From: Chiloscyllium plagiosum | Taxonomy: Eukaryota | Direction: 5' to 3' | Length of the DNA stretch: 64,000 nucleotides | NCBI RefSeq assembly: GCF_004010195.1 | Contig: NC_057749.1 | Location: 9,894,728-9,958,727, forward strand | Part shown: in pieces, positions 1 through 64,000 of the stretch | Layout: every line of letters starts with the position of its first letter | Position numbering within the stretch: position 1 is the stretch's first letter | Translations under genes and position numbers: made by a program | The notes under the pieces: generated by a model | What the model saw: only the letters and a program-made list of their open reading frames with translations | Told to the model about the DNA's origin: nothing | The model's database searches: none

Positions 1-282
1 CTTGAGTAAAGTGCGTACGTGAAAGTTTGAAGTTAATGACAATCATTGTTTTGCTTTAAATCAGAATGACTGCTACAATAGGGTCATCTTGAATAATGTC
101 TGCAATCTTTGCAGCCCTATATGCATTCAAGTTGTTTTTGATTATCCTGTCAAAATTAGAATTCAGTGTTCCCATTCTGTTTTTAAAAAAATATTCTTAT
201 GTGATTATTGCTGTTAAGGCTGGCATTTATTTCCTATTGCTAATTGTCCATGAACTGAGTGGTTTGCCAGGCCATTTCAGAG

Positions 283-755
283 TAGACAAGCAGGAGGCTG
301 GAAGAACACAGCAAGCCAGGCAGCGTCAGGAGGTGAAATCAATGTTTCGGGTATAACCCTTCTTCAGGAATGGAGGTGGGGATAGGGATATAAAGGAGGG
401 GTGCTGTTATGCGTGGGGAGAGGGTCAGCATGGTGAGGTAGTGATAGGTGAATAGGGGTGGTTGGTATGTCCTGGTTGGTCAATAGGAGGAATGAATCCA
501 ATTGGTGGCTGGAAGGAAGGGTCAGTCAGAGGAATGGAAGGGAGGAGGGGGTGGGGGATGGGTGGGAAGGTTATTTGACATTGGAAAACTCAACTTTGAG
601 TCCTCCAGACTGTAGGCTGCCCAGGCAGAAGATGAGGTGTTGTACCTCCAATTTGTGGTCTGATTCACTGTGGCAGTGGAGGAAGCCGAGGATGGGCATG
701 TCGGAAAGGGAGTGGGAAGGGGAATTAAAATGGGTGGTGACTGGGAAGTTAGGTT
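283..755 (-). mobile_element. Penelope-like element 3' fragment (GIY-YIG C-terminus, 3'UTR and hammerhead remnant)
   Basis: Minus strand encodes KLEVQHLIFCLGSLQSGGLKVEFSN, the PLE ORF-end motif; 13-bp TSD ggccatttcagag at 270-282 and 756-768; splits an older SINE. Confidence 0.8.
337..369 (-). ncRNA. minimal hammerhead ribozyme motif (partly decayed)
   Basis: CUGAAGA-A-GGG-uuaua-CCC-GAAAC-AUU; ACGU palindrome decayed to ACAU. Confidence 0.55.
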
Positions 756-1378
756 GGCCATTTCAGAGGGCATTTAAAACTCAGCCACTTACCTGTGGAT
801 CTAGAATCACCTATAGGCCAGACTGGGTAAGGATGGCAGATATTTTTCCCTAAAGGACATTAATGAACCGGATGGGTCTTTACAACAACTGATGGTTGTT
901 TCAGGATTCCCATTACTGCAGCTCAGGTTTGCTTTGACATCAACTTTGATAATGGATGACATTGCCTTGATGATATTACGAAAAGTGCTACAACCCCCTA
1001 GGGTTTCAGCAATGATGGATTTTCAGCACTACTTGTTAGTGGTGTGTTCCGATCGTAAGATTGCACAATGGTGCTGTTGCCTCTGTAATTGAGTTGAAGA
1101 GTGTGTCTTTACAGCTGCTAATCAGCCTCTGGTGGGCTCTTTCTCACCTGAGATACGGAGACAACAAAAAGTCACTTTCATCAATTCTCTGATGAATCCA
1201 CAGCGTTTAGAATCCTGCTGTAATTTTGGTGCAAACTCCAATTGAATCCTGGCAAATCCGAAAGATTGAAGGTCATTGGTGAGGCCTCTTCTGGAGAACT
1301 GTGCCCAGGTCTGGTCACCCAGTTATAAGAAGGATATTGTTAAGCTGAAGTGGGTTTTCAGAAGAGCTTCTCCAGGAT

Positions 1379-1712
1379 AGAACATAGAACATAGAAGAAT
1401 ACAGCGCAGTACAGGCCCTTCGGCCCTCAATGTTGCGCCGATCCAAGCCCACCTAACCTACACTAGCCCACTATCCTCCATATGCCTATCCAATGCCCGC
1501 TTAAATGTCCATAATGAGGGAGAGTCCACCACTGCTACTGGCAGGGCATTCCATGAACTCACGACTCGCTGAGTAAAGAACCTACCCCTAACATCTGTCC
1601 TATACTTACCCCCCCTTAATTTAAATCTATGCCCCCTTGTAATAGCTGACTCCATACATGGAAAAAGATTCTCACAGTCAACCCTATCTAAACCCCTAAT
1701 CATTTTGTACAC
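1379..1712 (-). mobile_element. CR1-clade LINE 3' end
   Basis: VYKMIRGLDRVD..TRGHRFKLRG..FFTQRVVSSWNALP; (ttctatg)n tail. Confidence 0.88.
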
Positions 1713-1715
1713 TGT

Positions 1716-2034
1716 GGGGCGGCACGGTGGCACAGTGGTTAGCACTGCTGCTTCACAGCGCCAGAGACCCGAGTTCAATTCCCGCCTCAGGCGACTGACT
1801 GTGTGGAGTTTGCACATTCTCCCCGTGTCTGCATGGGTTTCCTCCGGGTGCTCTGGTTACCTCCCACAGTCCAAAGATGTGCAGGTCAGGTGAATTGGCC
1901 ATGCTAAATTGCCCGTAGTGTTAGGTAAAAAGGGGTACATGTAGGGGTATGGGTAGGTTGCGCTTCGGCGGGTCGGTGTGGACTTGTTGGGCTGAAGGGC
2001 CTGTTTCCACACTGTAAGTAATCTAATCTAATCT
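1716..2034 (+). mobile_element. HE1-type tRNA-derived V-SINE, full length
   Basis: A box TGGCACAGTGG, B box GTTCAATTCC, V-domain ggagtttgcacattctcccc, (taatc)n tail. Confidence 0.92.
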
Positions 2035-2485
2035 CAGGATGTATGGAAGGTTTGAGTTAGAAAGTAAGGCTGAGACTTTTTTCACCAGAGCGTAGGAGGT
2101 TGAGAGGCGATCTGATAGAAGTTTATAAAATAATGAGAGGTATAGATAGGGTTAATGGTTGTGCTCTTTTTCCCTAAGATGGGGGATTCTAAGACGAGTG
2201 GGCACATTTTTAAGGTGAGAGAAGAGAGATTTTTAAAAAAGACATAAGCAAATTGTTTACACAGAGGGTGGTTCATGTGTGGAATGAACTTCCTGAGAAA
2301 GTGTTAGATGTGGATACAATTACAACATCTAACAGACATTTGGGTAGATACGTGAATAGGAAAGGTTTGGAATGATGTGGGCCAGGAGCAGGCAGGTGGG
2401 ACTAGTTTAGTTTGGGATTATGTTTGATATAGACTGGTTGGACCGAAGGGTCTGCTTCCGTGCCGGATGACTCTGACTCTAGCTA

Positions 2486-2526
2486 AAGCTCTGATGAAAA
2501 GTCATCTTGATTGGAAACGTAAGCTT
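2486..2526 (+). ncRNA. minimal hammerhead ribozyme motif
   Basis: aagcu-CUGAUGA-aAAGUCAucuUGAUUg-GAAAC-GUA-agcuu; 5-bp stem I; lies within a PLE terminal fragment (about 2481-2617). Confidence 0.7.
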
Positions 2527-2669
2527 GCTGTCTCTCCATGGATGCTGCCTGACCCACTGAGATCCAGTATTTGTTGTTTTCAGTACAGATTCCAGCAACT
2601 GCAGTAAATTCCTCCTCGAATGAAGGGCTATTTCAACCTCCTCCTAATGTTGCTTATGTTGTTTCTTAG

Positions 2670-2731
2670 ATGAACAATCCAGCCATCCTTGTGGTAGGAA
2701 ATGATGGACGTCTTACATATGATCACTTGAA
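2670..2731 (+). CDS. LMAN1L: ERGIC-53-like coding exon (equivalent to LMAN1 exon 4): [20 protein letters not shown](N)
   Basis: ttcttag| acceptor, |gtaagt donor, 62 nt, phase 0 to 2; resembles LMAN1 KNNPAIVIIGNNGQIHYDHQN. Confidence 0.93.
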
Positions 2732-5700
2732 GTAAGTTTTCATTTCATTTGTGGGGTGAACTTGAGTTGTTTTCGAAACTCAAATCAGCGTTTTGCACTT
2801 GAGGCTGAAAGGCAACTTGATGCCTCAAGTTTATTTTATGTTGGAGACTGACAAAGTGTTATTTGTAAGCTTCCCTCTAATCGAATTTAGAAAACCGATG
2901 CTTGTTTGAATGGATAAGGAAAGAAGTGACTTTCAAAGCTTGTATGGAAGTGAATACTTGGCTCATTTTTTCCTTTCTTCGTAATTTGCCACTTTGTGAG
3001 TACACTTACAACATTTAAAAGGAATTTGAACAGGTACATCAATAGGAAAGGTTTTGAGGGATATTGGCCAACTACAGGCACATGGGACTAGTTTTGTTTG
3101 GGAAACTTAGTCGACATGGACAAGTTGGACTGAAGGGTCTGTTTCCAGACTCTCTGGTTAAGGAGCGATGCCTTGGTTAATGTCTCACATTCTAACTATT
3201 CCAGAGGAATAATTCTTGTTTTATTTTGTAACATTAAGCTTTTAATGTCAAACCTTAATTGTTCCAGGTTTTTCTTGAGTGTGGGTATCATAGCAAGCGT
3301 TAATTATCTGCCCATTTATCAAATTTAATCATGAAGCATCTTGGTATTTTTTAAAGATGTTGTATAAGTGGGAGTTGTTGCTGACTCTGCTTGTTCAAGG
3401 TGATGTTGGGATGCTGTCTTCCTATTAATGATTGGCATTATCACTGAAGGGTCACTTATAGTGTCGTAGAGATGTATAGCATGGAAACAGACCCTTCACT
3501 CCAACCCGTCCATGCCGACCAGATATCCCAACCCAATCTAGTCCCACCTGCCAGCACCTGGCCCATTATCCCTCCAAACCCTTCCTATTCAACTTGGTCA
3601 GTTCTGAGAGACTTGGAGATAATTTGCGGCTGGAGTTATTCGTAGATGGGGTGGCACAAGATCAGGTTCCTTTGGGATCCAAATGAACTGGCTTCACTGC
3701 AAAACTGAGGCTTTTGTGGTAATTATCTTGGCTCTTGTCCATTATTACTAGAATTCACTTGAAAGCTTGCCATGCTGCTTTATGAGTACCTTGCCTCTTA
3801 AATTTTCTACATCAGATTCTAACTTTTATTTTTCCTTTCAATCCAAGAGAGTTGGACTTTCTGAATGTTCCAAAATAGTCCATTAACTTGCTACTTCATG
3901 TTTGTCATATAATTTTGAAGCCGGAAATCTCCTTTTTTAATGTTATGAATTGTCTACTTTGTACCTGTTTAATAAAACAGTAACTGGTTGGACCCATTTG
4001 TGTTTTTATCCAAATTACAGTGACGGAGGAAGCCAGACCTTGGGCTCCTGTTTCCGTGATTATCGCAACATCTATCACGCTGTGAGAATCAGAGTAAGGT
4101 ATTACCAGAAGACATTACAGGTAAGTACTTGTAATACAGTCTGACTTTTATTCAAGTGTAACTTTATAGATTTGTTTGATGATTCTATCAGGTTTTGCCC
4201 TAGTCTTGAGTACTCCTCTTTCTTTCTAGAATTTCTTCATCCCCATTTGTTCTTCCTGGCTCACCCTGTGTTGAGCTGTAGTATTTATCTATGGGCAGCA
4301 CGGTGGCTCAGTGGTTAGCACTGCTGCCTCACAGCGCCAGGGACCCAGGTTCGATTCCTGCCGTGGGCGACTGTCTGTGGAGTTTGCACATTCTCCCTGT
4401 GTTTGTGTGGGTTTCCTCCGGGTGCTCCGGTTTCCTCCCACAATCAAAAGATGTGCAGGTCAGGTGAATTGGCCATGCTATATTGCCCACAGTGTTAGGT
4501 GCATTAGTCGGGTAAATATAGGGTAAGAGAATGGGTCTGAATGGGTCACTCTTCGGACGGTCGGTGTGGACTTGTTGGGCTGAAGGGCTTATTTCCATAC
4601 TGTAGGGAATCTAATATCTGGTATACGACAGGGTTAGACTGTTTGAGGAATGTTGGGGTGCTGGAGGAGGAGAATAGCTCGTGGATAATTGTCCAATCTC
4701 ATGTTGTTGATTCTCAATTATTATCGTTTGACAATTTTTTCTCTCTGCTTTGTTCCAATTTTGCTTTTCTTCCACAGCCAACTTAGCATGTTCCATTGGA
4801 GATGTCTTTAAATTTTATTGGTTGGCTTCTGGAATTTTGTTCTCTAAGTAAATCATTGATTTCTAAGTATATCTCCCAGCGGTTTGTAGAGGGAGGACCC
4901 TGACTGTTATCTGTCTTTTGAATGTGATGCTGCATCCTCAGGGCGGCACGGTGACTCAGTGGTTAGTACTGCTGCCTCAGCACCAGGGTCCCAGGTTCGG
5001 TTCTGGCCTTGGGCAACTGTCAGTGTGGAGTTTGCACATTCTCCCCGTGTCTGCGTGGGTTTGCTCCGGTTTCCTCCCATAGTCCAAAGATGTGCAGGTC
5101 AGGTGAATTGGCCATGCTAAATTGCCCATAGTGTTAGGTGCATTAGTCAGAGGGAAATGGGTCTGGGTGGGTTACTCTTCGGAGGTTGGTGTGGACTTGT
5201 TGGGTTGAAGGGCCTGTTTCCACACTGTAGGGAATCTAATCTAATCTAATCCTCCAGGCAGAAACAGATCCAGTCTCTGTTCTGCTACATTGCTGATCAT
5301 TTTCCTCCCCCTGGCGCCCCCTGCAGGTACACTTAAATATGGGCCAGACTGATCTCGACGAGAGCTACGAATTGTGCACAGAAGTGAAGGATATGAACCT
5401 TCCTTCGAGTGGATACTTTGGCATTTCAGCAGCCACTGGAGGAGTTGCTGGTGAGTGAGAAGGGAGCTTACTGGAGCGACGCTGCCGGTAGTGTTCATTC
5501 TGACTATTTGTGTAGGATTCCTCTCTTCCTGGTCAATCCTGGAGAATAATGTGCAGGTTTTCATCTTGTGTTTGGGTTGTCCTGCTGACCTACAATATGT
5601 CAGTACGGTATTGTCAAAATGCAACAACAACTTGCATTTATTATAGTGCTTTTAATGTCGCAAAACATCCAATTGAACACTGAGCCACGTAAGGAGATAC

Positions 5701-8700
5701 TAGGACTGGTGACGAAATGCCTGGTCAAAGGGGGCCAGTGTTAAGGAGGATGGGGAGTTTGAAGACCTTTAGGGAGGGAATTCCAGAGTTTAGGATCCAG
5801 GCAGCTGCCAGAGTGGTGAAAATAGGAATGTTCAAGCTGAAGGTGTCACGGTTACCGTGGATAGATTTTGGGATGGATGAGATTAAACGGAACTAAGGAG
5901 GGGTTAGGAACATGGAGGGATTTTAAAGTAACGAGGTGAATTTTAAAGTTGAGGTGTTGGAACACTGTGAGAGGACAATATTCACAGTTACTGTGTTGGG
6001 CAAACTCCTGTAAATGTCTCTGAGGGAAGGAAATCCGCCGTCCTTATCTGGTCTGGCCTACATGCGACTCCAACCTCACAGCAATCATGGTTGACTCTCA
6101 TCTGCCCTCTGAAATAGCCGAATGAGGCACTCAGTTCGGGGGGCAATTAGGGATGACCAACAAATACTGGCCTTGTCAGTGGCACCCACAACCCAAGAAA
6201 GACTTTAAAAAGAAAACTTGTCCTGGGGGGGGGGGAGAAACAAAAGTTAAATATTGCGGATTCTGCAAATCTGAAACTTGCTGCGTGCCGATGGTGTGGA
6301 AGTATATCGTGTTCCCTCTCTGTTGCTGGGTCAAATTCCCAGAACTCACTTCCTCACAGCATGGTCAGTGCATCCCACCTGGTCCCCTCACAGCTGCAGC
6401 AGGTCAACGAAGCCACTGACTCAGGGCAATTAGGGATGGGCAATAAATGCTGGCCCATCCAGCCACACCCACACCTTGTAACCATTATTTTTGAAAAAGC
6501 CTGAAGGGGTGACCCGGTGGCTCAGTGGTTAGCACTGCTGCCTCACAGCGCCAGGGACCCAGATTTGATCCCACCTTCAGGCGACTGTCTGCGCGGGTTT
6601 GCTCCGGTTTCCTCCCACAGTCACAAAGATGTGCAGGTTAAAGTGGATTGGCCTTGGGAAATGTGGGGTTACAGAGATAAGGTGGGTCAGAGTTGGATGC
6701 AGTTTGGAGGGTTAGTGCAGACTCGATGGGCCAAATGGCCTCTATCTGAACTGTCTGGATTCTGAGAGATGACAGGCTTGCTGTAATGCTTACATTCCAG
6801 AATATTTCCCTGTCTCTCTCCAATGAGCCACTTGAAACATCACAACATTCAAGATGATGGACCAAGTGCTGGAGTGTGGGCCCAATGTAGACAAAGTTGC
6901 TTTGACAAGACAGTACAGTGTCAATGAGCTGAAGGCTGTCTTCTGTACTGTATCATTCTATGATTTCCGATTATGAAAATCAGTTGATGCAAGGATGGAC
7001 GAGGGTCCTTTAGATCCAGAGGAAACATCAAGCTGTAGGGAATAAAAAGCAGCCAGAATTTGTTTTGGAAAAGACATTTGTGCTGATGGACTTGGTGGAG
7101 ATGATGGTATTGGATTATTGGGCAAGGTAGCACATTAAAGATTCAAAGGCTATTTCAGGCCAATGGAAAGGGAGAAAACAGGAGATTATGTTACAGCTGT
7201 ACAAGACATTGGTTAAGCCACTGTTTGAACATTGTGTGAAATTCTGGTCTCCTCCCTATCAGAAAGATGTTGTGAAACTTGCAAGGGTTCAGAAAAGGTT
7301 TACAAGGATGTTCTCTTCGAGGAGAAAGTGAGGTCTGCAGATGCTGGAGATGGCAGAGAGCTTCTTCAAGGAAGGCATCCTTGTAAGAGGATTCGCAGTA
7401 GGTTGAAATCTTTGAGGAGAAAGTGAGGTCTGCAGATTCCTGAAGAAGGGCCTGTGCCCGAAACGTCGAATCTCCTGTTCCCTGGATGCTGCCTGACCTG
7501 CTGTGCTGTTCCAGCAATAAAGTTTCAACTTTGATNNNNNNNNNNNNNNNNNNNNNNNGTATGGAATGAGCTGCCAAAGGAAGTGGTGAAGGCTGGTACA
7601 ATTGCAACATTTAAGAGGCATTTGGATGGGTATATGAATAGGAAGGGTTTGGAGGTATATGGGCTGGATGCTGGCAGGTGGGACTAGATTGGATTGGGAT
7701 ATCTGGTCGGCATGGATGGGTTGGACCGAAGGGTCTGTTTCTGTGCTGTACATCTCCACGATCTGTTGCGATAGTTGAAGGTGGGGCAAGGTATATTTCT
7801 TGTCATGTTTGAGTCAAATGGCATCCTCATTGCATTTCTTTCTGGTCTCCCTGCTGTAGTAAGCGTGTTGTGAAACTTGAAAGGGTTCAGAAAAGATTTA
7901 CAAGGATGTTGCCAGAGTTGCAGGGTTTGAGCTATTGGGAGAGGCTGAATAGGCTGGAGCTATTTTCGCTGGAGCTATTTTCACTGGAGCAGCGGAGGCT
8001 GAGGGGTGACCTTATAGAAATTTATAAAATCATGAGGGGCATGGAAAGGGTAAATAGACAAAGTCTCTTCCCTGGGGTGGTGGAGTCCGGAACTAGAGGG
8101 CATAGGTTTATGGGGAGAGGGGAAAGATATAAAAGGGACTTAAGGGGCAACCTTTTCATGCAGTGGGTGGTGCATGTATGGAACGAGGAAGTGGTGGAGG
8201 CTGGTACAATTACAACATTTAAAAGGCATCTGAATTGGTGCATGAATAGGAAGGGTTGTGAGGGATATGGGCCAAATGCTGGCAAATGGCATTCTATTAA
8301 TTTAGGATATCTGGTCAGCACGGACGAGTTGGACCACTGGGTCTGTTTCCCTGCTGTTCATCTCTATGATTCCTTCCGAATGTATGGTGAACATGGAATG
8401 GATTAACAACAATAAATTGATAATACAGTATCATGTGGTTTTAGTTCCATCTAGTGGTCAGGTCAAAAGTTGCGATTACTCAAACTGTAACAGGAAAATA
8501 AATCACTGTGCGTCATTGGTTACAGAATAAATACAAAATTAGTTAAAAGGAATTAAAAACTGTTGCCCCTTAAAGGTTCACTGAACTGACCAGGCTTGCT
8601 GCAGCTGAAGCTGACTGTTTTGAATCCTCAGTAGCATCTGTGGAGAGAAAGCAGGGTTAATGCGGCAGATCCAGTGGCCCTTGCTCAGAACCCTTTGGGT

Positions 8701-11700
8701 CCCTGGACCCAAAACGTTAATTCTGCTTTTTCTCCACAGATGTTGCCAAACCTGCTGTGCTTCTCCAGCAGTGTTTTCTTTTGGATTTTCAGCATCTGCA
8801 GTTCTTTAGTTTTAGTTGCTGTTTTCCACCTTCATACGAGTTGAAGTTTGAATTCCCTTGTGGTTCCTCTCCTTCGTAACGTTGTCCAGCTCCACCCGTC
8901 TGCTGCTGCATCCTTTACCTGGGCATTTGCTACCATTCTAGTCCCCACCTGGCTGTTCACCTTCTCTCGTCGTCAAAAAGGAATCCTGATGAAGGGCTTA
9001 TGCCCGAAACGTCAATTCTCCTGCTCCTTGGATGCTGTCTGACCTGCTGTGCTTTTTCAGCACCCAACTCTCTGCTCTGATCTCCACCACCTGCAGTCCT
9101 CACTTTCTCCTGTTCACCTACTCTGTAAACCTGACCTCTTCCAAAACCCATCTCCCCATATAACTTGCACAAAATATCTTTCAGCTGTGCTTGCTAACCA
9201 AGATTGGCCCGACCAGGAACCAATGTCTGGATTTTAAAATTCTCATACCCCTGGTCAAAAGTTTCTTAACGTTTATGACCCTACCCAGCTCAACCGCACT
9301 CTTGAGATCTGTGCGGCCCTCCAGCCCTAGTCTCTGACAGCAACCCTCCATCGAGTTCCTTCTCTCCACTGTGAGTAGGCATGCATTTAATTGCCTCCAG
9401 TCCTAGCTCTGAGATACCTTCACCTCTCCATCCATCTCCTGCTTTAAGCTTCTCCATAAACCAACCCCTTGGACCACGCTTTTGATCGCGTGTCCAACCC
9501 CTTGGACCACGCTTTTGATCGCGTGTGTTGGAAGACCATAAGAAATCTGAGGACGTTATGAAGATGTGGGTGTACTTTGAGAGTTAAAAGCAGCAGAACT
9601 ACCGGTCACAGCACCAAATGTTCTCAATAAGGCAACAATGTAACACTTGGTCGAGTAACTCGATTAGCTCGTTGCCTGGAGACAAAAACAAATTTTGAAT
9701 TTGGCCAGTTTAAATTATACCCCGAAAAGTATCAAACTCCAATCCAGTTTGATTTGGCAATCTTTAAAAGCAAATGACATAATCTGATGCCTTGGGACCA
9801 TTCCTTTCTCTAACCTATCTTTAACTTCCCTTCTATATTACTAGGAAGATCTGAATAGTAGAATGAAAGCTTGAGATAAGAAATGTGGATTGGGAGTTTT
9901 ATTGGACTAGTAATATAGAAGGGACGGTAAAAGATGGGTTAGAGTAAGGAATGGTAAATAGTTAATTATTCTCTGTTATACTTTAAGAAATAAAGTTGTT
10001 AATTATATAACTTTAAATAGTTCTTGGCCTCTCGAATGTTTACAGATTACTGCACGGGATAAATCTTTTCTGTGTTGCTGGCTTTAAGTTAAGCAGGAAG
10101 GTTTACCCCGTGTTGTAACAGGAGAAGTAGGCCATTCGACCCTTCGTGCCTATTCTATCAATCATTAGGATTGTGGCTGGTCTGACATTCCTCACATCTG
10201 CTTTCCTGTATTTTCCTTGATTCCCCGACTGATCAAGAATCTGTCTGTCTGAACCTTAAATGTACACAAGGACTCTGCACCCCCATGGTTGTCTGTCCCC
10301 ACCCAACCACAAAGACACCTAACCCTCCTCATCTCAGTCTGAAATTGGTGCCCTTTTATTCTGAGACTACACCCGCTGGTCTTAGGCTCTCGTAGGAGGG
10401 GAAGCATCCTCTCAGCATTGATCCTGTCAAGCCCCTTAAAGAATCCTGTCTGTTTCAATGGAATCTATTCTGATATCTCTCTCTGACTCCGTGACATGTT
10501 TTGCCTGATCACACTTTCAGTGAAGTGTCATGGGATGTTGTACACTGTTGAAGATGCGACATCAGTCCGTACTATAGAAATATTTTGTATTTGGTGATTT
10601 TTTTTTTTAAAAGGTAGCATCGATTGAAACCTAAGTCAGGTCTCTAATTAACTTTAAAATAAGATTACTTTGGGGAATGAGACTCTGGACATGACTATAG
10701 GAAAGGTCAATGCTGAGTGGAGATTTTCTGTTTCAGAGCCAGTGTTGGTGACTCCCTCTCTGCATTAGGTAACATTGCAGATAAAGTGGGTTTGACTGGG
10801 CATGTATTCACTAGAGTTTAGAGCGGATATAGCAGGGCTCGACAGAAAGATGCAGGGAGGATGTTTCCCTGGTTGGGGAATCAGGTACCAGGGGTCACAG
10901 TGTCTGGATATAGGGTATGAGGAATTCTCTCCCCCAGAAAGCTGTGGAAGTCAGATCACTGAATATATTCGATAAATACATTTTTATATCTTGAAGACAT
11001 CAAAGATATGGAGAGAAAGTAGGTATACGGCATTGAGGTAAAGGATCACCCATGACACTAGTGAATTATTGGATCTAGCGTTTGGAGCTAAAGGGATCAA
11101 AGCAGTGGGCAGCACAGTTGCTCAGTGGTTAGCACCGCTGTATCGCAGCACTACGGACCCAGGTTTGATTCCAGCCATGGACGACTGTACAAACTCCACA
11201 CAGACATTCTCCCTGTGTCTGTGTGGGCTTCCTCCAGTTTCCTTGCACAGTCCAAAGATGTACAAGCTGAGTGGATTAGCCACGGGAAACATGGGGTTAC
11301 TGGAATAGGGTAAGGTTGTGGGTCTGGGTGTGTTACTTTTCAGAGGGTCGGTGTGGACTCGATGGGCCAAAAATGGCCTGCTACCGTACTGTAGGGATTC
11401 TGTGATATGGGAGAAAGCAGTAAAAGGCTGTTGATTTGGATGATTACAACGAATGACAGCAGGCTTGAAGGGCCGAATGGCCTACTCCTGCTCTTAGTAA
11501 ATTCTGTTCATCTTCTCTTGCAGATGACCATGATGTTCTGTCCTTTCTCACATTCAGCTTGACGGAGCCTGGAACAATGGTGGGAATCATAAGGGCCCAG
11601 CCTTTGTTTGACCTGTGTTACGTAGAAACATGCCCCCCCCAGCAATACGTGGTTTTAACAAACGATTGCAACACTCTCCGAAAACGTGGCCAGCAACGTT

Positions 11701-14700
11701 CAAGGCGGTGTAGCTCAGATGGCGTGTAATCTTCCAGGAGTTTTCTACAAAACACTTTTGCAGTTCATTCCTGCCCCAGTGGCCATCATAACTGACTTGT
11801 GAATTCCATTGAATGGTATTTCACAGAAATAAAAGCTGTCAGTGCAGAATTGTAATGACAGTTTTCAGTTTTGTAACTTATACAGTAACTTGCATTGATC
11901 TTGTTCCTTTATAAACTTGAAACGAAATCCACAAACATTTTACAGTCGAAGAGAAACTAAGTGTTAGTGGGTGACTTCAGAAAGGACACCAGAGTTGTGG
12001 TTGAATAGATGGATGTGAAAAAAATCATAGAGATGTACAGCATCTTTGGTCCAACTCGTCCATGCTAACCAGATATCCTAACCTAATCTGGTCCCATTTG
12101 TTTGCATATGGCGCACAGCGCTAGTATCCGGGTTCAATTCCAGCCTCAGACAACTGTCTGTGTGGAGTTTGCACGTTCTCCCTGTGTCTGTGTGGGTTTC
12201 ATCTGGGTGCTCCGGCTTCCTCCCACAGTCCAAAGATGTGCAGGTTAGGTGAATTGGCCATGCTAAATTGCCCATAGCATCCAGGGGTGTGCAGGTAGTG
12301 TGGATTAGCCATGGGAAATGCAGATAGGGTGGTGGGTGGCGTTCTGGGTAGAATGCTCTTTGGACGGTCAGCGTGGACTTGATGGACCGGATGGCCTGTT
12401 TCCACGCTGTTGGGATTCTATTCTATGCTATGAGGGATTTGAAATGTATAGGCCAGTAACCCAATCTGCAAACACAGGGGTACGATTTTGTTTTTGGTAA
12501 ATTGTAAGACTTGTTTTGTATTCCTGACTGGCGTGCACACAGGTATTGTAGTGATTGGTTCAGAATTTTCTCTGGCTCACCCATCGTTTATGTTGCCCCA
12601 TCCAGGATCCTTCAAGCCAGCTCCCCAGTGTAGAGCAGGAGGAGTATCAAAAGGAGTATGAGCGCTTTGAGAAAGACTTGGAGAAACGTAAAGACGAATT
12701 TCAGAAAGAACACCCAGAGTTGCAGACACCAGGTAATCTTGGAAAGCTCGGCACAATCTTTCACCATCTTTGTTCAGTGTTCAAGATTCTGTCTGAGTCG
12801 AGAGATTGCTCCTGCTTCTGTAATAAACCTGGAGTTGCTCTGTGCTTTCTGCTACTTGCAGAAGAAATGTTTTTGACCTGTATCTTATTGAAGGACATGT
12901 TCTGAATTCTGGTTCTTGGAATTCTAACGACATATCCATCTGAAAATATATCCATCTTTAAAGATTAGATTAGATTTGATAAGGATCCCCATGGTAGGCT
13001 CATTCAGAAGGTCAGGAGGAATGGAATACAGGGGAACCTAGCTGTCTGGATACAGAATTGGCTGGCCAACAGAAGTCAGCAAGTGGTAGTAGAAGGAAAA
13101 TATTCTGCCTGGAAGTCTGTGGTGAGTGGTGTTCCTTGGGCCTCTACTCTTTGTAATTTTTATTAATGATTTGGATGAGGAGATTGAAGGATGGGTCAGC
13201 AAGTTTGCAGACGACACAAAGGTTGGAGGTGTCGTTGACAGTATAGAGGGCTGTTGTAGGCTGCAGCGGGACATTGACAGGCTGTAGAGATGGGCTGAGA
13301 GTTGGCAGATGGAGTTCAACCTGGATAAATGCGAGGTGATGCATTTTGGAAGGTCGAATTTGAAAGCTGAGTACAGGATTAAGGATAGGATTCGAGAAGC
13401 AATTGCAACAGATTGGAATGCTGCCCAGAGCAAAAAACAAAGGGACTACTAATGATGGTGAAGGAGGGATAGAGATTTAAAGTGCATGTAAATGAAAGGT
13501 GTAAATTGGAGAAAATTGGTCTGTGTTGAGAATAAAGTTAACAAGACAATCAAAGCATGGTTGGGAGGTTGGCAAATAGAAGATAGAGGTTATGCTCTAA
13601 CATTGTGAACTCAATTTTGAGCTTTCAAGACTGAAGTACTGAAATGGAAAATGAAGGAAGCTCAGGATGAAAATGTTGGTATAGAACAGGGTGGCTTACT
13701 GAAATAACTGGGCCCGCAAGGGCTGATCTGACCTCCGAGTCAGTGCCCATTTCAATTCCCCTTAGATACTAAAGGTACCTAGGTAAAGATTCTTGAATAT
13801 GGTCACAGAAATTTGAGGGTGCATACATGAGGATCAGTGGTTGGCACAACATCGTGGGCTGAAGGGCCTGTTCTGTGCTGTACTCTTCTATGTTCCCTAC
13901 AGTGTGGAAACAGGCCTTTCGGCCCAACAAGTCCACACCGACCCTCCGAAGAGCAACCCACCCATTCCCCTATATTTAGCCCTTTACCTAACACTATGAG
14001 CAATTTAGCATGGCCAGTTCACCTAACCTGCACATCTTTGGACTGTGGGAGGAAACCGGAGCACCCGAAGGAAACCCACGCAGACACTGGGAGAATGTGC
14101 AAACTCCACACAGGCAGTTGCCTGAGGTGGGAATTGAACCCGGGTCTCTGGCGCTGTGAGGCAGCAGTGCTAACCACTGTGCCACCGTGCCGCCCAAATA
14201 TATCCATCTAAACTTTTCAATGTGTGCCTCACCTAATTTTCTAGACACCAGTTACTTTGTCTTCAGTATCTGAAGCAGTTTAAAACTATTGGAGTTGCTG
14301 TGGTTGATAACTGGTTAAAAGAGCAGCGAATGTGGGCTGAATTCATTTTTCCTGGTTAACTGCAAGTTGTCAGGTTTGTAGTTTTCAAGCCCTAGTGAGA
14401 TTTCTTACTGTTTAACTCATTAACTGCACACTTGAATGAAAAGACCACCACTTGGTAATGGCACTATCTTTAAAAGATCGCTGAATGAGCACGTGCCCAG
14501 CACTGTGAAGCTGTCCAGTTCAGTGCTTGACATGGTGCCAAGATACCTGGGAAAGGGATTGGGCATCCTGATGGAAGGAGTTGGTCCAAAGGAAGGACAT
14601 CCTTTTCCTGGAGAAATGGTACCACCAGATCCTGCCCAGGTCCGTACCATCCCCACTCTGGGTAGGATGCTCTTCAGAGGTTCGGTGCAGACTCCATGGA

Positions 14701-17700
14701 CCACACAGCCCCTATCTGTACTGTAGGAATTCATAACATAAGAACTAGGAGCAGGAGGAGGCCGTCTGACCCTTTGGAGCCTGCTCTGGCATTCAGTAAG
14801 ATTGTGGCTGATGTTTGTGTGGACTCCGCTCCACTTACCCACCCATTCACCATAACCCTTAATTCCTTTACTGTTCAAAAAAAAATCTATCTTCGCTTTA
14901 AAAATGTTTATTTAAGTAGTACTTCAATGAATAACTCATTTATCTTACAACAATGCCAAACAGAAAATCAACACCTCTTCTGGCAGTCAGAAAGGAAGCT
15001 TATCCTCCATCCAGTTTGTATTCTTCCTGAATGTTAGCAAATGCTGTGTTTGGGCAAATAGTGTGTGTCTGTGTGTGTTGGGGGGGGGGGGCGGGTAAAG
15101 CGAAGGTTTCAATTGGCTGTGCGTCGTTTCTTTAAATCATCCCATTGGTTTTTAGACGAAGAGGCGTTTGAGACGGAGGGTCAGAGGGAGTTTCAGATGA
15201 TCGCCGGAGGGCAGCGGATGATCCACGAGGAGTTGGAGAAACTTCGAGAGAGGTTGGACGCTGCGTTTACGGAACAGAGGCGGCACTCGGATTACCTGAG
15301 CAGGATGGGCAAGGACGAGCGGACCACCACAGCAGGAGGACATCCAGAGCAGGCAAGTCACGAGGCAATCTTCCTTCAAACAGTGTCATCTTCCTCCCTT
15401 CACCCAAGGCATGGCCAGCAGAGATTCAGCCGGTCCAGAGACCACCCATTTCTGCCCATGTGACAATATGTGCTACCTTTTGCACCAATGATTTACCAAC
15501 AAGTGGATGCTTGTTAAAAATCACTGAAGTAAAGTTCAGCTCAATAACTATTAAGCTTGGGCTCAGTTCACCTGTAGCTTTGAGCTTATCCATTCTTCTG
15601 TTGCCTCTGGGTTTGATGATCCCAAAGCTCTCCTGAACCTTCCATTAACTGATGCCCATTCAAAACATAGCTTCCCGTATCCGAATGCGTGCAGAGTTCT
15701 GTTCACTTATTGTTGGTGTCCTCGTTCACTTGCATGAGCACCCTAAACAGCCAGACCTCAATTTGACTCAACTTGTCCTTGTTTTAACCCACTGCACAAT
15801 CTCACCCCTCCATAAAGCTGCAATCTCCCCAAGGCTTCCTCCACTTGTGACTCCATGTGCACTGTGTCTTTATTCACTCCACCATTGTCAGCTGCACAGG
15901 CAGCTCCTCAACAACACTACCTCTCGGCTACATGTCTTGCTCTACCTATCCAGGTGCCTTGTAAATGGAATTGTCTAAGGCTCCACCACTTCCTCTGGCA
16001 ACTCATTCCATACATGCATCACCCTCTCCGTGAAAATGTTACCCCATAGGTCCCTTTTAAATCTTTCCCCACTCACCTTTAAATCTATGGCCTGTAGTTT
16101 TGGACTCCATTACCCTGGGGAAAAGGCCTTGCTGTTCACCCTTATCCATGTCCCTCATGATTTCATAAACCTCTATAAGGTCACCCCTCAGCATCTGATG
16201 TTCCAGGGATAAAACCCCAGTCTATTCAGCCTCTCCCTACAGCTCGAACCCTCCAGTCCCGGCAACCTCCTTGTAAATCTTTTCTGCACCGCCTCAAGTT
16301 TAACAACATCTTTCCTATAGAAGGGTGACCAGAATTGTGTGCAGTATTCTAAAAGTGACTCGCCCATGCCCGGTACAGCCTCAACATGACCTCCCAACGC
16401 CTGGACTCAGTGTTCTGACCAATGAAGGCAAAGTGTGCCAGAGTAGTGCTTCATTGCTCTGTCTACCTGTAACTCCACTTTCTAGGATTATCCACCTCTG
16501 CCCCTAGGTCTCTTGGTTGGGCAACACTCCCCAGAGCCCTAAGTCCTGTGTATGTCCTGCCCTGGTTTGCCTTACCAATAATCAACATCTCACGTTTATC
16601 CAAGTCAAATTCCATCTGCCGCTCATCAGCCCATTGACCCAACTGATCAAAGTCCCGTTCTACCCGGAGATAATCTTCTTTGCTGTCCACTACACCATCT
16701 ATTTCGGTGTCATCTGCAAACTTAGTAACCATACCTCCTACATTTACATACAAATCATTGATGTAAATGACAGAAAGCAATGTGCCCAGCACTGATCCCT
16801 GTGGCACACCGTTGGTTACGAGCCTCCAGTCCAAAAAACAACTCTCTATCACCACCCTCTGTCGCCTACCTTCAAGCAAATTTTGTATCCGATTGGCTAG
16901 TTCTCCTGGGTCTCATGGGCCCAAACCTTACTAACCAATCTACAATGTGGAATTTTGCCAAATGCTTTGCTGAAGTCCATATAGACAATGCCAACTTTTC
17001 TACCTCATTAATCTTCATCACCACCTCAAAAAAAACTCAGTCAAGTTAGTCAGACATGATTTTCTATGCACAAAGCCATGGTGACTATCCCTAATCTGTC
17101 CTTACCTTTCCAAATGCATATACATTGTGTCCCTCAGAATCCCCACCAACAATTTACCCACCACTAACCTAAGGCTGATTGGTCTATAGTTCCCTGACTT
17201 TTCTTTACCACCTTTCTTAAATAATGGCACCACATTAGCCAACTCCAGTGTTCCGGCACCTCACCCTTGGCTGTCAATGATACAAATATCTCATTAAAGG
17301 GCCCACCAGTCTCTTCCCTAGCTTCCCACAAAGGTCTGGGTTACACCTGATTGGGTCCCATGGATTTATCTACCTTTCTGCATTTTAAGTTAATCAGAAC
17401 CTCTTCTGTAATATGAACTCTTTTCAAGTCATCACTAATTATTTCTCTAAGTTCCTTGTTCTTCTCCACAGTAAACACTGACGTGAAATACTTGTTTAGT
17501 TACACCAAAGTCCTTGTGTCTCACACCCCTCAGTAGGTTTACATAACTTGTGATCAGTTTTTATACTGGAACTGCAGATAGCTTCTGCCTGGAGCTCTTA
17601 CACCTGAACTTAAATGTACTCAGCTTTAAGTAACTTCAGAGTTTTTTATCCTAATACTTCTGATCTGGACGAACATTAACTCTTCACATTAAGATAATCC

Positions 17701-20700
17701 AGTTCACTATATATAATCCTTCGCTTTCAGAAGCACCAGTCTATACAACTATCTTATTCCAAGTAATAACTAAACCAGAAATAAAAACTATAATCAAAGC
17801 ACCTCTGTCTAAACTAGCGTTTCCTTTAAGCTTAAAAAGAAAGCCTCTTAAAAAGCATTGAAGCACCATTTTGTTTTTTTAACCCTTGCTGCAATGTGAA
17901 ACAATCTAAAATGAAGAAAAGTCCATTCATGGTGCACACAAACCCTTATACCCTAAAGCTCTCGAAAGCTGTTTTAAATGGAATCACAGAAACACTTCGA
18001 AGTTCATTGTTAACTTCAGGCATACAGAATACACACTGGTTACTAACTCAAAAACTAGAAACCCAAACTTATATTTTTAAAAAGCATTTTTTATATGTTA
18101 CACAGTTTATGTAATGATACACATTTTTAAACTTAGCTGATGTATAAAGGAAGTTTTATTGCTGAGTTACGTGTGATTGGTACTTGCGTTGCAAAGACAC
18201 TTGGCTGCATTCCCTCTGTTCTTTTATGCTGTTATCGGCCCGACTCCATAGGGAGTTCTGCAATGATCCGCTCTTTTGTGGAGCAGCTGGGTTCGTGACA
18301 AATCCCTGTAGGCACCAAAACATCGGCAGTGAGATCGATTTTCTGTTTGTTAACCCCCACCCTGGCTGCCTAATTATACATTTCAGTTCGCCAACAAAAC
18401 AAAGTATGTTGTTTCTTTGATCAAAATGCTGAAAGCTGGAAAATCTGAAATTAAGAAAAAGAAATGCTGAAAACATTGCATTTATAGGGGGAGAGAGTTT
18501 TATCCTGTTTTATTTCATGTTTTCTTATCAGTTTTTTGTTGACTTGATAAGCTTCACAGTATTGATTGATCACTCAGTCAAGGGACTATAGCTGCTAAGC
18601 AGTATTCCTGTGAGGGGAGAATCTAATTTCTTTAATGACACTGTATCTTTATATAGCACCTTTTAACATCGCCAAATATCCCAAAGCTTCATAATCAGAC
18701 AGAATTTAACAACAACCACTTAAGGAGGTATTAGAATAAGTGACCTAAATTTGTATCAAACAGTTCCATTTCACAGATCACTTTAAGGAAGAGAGAGATT
18801 TAAAGAGGGAATTCCTTAAAGATGTGTACAGCAAACTGAAAATTAGGAATGTTAGGTTTCTTGAGGCTTTTTGATGGATATGTAATTTGTGCCTTGACAT
18901 GTAGATGCACTGTTAGTACAATTGAGACTCTACCTTGACACTTAAGAGTACCCACTTGAAAACATGACAGTGAGTATTCCACAGGGAACACCCTCTCACT
19001 AAATCTGCCATTTTAAACGGTGCGTAAAATGATTAGAAACTTGGGAAAATAGTATTGAATTCCATAACACTTTGAAACAATGAAAAGGCTTCTATTGCCT
19101 TTAATCCTGCTTTCGAGTTATTTTTGAGGCAATCACTTTAATTAAATACTCCAGAACAAGGAAAGAAGATTTTAAATTCCAGACTATTGAGTAAACAATT
19201 CACTTAAATCTTTTATATATTAAAGAATGGCTTTACATCTTCCATTGTTATGCTTTGAGATTCTCTTTATTTGATTCATGTAATTATACCACAAATGTGC
19301 GAGCCAACCAGTGCCCTTTTCTAAGAGATAATCCGGAATATTCTATCTTGTCTGTATATCCCTGCAGACCTCACTCTAAGAGGCTTTGTCTTGGGGATTA
19401 CTGGAATTACAATAATTTACGAGTGGAGTGACTGAGTATTATCTGACCTGATGTGTGCGCGCGCACACACAATCCACATTTATTGTAATTGTGTTAAAGT
19501 CAAGAGAAAATTGTTTTTTCTGCATTCAACCACTCTGTCCAAGAATAATGATTCCCTGGGAAAGATGCAGTTTGGATCCAGTGGGTTTCACGACCTCATC
19601 ACTTCAGTTTGAACCTCGGTTACGGCTCCACTTCACCCCCCACTCTGTGGCAGTGTTGTGGCAGCTCATTGCAGTGGGCAACATGAACAGAGCTGGGCTG
19701 CAGAGCCATAGTTTTCACCTCTCCTCTCCACAGTGAGGCTATCTCAGTGAGAGTGAAGGTGTTGCATTGACCCTCACTATTTTAAACCAGGAGGTGGGGT
19801 GAATGGGTGAATGACTGACTGTCTGTCTGGGGATCCTATTGCGGTTGATGTAGAGTAACTTTCTGATGGAGTTAATATGTCCGGGTTTATTTACCTTTTA
19901 TAAGGAGTTGCTTCTCTCACGTTTTCGAGAGAGGTCATTTGGGTTTTGGATAAAAAGGGAAATGAAGGGGTGGTGTTCAGATGGCCTATCAGCCATGATC
20001 ATATCCAGTGGTGCAATACCTTCAGAGGACAGATTGGTCTAAACCTCATCCTCCCTCTTATAATGTTTAAATTTCATCCTCTTCAGAATAGCTCAAGTTC
20101 TTCAAAGGACATTGTTAGTATTGGGTTGTGAAGGATTAAAAGGGACGTTGCATACATTGAGCTGTGAGACTTTAAAGGGACATTGCTCGCACTTGGCTAT
20201 GGGGTCTTAAAGGGGCATTGCACATTGGAGTCTAATTGCTGCCTTCACTTCCAGTGGGTATTGAAGACTCATGTGTTTTAAGGGTGGGCTGTTTTCTCTA
20301 ATTTATCTTAGGATCATCGAATTCTTACAGTGTAGAAGCAGGTCATTCAGCACATCCCATGGCTAATCCACCCTAACTTGGGCATTATTGGACTGTGGAA
20401 GGAAATTGAAGCACCCGGAGGAAACCTATGTTGACACAGGGAGAGTGTGCAAACTCCCCACAGACACCTGAGGTTGGGATTGAACCTGGGACCCTGGAGC
20501 TGTGAGGCAGCTGTGCTAGCCGCCGTGCCTCCCATTCTGTGACAGCGATATGTGGTACCCCATAATTTGTAGTAGTTATTTAGCAATAGCCTGGCTGTGC
20601 AGATCATTATTGCTGGAGTTGTTTAGTGAGCCAAAGGCTGACTGAAGATGCAGTGTTTAGTACCAAAGGCAACATACTTCTTTGTAAATTAGAAATGCCT

Positions 20701-23700
20701 CACTTTGGCTAAAACATAGAAGTAAGGTATAATCTCTGTTCAGCTATAGTTGGAGGACAGTGAAAGTTATTGTGGAAAGATTAGATCAAACAGACCAAGT
20801 TAGAGTGTGAGGTGGAGGGGAGGAAGTACATCAGTCCGAATAAATAGAATAGATTAAAGAACACAATTTGCATTGTTGGTTGTGTCTTAGTTGATCTGAA
20901 ATGCTTGAGTGTGATAATGAGTATGCTGAATGTGTGGGGGTGGGTGGGAGGGAGATCTCTTGATACAGTGGGTAGTCTCCCTGCTTCTGAGCCAGGTTCA
21001 AGTCCTGCCCTAGGATTTGACGAGCAAGCAAGATCTGCTCATATTACAGCCTGATGGGTTGAATATCAGCTTGTAAATCGTACTGACACATGTGGGGGTA
21101 AGAGTGGGAGAGATTCCTGGTCAGCAAAGTCACCGAGATCCCTGTGTACTGCAGAGTAATTGCCAAATAACTTACTAGGACCTTGCTTTCTGAGACGGAG
21201 TCAGTAAGCCTTTTGCTTAGATGTGTCTTTGTTTGATAGGACACCGGTGGCTCCGAGAGACTGGCATTGCTGCTTAACGGTCAAAAGGAGATGGTTCAGC
21301 AAGTGCAAGAGATAAGGTAGCTACTGCTTTTCTGTTTTTGGTAGGAATGCATATCAGATGCAGATGAAAGCAAGAGCCTGTTGCCACTGGAGGTTACCAG
21401 GGAGCAGTGGGTACAATATGAACGGTATCTTTGGGGAAAACCTTGCATTTTTTGATCCTTCATACAGATCCCTGGAGAGACTGACAACTTTGAATTTCTG
21501 TTACAAAGGACAACTCAAGATTTCTCATTTTAAGAATTATACTGTAACAAATGCACCAAAGGCAGGATCAGCTAAACATTACTATATAACTGATGCACCC
21601 AATTTCAGAACTCCGGATGCTGGAAACTAGGAAGAGAAATTACTGGAAAAGCATCTGTCGAGAGAAATCAGAGTTAACGTTTCAGGTTCAGGAGTTCTGA
21701 GGAAGGGTCACTCGACCAGAAACGTTAACTTTGATTCCTCTCCAAGGATGCTGCCAGACCTGCTGAGCTTTTCCAGTAATTTCTGTTTTTGTACTCCATT
21801 TCAGGCATGATATTTTGCACCTCCCCCCCCACCCTTCAATTTCCAACACAGCCCAAAGCACACTGCTGTGTTTACACGTTATGTTCCAATGTCTACAAAA
21901 TTGTAATTAATCTCTGAACCAGCTCAAAGTTACCCAGTGTCAAATTGGCTTTTTCTCTTTTTTTTTCTGATGAGTTGTAATATCAAAAAGATAAAGTTGC
22001 CATAGTCTTACCAGACCATAGGGCTGCTCGCTCATTAGATACACACGACTGGTGGTGGTTTAACCTGAGAGTCACCGTGCCTCAGGCGAGGGAAGAGGTT
22101 GAGAAGGAGGCTGCGTTTACCTCTGTGGTAAACGCAGCCAGTGCAGGAGTCGAACCCATCCTGCTGGCATGACAAACAAGCCATTCAGCAATTGAGGTAA
22201 CCGAACCCCCCCCCAAGGTTTAGTTATAATATTGAGGGTGCATCAAAAGTTGTCCTCAGTCTTGAGTGTCTGGCTTTCTGCATTTCCACAACCACCGCCT
22301 CTTTGGAGTTGCAAGACCCCCACCCCCCCAGGCACGCTCTCGTATTCCTGAGACAGCAAGTCTGCAAATAACAAGACCAGCAGCTTCTGTGCTTTGTGTT
22401 CAGATGTTAAATATTTCAATAGGACTCTCTCTGGATGCCTTGTTCTTCATAACAGCCAAGTCTCGGTGGCTTGTCACTAGAGTTACCAGTGGGAGGCCCC
22501 AGGCTCTCTTTCACCTTGAATTAAAAGAAAAAATTAAAGCAAAGATACTATGGCCTCACAAACCTTACATTTGTAACACCCTTATGATCTTGGAGCTGGT
22601 GAGATTTTCCTGGCTGTAGGCCAAAATGTATGCCTTGGTCAACACCTTGTTGCTGTTTGTGGGAACTTGCTTAATGCAAATTGGCTGCCTCTTTTCCTAT
22701 GGAGTCATAGAATTCCTACAGTGGTAGCAGACCATTTGGCCCATTGTGTCAACGCCACCCCTCCAAAGAGATCCACGTCCCCTACCATTTCCCTGTGAAC
22801 CTGCATTCCCCATGGCCAATCCACCTAGCCTGCACCATCTCTGCACTGTGGAAAGAAACCCACGCAGTCAAGGGGAGAATGTGCAGGCTCCACACAGACA
22901 GTTGACAGAGGCTGGAGTTGAGCCCGGTTTCCCTGGCACCATGAGATAGCAGTGCCAACCACTGAGCTGCCGTGCCACCCTATGCTATGGCAGTAACTGC
23001 ATTTCAAATGAGTCTCTTTGGCTGCAGAGTTCTTTTGCAACTTCCAGAGGTCATAAAAGGCACTGTATGATTAAAAGTCCTTTTTTCGTTGGATTTTCCA
23101 TTGTGGAAGAAAATTCTAACTCCGACTCATCAATGATTTCATAGGCTAGCTGAATTATTTTCACTGCATTTTTTTCTTTGTTTCTAATTCCTAGCATCCT
23201 GTTGTATTTTTTTTCATGTTTGATACTTTGCCATAAAAAGAGTCTCCAGTCTTTGATTTGAGGGAACTGAAGGATTTTCAAAACCCCTTCTGTTTAGTCT
23301 GAGCAGCACTGCATTAAGTGCCATCTGGATCCTGAATAAGAAGCTGAAGTCTTAAAGAGGACATGACAAGTGACAACTCTTATTAAACCCTTCTGCAGCG
23401 CATATGAAAGCAGCCGTGTGTGTTTTCATCCCTGTCCCTGTTCACAGAACTAAAGCAGCATGCCAATGAATTGGTGAGTTGGAAGTTCACTACTGGAAGT
23501 GGTGAGGGCTGGAAACTTACAACATTTCAAAGGCATCTGAATGAGTATATGAATAGGAAGGGTTTAGAGGGGTATGGGCCAAATGCTGGTAAATGGGACT
23601 GGATTAATTTAGGGTATCTGGTTGGCATGGACGAGTTGGACCAAAGAGTCTGTTTTTATGCTGAAAAGCTCTATGACTCTTAATTTGTTTGATTATTTAA

Positions 23701-26700
23701 CACTCCACTGTCCTGTTTCCTGTTTCATTCCCCAATACAGTCACGTCATATCTTCAAGACAAACATTGATATAACGACATGGGGTCTGCCCCTCAGGAGT
23801 TATAATCTGCAAGGGGTCAATAGGCATCTTTCTTTGAGGGAGGCAGGTGGCTCAAGCATGAGGGGCATTTATCACTGCGATCCTCTCCGGTTTCTGGTAC
23901 GCAGTTCATCGGGTGGAATGTGCTGCCTGCTCTCAATCCAGACAATCTACGTGTTGCAATGTGCCTCAAGACGAGAGGACATAGCTTTGTGTGTCATCTC
24001 CTGCTGTAAAATAAACTGAGGTCCCGGCACTGAATATCGCATGAAGTTGTCCGATCTTTTACAGAGCGGCTGTTTGGAGTCAATACGTTGTTCTCTGTAG
24101 ATATGCTCAAACATAGACTTGCATTCCACAGCAATCAATGGGACCGGATGGCCGTAATGCTTTCATGTCTATAAAGGGAATCACTAAAGAGCCTATGATG
24201 GGAGATAAAACACTTACAAATTTACATGCTGTGTTAGAAGGCTAAAGGCACGCCAAATGCTTTGCTTTGACCTTCATTGCAGGAGAAGTTAAAAGGAAAA
24301 TCAAAAGCCCATAGGCTACAGGGAGCATGTTTTCACCATTGCAGAGGTAACCTTTCAGACTTCCCTTTTCCGACTAGATTACTGGGTATCTTCATGAAGC
24401 ATTCTCCAGTCTCCACACTTGTGTTTATATAGTGCCTTTTACTCCTAAAACATCTCAAGGGGCTTCACAGGAACGCGATAGAATGGCAGAATCTCTACAG
24501 GGTAACGGTAGGCCATTTGGCCCATCGAGTTCACACTGACTGCTGAAGAGCACCAGCCCCCACTGACCAACTCTATCCCTCAGCTCAGCAGGACTGGTAA
24601 CATCTGTGGAGAGAAATCAGAGTTAAAGTTTCAGGTCCACATGAGCTCAGTTTGTGCAGCACTTTCTCTTTTTATTTCAGATTTCTCTCCACAGATGCTG
24701 CCAGACCTGCTGTGTTTTTCCAGCAATTTCTGTTTCTGATTTACAGCATCTGCAGTTCTTTGGTTTTTACCCTATCCTTCCTGCAATTCTGTAACCTTGC
24801 ATCTCCCATGGCTGACCCACCTAGCCTGCATATCCCTGCACATTACGGGGCAATTTAGCATGGCGAATCCACCTAACCTGCACATCTTTGGAGTGCAGGA
24901 GAAAACCAGAGCATACAGAGGGAACCCACGCAAATGGAAAGAATGTGGAAACTCTACACAAGCAGTCACCTAAGGCTGGAATTGAACCCACCTCCCTAGC
25001 ACTGTGAGGCAGCAGTACTAACCACTGAGCCACTCAATAGGACGCCAAGTCTCTCAATATTCAGGCAGTTGCTTAAAAACTTCAACACGGTAAATTTTAA
25101 AGGAGAAAGAAAGAGGGGGAAAAAAAAGTGCTGGAGAAACTCAGCAGGTCTGGCAGCATCTGCAGAGAGAGAATAGTTAACACTTGGAGTCTTCAGGAAG
25201 AAAGGTCCTATTGGACTCAAAACGTTAACTCTGTTTTTCTCTCTCCACATGAGCTCAGTTTCTCCAGCATTTTCTCTTTTTTTATTTCAGGTGTCCAGCA
25301 GCTACAGTGTTTTGCCTTTTTATTTGGGAGACAGCGAGGGAATTCTGGAGCTTGGGGCCAGAGTACCCTCCCCTATCAGCATTCCGTAAAGACCACTCCC
25401 TCCGTGACTCCCTCGTCCCCTCCCCTATCAGCATTCCGTAAAGACCACTCCCTCCGTGACTCCCTCGTCCTTGAACCCCGCCCCTCCAACCGCCACCAGG
25501 ACAGAACCCCACTGGTCCTCACCTACCACCCCACCAATCTCCATGTACAGCGCATCATCCGCCGTCATTACCGCTACCTCCAAACGGACCTCACCACCAA
25601 GGATATATTTCCCTCCCCTCCCCTATCAGCATTCCGTAAAGACCACTCCCTCCGTGACTCCCTCGTCAGATCCACACCCCCCACCAACCCAACCTCCACT
25701 CCCCGCACCTTCCCCTGCAACCGCAGGAGGTGCAAGACTGGCGCCCACACCTATGAGGGAACTGGTGAAATCCGAGTTCATCCCTTGTGGTTGGAGTGTT
25801 CCTAGCCGGAAGATGAGGCGTTCTTTCTCCAACCGTCGTTTTGTTGTGGTCTGACCAGTTTCCTCATTTCCCCTGCCCCCACCCTGTCTCAGTCAAATCC
25901 ATCAAATTCAGCACCGCCTTCCTAACCTGAGATCTTCTTCCCGACCTCTCCACCCCCACCCCAGTCTGACCTATCACCCTCACCTTGACCTCTTTCCACC
26001 TATCACATTTCCGACGCCCCTCCCCCAAGTCCCTCCTCCCTACCTTTTATCTTAGCCTGCTGGACAAACTTTCCTCATTCCTGAAGAAGGGCTTATGCCC
26101 GAAACGTCGATTCTCCTGTTCCCTGGATGCTGCCTGACCTGCTGCGCTTTTCCAGCAACACATTTCCAGCCAGAGTACAATCACCAGTGGTGGCGGGATT
26201 CAAATCAGGGATGACTAAGAGGGTCAGAGAGAGTGTGGAGAGTTGTGGGGCTGGAAGAGATTCGAGAGTGGAGAGGATGAATGAGGGCACAGTGATTTGA
26301 AACCAAGGAGATTGTAACGTTAAAATTGAAGCATTGCTTAATTGGGAACCAATGAGCTTGGGTGAGAAGCGAATAAGATTTCGTTGTGCTAAGATTCACT
26401 CACCAAAGATTTGAGATGAAATGAAGTCTTTGGACGATAAGAATTTGAGAGATTAACTAGGCAAGCATTCAAATAGTCAAGGCAGGAGGTAATAAAGGTA
26501 TGGATGAATGTTTTTTTTGATTGGATTTATTATTGTCATGAACCGAGGTACAGTGAAAAGTTTTGTTCTGTGTGGAGTGCAGGTAGATCATACCACGCGA
26601 AGTGCATTAGGGTAATGGAACAGAGCGAGGAATACAATGTTATGGCTGCAGAGAAGGTGCACAAAGACCAAGATCAGTAATAAATTTTAAAATTGGAGGG

Positions 26701-29700
26701 GTCTATTCAGCAATCTAATAACAGCGAGGAAGAAACTGTTCCTGAATCTGTTGGTCCATGTGTTTAAGCTTTGGAATCTTCTCGGTGAGAGGTAAGGCAG
26801 AGTTGGGCGATATTGGCTGAAAATAGGGGGGGGTATTTGTTATATTCCGGTTATATGTTCAGAAACATTGAAGATAGGAGCAGGAGTAGGCCATTGGACC
26901 TTTCAAGTCTGCTTTGCCATTCATGGCTGATCATCTGGCTCAGTACCCTGTTTCCATGTTGTCCCTGTTCCCTTTTGATTCCTTTAGTCCTAAAAACTAT
27001 ATCGAGCTCCTCCTTGAATGTATTCAAGCTAGGAAGCTCATCTCTGGCAAATGTGACATGATGATTGCAAACAGACTGGTTTGATTCTAGGGAGAGCCCT
27101 GGAGCCTGTGGATAGGGAGCAAAGTGAAGTTCCTGACTGGTGCAAAATAATGGCTTCAGTGCAATCCGCAGTTAGTTGGAGTAAAATTCCTATTGGCCAG
27201 TTCTCAACTTTGGGCATGCAGTTTAATGACTGAAATGACATGATCTAACTTCAAGGCTTCTTTTCACCAGCTCTATCAGCCTGGGCCTGACCCCCCCCAC
27301 CACTTCCAAAACTTTCTTCAAATCTTCAGTTGTTTTCTTTGAAGTGGAATGTCAGAAACTGATGGATCCAGAACCTCTGGTGACGCTTACAATCGCACAA
27401 TAGTTGGTCCGTGTCTTTTGATTCATGGAGAAGCATGCTAGGCAAAAGATCATTGCCATAGTCTTCCTAGACTGCTCTCTCAGTAGTGGTAGTTCAACCT
27501 GAGGGTCACCATGTCTCAGGTGAGGGAGGGGAGGTTGGGAGAGAGAATCCATCGTGCTAACCTCAGCCCAGTGTGGGAATTGAACCCACACTGTCGACGT
27601 CACTCTGCATCATAAACCAGTCATCCTGCTGTAGGGGTCCCGTTAATAGGTTTGGTCAAAAGAGAAATGAACATAGTTATCTTTTGCTCTTCATGTGTTG
27701 TATTTTCTACAGAGATTCAGCAGAAGGTACCAAAACAGTAGTGGGTGGGCAACAGTGATCATTGTTTCAGTGCAACCACACTTGGTGGTCAGTCTGAACC
27801 TTCATGCATTTGGTTGCCCCTGGAGTTTTGAATTTCAGCTGTGCCCTGGTTTTAACTTGGGGCACAGTGAGTGAGCCGCAGTGCAAAACTTGGAGAGACA
27901 GTTCATTCAGCTGTTGACCCCATCTGAAGAACCTTACACCATTGCACTGTGCTGTCTTTTCAGAAGAACTAATCCATTTCATCCCAACTCTTTTCCCCCC
28001 CCCCCCTCCGGCCTTTTCCCTCACACTTTTTTTTTTAAAAAAACTGATTTCTTTGAAAAACCATTGTGGATTTTTCTGCTGCTGTTCTTGATACCGTTCC
28101 TAACACTCGTCTCTATGTGAAACTTTAAAAAAAGATAAACAATTTTCCTGAACTCTACCTTTGTGCTTTTCGGTGATGAGATTGCATTTAGACTGTTGAA
28201 TTGCAATTGAATTCCGAAAATTGTTTTCCCCAAAACCTGTTGTCATTTTGAACACTTCCATCTCATGTCTTGTTGACTGGTTTTGGTTCTTGTAACTGAA
28301 ATCTCTTGGTGGTATCTTTGTAAATCCCTCCTCTGCCATCTTCAGGGCCCCAACACTTGCTTTGGCAAAAAAGACGTGGCAAGTAGAATAGTTTTGCTAC
28401 TCTGTTGTAATTGAGTGAAATGTCTACTAGTTGTGGAAGAGCCAGGAAATTGCTTTAAAAGGTAATGGTTCTGACAGGGTTCATGTTGCATTAAACAGCA
28501 CCCAGTCTGGATCTTGAAGGGAACAGATGTGTCATTTCTGCTTCCCAATCGTCTTAATAGCAGCATGTGACTAGATAACGGCACTTTTATCCAATTGCTA
28601 TCATGCAATATATTACGTCTTGTTAAGGGAAGAGTCTGTTCTTATTAAGACTCATTAATGGTCGTTTCCTAACCACGTAGGTTCTTAAACCCAGTCAAGG
28701 AAAGAGGAATGGTGGTAGGATCCTCCTACCCACACATACCACCTAAATCTGCAGAAGGGAAAGGAATTCACACATGCCCCATACACAATTGGATGTTAAC
28801 TTATTATTGAATACGTGTAATTCGTCATTTGAAGAGGTCAGAGTGCACTCTACCCGGGTTCAAGTCCCACCTACTCCAGGGGTGTGTCTTAACCTCTTTG
28901 AGCAGGTCAGTTAGAAAATATCAGTAGCCCTATGTGTGCGTACCTATGCAACAGCCCTGTGTGAGCAGTACCTATACAACATGGGGTGCAGCAGTTCAAG
29001 AGGTCAGCTCACCACCACCATCTCCAAGGCAGTTAAGATGGACAATAAATACTTGCCCAGCCAGCAATGTCTCTATCCCTTGAACAAATAAAAAACTACT
29101 TTGATAATTTAAAAACCTCCATTAAGTAGCCTTCCTGGTCTTATTGTTTCCTGAGAAAAAGGCCTCAGCCCATTCCGTCTGATTAGTGCACCCTTGCAGT
29201 CATGGTATCATCCTATGGCCTCTCTTATTCTTGATGTCAAAGAACAAAGAAAATTACAGGAACAGGCCCTTCAGCCCTCCAAGCCTGCCCTGATCCAGAT
29301 CCTCTATCTAAACCTGTTGCCTATTTTCTAATGATCTGTATCCCTCTGCTCCCTGCCCGTTCATGTATCTGTCTAGATTCATCTTAAATAATGCTATTGT
29401 GCCTGCCCCACCACCACCACCGCTGGCAATGTGTTCCAGGCACCCACCATCCTCTGCTTAAAGACCTGTCCACGCATATCGTCCTTACACTTTTCCCCTC
29501 TCACCTTGAACCTAGTAATTGAATCCCCCACTGAGGAAAAAGCTTCTTGCTATCCACCCTATCTACACCTCTCCTGACTTTTTTTGTAGACCTCAGTTAG
29601 GACCCCCTCAACCTCCGTCTTTCTAATGAAAATAATCCTAATCTACTCAACCTCTCTTCATAGCTAACACTGTCCATACCAGGCAACATACTGTTGAACC

Positions 29701-32700
29701 TCCTCTGCACCGTCTCCAAAGCATCTACATCCCTTTGGTAATGTGGCGACCAGAACTGTACGCAGTATTCCAAATGTGGCCGAATCAAAGTCCAATACAA
29801 CTGTAACATAACCTGGCAACTCTTGTACTCACTACCCCATCCATTGAAGAAAAACATACCATATGCCTTCTTGACCTACGTTGCCATCTTTGGAGTACAA
29901 TGAACTAAGATCTCTTGATTAAATCGATTTTGCTCAGGGCTTTTCCATTTACCATATAGAATCTGCCACAGTGTGGAAACAGGCCCTTTGGCCCAACAAA
30001 TCCACACCGACCCTCCAAAGAGTAACCCACCCAGACCCATCTTGTTACCTTATTACTCTACATTTACCCCTGACTGATGCACCTAACCTACACATCCCTG
30101 GACACTATGGGGCAATTTCCCATGATCAGTTTATCTAACCTGCACATCCCTGGACACTATGGGGCAATTTCCCATGATCAATTCACCTAACCTGCACATC
30201 TTTGACTTGTGAGAGGAAACAAGAGCACCCGGCGGAAACCCGCACAGACACTGGGACAATGTGCAAACTCCACACAAACAGTCAGTCGAGGCTGGAATTG
30301 AACCCGGGTCCCTGGTGTTGTGAGGCTACAGTACTAACTTACTGAGCCACTGTGCAGTTCACTCTTGAGTTAGATCTTCCAAAATGCATCACCTTGCATT
30401 TGCCCAGATTGAACTCTATTTGCCATTTCTCTGCCCAACTCCCCAATCTATCTATATTCTGCATTATCTGATAGTCTCCTTCACTATCTGCTACTCCACC
30501 AATCTTAGTGTTATCTGCAAACTTGCTAATCAGAACATCTATACCTTCCTTCAAATCATTTTATATATATATAGAAACAACATGGTCCTAACATGGATTC
30601 CTGTAGAACACCACTGGTCACAGTTCTCCATTTTGAGAAACTCCCTTCCACCATCACTCTGTCTCCTGCTGCCCAGCCAGTTCTCTATCCATCTAGCCAG
30701 TGCACTCTGGACGCCATGTGTCTTCACTTTCTCCATCAGCCTACCGTGGGGAACCTTATTGAACACCTTACTGAAGTCCATGTATGTGACATCCATAGCC
30801 CTTCCCTGATCAATCAACTTTGTCATTTCCTCAAAGAATTCTATGAAGTTGGTAAGACATGACCTTCCCTGCGCAAAACAAGCAAGTTAGCATTGAACAT
30901 TTCTGATTCCGTCTCTCTTGATATATGTTCTATATATGATTCTGATTTCCATTGGATTAGTTATGCTGTAGATGATGCCCAAACCTCTTAAGAAGTTACT
31001 TCAAAACCAGGTCCCAGTACATGAGAGCATTACTTGTTGGTGTTACTGTTATAGGTCACCTTTCACGAGGCTCATAGACTTTGCGCAAAGTGAAAATAGA
31101 AACTGGAGGAGCTGCACTTTAGTTGGTGGCTTGAAATTGTTAGTTTTTGAGTATTCAATTGGAATTGCTGATCAGTAATTGGGATGGAGTGCCATTCTGC
31201 CTTGTCTAATTTCACTGCTGTCCCACCCTCCTGTTTCCTCCCTGTGTAACCTCATTCATGGTGGCTCAGTGGTCAGCACTGCTGCCTCACAACACCAGAG
31301 ACCTGGGTTCAAATCCACCCTGGGATGATTGTCAGTGTGGAGTTAGCACGTTCTCCCCAAGTCTGTGCAGGTTTCCTCCCATAGTCCAAAGATGTGCAGG
31401 TTAAATGGATTGGCCATTTAGGGTGATAGGGTAGGGAATGGGTCTGGGTGGGATTATCTTCAGAGAGTCAGTGTGGATTTGATGGGCCAAATGGCCTGCT
31501 GTAGGGATCTGATGTCCCTTGTTTGAAAGACCAAAGAAAGGTCTTTCAGCAATGATTCTGTCAAAAGCTTTGGTGATTGAGTTGAATGGAAGTTGCAATT
31601 ATCAGAATATTGTCTTGCCTTGTATTGAAATCTCATTCTAACTGCGCTTGACATATTTACACAGCACAATCTGTCCATACCCTGAGGTTGACATTAATCA
31701 GCTTTTGACATGGTTTCTTGAGTGTCTGCAATCCCCATTGGCTTCCCATTAGTTTCCCAGCTGGGTTGCAAATTAAATCAGGTTGTATTTTATGAGCCCC
31801 ATAGACAGCATTAATTATTTCTTTTTGAAAGTTGACTGACTGAAAATACCCCACAAAAAGATGTCACATTTTAAGACCTTTACTGTTTTTCAAAAAAATA
31901 TAAAAGCAACATTCTGTAACTACTGTTTAGGAGTTAACAACAGAAATGGTCTTCATATGAATTACAGCACAAACAGCCACAGTTATGTTACACTCCGTTT
32001 AACTGGACACCATATTCTCCTGAAACCGCTCCAAAGCTTTCCTCCATGCCTGATGTAAAAGTGAAGTACTATTGATACTCAAAAATCTGAAGTTAAATCA
32101 GAAAGGCTGAAGAAACCTATGAAGTCTGGCAGCATTTATTGAGGGAGGAACAGAATTAACATTTAGACTTCAATATGATTCCCCATCAGAACTGTTACAG
32201 AGCAAAATCTGATTGAACTCAAGTCATTAACACTCGTTTTTGCAGCACTTTTTCTTTTTACTGTCATACTGATTGCGTGTTTCTTTCCTTCTCTTCCAGC
32301 TGACTCACTTCTAATCCTAGGACTGACTTTCACTTTGAAGATTCCTTCCCTCTAGGCCGAGCTGGTCAAATCTTCCAGCCTTTCCTCTTGCCTCCAGTTT
32401 GTCTCCCTCTATCTCTCTTTCTATTCCTTTTCTTTCACGAATGTGGGCACACATTCTTGCAGACTCACTTGATTCTGAGGTTCAGTTAAATCTTAGGAAA
32501 TGCTGCAACATGGCATTGCAACGCTTGTGATGGACTGTTCTCTTCCTAAAGGCCATCTCCTTTGGAATGTGAATCATCTGGAACTTTTCAGGGATAAATT
32601 GGCGATTGTCCTGGCTTCCAGCTCCATTTGAGCAAGGAATTAAATAGCCAGCTTCAGGTATAACTATTTAACCATAAGAATTAAGGGTGGGGCAGCCCTG

Positions 32701-35700
32701 TGGCTCAGTGGTTAGCACTGCTGCCTCACAACGCAAAGGACCCAGGTGTGATTCCACCCTCAGATGACTGTCTGTCTGTGTTGAGTTTGCATGTTCTCCC
32801 CATGTCTGCGTGGGTTTCCTCCCGCAATCCAAAGATGTGCAGGTGTGGTGAATTGGCCATGCTAAATTGCCCAGTGTTCAGGGATGTGTAGGTTAGGTGC
32901 ATTAGTCAGGGGTAAAATGTAGAGTAATAAGGTAAGGAGATGGGTCTGGGTGGGTTACTCTTCGGAGGGTTGGTGTGGATTTGTTGGGCCTATTTGCACA
33001 CTGTAGGGATTCTATGAATCATGGTTTCTTTGATTAGAAACTTGAAACTTTGCGAAGGGATTAGAGGAAGCTGGGCTGGAGAAGGTGCCAATGCAGCAAA
33101 AATGCCAGCAGAGGCAGGTTAAGTCAATGGGCAGCTTCTGTATCCCACATTCAATATAACAATATAAATTATAAATCCCTTTCCCTTGTGTCAGATTGTA
33201 CGTGTTTGTGGATTTACATTGTTGTAATAATGTTGGTTTTATGCCTCTACAGTAAGCCTGCACATGGTTAACTCAATTTTCAGTGCCTGACATAATTATC
33301 TGACTATGAACCAGGATGTGCCTCCCTCTACATAATAGCCCATCCACAGATCAGAAATGCAGTAAGCTTGTGTGCAATAAGAGCACTCTTCAGTGTTGTT
33401 CATTGAAATTAAGAGCTTTTATAGCTGAGATTCTGCTTTTGTATAGTGTGTTTTAAAATGTGTCTCATTATTAAGGAGCAGCCCAAAGGTTACGGATTCA
33501 TACCAGGATGTAAATTTAGTAAGGTAAAGTGTTTGGATTCTAATTAAAATATGCAGATATTTTTGTCCCTTTCCTGCTGAAAGCATTGAATCATAACTCC
33601 CCAGGCACAGCTCAAGGCCCCCCCCCCCCCCCCCCCCCCAACTCCATTTGTGTCGGCAGGTATGCCTTTAACCAATGGCTCTTAAGCAGATTATCTGATC
33701 ATTTATCTCCTTTCTGTTTTTTGGGAGCTTGCTGTGTCTGAATTAGCTTAGTCTCCGACATTATAGCAACAACTGCTCTTCAGAAATACTTAATTAGCCG
33801 TCGGGTAAATGTTGCATAAACGCGAGTCCTTTTTCTCTCTGATTATTTTGGCATGTCAGGATTTCTTTATATTTTTTCTTGGATTGTGGGCATCACTGGC
33901 AAGGTCAGGATTTGTTGCCTGTTTTTCATTGCCCTTGAACTGAGTGGTTTGCTGGGCCATTTCAGAGGGGAGTTTAAAGTCAACCACATAGCTATCAGGT
34001 CTGGAGTCACATGTAGGCCAGACTGGGTAAGGACAGCAGGCTCCTTTCTCTACGGGGTTTTTATGACAATCTATAATAGTTTTATGGTCACCACTGCTGC
34101 AATTGGCTTTCAGCCAGTAGTTTTATTGATTGAACTTGGATTTTACCAGACTATTAGTCTGGGTTTCTAGTTTAGTAAATTTGTGATATTACCAGTTGGC
34201 CATCCCTCCCCAAACACAGTGAGCAGCCAAGTGTGCTAATACCTATGTTTGACCTCACATTAGAAATTCTGGCTTGTTTTCATCCCCCCTCGATGAGCCA
34301 GACTTGCTGAAACCCATTGTGGCCTTCCTACTGTTTTGAGATCAACAGTCTCTTTATCTGTGGGGAATTGGGCGTAGAACTTGATGGTTCATCTATGCGC
34401 ACTGTCTTTATCAGTTGAACCATCAAGGAACCTGCAATTATTGTCAAACCTGATCTTGCCTAGTTTTTAACTGCCCTTTCTGGCTTGCCTGTAACATTTG
34501 GTGTTAGTCATTGCTGCTGCATTTCTGGTAGTGTTTACAGTTCCATGTTGATCATTTATCAGAACTTGTTCAAACCTCTTAGCCTACCTCATGGCAACTA
34601 CTACGGATCCGATTCACTCAATTGCTAAATAAATTTTATTTGATGTTTTAAAAAGCAACTTTTATTTCGGCTTTCTCATCTGCTTGTCCCAGATGCCAGG
34701 ACTATAAAAGTATGTGTTTGATACCAGAACTTACTCTCTTTAGCAGTGTTTTCGAGGAGATTGAAGTGTTTTGTGTACCCTCGGGTATCTTGCGCACTGT
34801 TCCTCTGTATATTTTTGTTTTTTTTTTAAATATGTCTCTTGTCTAATAGCTCCAGTGAGCCCTCCATTGAACAAACCACTCTCACTTTCTTCCCTGTGGT
34901 TCTTCCCTGCAAAGATTTATTTTGGCAATGTCCTTGTGCTGTGCGCACCTTGTAATTTGAGAAAATGTCTTGGTGGTTCCTGGCAAGTCAAGCACAGGCT
35001 TAATTTCTGTGACCTGTAATTTTCTACATGGAAGTGATTGTCTAAGTGGATATGGTATTTATCATTGGCTAAATCCATAGTATTTATCATGAATTTAACT
35101 CCTGTCCTCTTTGATTTGTTGTAGCTCATTTGTTTTGCAGTTTCAAAAGGAGAAAAATGTAAACTTCTATTTGGCTGAATTTAAAATTTTTAAAAGATCT
35201 GTTGAAAAATAAAGCCATAATCTAACTGCAACAGTGACTACATTTCAAGTACATTGTTGGCTGTGTAGAGATTTGGTGGTCATGAAAAGCACTGTACAAA
35301 TTCAAGTCACCTTTTCTTTTTTACAAACTACTCAAAATCCACAGCAAGTTAGTCAGTATCTGTAGCAAAACTGGAGGATATGACATTTGATATATTCCCA
35401 CCTCTTCAAACAGAGTACATAGAAAGTGTTACACATTGTACTTTCTCTTTGCGAATTTGAATTTGCTTAATCATAGGGATGCACAGCACGGAAACAGACC
35501 ATTCAATCCAACTCGTCCACGCTGACCAAATATCCTAAATCCAGTCCCATTTGGCCCATATCTCTCTCAACCCTTCCTATTCACATACCCATCCAGATGC
35601 CTTTTAAATGTTGTAATTGTACCAGCCTCCACCACTTCCTCTGGCAGCTCATTCCATACACGTACCACCCTCTGTGTGGAAACAATTGCCCCTTAGGTCC

Positions 35701-38700
35701 CTTTTAAATCTTACCCCTCTCACCTTAAATCTTACACCCACCCTCTGAAAAAGGCCCTATCCATGCCCCTCATTAATTTTATAAACTTCTGAATGATTAC
35801 CCCTCAGCTTCCGAAACTCCAGGGAACACAGCCCCAGCTTGTTCAGCCTCTCCCTATAGCTCAAATCCTCCAACCCTGGCAACATCCTTGTAATTTTTAA
35901 ATTATCATCATCTTTGCTATATGCTTCCTGATTTTCTACTTCTAACTTTTGCAATTAATTAACACATGCCTCCAAACCAGAGCAGGATGAGGGGAAACTG
36001 TTTCCATTGGCAGAAAGTTCTGTATTCCTTCAGATTCAAGGTAAATTACGAACCGACTGGGACCAAGGTGAGAATTTGTTTTTATTTCGAAGATCGGGAA
36101 TGCAATGCCTGAAAGAGTAAAGGAAGTAGATTCAATGGTAACGTTCAAAAGGAAGTTGGATAGGTAATTGGAAGGGGGAAAACTTTCAGGGACGTGGGAA
36201 AGAGTAGGAAACTGGGAGCATTTCGACAGAGTTTTCAAAGCCATTGGTAGACTGAATGGCTTTGCTGAGTCATTCTGTAATTGTAATGTTTCCTCTTCCT
36301 CCAATCTGATTGCTGTTCCTGTTCAGTCGGTGATTGGGGGAGGTGATAGAGGAATGGTAATGTTATTGGGCTAGCATTCTAGGGACCCAGGCTCATGCTC
36401 TGGATTTAAGTCCCACCTGCTGGCAACTGATAAATCAAGAATATAACCAGTCTCTGTGACAGTGACCGTGGAACTAATGTCAATTGTTTGTGAAAACCCG
36501 TCTGGCTCACTGTTCTTTCAGGGAGGGAATCTGCCACTCTTACTCGCTCTGACTGATGTATGAGTCCACACCTAGAGCAATGTGGTTGACTCTTGACTGC
36601 CCTCTGGAATAGGTGATCAAGCCACTCGGTTCAAGGGGAAATTGGGAGCAGGCAACAAATGCCTGGCCTTGCCAGTGACAACCACCTCCTGCAAAGGAAT
36701 CTTAAATGGAATGATCAGGTGTACAAACAGTTTGGCTTGAAAATACGAGGCAGGAGGCACAGTGATTCAAGTCTTGGACTATTAATGTCTGAACTTGGGG
36801 CTTTCAATGGAGTAGTGGCAAAACATAAGGTGGCACAGTGGTTAGCACTGCTGCCTCACAGCGCCAGAGACCCGGGTCCAATTCCCGCCTCAGGCGACTG
36901 ACTGTGTGGAGTTTGCACGTTCTCCCCGTGTCTGCGTGGGTTTCCTCCGGGTGCTCCGGTTTCCTCCAACAGTCCAAAGATGTGCAGGTCAGGTGAATTG
37001 GCCATGCTAAATTGCCCGTAGTGTTAGGTAAGGGGTCGATGTAGGAGTATGGGTGGGTTGCGCTTCGGCGGGTCGGTGTGGACTTGTTGGGCCGAAAGGG
37101 CCTGTTTCCACACTGTAAGTAATCTAATCTATAAGATTTGGATGAAATCCAGATATAGTTGGAAAGATGGAAGTCATCCTCATTCAAATACTTTTGGAAG
37201 GACAAACATAAAAGAAACCTATTCCTCCTCTTGGGATCTTGTGGTGTAGTGGCAATGTCCTTACCTCTGAGCCAGAAGGTCCCAGTTCGAGTCCTACCTG
37301 CACTGTAAGTGTCTGTCTGAAAGGAAATACACTGGTGATTAACTGACCAAGCAGACTTATTAGAAATATCAACACACATACACACACCCCTTACCTTTTG
37401 TTGATGCCTGAGAATCACAGCTGTCTTGAATTAGTGGTTGGTGTTCTCTGGAACAAAGGAAAAAATAATCTGGACAAGCAAGTACTTGGGCAGATATTGA
37501 CCTCAGCAGGAAATGAGTTGCTGGGGGAGGTGGGAACCAATGCAAGACTGACTTGATTGGATTACAAGACAACTGTAACCTTTCGGCAGTGGGATCCTGA
37601 AACAAGCTCAAGAGGTCGACTCATAATGATTGAGTTGATCCTTAACTGTAGTAATGATTGGGCTTGGAACTAAAGTAGGTTTTGTTTTTAATTCCGGGAA
37701 GTATTTAGTTTTTCATGCCTCTTTCTTCAGTTTCCGCGTTTAAAGGTTGAAATCTGTTGGCTGTTGGAGTTTAAACCTCAACCGTTACAACTCCTAGCTG
37801 TCTTTGCTGTCTTCCTTTTTGATTTTATTTCAAAAACATGTTTGCTACTTTAAAATGAGTGCAGACATTAGGAACAATATTTAGGATTTGGATGAAGCGG
37901 ATTTACAGTGACTCTTTTCTGTCTGTATTAGCTGAACAGCTGTGAGCGCGGGGGGACATTGGATGATTGCTTGGATAGAAATGTTGTGCAGGATTATGGG
38001 CTAAAGACAGGCGACTGGCACTAGATGATAGAACCAGTGCATGCATGATGGGCTGAATGGCCACCTCCTGCACTGCGTAATGGTTTTGTGAACTAACTTT
38101 ACCCAATTACATTGAGCGGCGACCCTAAACAGGATTGATATAATGGAGGTGGAGCAAAAGAAAGTGTTCCCAGGATCAGAGGTGTTCTAAACGCTACCTT
38201 TGTTAATTGCAGTCCCCAACTAATGCTGGGTAGGTCAGTCTCTGTGTGGGAAGCACGGTGTGTGTGTTGGGTTGCTTATATCATCAAAAAGTTCTGTTAC
38301 TAATTTTTGATTTATTCATGAGAATGGGATGTGGGTGTCACTGGCTGGAACAGCATTTATGGCCCATCCCTAATTACCCAGAAGGCAGTTAAGAGTCACC
38401 CACATTGTTGTGGATTTGGAGTCACATGTAGGACAAACCAAGTGAGGATGACCGCTTCCCTCCCTAAAGGGCATGAGTGAACCAGATGGGTTTTTCCTGA
38501 CAATTGACAACGGTTACATGGTTATCATTAAACTCTTATTTCTAGATTATTAATGAATTCAAATTCCACCATCTGACATGGTGAGATTCAAACCCGGGTC
38601 CCCAGAACATTATCTAGTTCAATAGTGTAGCAATAATGTCACTCTGACATCACCTCCCCTTAATCCCCATACAATTTATAGAAGTGTTCACAAGATGATC

Positions 38701-41700
38701 TGACTCCATCTGGAGGAGATGGTGGTGTAGCAGTGGTGTCACAGGGCTAGTAAACCAGAGGTGCAGGTTAGCACTCGGGTGTCACTGGTTCGAATCCCAA
38801 TATGGCAGTTGGCAGTATGTAAATTCAGTTTGCACATCTGGAATAAAGGCTGGGGTTGTGATACATGGGTAGCGTCCTTACCTCTACACCAGAATATCCA
38901 GCGGCACTTCAGGGTGTGCTGGCCACAGAGCGTGCTGTTGACTTGAAACAAAAAAATTGCTGAAAAGCTGCAGTCATCAATTGTTCTAGCAATCAACACA
39001 GTTCACTAACCTTCTTTTAGGGATTAAAATCTGCCATCCTTACCTGGTCTATCCTACATGTGACTCCAGACCCACAGCAAATTGGTTGGCTTTTAACTGC
39101 CCTCTGGGCAATTAGGGATGGGCAATAAATGCAGGCCTAGCCAGCGACACCTGTCTCCTGTGAATGAATTAAAAACAAAAACAGTAGGCTGAGCAAACCA
39201 CTGAGTTCAAGGGCACTAAGGGATGAGATAATAAATGCAGGGCTTTTGCAGCAATTGATAATTTCATGAGCATTTTATGCCAGAACTGGCTTTCAATTCA
39301 GATTTATTCATTGAAACTAAATTCTGCTCAGTGCTGCAGTGGGATTTGAACCGGTGATCCTAAAGCTTTATTTACCCTGGGCCAGTCAATTACCAGCCCA
39401 CTGACATGATCATCTCTCCCCACAATGGCTGTCGTGATTTGATTTCTTAATAAGTTACAAACTACTTACCAGAGACCAGTTGGAAATAGCCAGTGTGTTT
39501 AATACATGCAGAGCACTCTAAAGGTAACGGCAGTGCTAATGGAAATTGGTTTGCCTGACTTGCCAAATTTAAGGGTGGGTGGTTAAAGTTGAGGATTCTG
39601 CTGCTACTATTTCTGCTGTCGCTGCCAGTGTCTGCCAAGTAACAGCCTGTTGTTGTTCTGCACTCCAGACTAAGCTGTGGTAGGTTAAGGCGTGTTGCAT
39701 ACTCCAAGATGAGCTGCATTGTCCCCTGTTACAGAATAATTGTTTCTGCCCATGTTCAGAACAAATCCATTACTAATCCACCCACAGGCTGAATCCCAGT
39801 TCAAAAATTAAACAACAGCAAGCTGATTCTGGAACGATGACAGATTTGTTCTCATTGGCAAAGGATTCACTCCCTCGGTTAACCATGTGGCTCCCGGTTT
39901 TTCATGTTGAAAAGTATTTGAAATTCATTTCTGATATTCCCGGAACACACCTAAAACCTGGGCATGGGAAATATTACTCTAATATTACACTAAAGACATG
40001 AGGGAGACAGTGAGGGGAAAAAAAAGGGAGACTGAAGCAATAGGGAATCAAAGAGTCTTGAGGAGACCTTGGATTGTGTCTTATATTCTTGCCCCCGACT
40101 AAGAGTGGCCACATTCAGAGAACAAAGTTTAAAAATCACCAAACGCCAGGTTATAGTCCAACAGGTTCACTTAGAAGTACAAGTTTTCAGAGTGCTGTTC
40201 CTTTGTCAGGTAGCTAGTGGGGCAGGATCATAGGACTCAGAATTTATGGCAAAAGATCAAAGTGTCATATAACTGATGGGGAAATATTAAACATTCAGTT
40301 AGAGTTAGAGAGTTGAACAAGTTGGCGCTGATATTTGGATGATGGAAATCAGCAACTCAAGATGGAGGGAATCCATGGGATAGTTTTAAAAGCAAGATTG
40401 AGGTCTCCGTGTCGTTTTGTGGAGACTAATCGAATTGGAAAAGGCGAATTGATGAGGGCAGTATGTTTTGTAATTTGAACGGCCTGGGTAGCAGTGAAGC
40501 CAGCGAGCTTTAGAAAATTCCAGTCTTGCCCCCAAAATCATGATGGGTACATTTTTGTTAAACCATCAAATATTCCCAGTTTCCAAATCTTAGTATGAAG
40601 GCAAATTGTCTTTTTATCATATTGAATTGGGCCCAAATGCAGTACAAGGATACATTTGTGAAAGGGGGCAAAAAAGTTTGCTTGTTCTAAACTGAAGAAT
40701 CTCTCCATTTAAGTGTGTTTTACAAAGATTTAATTAATTTGCAATGAGAATTAATTAAGTTTTTTACTTTTCCTCTGAAGACAGTAATGTGCTCTGAATG
40801 AAAGTCTCTTTAAATGTTTTCCGAAGGTGTCAGGAAATGGAAACTTTTTTGTTTTAGTTTCTCAGACACACCCGTGAGAGGTTAAAAATATTAACATTGA
40901 GCTTGCTAAATTTGGGTTATGACTCACCAGCTTTGAGTTGTTTGAAGTTTTACAAGAATGTTGCCGGGATTGGAGGATTTGAGTTATAGGGAGGGGCTGA
41001 ATAGGCTGGGGCTATGTTTCCTGAGCGTCGGAGGCTGAGGGTGACATTATATAGGTTTATAACATCATGAGGTTTATGGTGTAGGTTTGCTTGCTGAGCT
41101 GTAGGTTTGATATCCAGACGTTTCATTACCTGGCTAGGTAACATCATCAGTGGCGACCTCCAAATGACGCGAAGCTGTTGTCTCCTGCTTTCTATTTATA
41201 TGTTTGTCCTAGATGGGCTTCCTGGGGTTTGTGGTGATGTCATTTCCTGTTCGGTATCTAGAACTATGTGTTTGTTTTTGGCGTTGTGGTTGGAGTGCCA
41301 GGTCTCTAGGAATTCTCTGGCTTGTCTTTGCTTAGCCTGTCCCAGGATAGATGTGTTGTCCCAGTCGAAATGGTGTTTTTTTCCTCCGTGTGTAGGGCTA
41401 CGAGGGAGAGAGGGTCGTGTCTTTTTGTCGCTAGCTGATGTTCGTGTATCCTGGTGGCTAACTTTCTTCCTGTTTGTCCTACATAGTGTTTATGGCAGTC
41501 CTTGCATGGAATTTTGTCTACACTTTGAGATGCTCCGTCTTCAATTTGCCTGATAATTATTTGATTTATTATTGCCATGTGTACCTAGGCACAGTGAATT
41601 GTTTTGTTTTGTTTTGCGTGCGCTACAGATCATACCATACAAAGTGCATTAGGGTAATAGAATAGAACGAGGAATACAATGTTACAGCTACAGAGAAGGT

Positions 41701-44700
41701 GCGCAAAGAGCAAGATCCACATTAAATTTTAAATTTGTGAGGTCTATTCAAAAGTCTAATGACAGTGGGGAAGAAGCTGTTCTTGAATCTATGTTTAAGC
41801 TTTTTGTTTTTTCTGCCTGACGGAAGAGGTTGGAAGAGATTATAACTGGGGTGTTGTTGTTGGCTGCCTTCCCGAGGCAGTGAGAAATATAGATGGAGTC
41901 AATGTGTGCAAGGTTGGTTTATGTGATGGATTGGGCTGTGTTCACAACTCTGTAGTTTTGACAGTCCTGGGCAGAGTAGGTACTGAACCAACTTGCGATG
42001 CATCTGGATGCATTAGAGGACTGACGTCAGGTGCACAGAGTCCTGTTACAATGTCAGGGGAAAGGAAATATTTACAAAAGCAGCATATTCATGTAGAGTT
42101 GATTTGCAACATTACCTTGAGTGTGAATCGGACAAGATTGACAATATCCATGTGTGCTGAAAATGTGTTGCTGGAAAAGCGCAGCAGGTCAGGCAACATC
42201 CAAGGAACAGGAGAATCGACGTTTCGGGCATAAGCCCTTCTTCAGGAATCCATGTGTATTAAGTTGATGACGCATTGAGCCTGTCTACACTCAGTATGGC
42301 TTCAACCTCTTGATTAAGCATTCCTTCCTTGTTCCATTGAGTCCAGAACATCAAGAGATCAGAGGAAAACCACCCTGGGTAAATTTGGGAAATAATATTT
42401 TGTGAAAACATCCCTCTGCCACCTCCCCCATCTCCAGCAAATTGAAACCTGTCTGAGAAATATTGAAGTGAAAGCTCTCTCCATCATCTGTGGCACAAGC
42501 AGCTTTGATGGTTAGCTATTGTTTCCTCCTTAATGTGTTATTATCTGGTGCTAGGATACAACCTAAGAATGTAAATTTCTGCAAGCCTTTTCCCTGTGTG
42601 AAGGAAGGAAGGGATCTGAGCACAATTCGCTGCTGTTATTTTTCTCATGTAACATTGCCGCAATTCTCTCACTGCCTATGCCTCTTCACCATGGGAACCA
42701 GAGGACCAATGCTGTGGGGACATGAGTTCAAATCTTGTCATAACAGCTGGCCATAAACTCATACGGCCTGGAAACAGACCCTTCAGTCCAACTCACCTAT
42801 GCCGACCGGGTTTCCTAAACTGAACTGGTCCTACTTCCCTGCCTTTGGCCCATATCCCTCTAAACCTTGCCTATTCGTGTACCTATCCAAATGTCTTTTT
42901 AATGCTGTAATCATAACCAACATCTTATCACTTTCTCTGGCAACAGTGTTACAGAGCTGGTGACCTGGGGGTCTGGACTAATGCTGCAAAGTCACACGTT
43001 CAGATCCCACCACGATAGCTGTGGGAAGGTAAATTCAACTCATAAATGAGTCTCAAATATAGTGAGCATAACAGAACCAGATTGTCATTAAAAACCCATC
43101 TGGGTCACCAATATATTTTAAGGATGGAAATCTGCCATCCTTCCCCAGTCTGGCTCATATGTAACTACAGACAAATAACAATGAGGTTGCCTCTTAATTG
43201 TCCCCTCAAATGTCCCTGCAAGTCACATCACTGAATAAAAGGTGTACAAAAGGAGTTGTTCGAGTAACTAAACTGGGCTGTTCACAAAAGCAGTTCATCA
43301 CCACTCACCACTTACCACGCCTCCCCCCCCCCCCCCCCCCCCCCCACCGGCAACCAGAATTGTATACAGTATTCTAAGTGCAAGTTAAGTTCAGTTAATA
43401 AAATCAGTTGTAGTAATGGCGGTCCGTGATAATGTCATTGTAAAAGCCCAACTGATTCGGTAATAGCCTTTAGGGACATCTGCCATCCTCACTTGGTCTG
43501 GCCTGCATGTAGTTCCAGACAAACAGCGATGTGGTTCATTCTTGAAGTGGCCAAGTAAGCCAAGGGTAATTAAGGAATGGTCAACAAATTCTAACCTTGC
43601 CCACATCCTTTGAGACAAAGCAAGCCCAGTCCTACCCTTCCTGAATATCAGAATGTAAGCATTCGGTGGAGTTAGGTTGTAAGGTTTTGGACAGAACTGT
43701 TTTCACAACTGCATTCGACTGGCTGATGAAGTTGTCCATTTAGATTACTAATCAAATGTTCTTTCATTGCTGCGAATCATGTTCAGAACTTATCTGGCCC
43801 TCAGTTCAGAACACTGTTTACAGTTACATAAATATCTAGAGCTTACTGTTTATTCATTTGTTCATCTGACCTCCTTAGTTAGTTGCAGAATCAGTTGAAT
43901 GTTAGCTTGCAGTCTCCTGTCCTTGACAGCACATTGCCCAAGATAATATCAAGCCAAGAGCAAAAGCTGTGATATGTGGAGCTGGTTTCCTCTGTTACAA
44001 TGTCGTCATTGATGCTCTGTGCCTTCCAGCCCCTGTGTGTCCAATTGAGTGGAAAACATACTGCTGTCAACCATTGTCTCCTTCAAGCAGATTCATTTCC
44101 TGGGAAAGCATTTTAACTCCTGAGTTTGTTTTCCCCGATTCCAGTGCCATTGACTGGAGGAAGCCAATGTAATGTGCAGTCTCTGAGATGCACCGTGAGA
44201 TGGCAAAATAGTTGTAGCAGTTAAGGAGGGCGATCATTTAACCAGATTGTTGTTGGGTTAGGGTTGGGGAACTGGTGCAGGCCATTCAGCCCCACTCAAA
44301 CCTGCTCTCTCATTCAGTTAGGCTGTGTCTAATCTGTATCATAACCCCAGCGAACTGCATTGTTTCACTTGCTATGTTTGGCTATTTTCTCATTGACCTC
44401 ATTCTCATTAATACGCACCTCTGCAGTAGGCTGAGGTGCTGCACTACCACTGTGCCACAATAGCCTTATTCCTTGGTGTGTTTGCCAAATGTTTATCCAT
44501 CTCAGGTTTGAAACTTTCATCTGGCCTCCAGTCTGAGCAACTGTTCATGAGACCTGAGTAGGGCATTGTGCACAGTGCCTTCAATTTTATATTTGCCAGG
44601 ATGCATGATCTCTATTTACAAGGGGACATCTTGTTTTGATTTTTTTTATTTTCACATGAACTCAAGTACAAAAGTACAGGAGTGCAGTAAAAATTGTATA

Positions 44701-47700
44701 ATGCTGCCACAAAAGGCACCATCTTAAGTACAAGTACCTAAGTATGGAATCAAAAAGAAATAACAATTTAAAGGTTAAACGTTGCAGTGATTAAAGTACA
44801 ATGACACCATCTTTATTTTCTACTTAAAACAAAGAAAGTTCAAATATTACAGTCTTAAGTGCTTAGCGACAGTGGGACCACACTTTGATGAATTACCTTG
44901 AGGCCGGAAGTCCACGCTGAGGCTGTCCAACCAGGTCTGTGCTAAGTCTGAGGCTGGCAGTCCGTGACAGACAGAAGAGAGCAGGAAAGAAAATAGATGA
45001 GAACAAAAAAAGTAGAGGAAGGAAACCAAACAGACCGAGCGGATAAGCTCCATCTGAAGTGTCCTACTCCACTGCCATCTTGGACGCATGGCTGAGATGC
45101 AACATTGGGAGAGGGATGCCATTTCACATTTTCATTAGTCTTTTTATGGAGGCGCGCTCTGTGACGTCACCCCGATTGGCTTTGCTGTAGTTTTAAGATA
45201 ACTCCCTCTACTCCACAAATGTATGTCCTATCTCATTTGGTCTCCGAAGGATCTGAAAGTGCTCCAAATCCAATGAGTTACCTTTCACAGCGAGACTAGC
45301 ATGGTTTCCGAAGCAAATGAATTGGCCATTTTACACATCGAGCATGGCCCAGATTGTTTGATCTAATTCCAGTGGCCATTGACTGGTGGAATCCAACAGG
45401 ACGTGCAGTCGCTGAGATGCAATGTGAGAAGGCAAAATAATTGTCGATGTAAAGGTAGAAAGTTGTTCAACTGGTTTGGTGTTGGATGAGGGAACTGATG
45501 CCGGTCACTCAGGCCCACGAACTTGATTTTACGTATGATTCCGTCTTCATAAAATATAAATCAGCAGGTACAATCCTAACCCTCCATTTCCCATCACATT
45601 CTCTGGTTCAGATTCTTCAAAGCGAGTGGTTTTCAAGCAAACGTTCTAATGTCCTTGTGTTTCCTTTTACTGTAGCGTTGATATTAAAAATGCATCGGTA
45701 GGCCTACAGGATTTAGGGTCAAAGTTCCCAAAGGGTAATTTTTTACGATTAAGATCTGAAACTAATTACCCAAATGGTGATGGAGATTGGAAAGGAGCAG
45801 GACTCTTGTGGCATAGTGGTAGTGTCCCTTCCATTAAGCCAGGAGACCCAAGTTCAAAATCCCACCTACTCCACGTGTGTCATAACATGTCTGACAATAA
45901 CTAGTAAGAAGGGAGTCATGTTTCACAATATCTTTTAACTTTTATGTTTTACTAATACCTTTTGGTACTGGTGCTGAGGAGGCATGTTAAAAGTATGCTG
46001 GCACGTTGTTGCCACCCATATAAATTATTTGAGACTGGAATGCGACAATACATCTTCAGCTTTAATGAGAAGTTTTGATCATCGAGATGAGAGGGTGATG
46101 CTTAAGCTCAGTCACTGCAGAGAACTGCAGGGTTAATCCCTTGCATCAGAAAGACTTGTCTGGGACTGCAGGAGAAATCTGGCCTCTGCCTGGGGAGAAA
46201 ATCATTGAGAGAGAACTCAGTGAGTTCTGCCGGAGAGAAATAAGAGCAGACACTATTTCAGTGTAATTTGTGATGGTAAACTTGGAAAGGAGTGAATTTC
46301 AAGCCGATGGAAAGCACTTTTCTGACAGATGCCACAGAATTCTTCACAAGGAACAGCGAGCATTGTACGGATTGTCCATCAGATGGAACAGCAGAGGAAA
46401 AAGCTTTGGAATAATTTACAAGACAGATGCTTAGCGTTGGCGGGATGCTCCTGGGTTTGTCTGGACAGATGAATTGAATCAAAGTGAAAGGTCATCGCTG
46501 TCCAAAAAACTTGGACAGATGCAATGCCTTTTAAATGCCTAATACACAGGAGGGTGGGGAAACCAATATGTTCCCTTCCCGAGATTAATCTGTTTAAGAT
46601 TTGTTATTTTTCCTCCTATGGTGACTGGTAGTGGTTAGTGCTGCTGCCTTAGAGCACCGGACACCTGGTTTGATTCCATCCCCAGAGGTTTCCTTCTCTA
46701 ATCCCTTTGAACAGCCCTATTGCACTGTATGGAATGAGCTGCATGAGGAAGTGGGGGAGGCTGGTACAATTGCAACATTTAAAAGGCATCTGGATGGGTA
46801 CATGAATAGGAAGGGTTTGGAGGAATATGGGCCAAATGCTGGCAAATGGGACTAGATTAGGTCAGGATGGACGAGTTGGACCAAAGGGTCTGTTTCTGTG
46901 CTGTACATCTCTATTACTCTATGACTTCAACAGCGACACTAGGTATTGACCAACCCATAATCTCTCTTGCTGTCTCTCGCTCTTGCTCTGTCTTCAGAGT
47001 TTTGTTCTTTCCAGTAGTGTAACACACTCAGTAATAGTGCAGCATGATGGCTCAGTGGTTAACACTGCTGCCTCACAGTGCAAAGGACCCAGGTTCAGTT
47101 CCAGCCCTTGATTGAATGTCTGTGTGGAGTTTGCACATTCTCCCCCTGTCCGTATGGGTTTCTTCAGGTGCTCTGATTTCCTCCCACAGTCCAAAGATGT
47201 GCAGCTTAGGTGGGTTGGCCATGGGAAAAGGCCATTCAACTCAGTGAATCTGCTGCTGCATTCAATCATAATTTGATAAGTTACTCAAGAACCTACCTAT
47301 CTCCGTCTTAAATATACTCAATGACTTGGCCTCCACAGCTTTCCGTGAATTCCATGGATTCACCACCCTCTGGCTGAAGAAGTTTCTCCTCATCGCCGTT
47401 CTAAAAGGATTATCCTTTACTGTAAGGCTGTGCCCTCAGGTCCTAGTCTCTGCTACCAATGGAAACATCTTACCAAAGTGGGGTGGTCAGTGTGGACTCG
47501 ATGGGGAGAATGACCTGCTGATTCTGTCAGCATGCAACCTGGATACTGTTAATGTTTGCTTTTAGAAATCTGTCTCTGCCAGTCAAGGAATCAATGGGCT
47601 GGGAGCAAAAGCTGTACATTATTCATTTCAGTTTCTGACAGCAAAAGATCAGTGCTCTTCAAATGGATTGTGATTGAAGTCCTTTGACAGGAAGGTTGCT

Positions 47701-50700
47701 TTAGTTTATCTGGGGGAAATATTTAATTCGGAGACATTGAGCAATCCCGTTACCTGGGATTTACTCCAATATTTCTCCTGGGGAAACAATGCTCAGGAAA
47801 TAATCTCAAATGTTGCCCAATCTTGCTAAATATATTTGTAGTTTGGTGAAAGGGAAATGAAATGAGCTATTGGGTCCTGAGCTTTTTTTCAATGTTCTGT
47901 TACTTTTGACCATTGTGCTTTTCCATGCCGAGAGGTGTGGGATGGTTGATTATTCATGGGATCATGTTTCTTTAACTGCTGGGCGTTCCCTGGTACTCGA
48001 TCCAGGGACTGACCTGTGTGTTGACAGGCTGCTGAACTGGAGAGAATTGAACCCAATCCTTCCATCAGATAGCTGGACACATCTCCACTTTTGGCAAGAA
48101 TATCCAGAACGTAACTAGGAACCAGTGATAACTCTTCATCTAATCCAACCCAAGAGGTTGGGACATTCAATGTGTTGACCATGTTTCATTAGCTAAGTTT
48201 TAGGTCCCGGCTAATCTTAAGGCCAAAGGGCTATACACAGCTCAGCTCCATGTCCTCACTTGCTGCAAAGTTCTATTCGTCTATCAATTTTTTTTTTTGG
48301 CCAATTAGACCCTTTTAGTATTCTTTTTCAGAATCAAATTGGGTGTGCCCAAGGAATGACCCCACATCCCTTTATCGTGACTCCTGTACAATCTACTCAG
48401 TCCAGTCCAGTCCAATCAATGATTATGATTAAATGGACCTCTGTAGATATGAAGGAATATGTCTCCACAAGCCAAATGTACAATAGATTCAAATTCAAAA
48501 GGGAAGAGCTTATTTGGCTCAACCTCTCTGAACTTCATGTACGAGAAATGTTTTACACCCAGTAATTATTCTTCAGTGTTTGTACGCTGTGGGGATTGAG
48601 GGTGTTTCAGCTCTTGGCCATACAACAGTGTATTTTTGATGAGGGTAACTAGATAACCGGGCAGTGTTCCGTTCCATTTCCACTCTGTGGGTCTGTTTTA
48701 ACAAATGTGTATGGTAGACTTGTCATAGATGAGACCGGAATCGAAACTGGGTCCCTGGCACTGGAATTTAAATATGATTGATAAAATCTGAAATTGAAAG
48801 CTAGCCTCCATAATGGTGGCCATGACCACTGTCATTAATGGCTATAATGTCTTAAGAGAAGGAAACATGCCCTTTTTACCCAGCCTGGCCCACCTTATGA
48901 ATCCATACTCATCAATGTGGCTAATCCTTAACTGCCCTCTGAAACGGCCAAGCATGCTACTCAATTCAAGGGCAGTGATGGATGGGCAACAAATGCCAGT
49001 GAAACCAGTGATGCCAACATCCCTTTAAAGAATAAACAAAAGCAGGGAAGTAGTTTATTTCATTAAGAACTAAAAATGCCTGAGTCTTTGCAGGACAAGA
49101 CTGGAATGATCTCTCCTGTTGTGTATTGGTTGAGTAGTAAGTATTGAATCTACCACAGGCATGTAGGTCAGGTTCACTGCCCTCTGGGATTTTGCTCTGC
49201 CTGCTCCACTCGCTGAGTTAATGGTTTCGATTTTCCTCCTCTTCCACCGAATGTGCAAGTTTTCTGAGAAACTCAATGAAAACATGTCCCCTCTTTTGTC
49301 GAGAATTTGCTCTTACAGACTCCTCCCAGGCTCAACTGACTAGAATAAATCACACAAGCCGTACACAGAACCACCTTCTGAAATGAAAATTGTTGGAAAC
49401 GCTCCAAATCTATGAGCATCTGAACCCTGGGAAGTTCATTGACCCAAAATGTGAACTTTAGCCTTTGCATTCTCCCGACACTGTCTGACCCGCTGAGTGT
49501 TTTCTGGCATCGTCTGTTTCTGATTCAGAATAGCCAGAAAATCTCTTTTGAGAGAGCTTCGCAGTGCTTTTCCCAACTTATGATTAGATTGTAAGTGTAA
49601 TTAGAATTGAATTGCAATTTCATATTTTAATATGATAATCCCACCGTGCCTCCTCATGTAAACTATATTTGGATACAGTGTTCGACACTGCTTCAGTGGC
49701 TGACACTACAACGATCTGTACAGCTGCATAACAAATGCCATCTGCTGATTTTTTTTTTTCCCCTAACCAGAGGCTGATTTTGAGCAGGAAGCCAAGTGAT
49801 AATGCTGGGAGTGAATCATCTGACTGGAGTGACCTATTAGTCCACACAGTGCATAGCCTTTAGTTTTCTGTAGATAGTGGAACTTTTATTGGGAAGATCC
49901 CAGATTGTAACCATAGGTGATAGTTACCAGGACATATGATTCTTAAGTGTCTTTTGTTCAAAGTCGTGAACAATTACGAGTTAGCTAGAGGTAGGGGACG
50001 CAGTTTTAAAAATGTAGGGTCTCCAGTTCCATTCGGAAACGAGGAGGAATTTCTCCTCCCAGAGGAGTGTTAGTGTTTGAAAGCAGCGGAGGCGGGGTCT
50101 TTGAATATATTCAAAGCTGAGTTGTTCAGACTTTTAATTGACAGGAGGGTTGAGGATTATGGGTGATTGGAAGGAAAGCGGAGCTTGGCCACACTCTGAA
50201 CTGCAGTCTGTTGAACGGCAGGAGGCTCAAGGGTCCGAGCGAGTCATGTCGTACAAAAACAAACCCTTTGGTCCAACTCGCCCATGCTGACCAGGTTTCC
50301 TAAATTAAACTAGTCCCATTTTGTCAGCATTTGGCCCATTTCCCTCTGACCCTTTCTGATTCATGTACCTGTCCAAATGTCTTTGAAATGTTGTAACTGT
50401 GCCCACATCCACCACTTCCTCTGGAAGTTCATTCCACACGTGAACTACTCTGTGTGAAAATGTTGGCCCTCAGGATCCTTTTAAATCTTAAACCCTCTTT
50501 ATCTTAAACCTAAGACCTGTAGTTTTGAACTGCCCTATCCTTAGGAAAAGACATATGCTATTCACCTTATCTATGCCCCTCATGATTTTCTAAACTTCTA
50601 TAAACCTCAACCACCTACAATCCAGTGGAAAAAGTTCCAATCTATCCAGCCTCTCCCTATAGCTGAAATCCTCCATTTCCAGTAACATCCTTGTAAATCT

Positions 50701-53700
50701 TTTCTGTACCCTTTCCAATTTAATAATATTCTACGGCAAGGTGACCAGAACTGTGCACACCTGCTACTGTAGGTGTGTGTGTTGCCTGCTACAGAGGACG
50801 AGGTAAAACGTCAAAGGTTTCAAATGGGATAGTATCACAACACAACACACCGTCTCTTGCATGATGCAAATTCACCTGCAAGCCTTTTGAATAGAATATG
50901 TGTGAGCTGACGTTGCACCCACACTGGCACACTGTTGGTATCACAATCCAGGTGTCCCACCACCTGAGCTAACCGATGCACCCAGGGCTGGCTTCGAAAT
51001 CTACATGTCTAATTTTCTCACTTTGTTTCAAGGGGAAGATTTAGATACCTCCATGAGGCCCCTGCTGGCTTTTGCTGGTGTATTTTGTAAACGCATGTTC
51101 CACCTGAAGCCACATGCTGAGCTTTCCTATGTTTGACCATTTATACTTGAGTGTCTCCCTCTGCTGTGTGGAGAACTTTCTCTGATCTCCAACAGTCTTC
51201 TCCAATACCTTAAGTTCCCTACAAGCTGCATTCTTTTGCAGTTTAATTGGAGTTTAATTTGGATAAATGTGAGGTACTGGATTTTGGTAAAACCAACAAG
51301 GGCAGAGCTTATAGTTAAAAGTAGGGCCTTGGGTAGTGCTGTAGAACAGAGAGACCTAGGGTTCAGGTACATAATTGTTCAAAGTTTGCATCGCATATAG
51401 TTAGGATGATTAAGGAGGCATTAAGCATGTTTATCTTCATTGCAAGGACCTTTGAGTATGGGAGTTGGGATGTTATGTTGAGGTTATACTAGACATTGGT
51501 GAGGCCTCTTCTGGAATATTGCATCCAGTTCTGGTTGCCCTGTTATGGGAAGGGTATCATTAAGCTTGAGGGTTCAGACAACGTTTACCAGGAGGATGCC
51601 GGGAATGGAAGGTTCGAGTTATAAGGAGAGGCTGGCACTTTTTTTCCTGGAGTGTAGGAGGTTGAGGGGTGACCCTATAGACCTTTCTAAAATAATGAGG
51701 GGTACAGACAAGGTGAATGGCAGCTGTCTTTTTCCTAGGGTGGGGGATTTCAAGACTCTGGGCATATTTTTAAGGTGAGGAGACAAAGATTTTAAAAAGG
51801 CTTGAGGGGCAATTTTCTTTCCCCATAGAGCATGGTTTGTGGTGGATGCGGGTGTAATTACAACATTTAAAAGGCTTTTAGATAAGTACATGAATTAGAC
51901 ATGTTTGGAGGAATATGGGCCAAGCGCAGGCAGGTGGGATTAGCTTAGTTTGGGATTATGGTCAGCATGTGTGTGTTATGCTGTCATTCTGTTATTGATT
52001 AGGCTTGCAGCAAGGAGAGTATGGCTTTGGCAATGACTGGGTGGTAAATAGAGAGTTTGGATCTTTGTGTATATACAGTATAATTCCTTGAAATTCCTGT
52101 GTGTGAATCAAATATTGCAAAACTCAGTTTGACACAATGTTTATTCATTGACCATCAGAGTGTTTGCATTCAAGGCATTTGTCACTTTAATTTGCAAAAA
52201 TACATTTCAATGGTAGAGCAGCTTTAAGATTTGCTGAATCCTTCTTCAGAACCTTTTGTAACTCAATATCTAGCATGATTCCTAACTTTTGGTGAGTGTA
52301 ATTGTAAACTTTGGATTCCATCTTAACCCCACTATTATCCCAAAGGATTGCTCTCTCATTAGCAAGACACAACTGGTGTTGAGTTTACCTGAGGGTTGCC
52401 ACACCTCAGGTGAGAGACGAGTTTGAGAAGGTGGGATCTTCATGATAACCTCAGACAGTGCAAGAATTAAGGCTGTGCTGTCAGTATCACCCCACATTGC
52501 AAACCAGCTGTCCAGCTAACTGACATCTCTCCTCTCCATCTTAACTCTGTTGCATTTTGCTTTCCAGTGTCAACATTGCAGACATGTTATCCAAGATGAG
52601 GCAAAGTCAGCAGTCGTTAAATGCCATCACTGAAGACAAAAGCCATGTCAATGAGATCCAGGAACACATTCACGTCGTGAAAAATGGCATTAACAGCTTA
52701 ACTAACACTAAGGTATGACTTGAAAACTTCTGGATTATGCTTCATTGGGAGTTTGATATCTCTGCCATAATGTATGTTTGGACTGGTGTTGCAACTGAGA
52801 TGGGAAGAGTGAGTTGTCATTCCTGCATCCCCAGACCACAGCATAAACTTAACAATATTTTACCCAAATCCCGATTCAACCAGTGGTATGCTTGCTCCAT
52901 TTTAGACCTATATTAAAAAGATGCATTGACTAGGTTTCTTTAGTAGACACAAAATTATTGATTAGTTATGGGAAAGAAAAAGCAAATCTGCCCAGTGAAG
53001 ATGCAGCATTGGTTAGGGTTCAGGTTACTTTGTGAGATGAATACATAAATGTTTACCTCTCTTTCCCAAGGATAGCAGCAAATCAAGAAGGTGGGCTCAT
53101 TACTACACATTCTGCTAGGTAGTTAAGGTTAGGCAATAAATGCTGGCAATCCTGAATTAAATAAATAGCCTCACACGCACATCCTTCAGATTAAAGAGAT
53201 AAAATGGATTTCTCTCTTCACAGGTTCATTTTCTTTTTTTAAAAAAAGCACTTTCTAGCTAAGATTAGTTATTCTTGAAGATAAAAAAAAATAAAGTGTG
53301 GAATGTCCTGAAGTCTGTAGATCTGGCAGTCAAGTCACTAATCATAACTGTCAGTCTCTGGTATACTTTCCATGATCAGCTGACATATCTGTTCCTCTGT
53401 CTCCTGCTGGCTATTGAGAGACCAACGCTATAGCCCCATCATAATGATTACTCCTTTCTTGTTTCTCAGTTCTACCCATATGGTCTCGCTGAATGGGCAC
53501 CGCCAAGATGTCCTCTCTGAGTAGAACCGTGCCAATCATCTTAATCAGTGATGCAACTCCTCCACCCCCGCTCCCCCCACACCCACTCATAGTGGTCTCC
53601 TCTACATTGGGGAGACTCTCCACACGCATTCACGCGCGTGCATGCACACGCAGACATTTTCCCCCCTGCCCACCCATCTTGCCTGAAATATCTAAACCCT

Positions 53701-56700
53701 GGAACATTGAGCTGCCAGTCCGGCCTTTTTCTCAGCCAAGTTTCTGCAATGGCTGCAACATTGTAATTCCATGTAGTAACCCAGGCCTTAAGTTCATGTG
53801 TTATACTCTTTGCTTTAAGTTAAATACACATTTTCATTATCATTCATGAATACTAAATGCACCTGTGTTCATTAGCCTGGTCTTGCCTATCCTTCCTATT
53901 AGACTCATTTCTCAATCATTGCATATGCTGACCCACCACTCTGGCTCCCCTGCCATGCCATACAAATTTAAACCCTCCCAAATTACACTGGCAGGACTCC
54001 CCTGCAAATGGCAGTGCGTGCTGGATCAATTGTTAATTTTAAATCTTAGATAATTTTTGTGAAGCAAAGGAATTTGAGCCAATGACAGATGTGTGGAGTT
54101 AAGCTACAGATCAGCTGTGATCTTATTGAATAGCAGAACAGGCTTGAGGAGGTGAATGGCCTACTCCTGTTCCTGTTTCTGAGTAACCTGTTATGGACCA
54201 GACCAGGCCTCTCAAACTATTTTAAGAAGGTAGCCTAGCCCCTAACTTTTTCTTAGTTTAAAGTGAAATGTAAAGTGCCGTGTTCCAGATGCAGTGTGAC
54301 TGGTCAAACTACTCCATATTAACGCTGAAAATGTGTTGCTGGAAAAGCGCAGCAGGTCAGGCAGCATCCAGGGAACAGGAGAATCGACGTTTCGGGCATA
54401 AGCCCTTCTTCAGGAATGAGGAAAGTGTGTCCAGCAGGCTAAGATCTTCTCTTTTCCAGCAACACATTTTCAGCTCTGATCTCCAGCATCTGCAGACCTC
54501 ACTTTCTCCTAATCCATATTAAGCAAAACACAATTTGTTTGAACACTATTGATAAAATACAACCAAAGAAAGAGGAATTTAGAGTAGCGTAACTATTGGA
54601 AACTTAACAGAATAGTTGATACAATTGCTTTATTAATTAATGGTTACAATATAGTAACATCCCATCAGCATACTCTTTGGCAAATATAGAAAACAGATTT
54701 AGTCTCCCATGCAATCTAGCAGCTGAGGAAGAGAATCCCCAGCTTTTGGCTGTAATCGGTGAGGCGGTAAGAATAGCTTCTACCTCTTCAAGCCCACAAC
54801 AGCAACTGCTTTAAAGTTAAACCTAAAAACGAAATTAGAAATTCTGGTCTGAGAGCTGGCCACAACCCATTCAGGCTGATGCTATTGTTCCAATGTTTTA
54901 AAATAACCCAAGTTGTTTATTCTAATGGTTTTGGTGCACCGTTTGGCACCACTGCCTTACAACCTCCCTTTTAAAAACAGAGACTAGGACAAGATAACCT
55001 CTTAATGCCACAGCATTGTCACAGACGTCAGCATTCGGCAGCGTGCTGTTTTTTAGATTCTGTACCATTACGTGAATTGGTGAAAAAAATAGATCAAAAT
55101 GTCTGGCTCTTTAACCTGGAATCATGGCCTTTAAATTTGAGAATGTAAAATAGTTTACCTGAATCATAAACTACTCGTGCTAGATAGTGATTGTAATGAA
55201 CTGTACCAGGTGAATTTGTGGCAGAGTTCTTTTTGGACTGTTGCACTGTGAGGAATGTTGGAAGATTTGCTCTCAATCTGAACTGTCTAAATTAAATGCC
55301 ATAATTATTCCTTCCATTTTTAACACCATTCTGCATGCCTTTAAGGAATGTTTTTACCCCTTCATGTACTTCTTTTCTGTTGCAACACAGTATTGTTCTG
55401 AAGGCAGAATTAGTATTCGTCAGATGTAGCACATTCTGCATTCTGTAGAACACATGGCATTTCCCCAGGGTGAGAGCGAGACTCAGGCCAGTTTTTGATC
55501 AAAATTCACTTCCCCACACAATCACCCAGGGAGCTTCCCTTCAGAGGCTTACTCTCATGAGAACAGGAGGAGTTGCAAGCTTGCCTTCCTTAAAGCAAAG
55601 CCGCTAGGCATCCCAAACGTATTGGTAGTCGAAGGGCCAACTATTCTGCAGAGTCACCCCTGTGACCTGAGATGCAGCCACCTTCCCCAGAGGTGTGATC
55701 ACTACACATTCTCCAGTATGTGGGTTTGAAACATCACTCCTTAAATCCATCATCTCACTCACAAAAGAGTGGTAGACAAGCTTTTAAAAATATCGGTGAG
55801 AGAATAAGGATAGACTTCACCTTCCCAATCAAAACTGTCAGTCAGTAATTTGTCCTGGAGCTCACGAGTGAAACCCCCTCCACTCCAAACCACAGTTCCC
55901 AAAGACTATGTTAAATTGTCCCCAGAGTATCAGATATCTGCTGAATGAAAAATGTAGTCATTGTGTTAGGAAAGAAAAGCTATTTTGCAAATGAAATGCA
56001 GCCATTAACCAACGATTTTGCAGTTAAATAGCTGTAGTGAGAGTGCTTTTGTTTGTGTAGGTAAGCATTAGTACATTTAACAGAAAGGGGTCCTACAAAG
56101 ACAACAGAAGGATCGAAGATTTTACTTTTTAAAACTTGTAACAAAAAAAATGACATCAATCTCATTCAAACAGTAATTAACAGCTGAAGGGTGCTTCAAA
56201 TAAAAAGGGAAATTGCATTTGAAATAGAACAGAACAAAAATATACCACAGATGGTCACAGGCACTTCCTATTACTTACCACACAAACCAAGTACCATAAG
56301 CAATCTCAAAGTCTTTTTAATTCAACTTTTGTTTTGTAGGATCTCTCACTTCCCATCTAGTTGTTTGAAGCTTGAATTGCATTCACCTACAACCTTGTTT
56401 TAGATGAATATTAACTGCCCCAGACACAGTTATCATTGACAGGAGCATATCTACAAACTCTCTCGCACTGGGGTCTTGATAGTCCTGATGACAAAAAGTG
56501 CCTAGAGGTTTCCTTCTCCAAGCCCTTTAAACACCCCTGCTGGGCTCTGGCCCAACATCAACAGCAGCAGTTCTATCTCTCTCTCTCTGTTTCTGTCTCT
56601 CTCTGTTTCTGTCTCTCCCTTCTGTGTCTCTCTGTCTCTGTGTCTCTGTGCCTCTGTGCCTCTGTGCCTCTGTGCCTCTGTGCCTCTGTCCTTCTGTGCC

Positions 56701-59700
56701 TCTGTGCCTCTGTCTCTCCCTCTCTGCCTCCAGAGTCCTGTCCTTTCCAATTGTGTAGCATACACCATAACAGGGTGGCACGGTGGCTCAGTGGTTACCA
56801 CTGCTGCTTCACAGTGCCAGGGAGCTGGGTTTGATTCTACTCTTGGCTGACTGTGTGGAGTTGCACATTTTTCCCGTGTCTGTGTGCGTTTCCTCCATAG
56901 TCTAAAGATATGCAGCAAAGGTGGATTGGCCATGCAATCTTGCCCCTAGTGTCCAGGGGTGTGCAGGCTAGGTGGATTAGACAGAGGAAATGCAGGATTA
57001 CAGGGATAGTGGAGTCTGGGTAGGATGCTGTTAGGGTCATTGTGGACTCGATGGGCCAAACGGCTTGCTTCCACAATGTTGGGGTCCTATGATTCAAAAC
57101 AGAATCTTTGTAATATTCTGAGAACCCTTCAACAAAAGGGTTGCTCAAGAGAAAACTCTTCCATTCCGAGAGAGCCTGACTGTTTTTCCCCTCTATCCAT
57201 CAATTCTCAGGGTCCTCAAACACCAACAGAAAACAAACTGACTGAAACCCCATCCTTTTTGCCCTATGCTTCTTAGCTGTTCACATTCATCATGCCAACT
57301 CCAGATCAATTCAGCTTTTCTTGGAACGTAACATGTCATAATCAAAAGAAAAAATTGGCCTTTCAAAGTACACCACAACGCCTTTTGTTCTTAAAGGAAG
57401 ATTGCACAAAATAAATGAGTTTTTTTCCATCCCATAACAATGTACATGAAGAAGAAAGTTTATGTGCATTACAGGGAAATTTAATTTCTATTTGCTTCCG
57501 TTTTAAGGCAGTGTCCTGCAGTTTTTCACCTTTTTTAAAAATATCAAGTGGTACACTTATCATCCAATGAGTCTTGCCAACTTAGAAGTTCTGGATTATG
57601 CTTATACGTGATGAGAATAACGACTTTCTGTTGAAAGCAAAATACGGCAAATGCCGAAAATCTGACGCAAACACAGAGAATGCTGGTTTAACCCAGCAGT
57701 TCTGGCAGCATCCGTGGAAAAAGAGTTAATGTTTTGAATCCATTGTGATTTTTGTGCAGAGTCATACCAGGCTCAAAACATTATTTCTCTCCTCACAGAT
57801 GCTGCCACACCTGCTGAGTATCTCCTGCACCCTCCGTGTTTATTACCACTTTTCATTTTGCTGTGTTATAGTCTTAAGACCATCCTAATACATTGTACCC
57901 AGTTAACTCGGATACAGTGGGTTGTAAGTTCCATGATTTCTGTATCTAATGACTGCACACAGTAATGTGCCTTCATCGTTTCTTTCACAGGTTCAACAAG
58001 TCAGCTGCCCGAAGGTCCCACCTATTCCATCATGTACTTCAGCTTGGCATTTCTTGGTGTTCATTGTCCTCCAGTCTGTATTCTTTCTCTCTTACTTAAT
58101 ACACAGGTAATTCTTTTTTATTCTTGGGGAAAATAAGTTTGCACTGATATATAAATATATGTGTATGTGTGTGTATGTATGTATATATTATATATATATA
58201 TGTGTGTGTATGTGTGTATATATACATTTTGAGGTAGGTAAAGGATGAGCTAATGTGCAAACGTTCATGTACCTGGACCATGTGTTAGCAATGTGGGAAT
58301 GTGTTGTCTAGTAGTCCTTGGCAATAATACATAGCCATCAGGTAAGTCAGGTACATGTCACACAGTCATAAACATGTACAGCAAGGAAACAGACTTTTCA
58401 GTCCAATCTGTGCCAACCCGATATCCTAAATTAACCTAGTCCCATTTGCCAGCATTTGGCCCATATTCCTCTAAACCCTTCCTACTCCTGTACCCATCCA
58501 GAGTCCTTTTAAATGTTGTAACTGTACCAGACTCCACCATTTCCTCTGGCAGCTTGTTCTATACACGAACCTCCCTCTGCATGAAAAAGTTGCCCCTTAA
58601 GTCACTTTTTGCAGGATATTGGGGTGTGAAAGGATCAGAAATCTATGAAGTGTTTATTTGGTCAATGGTATTGCAACTTGACTCTGACCAGTGTACAGAT
58701 AATTGAACCGCTCAGTGAGACCATGAAACTTTAATGATCCCAGTTTATTTCCCTTTCTTCTCACTTTAGCCAGGAGAGCATTTCAAAGTTCCTCAGCTGT
58801 ACCTCCCCAGCTCAGAGTCTCCTTTAACAACATCTCCCAAAACCCATGACCTTTACCATCGAGAACGAGCAGTGAAGCAGCGCCATGTTCTCCTTCAAAC
58901 CACACACCACCCTCACTTTGAAATATATTGTTGTTTCTTTGCATTCACTGGGTCAAAAATTCCCCAAACTCGCTTCAAAATAGTACCATGGGTCTATCGA
59001 CACCTCTCACATTGCAGTGGTTGACGAAGATGGCTCACCACCGTCTTATCAAGAGAAATTAAGAATGTGCCAAAACATGTTTGCCAAATCAATTGAAACA
59101 TGGAAAATATGAGTGGCTGTAGACCATTCAGCCCTTCGAGTCTGCTCTGCCATTCAATATGATCATGGCTGATCATCCAACTTAGTAACCTGTTCACTTT
59201 TTCTCCTCAAAGCCTTTTGATCTCAGTGTGTTAGCACTGCTGCCTCACAGCGCCAGTGACCCAGGTTCAATTCCAGCTTTGGGTGACTGACTGTGGGGTG
59301 CTTGCACATTCTCCGAGTCTGCATGGGTTTGCTCCAGTTTCCTCCCACAATCTAAAAATGTGTGCTGGCTGGGTGAATTGGCCATCTAAATTGCTCATAG
59401 TGTTTGGGGATGTCTAGGCTACGTGCATTAGTCAGGGAAATGTAGAGTAATAGGGTAGGGGAACGGGTCTGGGTGGGATACTGTTTGGAGGGTCAGTATG
59501 GACATGTTGGTCCAAATGGCCTGTTTCCACAATTTGTGGGCGGCACAGTGGCTCAGTGGTTAGCACTGCTGCCTCACAGCGCCAGGGATCTGGGTTCAAT
59601 TCCCGCCTCAGGCAACTGTCTGTGTGGAGTTTGCACATTCTCCCCGTGTCTGCGTGGGTTTCCTCTGGGTGCTCCGGTTTCCTCCCACAGTCCAAAGGTG

Positions 59701-62626
59701 TGCAGGTCAGGTGAATTGGCCATTCTAAATTGTCCGTAGTGTTAGGTGAAGGGGTAAATGTAGGAGAATGGGTCTGGGTGGGTTGCTTCTTGGAGGTCGG
59801 TGTGGACTTGTTGGGTTGAAGGGCCTGTTTCCACACTGTAGAGTATCTATCTATCTACCTAAACATATCTAACTCCTCCTCAAAAACATTCAATGTTTTG
59901 ACCTCAGCTGCTTTCTGCGGCAGAGAATTCCACAGGGTCACCCCCCTCTGGTGAAAAAAGTTCTCCACCTCTCAGTCCTGAATCCCCTGTATCTTTAAAA
60001 CTGTGACTCATGGTTCTGAACTCCCTGGTAATAGGGAACATCCTTCCTGTCTCATCCCTGTTGCACAAAGAATTAAGAACCTAGGCGAGAGAAGGAAAAG
60101 ACAGCCAAGGTTTGTGGTCAGGATGTATGTCCTAGATCTCTCTCAGAAGTTGTGATCATAATTGACCATGGACCTAAAGTTCCAAGAGCCTCCCATTAAA
60201 CAGCATCTATGTTCCCCAGGCAAATGGCTACTTGCGCAATGCTCTTTTGTCTGTGCACTGTATGAGGGTATAACTGGATGCCTCCCAAGCAACTGTGAAA
60301 GGAAATCATTTGATTTTAAATTTAATGCTCCTCTGTGCTACTTGCTCTGCTATATTTACTTGTTAGCTGTTAAGATATCAATATGGAAACAGTGCTTAAG
60401 TTTCAATGTGCTCCAGGCGCCTCCTGACTTCAAGGACTAAGAAAGTGTGACTCATCCAGGCTTTTGATTTATCAAGTTGCCATTTCTGGGATGGGAAAGA
60501 GATTCCATTTGCCTTCCCTGTTATTGTCTGCGCAATCTGCACATCATAAATAAAAGGGAAGACATAGATGTTTGTTCTGTTTTTAATTATCCACCTGATA
60601 ATAATATGCCCTGTTGTTTCGACGTGTTATTAATGCCTCAAAACCTGTGTACTATTGAGCCTTCCCTCTTTGTCTGAGATTGGGTGATACAAGATGTTGA
60701 AGCATAACTCGTGAGAAATCAGAGTTCATATGCTGGTGACTAAGATCTCGCTTGTCATTGAGATAATTGACAATTATCCTTGAGATAATTGAAGGAGAAA
60801 TGGATTCCGGACAGGATGTAGCATTTCGAAGGCTAAGAGGCAAGTTAATTGAAATGTATCAGATCCTGATATGCCTAGAGAAGGTCAATGTTGAGAGGAT
60901 GGTTCCTCTTGTGGGAAACTGTAGAGGGACAGGTCACTGTTTAAAAATAAGAGGCCACCCATTTAAGACCGAGATGAGGCAAAAATTGTTTTCTTGTAGA
61001 GGGTAGAGAATCAGGGTGTTGTTCCTCAAACGCTGATGGAAGCAGAGTTTTTGAATGTTGTTAGTCATGTGAAGGTGCTGGTGTTGAACTGGGGTGGACA
61101 AGGTCAGATATCACACAACACCAGGCTATAGTCCAAAAGGTTTATTTGAAATTACAAGCTTTCACAAGTGCTTCACCTGATGGAGAAGTACCACTCCAAA
61201 TGTTCATGATTTCAAATAAACCTGTTGGACTATGACCTGCTGTCATGTGACTTCTAACAGTGAAGAAATGTTGATCTATTTCCAAGTCAGGGTGTTGAGT
61301 CGCCTTAAGGGGAGCCTGCAAATGGTGGTGTTCCTATGTATCTGCTGCCCTCGTCCTTCTAGATCGATGTGGTCATAAGTTTGGAAGGTGCCTCCAGAGA
61401 TCATTGCTTTCTCAATAAGCTAGGAGTTTGAAAGGTTATTATAGGTAGATGGGAATGTAGACTAATCCAATCAGCCATGATCTTATTGAATGGTGGAACA
61501 GGATTGAGGGGCTGACTGGCCTGTTATGTTAACATCTCTGTTCCGATATTCTGGGCCAAAGTGAGCCCTCCCCCAGCTCCTAACTGGCCTAATTCAGGTT
61601 CACTAAATAGATAAACTGTTCTGTTGTGCTGTTGCCATGTGTTAACAACATGTCCAATCCCAGTGACTGCAGGAATTAAACCTTTCGCATTCCATTTATT
61701 ATGTCCTTATGGGGTGGTAGTATATCTGTCACTGGGCTAGAAATCTGTGGCCTTGAACTAATGATATTGTAAGTTCAAATTGCAAAATGGAAGCTGATGA
61801 ACTTATGTTCAGTTAATTAAATAAAGCTGGAAGAAGCAGCTGCTTTCAGCAATAGTGACCATAAAATGAATGGCTTTTCTTTTAAAAGAAAAATCCTTTA
61901 GTGAAGGAAATCTACTAGCCCTTATGACTCTCAGTGATGTGGATTATTAGAAGTACTTTCTAAGGTGGTCAAGCAAGCCACACAGTTGTGTTCAAGAAAG
62001 CCACTTACCCCCACCTCATTGAGGACACAAAAGGGATAGGTAGTAAATGCTGGCTTTGCCAGTAGTGCACACATTCCTGTGATTGAACAAAAAAAAGTAA
62101 CTGAGTTGAGTCTTTTTTTAAAAAAAAGAAAGGTTGTAAAATGACAAAGATCAGTAAATTCTGATGGTGCTTACCTCGAATTCCTCTGCCTGATGTTCAA
62201 GTAGCAAGAGAGGAATTTCAGACTGATTCATCAGAAACTTGTATTTTATTTTCGAAGAAAGTTACAGGGTACTAAAATGATTGGAAAAACAATGAAATGG
62301 GTATTGAAAGAGAGAGGGGTGAAATTGTTAGATTTTTACTTTGGCAAGAATCTTTAGAGTTACAGAACATACAGATTATGTTTAAGGCATAAACCATCCA
62401 TGATTGAATTGAATGACAGAACAGGTCTCAGGGACTGCTTAGGCCCCTTCTGCTCCACATTTCTTCCATCCTTTTGCAGAGATAATACTACTTTACAATG
62501 AGTTCTATAGCCTTGACCTTCAGAACCCTGTGCTTCAGGTTTAGTACTGAAAGTGCTCAAAAGTAAATAAATATTGTATCTTTTTACAGGAATAGAAGAG
62601 AAATCAATTCCAAGAAATTTTTCTGA
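2670..62626 (+). CDS. LMAN1L: ERGIC-53/LMAN1-family L-type lectin cargo receptor, probably the LMAN1-like paralogue; 5'-partial, 10 coding exons, 346 aa in window
   Basis: Ten AG/GT(GC)-bounded exons with compatible phases total 1041 nt and translate without stops. They give the lectin C-terminal half ([43 protein letters not shown]), a coiled-coil stalk, C-x8-C, a TM helix and KKFF*. Exon phases match the human LMAN1 exon 4-13 layout as recalled. LMAN1L versus LMAN1 assignment is inference. Confidence 0.9.
3000..3155 (+). mobile_element. HER1/CR1 3' tail fragment
   Basis: acatttaaaagg..aataggaaaggtttgagggatat..gaagggtctgtttcc tail consensus. Confidence 0.75.
3463..3590 (-). mobile_element. 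HER1/CR1 3' tail fragment
   Basis: reverse complement of the same tail. Confidence 0.75.
4021..4120 (+). CDS. LMAN1L: ERGIC-53-like coding exon (exon 5 equivalent): [33 protein letters not shown]
   Basis: ttacag| acceptor, |gtaagt donor, 100 nt, phase 2 to 0. Confidence 0.94.
4293..4616 (+). mobile_element. HE1-type SINE
   Basis: tRNA head, V-domain and tail. Confidence 0.9.
4941..5250 (+). mobile_element. HE1-type SINE
   Basis: full length; (taatc)n tail ends 76 bp upstream of exon 5327. Confidence 0.9.
5327..5450 (+). CDS. LMAN1L: ERGIC-53-like coding exon (exon 6 equivalent): [41 protein letters not shown]
   Basis: ctgcag| acceptor, |gtgagt donor, 124 nt, phase 0 to 1; L-type lectin [10 protein letters not shown] motif. 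Confidence 0.95.
6020..6490 (+). mobile_element. fragments of a second shark SINE family and a small palindromic repeat
   Basis: ggaaatc.gcc.tcctta.ctggtctggcctacatg.gactcc core and gggcaattagggatgggcaataaatgctggcc tail, repeated elsewhere in window. Confidence 0.65.
6506..6765 (+). mobile_element. HE1-type SINE, degenerate
   Basis: head and partial V-domain. Confidence 0.8.
7435..7472 (+). ncRNA. minimal hammerhead ribozyme motif (intact core)
   Basis: gauuc-CUGAAGA-A-GGGC-cugu-GCCC-GAAAC-GUC-gaauc; perfect 5-bp stem I and 4-bp stem II. Confidence 0.8.
7536..7558. other. assembly gap (23 N)
   Basis: run of n. Confidence 1.
7843..8372 (+). mobile_element. HER1/CR1 LINE 3' fragment (RT C-terminal region)
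   Basis: ORF 7870-8406 [36 protein letters not shown]. Confidence 0.9.
8633..8812. mobile_element. palindromic PLE-derived miniature element, decayed
   Basis: gcatctgtggagagaaagcag...ctgctttttctccacagatg inverted arms. Confidence 0.65.
8963..9109 (+). mobile_element. short PLE terminal unit carrying a hammerhead
   Basis: 10-bp TSD ctgttcacct at 8953-8962 and 9110-9119. Confidence 0.8.
8981..9018 (+). ncRNA. minimal hammerhead ribozyme motif (intact core)
   Basis: gaauc-CUGAUGA-A-GGGC-uuau-GCCC-GAAAC-GUC-aauuc. Confidence 0.78.
9461..9526. repeat. perfect 33-bp tandem duplication
   Basis: ccaaccccttggaccacgcttttgatcgcgtgt x2. Confidence 0.95.
9554..10120 (+). mobile_element. probable solo LTR inserted in a minus-strand CR1 tail
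   Basis: termini cgttat...gtaaca (TG..CA-type inverted ends), internal AATAAA near 9989; splits aagaccataagaaat / ggagaagtaggccattcg. Confidence 0.6.
10121..10470 (-). mobile_element. CR1-clade LINE 3' fragment
   Basis: ORF 10192-10458 [29 protein letters not shown]. Confidence 0.8.
10790..11500 (+). mobile_element. CR1 fragments with a nested HE1 SINE (11107-11405)
   Basis: CR1 tail gggatcaaag / gatatgggagaaagcag is split by an HE1 copy. Confidence 0.75.
11524..11579 (+). CDS. LMAN1L: ERGIC-53-like coding exon (exon 7 equivalent): (D)[18 protein letters not shown]
   Basis: ctcttgcag| acceptor, |gtggga donor, 56 nt, phase 1 to 0; [11 protein letters not shown] hallmark. Confidence 0.92.
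12113..12428 (+). mobile_element. HE1-type SINE, 5'-truncated
   Basis: B box, V-domain and tail. Confidence 0.85.
12606..12732 (+). CDS. LMAN1L: ERGIC-53-like coding exon (exon 8 equivalent): [42 protein letters not shown]
   Basis: atccag| acceptor, |gtaatc donor, 127 nt, phase 0 to 1; charged coiled coil like LMAN1 YQEEFEHFQQELDKKKEEFQKGHPD. Confidence 0.93.
12976..13894 (+). mobile_element. CR1 LINE fragment (RT domain 12976-13392, tail 13797-13894) nested in an HE1 tail
   Basis: [58 protein letters not shown]. Confidence 0.88.
13895..14195 (-). mobile_element. HE1-type SINE (its tail microsatellite is displaced to 12962-12975)
   Basis: full head and V-domain; 14-bp TSD aaatatatccatct at 12944-12957 and 14196-14209. 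Confidence 0.92.
15156..15352 (+). CDS. LMAN1L: ERGIC-53-like coding exon (exon 9 equivalent): (D)[34 protein letters not shown]...GGHPEQ
   Basis: ttttag| acceptor, CAG|gcaagt GC donor, 197 nt, phase 1 to 0 as required by the next exon. Confidence 0.88.
15945..17480 (-). mobile_element. CR1/HER1 LINE, about 1.5 kb RT-containing fragment
   Basis: ORF 16463-16879 [31 protein letters not shown] 16188-16397 [10 protein letters not shown]. Confidence 0.92.
20101..20230. repeat. degenerate minisatellite, about 35-bp unit, 3-4 copies
   Basis: recurring ttaaaggg(a/g)c(a/g)ttgc...tgg. Confidence 0.55.
20311..20532 (-). mobile_element. HE1-type SINE, internally deleted
   Basis: reverse-complement V-domain and head. 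Confidence 0.8.
21240..21316 (+). CDS. LMAN1L: ERGIC-53-like coding exon (exon 10 equivalent): [25 protein letters not shown](S)
   Basis: tttgtttgatag| acceptor, AG|gtagct donor, 77 nt, phase 0 to 2; bridges the flanking exon phases; amphipathic helix. Confidence 0.85.
21615..21793. mobile_element. palindromic PLE-derived miniature element
   Basis: agaaattactggaaaagc...gcttttccagtaatttct inverted arms. Confidence 0.75.
21692..21731 (+). ncRNA. minimal hammerhead ribozyme motif
   Basis: gaguu-CUGAGGA-A-gGGUC-acuc-GACCa-GAAAC-GUU-aacuu. Confidence 0.68.
21990..22212 (-). mobile_element. third tRNA-headed SINE family
   Basis: related copies at 27448-27630, 52330-52525 and a head at 63832-63870; A/B-box-like head on the minus strand. 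Confidence 0.7.
22702..22980 (-). mobile_element. HE1-type SINE
   Basis: reverse-complement head, V-domain and tail. Confidence 0.85.
23495..23680 (+). mobile_element. HER1/CR1 3' tail
   Basis: [27 protein letters not shown]. Confidence 0.8.
24487..25032 (-). mobile_element. HE1-type SINE split by a palindromic PLE-derived element (about 24580-24768)
   Basis: HE1 tail and body separated by an inverted-arm insert bounded by ctatcc repeats. Confidence 0.8.
25367..26168 (+). mobile_element. Penelope-like (Neptune-type) element fragment, rearranged
   Basis: [46 protein letters not shown]; inverted [19 protein letters not shown] piece; 3'UTR; 10-bp TSD gccagagtac at 25357-25366 and 26169-26178. 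Confidence 0.88.
26076..26113 (+). ncRNA. minimal hammerhead ribozyme motif (intact core)
   Basis: cauuc-CUGAAGA-A-GGGC-uuau-GCCC-GAAAC-GUC-gauuc, on the PLE sense strand downstream of the ORF. Confidence 0.78.
26515..26785 (-). mobile_element. Rex1/Babar-like LINE 3' tail
   Basis: same family as 41562-42010 (tttattattgtcatg..ggtacagtgaa..gcagagaaggtgc). Confidence 0.65.
27448..27630 (-). mobile_element. third tRNA-headed SINE family copy
   Basis: similar to 21990-22212. Confidence 0.65.
29237..30880 (-). mobile_element. CR1 LINE fragment with a nested HE1 SINE (about 29957-30350, minus strand)
   Basis: ORFs [46 protein letters not shown]; the HE1 copy has an internal ~52-bp duplication. 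Confidence 0.9.
31259..31512 (+). mobile_element. HE1-type SINE
   Basis: head, partial V-domain and tail. Confidence 0.82.
32689..33015 (+). mobile_element. HE1-type SINE
   Basis: head, V-domain and tail. Confidence 0.87.
33875..34210 (-). mobile_element. second shark SINE family copy
   Basis: tctggagtcacatgtaggccagac core. Confidence 0.65.
35470..35895 (-). mobile_element. HER1/CR1 3' fragment
   Basis: [26 protein letters not shown] and tail. Confidence 0.85.
36335..36700 (+). mobile_element. second shark SINE family copy
   Basis: gggaggtgat..head, ggaatctgccactcttac core, caacaaatgcctggcc tail. Confidence 0.65.
36829..37131 (+). mobile_element. HE1-type SINE, young
   Basis: nearly identical to 1716-2034. 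Confidence 0.92.
37233..37380 (+). mobile_element. fourth tRNA-headed SINE family fragment
   Basis: gtggtgtagtggcaatgtccttacctctgagccag..gttcgagtcc; related heads near 20960, 38860 and 45800. Confidence 0.55.
38315..38660 (-). mobile_element. second shark SINE family, near full length
   Basis: reverse complement of head, core and tail. Confidence 0.72.
38712..39430. mobile_element. cluster of SINE fragments
   Basis: heads and tails of the second and fourth families. Confidence 0.6.
40125..40280 (-). mobile_element. PLE terminal fragment of another family, hammerhead decayed
   Basis: ccaggttatagtccaacagg arm, same family as 61074-61260; core reads CUGACAA..GAAAAC. Confidence 0.6.
41075..41545 (-). 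mobile_element. Penelope-like (Poseidon-type) element 3' fragment with GIY-YIG endonuclease
   Basis: ORF 41306-41578 [28 protein letters not shown]. Confidence 0.88.
41114..41153 (-). ncRNA. minimal hammerhead ribozyme motif (distinct family)
   Basis: cca-CUGAUGA-U-GUUACCU-agcc-AGGUAAU-GAAAC-GUC-ugg; 7-bp stem II; on the PLE sense strand 3' of the ORF. Confidence 0.8.
41562..42010 (-). mobile_element. Rex1/Babar-like LINE 3' fragment
   Basis: minus strand reads [47 protein letters not shown]. Confidence 0.78.
42156..42247 (-). mobile_element. 92-bp PLE terminal unit consisting largely of a hammerhead
   Basis: 10-bp TSD atccatgtgt at 42146-42155 and 42248-42257. Confidence 0.85.
42213..42250 (-). 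ncRNA. minimal hammerhead ribozyme motif (intact core)
   Basis: gauuc-CUGAAGA-A-GGGC-uuau-GCCC-GAAAC-GUC-gauuc. Confidence 0.78.
42755..42945 (-). mobile_element. HER1/CR1 3' tail
   Basis: ggaaacagacccttcagtccaactc..tttggcccatatccctctaaacc. Confidence 0.78.
44640..45081 (-). mobile_element. probable non-autonomous LINE-derived element
   Basis: minus strand starts aagatggcag and ends aataaaaaaa; tail resembles 63878-64000. Confidence 0.45.
46725..46925 (+). mobile_element. HER1/CR1 3' tail
   Basis: [42 protein letters not shown]. Confidence 0.85.
47040..47530 (+). mobile_element. HE1-type SINE interrupted by a minus-strand CR1 tail (about 47229-47470)
   Basis: head and V-domain, CR1 insert, then resumed HE1 tail. 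Confidence 0.75.
49980..50755. mobile_element. two CR1 3' fragments, tail to tail (+ 49980-50240, - 50243-50755)
   Basis: CR1 tail consensus on both strands. Confidence 0.78.
51243..51995 (+). mobile_element. CR1/HER1 3' fragment
   Basis: [31 protein letters not shown]. Confidence 0.88.
52568..52712 (+). CDS. LMAN1L: ERGIC-53-like coding exon (exon 11 equivalent): [48 protein letters not shown]
   Basis: ttttccag| acceptor, |gtatga donor, 145 nt, phase 2 to 0; resembles LMAN1 HFIDIKEHLHIVKRDIDNL. Confidence 0.9.
53270..54000 (-). mobile_element. CR1 LINE endonuclease-region fragment, decayed
   Basis: [15 protein letters not shown] motif in ORF 53411-53629. Confidence 0.65.
54323..54512 (-). 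mobile_element. 190-bp PLE-derived unit with inverted arms and a hammerhead
   Basis: 10-bp TSD tccatattaa at 54313-54322 and 54513-54522; gctgaaaatgtgttgctggaaaag / cttttccagcaacacattttcagc inverted repeat. Confidence 0.85.
54381..54418 (-). ncRNA. minimal hammerhead ribozyme motif (intact core)
   Basis: cauuc-CUGAAGA-A-GGGC-uuau-GCCC-GAAAC-GUC-gauuc. Confidence 0.78.
56575..56725. repeat. (CT)n / (CTCTGTGC)n compound microsatellite
   Basis: direct reading; explains the low-complexity ORFs at 56436-56933. Confidence 0.95.
56773..57092 (+). mobile_element. HE1-type SINE
   Basis: head, V-domain and tail. Confidence 0.85.
57991..58106 (+). CDS. LMAN1L: ERGIC-53-like coding exon (exon 12 equivalent): [38 protein letters not shown](R), oligomerisation cysteines plus TM helix
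   Basis: tttcacag| acceptor, |gtaatt donor, 116 nt, phase 0 to 2; C-x8-C followed by a hydrophobic helix. Confidence 0.94.
58147..58225. repeat. (TA)n/(TG)n microsatellite
   Basis: direct reading, 40 bp after the TM exon donor. Confidence 0.95.
58365..58605 (-). mobile_element. HER1/CR1 3' tail
   Basis: tail consensus reverse complement. Confidence 0.82.
59222..59856 (+). mobile_element. two tandem HE1-type SINEs (59222-59531, 59538-59856) nested in a minus-strand CR1 tail
   Basis: two heads and V-domains; CR1 sequence at 59095-59220 resumes at about 59857. Confidence 0.88.
60805..61530 (+). mobile_element. CR1 fragment interrupted by a palindromic PLE-derived element (61074-61260) and other fragments
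   Basis: [31 protein letters not shown]; tatagtcc..ggtttatttgaaat / atttcaaataaacc..ggactat inverted arms. Confidence 0.75.
62590..62626 (+). CDS. LMAN1L: ERGIC-53-like terminal coding exon: (R)[11 protein letters not shown]
   Basis: tttttacag| acceptor, phase 2, C-terminal KKFF then TGA. Confidence 0.94.
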
Positions 62627-62684
62627 GGGGTTGCACTGGAATCATGAAAATTGTGGGTCGAGATGTTTTTGAAAGGTGTTTATT

Positions 62685-62690
62685 AATAAA
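62685..62690 (+). terminator. candidate proximal polyadenylation signal AATAAA
   Basis: AATAAA 59 nt after the stop codon. Confidence 0.4.
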
Positions 62691-63073
62691 TTTCTAAAGT
62701 AATTGCGTGCTGTAAGGCTGCCTTATTAGATGGTCTTTACATGACATTCTAAGTCGGGCACATCAAATGGTCAGTAGCTGTGACTACTATCATCATATAT
62801 TACTTTCATAGTGAATATTTTTTTAAAAAATAATCTAATTTGAAAGTTGACATTTACATGAAATTACACTGGAACATATTTTCTATTCTAACATAATTCT
62901 AATGTAACAATTGTTCAGATTTATACAAAATTTATTCAGTGTTTATATACTAAAACAGTGTTTGTTCAACTGCTCCTTTTTGCATTAACTGAAGTGATGA
63001 TCTCAACAAATGTCCTAATTTATTTCAATCGATTTTTTAAACAAATGGTATGTTGTAACAACTTGTACAATGA

Positions 63074-63079
63074 AATAAA
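63074..63079 (+). terminator. candidate distal polyadenylation signal AATAAA
   Basis: AATAAA preceded by TGTA elements and followed by a T/GT-rich tract; ends the AT-rich repeat-free 3'UTR-like segment. Confidence 0.5.
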
Positions 63080-63159
63080 TGTCATAAGCAGTCTTTACTT
63101 GGAGTTACTTTTACTTCTATTTGGGATTAAGGGAAAAGATATAAAAGTGACCTAAAGGT

Positions 63160-63568
63160 GTCAGAGGTTGACCTTATCGAAGTTTATAAAATCATAAGAC
63201 CATAAGATATATCATGACGGGCATGGATAGGGTAAATAGACAAGGTCTTTTCCTCAGGTAAGGGGAGCCCAAAACTTGAGGTGAGAGTGGAAAGATAAAA
63301 GGGACTGAAGGGGCAACTATTTTGTATTGAGGATGGTGCGTGTATGGAATGAGCTGGCAGAGGAGGTGGTACAATGACAACGTTTAAAAGGTATCTGGAA
63401 TGGTATATGTATAGGAAGGGTTTAGAGGGATATGGGCCAAGTGCTGGCAAATGGGACTAGATTAGTTTAGTGTTTCCAAGTGCTGGCAAATGGGACTAGA
63501 TTAGTTTAGTGTTTCTGGATGTTTTGGACCAAAGGTCTGTTTCTGTGCTGTACAGCTCTGTGATTATG
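63160..63568 (+). mobile_element. HER1/CR1 3' fragment with a 39-bp tandem duplication (63437-63514)
   Basis: DLIEVYKI motif; ccaagtgctggcaaatgggactagattagtttagtgttt x2. Confidence 0.85.
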
Positions 63569-64000
63569 AAGGATTTTAAATCCTAAAGCTGACTTACTAA
63601 TGCTTGCTGCTATCTCTGTGAACTAAGTCACTCGGGAACTATTTTTATGACGTCAATACTATCCTGCTCAGCGCTGAAGAGGGTAATTGTTTCCTTTTAA
63701 GAGCCAAGGCCTAAACTGATGACTGGCAAAAGACTGCAAGCATAGAACAAAATCTCCCTAAATATTGCAGTAAATGATGACGTCAAAGAAACTCAGCCAT
63801 CTTAAAAAGAAGCAAGGTTTCAAAGAAATTCAGGGGTCAGTTAAGCTCAATTGGCTGGACAGCTGGTTTGAATTGAATGATTTATTGTCACATATATTTT
63901 GATGGTGGGAAAAACAGTAAAAGCGAAAATCTTTTCCAATGTCGCCATGATCTGGTGCCATTTTGAGTAATTTAAGGAAAAGAAAAAATCGATGTTAAAG

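What the first reader, a model, noticed from the sequence alone, without database searches (positions are those of the whole stretch)
337..54418. At least nine minimal hammerhead ribozyme motifs from several unrelated PLE-derived families inside one shark gene
Seen: the pattern stemI-CUGANGA-(extra nt)-stemII-GAAAC-GUH-stemI' occurs at 337(-), 2486(+), 7435(+), 8981(+), 21692(+), 26076(+), 41114(-), 42213(-) and 54381(-). The core nucleotides are constant while the helices differ in sequence yet still pair: stem II is GGGC/GCCC, GGUC/GACC, AGUCA/UGAUU or GUUACCU/AGGUAAU, and stem I is gauuc/gaauc, aagcu/agcuu, aguu/aacu or cca/ugg. That is structural covariation. Where a PLE ORF remnant is adjacent (283-755, 25367-26168, 41075-41545), the motif lies on the ORF sense strand downstream of it. 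Established: Penelope-like retroelements carry minimal type-I hammerheads with a palindromic, loop-less stem III (ACGU here) thought to act as dimers. Inference: this shark genome may carry such ribozymes at very high density, roughly one per 7 kb in this window, from multiple families. I cannot tell whether these shark families have been described.
Basis: partly seen in the sequence, partly recalled or inferred. Interest (0 to 1): 0.8.

Follow-up and report, generated by a model that had tools for sequence, protein, structure and literature searches.

The report
Penelope-element hammerhead motifs in shark DNA
The nine small hammerhead-ribozyme motifs are real, but they are the ordinary tail-end signature of Penelope-like jumping genes, here from a repeat that appears to be extremely abundant in carpet sharks.

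Summary
They have the anatomy of the minimal, loop-less type-I hammerheads of Penelope-like elements (PLEs). The families are not "unrelated": 8 of 9 share a homologous 3' tail, so they form one superfamily with three subfamilies. Only 41120(-) belongs to a second PLE family.

The PLE origin holds. Three copies lie downstream of ORF remnants homologous to shark RT + GIY-YIG proteins. Three insertions have 8-10 bp target-site duplications, and there is an optional 35-nt tail and an inverted upstream copy. Six further tail-bearing copies in the window have decayed cores, so these are neutral relics.

Laying contigs from public DNA runs gave 65,118 and 57,729 matching pieces in two related organisms. 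Depth over hammerhead plus tail was about 10^5-10^6 times that of the unique flank (rough, the tool warns it is no copy number). The window's density therefore looks representative.

Cleavage could not be tested. Verdict: new members of a known kind, notable mainly for abundance. This scan had noted PLE hammerheads before only in other genomes (rotifers, protists, moss).

The parts
335..373 (-). Main-family minimal hammerhead, decayed. Helix III is ACAU and the cleavage triplet is AUU. Stem II is GGGU/ACCC, a compensated change.
574..762 (-). C-terminal remnant of a PLE GIY-YIG endonuclease ORF. It ends in a stop about 200 nt upstream of the 344 hammerhead.
   Evidence: 52% identity over 100% of the query to P0013, which has a sub-threshold GIY-YIG match. 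The same C-terminal motifs are seen in P0016 and P0017.
2485..2561 (+). Subfamily hammerhead (stem II AGUCA/UGAUU, stem I AAGCU/AGCUU, GUA site) plus the conserved tail block at 2541-2561. There is no standard 10.1-11.1 pair.
7321..7517 (+). Main-family hammerhead 7434-7473 (6-bp stem I) with tail 7473-7517. Two inverted copies of the 35-nt tail extension lie upstream at 7321-7351 and 7416-7437. The assembly gap 7536-7558 follows.
8963..9110 (+). 148-nt insertion holding hammerhead 8980-9019, the tail and the 35-nt extension (9019-9110). It is flanked by the 9-bp direct repeat TGTTCACCT at 8954-8962 and 9111-9119.
21610..21790 (+). Hairpin-shaped element. An inverted copy of the tail forms the left arm. 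Hammerhead 21691-21732 (stem II GGUC/GACC, GUU site) has its 5' half in the loop and its 3' half in the right arm.
25101..26170 (+). Longest main-family copy. It holds PLE ORF remnants (RT-EN linker with a C-x4-C motif, the GIY-YIG part largely missing), a C-rich 3'UTR, hammerhead 26075-26114 and tail 26114-26170.
   Evidence: 22 proteins at E up to 0.001, best E 2.5e-30, in Chiloscyllium, Rhincodon and Stegostoma. Also.
41111..41584 (-). Second PLE family. A GIY-YIG remnant at 41309-41584 is followed by hammerhead 41156-41111 (7-bp stem II GUUACCU/AGGUAAU, stem I CCA/UGG). It has no homology to the other tail.
   Evidence: 12 proteins at E up to 0.001, best E 5.1e-22 at 90% identity; 67% identity to P0002 across the GIY-YIG motif. 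Also.
42156..42249 (-). Solo 94-nt unit of hammerhead plus tail. It starts 4 nt before CUGA and is flanked on both sides by the 8-bp direct repeat ACACATGG (42250-42257 and 42148-42155).
54323..54512 (-). Composite insertion. An inverted copy of the tail end plus 35-nt extension (54451-54509) sits upstream of hammerhead 54419-54380 and tail 54380-54324. The whole is flanked by the 10-bp direct repeat TTAATATGGA (54513-54522 and 54313-54322).
8620..8790 (+). Hairpin-family relic with a decayed core (CUCAGAA and AAAAC in place of the two boxes).
   Evidence: 9.3 bits.
24560..24780 (+). Hairpin-family relic. Both tail arms are present, but the hammerhead region is lost.
25090..25300 (+). Hairpin-family relic with a decayed core (G12 replaced by A).
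   Evidence: 13.7 bits, E 0.17.
57680..57830 (-). Hairpin-family relic with tail blocks on both arms and no CUGANGA box.
35300..35450 (-). Old decayed copy. It has UUGAAGA and AAAUGUC in place of the boxes, and its tail block has 5 of 21 mismatches.
49390..49540 (+). Old decayed copy. It has CUGAACC and AAAAU in place of the boxes, and its tail block has 5 of 21 mismatches.

Best explanation
The nine motifs are the minimal type-I hammerhead modules that Penelope-like retroelements (PLEs) carry in their 3'/pseudo-LTR region. Eight come from one superfamily, whose ORF has a Neptune-type C-x4-C-x2-C linker. In it the hammerhead is followed by a conserved 57-nt tail that ends in an AC-rich stretch, with an optional 35-nt extension. 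One comes from a second family, which I infer to be Poseidon/Penelope-like.

How I think it works. The steps are inferred from published PLE biology unless marked as shown here.
- A master element is transcribed, often through tandem or neighbouring copies.
- The loop-less ACGU helix III stops a single motif from folding actively. Two motifs can pair through ACGU and cut after GUC/GUA/GUU.
- The PLE reverse transcriptase starts inside the tail at one of two nearby sites. That gives copies with or without the 35-nt extension.
- Copying is often incomplete, or yields an extra inverted piece.
- The result is short solo units, hairpin-shaped composites and a few longer copies with ORF ends, each flanked by a target-site duplication. 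This last step is shown here.

The copies in this window are inserted relics. They decay neutrally, chiefly at their two CpGs, and as isolated monomers they are probably catalytically inert.
For: Motif anatomy:
- The CUGANGA and GAAAC boxes are present in 9 of 9.
- An extra nucleotide between A9 and stem II is present in 9 of 9.
- The 10.1-11.1 pair is G-C in 6 of 9 and G.U in 1 of 9.
- A loop-less ACGU helix III is present in 8 of 9.

Core constant while stems vary (copy 26081 against 21697 and against 2491):
- The two boxes match 13 of 14 and 13 of 14.
- Stems and loop match 11 of 24 and 5 of 24.
- The tail block matches 19 of 21 and 18 of 21.
- Flanking DNA matches 13 of 70 and 12 of 70.

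Pairing:
- 79.7% of 79 cells are paired, against 67.0 +/- 3.0 in shuffles (0 of 500 reach it).
- 7 of 10 pairs show a change on both sides (5 of 500 shuffles reach it).
- Slid controls give 11-49% paired.

PLE identity:
- ORF remnants upstream of three motifs hit shark proteins that carry RVT_1 and GIY-YIG. In one search, P0016 scores 23.2 bits for GIY-YIG against a cut-off of 22.6; the other GIY-YIG matches are sub-threshold.
- The annotated Stegostoma protein P0017 runs past the endonuclease end and finishes in a peptide that is the in-frame translation of such a hammerhead.

PLE insertion signatures described by Craig 2021 (PMC8557442, passages) and Frangieh 2024 (PMC11167929, passages):
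- There is an optional 35-nt tail extension.
- An inverted truncated copy sits upstream.
- Three insertions have target-site duplications of 8, 9 and 10 bp. A shared 8-mer arises in 245 of 20,000 random placements.

Relic status:
- 6 of 14 tail-bearing elements in the window have decayed cores.
- Genome-wide, the only variants of about 10% or more inside the hammerhead are two loop positions and the two CpGs.
Against: - No cleavage, circular RNA or RNA end could be examined. The one raw-read RNA run laid no read, and the other 'RNA' run is only guessed to be RNA.
- No two motifs in the window lie in tandem. The closest same-strand pairs are about 1.1 and 1.5 kb apart, and Tandem Repeats Finder found no array at any motif.
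- Published work weakens the catalytic step. In-vitro activity of metazoan PLE hammerheads is low even as dimers (PMC4209133, read). Core mutants did not affect insertion by the Anolis element, and no RNA-seq reads ended at its cut site (PMC11167929, passages).
- In the hairpin subfamily, 3 of 4 relics have A at G12, so that lineage may spread without an intact core.
- Five of nine stem I helices are imperfect, and two of nine lack the 10.1-11.1 pair.
- Pfam alone gave no hit on the window's own ORF remnants.
- The clade names (Neptune-like, Poseidon-like) rest on one linker motif, not on a tree.
Confidence: 0.85

Rival explanations
1. The short hammerhead-plus-tail unit (86-94 nt) is not merely a truncated PLE end. 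It is a minimal non-autonomous element of the retrozyme type. Tandem units are transcribed and cut by paired hammerheads, then the monomer is circularised. The PLE reverse transcriptase starts in the AC-rich tail and copies one turn of the circle. That would give unit-length insertions whose ends are permuted relative to the cut site.
For: - Summed depth rises 4-5 fold between bins 26061-26079 and 26080-26098. Hundreds of contigs have loose ends before 26076-26078 and behind 26161-26170, in two organisms.
- 'Goes back 83/86' joints from 26161/26162 to 26079/26077 occur in 5 contigs of X1 and 4 of X11, which means tandem units exist.
- The 94-nt unit at 42156-42249 begins 4 nt before CUGA, not at the cut site, and has a perfect 8-bp target-site duplication.
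- A 2026 preprint argues that animal retrozymes derive from PLE pLTRs, and found them in its one chondrichthyan (10.64898/2026.07.22.740005, Results read).
Against: - No tandem unit lies in the window.
- The listed tandem joints are few against 65,118 laid pieces.
- Part of the depth step may only reflect a fast-evolving C-rich 3'UTR that falls below 80% likeness. The loose-end consensus before 26076 is C-rich, like that UTR.
- The 8986 insertion carries 17 unrelated bases (8963-8979) before stem I of the motif.
- A preferred stop of reverse transcription would give the same boundary.
- No circular RNA was seen.
Confidence: 0.25
2. The boxes are inherited PLE sequence that no longer serves, or never served, self-cleavage in these sharks. 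On this view they are kept as part of an RNA structure the element's protein recognises, or they merely hitchhike on a successful tail.
For: - Hammerhead mutants did not change insertion in vitro, and no reads ended at the cut site in Anolis (PMC11167929, passages).
- In-vitro activity is low (PMC4209133).
- Craig 2021 notes that PLE clades without hammerheads proliferate well and suggests hammerheads may simply parasitise PLEs (PMC8557442, passages).
- Here the tail block is as conserved as the boxes, and hairpin relics have A at G12.
- In the hairpin form, the 3' half of the motif is sequestered in an 11-bp stem.
Against: - Exactly the catalytic nucleotides stay fixed across three subfamilies and a second, unrelated PLE family, while stems covary. 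That pattern is the one expected of an active hammerhead.
- The extra nucleotide after A9 and the palindromic helix III recur as in other phyla (PMC4209133).
Confidence: 0.3
3. The motifs are chance matches to a short, loose pattern in repeat-rich DNA.
For: The pattern is short. Five of nine fail my strict descriptor, and Rfam finds nothing.
Against: - 9 matches were observed against 1.58 expected, and 0 of 100 shuffles reached 9.
- 4 strict hits were observed against a mean of 0.005 in 200 simulations.
- The motifs sit at the same place in homologous elements downstream of PLE ORFs.
Confidence: 0.01

Closest known systems
Minimal hammerhead ribozymes (min-HHR) in the pseudo-LTRs of Penelope-like elements (Cervera and de la Pena 2014, PMC4209133)
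   Same: - Type-I layout with the CUGANGA and GAAA boxes.
- No helix III loop, and a palindromic 15.2-16.2.
- An extra nucleotide between position 9 and 10.1, and mostly a G10.1-C11.1 pair.
- Consensus families that covary.
- Most copies are solo motifs in truncated elements, and some lie in opposite orientation close together.
- The motif sits downstream of an RT + GIY-YIG ORF.
   Different: - The host group. That paper names fishes, coelacanth, Xenopus and reptiles. I found no shark in its text or in the 2 of 3 supplement files that could be searched.
- Apparent abundance. It calls about 4,000 (coelacanth) and about 9,000 (Xenopus) remarkable. Here the depth ratio suggests 10^5-10^6 (rough).
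- Stem II of the main family is only 4 bp.
PLE insertion architecture: pLTR, inverted 5'-truncated copy and 30-40 bp optional 'tail' (Craig et al. 2021, PMC8557442), and internal initiation of reverse transcription at two sites (Frangieh et al. 2024, PMC11167929)
   Same: - A 35-nt optional extension sits at one end only.
- An inverted truncated copy abuts the 5' side.
- Copy 3' ends cluster at a few nearby places in an AC-rich stretch.
- Truncation at the 5' end is heavy.
   Different: - No direct pLTR pair or full-length element lies in this window.
- A hairpin form seems to have spread as a unit, because the arm breakpoint is the same in 5 copies.
- The reverse-transcription start sites are inferred from copy ends, not measured.
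[quoted passage not shown] 2026 preprint, 10.64898/2026.07.22.740005)
   Same: - Short non-coding units with one hammerhead each, related to PLE pLTRs.
- Rare tandem joints with a period of 83-86 nt exist in the genome.
- The preprint reports retrozymes and PLEs in its one chondrichthyan.
   Different: - The copies here are dispersed monomers, not arrays.
- The unit is 86-94 nt, against a mean consensus of 363 bp reported for Chondrichthyes.
- The hammerhead is the minimal form, not the canonical form with loop-loop contacts.
- Circular RNA was not shown.
Sm-alpha / Sj-alpha SINE-like hammerhead repeats of schistosomes (named in PMC6155905 and PMC6765202, passages)
   Same: A very abundant, short, dispersed retroposon that carries a type-I hammerhead.
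   Different: As I recall, and not checked here, those carry a canonical hammerhead and a pol III-type promoter. No promoter was examined here, and the shark unit is tied to a PLE tail.

Membership tests
PLE minimal hammerhead (min-HHR) | Catalytic boxes CUGANGA and GAAA in type-I order | tested here: met
   9 of 9
PLE minimal hammerhead (min-HHR) | Helices I and II can pair and covary between families | tested here: met
   Stem II pairs in 9 of 9. Stem I is contiguous for at least 3 bp in 4 of 9 and interrupted by one mismatch in the other 5. 7 of 10 pairs show changes on both sides, and 79.7% of cells are paired against 67.0% in shuffles. That alignment was fitted to the structure.
PLE minimal hammerhead (min-HHR) | No helix III loop, with palindromic 15.2-16.2 (dimer-type helix III) | tested here: met
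   ACGU in 8 of 9. Copy 344 has ACAU, the change expected from CpG decay.
PLE minimal hammerhead (min-HHR) | Unpaired nucleotide between position 9 and 10.1 | tested here: met
   9 of 9 have 1-2 extra nucleotides.
PLE minimal hammerhead (min-HHR) | G10.1-C11.1 pair | tested here: inconclusive
   G-C in 6 of 9 (the main family) and G.U in 41120. No standard pair in 21697 or 2491, where an unpaired base lies between stem II and G12.
PLE minimal hammerhead (min-HHR) | Lies in the terminal repeat or 3' region of an element encoding RT + GIY-YIG | tested here: met
   Shown directly for 3 of 9 (344, 26081, 41120). Five more share the homologous tail of that family. No full-length element or pLTR pair is in the window.
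PLE minimal hammerhead (min-HHR) | Self-cleavage 3' of H17, as a dimer | not testable with these tools
   No usable RNA ends. The raw RNA run laid 0 reads.
Rfam hammerhead families | Match to a curated covariance model | tested here: not met
   No hammerhead family matched at gathering score or at E up to 10. I expect this because, as I recall, those models include a closed helix III.
Penelope-like element | ORF with RT and C-terminal GIY-YIG endonuclease | tested here: met
   The window holds remnants only. Their homologues carry RVT_1 and GIY-YIG. P0016 GIY-YIG scores 23.2 bits against a 22.6 cut-off and P0034 RVT_1 scores 32.9 against 29.6; the other matches are sub-threshold.
Penelope-like element | Optional 30-40 bp tail and an inverted 5'-truncated copy at the 5' side | tested here: met
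   The 35-nt extension is present in direct orientation at 9076-9110. It is present in inverted orientation at 54475-54509, 7321-7351 and 7416-7437. The composite at 54323-54512 is bounded by a 10-bp duplication.
Non-LTR retrozyme | Tandem repeats, each unit with a hammerhead | tested here: not met
   None in the window. Elsewhere in the genome only a few tandem joints are listed.
Non-LTR retrozyme | Small circular RNA product | not testable with these tools
   No suitable RNA data.

The most novel reading that the evidence does not exclude
An 86-94-nt unit, made only of a minimal hammerhead and a reverse-transcriptase entry tail, may have been amplified to several hundred thousand copies, about one per 5-7 kb, in carpet sharks. 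That would make it the densest ribozyme-bearing repeat reported in a vertebrate. It may spread as a tiny circular RNA copied for one turn, which would explain unit-length insertions whose ends are permuted relative to the cut site.
Probability: 0.2. Interest if true: 0.6.

Novelty: new member of a known kind. Interest (0 to 1): 0.35.

Why it matters
Minimal hammerheads in Penelope-like elements are well described, so the existence of these motifs changes nothing in principle. Their role in vivo, however, is still open. Published in-vitro activity is weak, and one study found the motif dispensable for insertion.

A genome that appears to hold 10^5-10^6 dated copies of one 40-nt motif is a natural mutational-scanning data set. 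Comparing young and old copies, with CpG sites excluded, would show which positions the active lineages must keep. The sharp unit boundaries and rare tandem joints also give a concrete, testable prediction of an 86-94-nt circular RNA.

For shark genome annotation, the family should be masked. At least two annotated shark proteins run through the element's 3'UTR and appear to translate the hammerhead.

Tried and rejected
- Rfam at gathering score and at E up to 10 gave no hammerhead family. It gave only weak miRNA-like hits on the long hairpins formed by inverted tails.
- No whole genome is held for the window, so no genome-wide motif count was possible.
- A Pfam scan of 300 of the 311 ORFs of at least 60 aa gave nothing beside the motifs. 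The window's ORF remnants also gave 0 families when rescanned. Homology searches were needed instead.
- RNA: one search listed no RNA holder. The raw single-cell RNA run X22 laid 0 of 8.3 million records read, which the tool calls no test. X16 is only guessed to be RNA, so its 5,926 laid pieces and its lower share of CpG-decayed variants (3.6-5.6% against 9-10% in DNA) are not used as evidence of expression.
- The 'other letters' table stops at 40 rows (place 26125), so I cannot say how variable the rest of the tail is.
- Homodimer folding gave only trivial domain-swapped duplexes. It says nothing for or against the ACGU dimer.
- Earlier notes of this scan hold nothing on this genome and no look-alike sequence. 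The hits by words were rotifer, protist and moss PLE hammerheads, and they did not change my reading.
- Literature searches found no paper on hammerhead ribozymes in sharks. Searches were swamped by hammerhead-shark ecology. One search found no paper joining Penelope with these shark genera. One search found one irrelevant paper.
- Lunse et al. 2017 on dimer cleavage is not held. I know it only from a reference list and from recall.
- bioRxiv supplements are closed. I therefore could not see which chondrichthyan the 2026 preprint sampled, or its family consensus sequences.

Full report
OBSERVATION

The 100 dinucleotide shuffles gave 1.58 +/- 1.39 matches, and none reached 9.

I then wrote a stricter descriptor. 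It asked for a contiguous stem I and stem II of at least 3 bp, a loop-less palindromic helix III, then U and H. It passes 4 of 9, against a mean of 0.005 hits in 200 second-order Markov simulations.

The five that fail are all members of one repeat family with a single mismatch in stem I. Copy 344 has also lost the ACGU palindrome and the GUC triplet.

A covariance model built from the nine finds them, as it must, at 33.4 bits or more. The next hit scores 13.7 bits and is a visibly decayed relative, so there are no further intact copies. Rfam reports no hammerhead family, either at gathering score or at E up to 10.

ANATOMY

- All nine have both catalytic boxes, and all nine have one or two unpaired bases after A9.
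- Eight have the loop-less ACGU helix III.
- The cleavage triplet is GUC in 6, GUU in 1, GUA in 1 and AUU in the decayed copy.
- Stem II is GGGC/GCCC in five copies. It is GGGU/ACCC in 344, GGUC/GACC in 21697, AGUCA/UGAUU in 2491 and GUUACCU/AGGUAAU in 41120.
- The 10.1-11.1 pair is G-C in six, G.U in one and absent in 21697 and 2491.
- On the model-fitted alignment, 79.7% of 79 cells pair, against 67.0 +/- 3.0 in shuffles (0 of 500 reach it). Seven of 10 pairs change on both sides. Slid controls pair at 11-49%. That alignment was fitted to the structure, which favours it.

FAMILIES

BLAST of the flanks shows that six copies (344, 7440, 8986, 26081, 42221, 54389) are one family. They are alike for about 80-122 nt, from a few bases before CUGA in most pairs (28 nt further upstream between 26081 and 54389) and running 3'.

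A multiple alignment shows that 21697 and 2491 share the same 3' tail. Comparing 26081 with those two by region gave the following:

- The two boxes match 13 of 14 in each.
- Stems and loop match 11 of 24 and 5 of 24.
- A 21-nt tail block matches 19 of 21 and 18 of 21.
- Flanking DNA matches 13 of 70 and 12 of 70.

So eight of the nine belong to one superfamily with three subfamilies. Within it the core and one tail block are conserved islands, and the stems covary. Only 41120 is unrelated in its flanks.

LINK TO PENELOPE-LIKE ELEMENTS

Pfam alone saw nothing next to the motifs. Translations upstream of three motifs looked like PLE protein ends, and homology searches confirmed this.

- ORF 41309-41584(-) hits 12 longer proteins. 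The best is 90% identical, from Chiloscyllium punctatum.
- ORF part 25497-25802(+) hits 22 proteins, from Chiloscyllium, Rhincodon and Stegostoma.
- ORF 574-762(-) hits one.
- These proteins carry RVT_1 and GIY-YIG. P0016 is above the Pfam cut-off for GIY-YIG and P0034 for RVT_1; the rest are sub-threshold.

The main family's proteins have a C-x4-C-x2-C motif before the endonuclease. Craig et al. describe such a motif for the Neptune and Nematis clades (PMC8557442, passages). The second family's proteins lack it. The labels Neptune-like and Poseidon/Penelope-like are my inference from that one feature.

The annotated Stegostoma protein P0017 runs through the 3'UTR and ends in the in-frame translation of a hammerhead. 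P0003 has a stretch compatible with the second family's motif. This suggests, at peptide level only, that the motifs are kept in another genus.

INSERTION ANATOMY

The tail is 57 nt and ends in an AC-rich stretch. A further 35 nt is present in direct orientation at 9076-9110. It is present in inverted orientation at 54475-54509, 7321-7351 and 7416-7437.

Three insertions are bounded by direct repeats:

- An 8-bp repeat bounds the 94-nt solo unit at 42156-42249.
- A 9-bp repeat bounds 8963-9110.
- A 10-bp repeat bounds the 190-nt composite at 54323-54512. That composite is an inverted tail piece followed by hammerhead and tail.

A shared 8-mer arises in 245 of 20,000 random placements. I saw none at the other copies. 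The ends of those copies are unknown, or in the case of 7440 cut by the assembly gap at 7536-7558.

These features match the published PLE signature. It includes heavy 5' truncation, an inverted truncated copy at the 5' side, and an optional 30-40 bp tail at one end (PMC8557442). The tail has been explained by two internal start sites of reverse transcription (PMC11167929).

A hairpin-shaped form (21610-21790, and relics at 8620-8790, 24560-24780, 25090-25300 and 57680-57830) has the same arm breakpoint in all five copies. It therefore probably spread as a unit. Only 21697 keeps both boxes, and three of the four relics have A in place of G12.

The conserved tail block occurs 16 times in about 14 elements, against 0.05 expected. 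Eight of those elements keep intact boxes. Six are decayed, including old copies at 35300-35450(-) and 49390-49540(+). The motifs therefore decay after insertion like any dead repeat.

GENOME-WIDE ABUNDANCE

No genome is held, so I laid public data on window:25700-26250 at 80% likeness.

- Contigs of a DNA run of the same organism gave 65,118 laid pieces. Of these, 10,806 were at least 99% alike.
- A DNA run of a related organism gave 57,729.
- Summed word depth is 16-38 in the unique flank (26194-26250). It is 1.5-2.3 x 10^7 over hammerhead and tail in the first run, and 0.8-1.3 x 10^7 in the second.
- The ratio is about 5 x 10^5 to 2 x 10^6. The tool states that this depth is no copy number, so I take only the order of magnitude, 10^5-10^6.
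- That agrees with the window: 14 tail-bearing elements in 64 kb is one per 4.6 kb.
- Depth steps up 4-5 fold at the 5' edge of the motif.
- Loose ends cluster before 26076-26078 and behind 26161-26170.
- A few contigs go back 83-86 nt (tandem units), and many join opposite strands (hairpins).
- Inside the motif, the only positions with about 10% or more other letters are two loop bases and the two CpGs (C11.1-G12 and C15.2-G16.2), each at about 9-14% in the DNA runs. That table is capped at 40 rows and ends at 26125.

MECHANISM

Shown here:

- The motif anatomy.
- The shared descent of eight copies.
- The PLE protein remnants.
- The target-site duplications.
- The optional tail and the inverted copies.
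- The decay of relics.
- The very large number of matching contig pieces.

Inferred from the literature:

- Single motifs are inactive because helix III cannot close. Two motifs pair through ACGU and cut after H17 (PMC4209133, parts 1-2 read; PMC6765202, passages).
- The reverse transcriptase enters in the tail (PMC11167929).

The inferred steps are uncertain. In-vitro activity is low. The Anolis element inserted without a working hammerhead, and no reads ended at its cut site. I therefore put identity at about 0.85-0.9, and in-vivo self-cleavage by master copies at about even odds.

Five motifs lie on the + strand and four on the - strand. The one gene exon I found is on the + strand. That split shows no orientation bias, as expected if monomers are harmless, but nine copies are too few to test it.

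COMPARISON AND NOVELTY

This is the min-HHR of PLEs as defined in 2014, with the published PLE insertion architecture. Cervera and de la Pena list fishes, coelacanth (about 4,000), Xenopus (about 9,000) and reptiles. The largest count I saw in print is up to 120,000 retrozyme copies in the axolotl (PMC7229834, passages).

A 2026 preprint reports PLEs and retrozymes in its one chondrichthyan. My searches found no paper on hammerhead ribozymes in sharks.

I therefore file this as new members of a known kind. The abundance and the discrete 86-94-nt unit are the only points a specialist might find notable. Both need a whole-genome count.

Noticed in passing
window 3941-4141 (+), aligned part about 4001-4129: An ORF piece matches the legume-like lectin domain (Pfam E 6.3e-6) and ERGIC-53/LMAN1 structures (E 2e-7, chain residues 158-200). 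It is probably one exon of an LMAN1-like host gene.
   Followed up: partly
window 16466-16912 (-) and 30342-30886 (-): Reverse-transcriptase (RVT_1) fragments lie far from any hammerhead. They are probably other retroelements such as LINEs.
   Followed up: no
window 7559-7746, 2277-2463, 46727-46911, 58374-58564, 50253-50436, 8186-8364, 23495-23663 and others: A different repeat of about 190 nt has a dozen or more copies at 76-90% identity. It turned up beside the 2491 and 7440 motifs and is unrelated to the hammerhead tail.
   Followed up: no
window 61114-61246 (+): A long near-perfect hairpin (-66 kcal/mol) with a weak miRNA-like Rfam hit. It has a different sequence family from the hammerhead hairpins.
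   Followed up: no
window 25366-25470 (+): A perfect 52-nt tandem duplication (2.0 copies, 100% match) lies inside the PLE ORF remnant. It doubles a conserved linker peptide.
   Followed up: no
window 7536-7558: The only run of N (23 bases) in the window lies just after the tail of the 7440 element. This fits the reported difficulty of assembling PLE insertions.
   Followed up: no
proteins P0017 and P0003 (Stegostoma tigrinum), P0006 and P0011: Public shark gene models read through PLE 3'UTRs and translate the hammerhead. Models named MAP3K7 isoform X3 and CUE domain-containing protein 2 isoform X1 contain a PLE endonuclease-like segment. This is either exonisation or an annotation artefact.
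   Followed up: no
window 26126-26170 and homologous tails: The tail holds a small stem-loop (GCUG...CAGC). It is kept with changes on both sides in subfamily 2491 (ACUG...CAGU), just before the AC-rich stretch where copies end. It is a candidate entry site for the reverse transcriptase.
   Followed up: partly
places 26100-26106: In run X16, which is only guessed to be RNA, CpG-decayed variants of the motif make up 3.6-5.6% of depth. In the DNA run of the same organism they make up 9-10%. Younger copies may be over-represented there.
   Followed up: no
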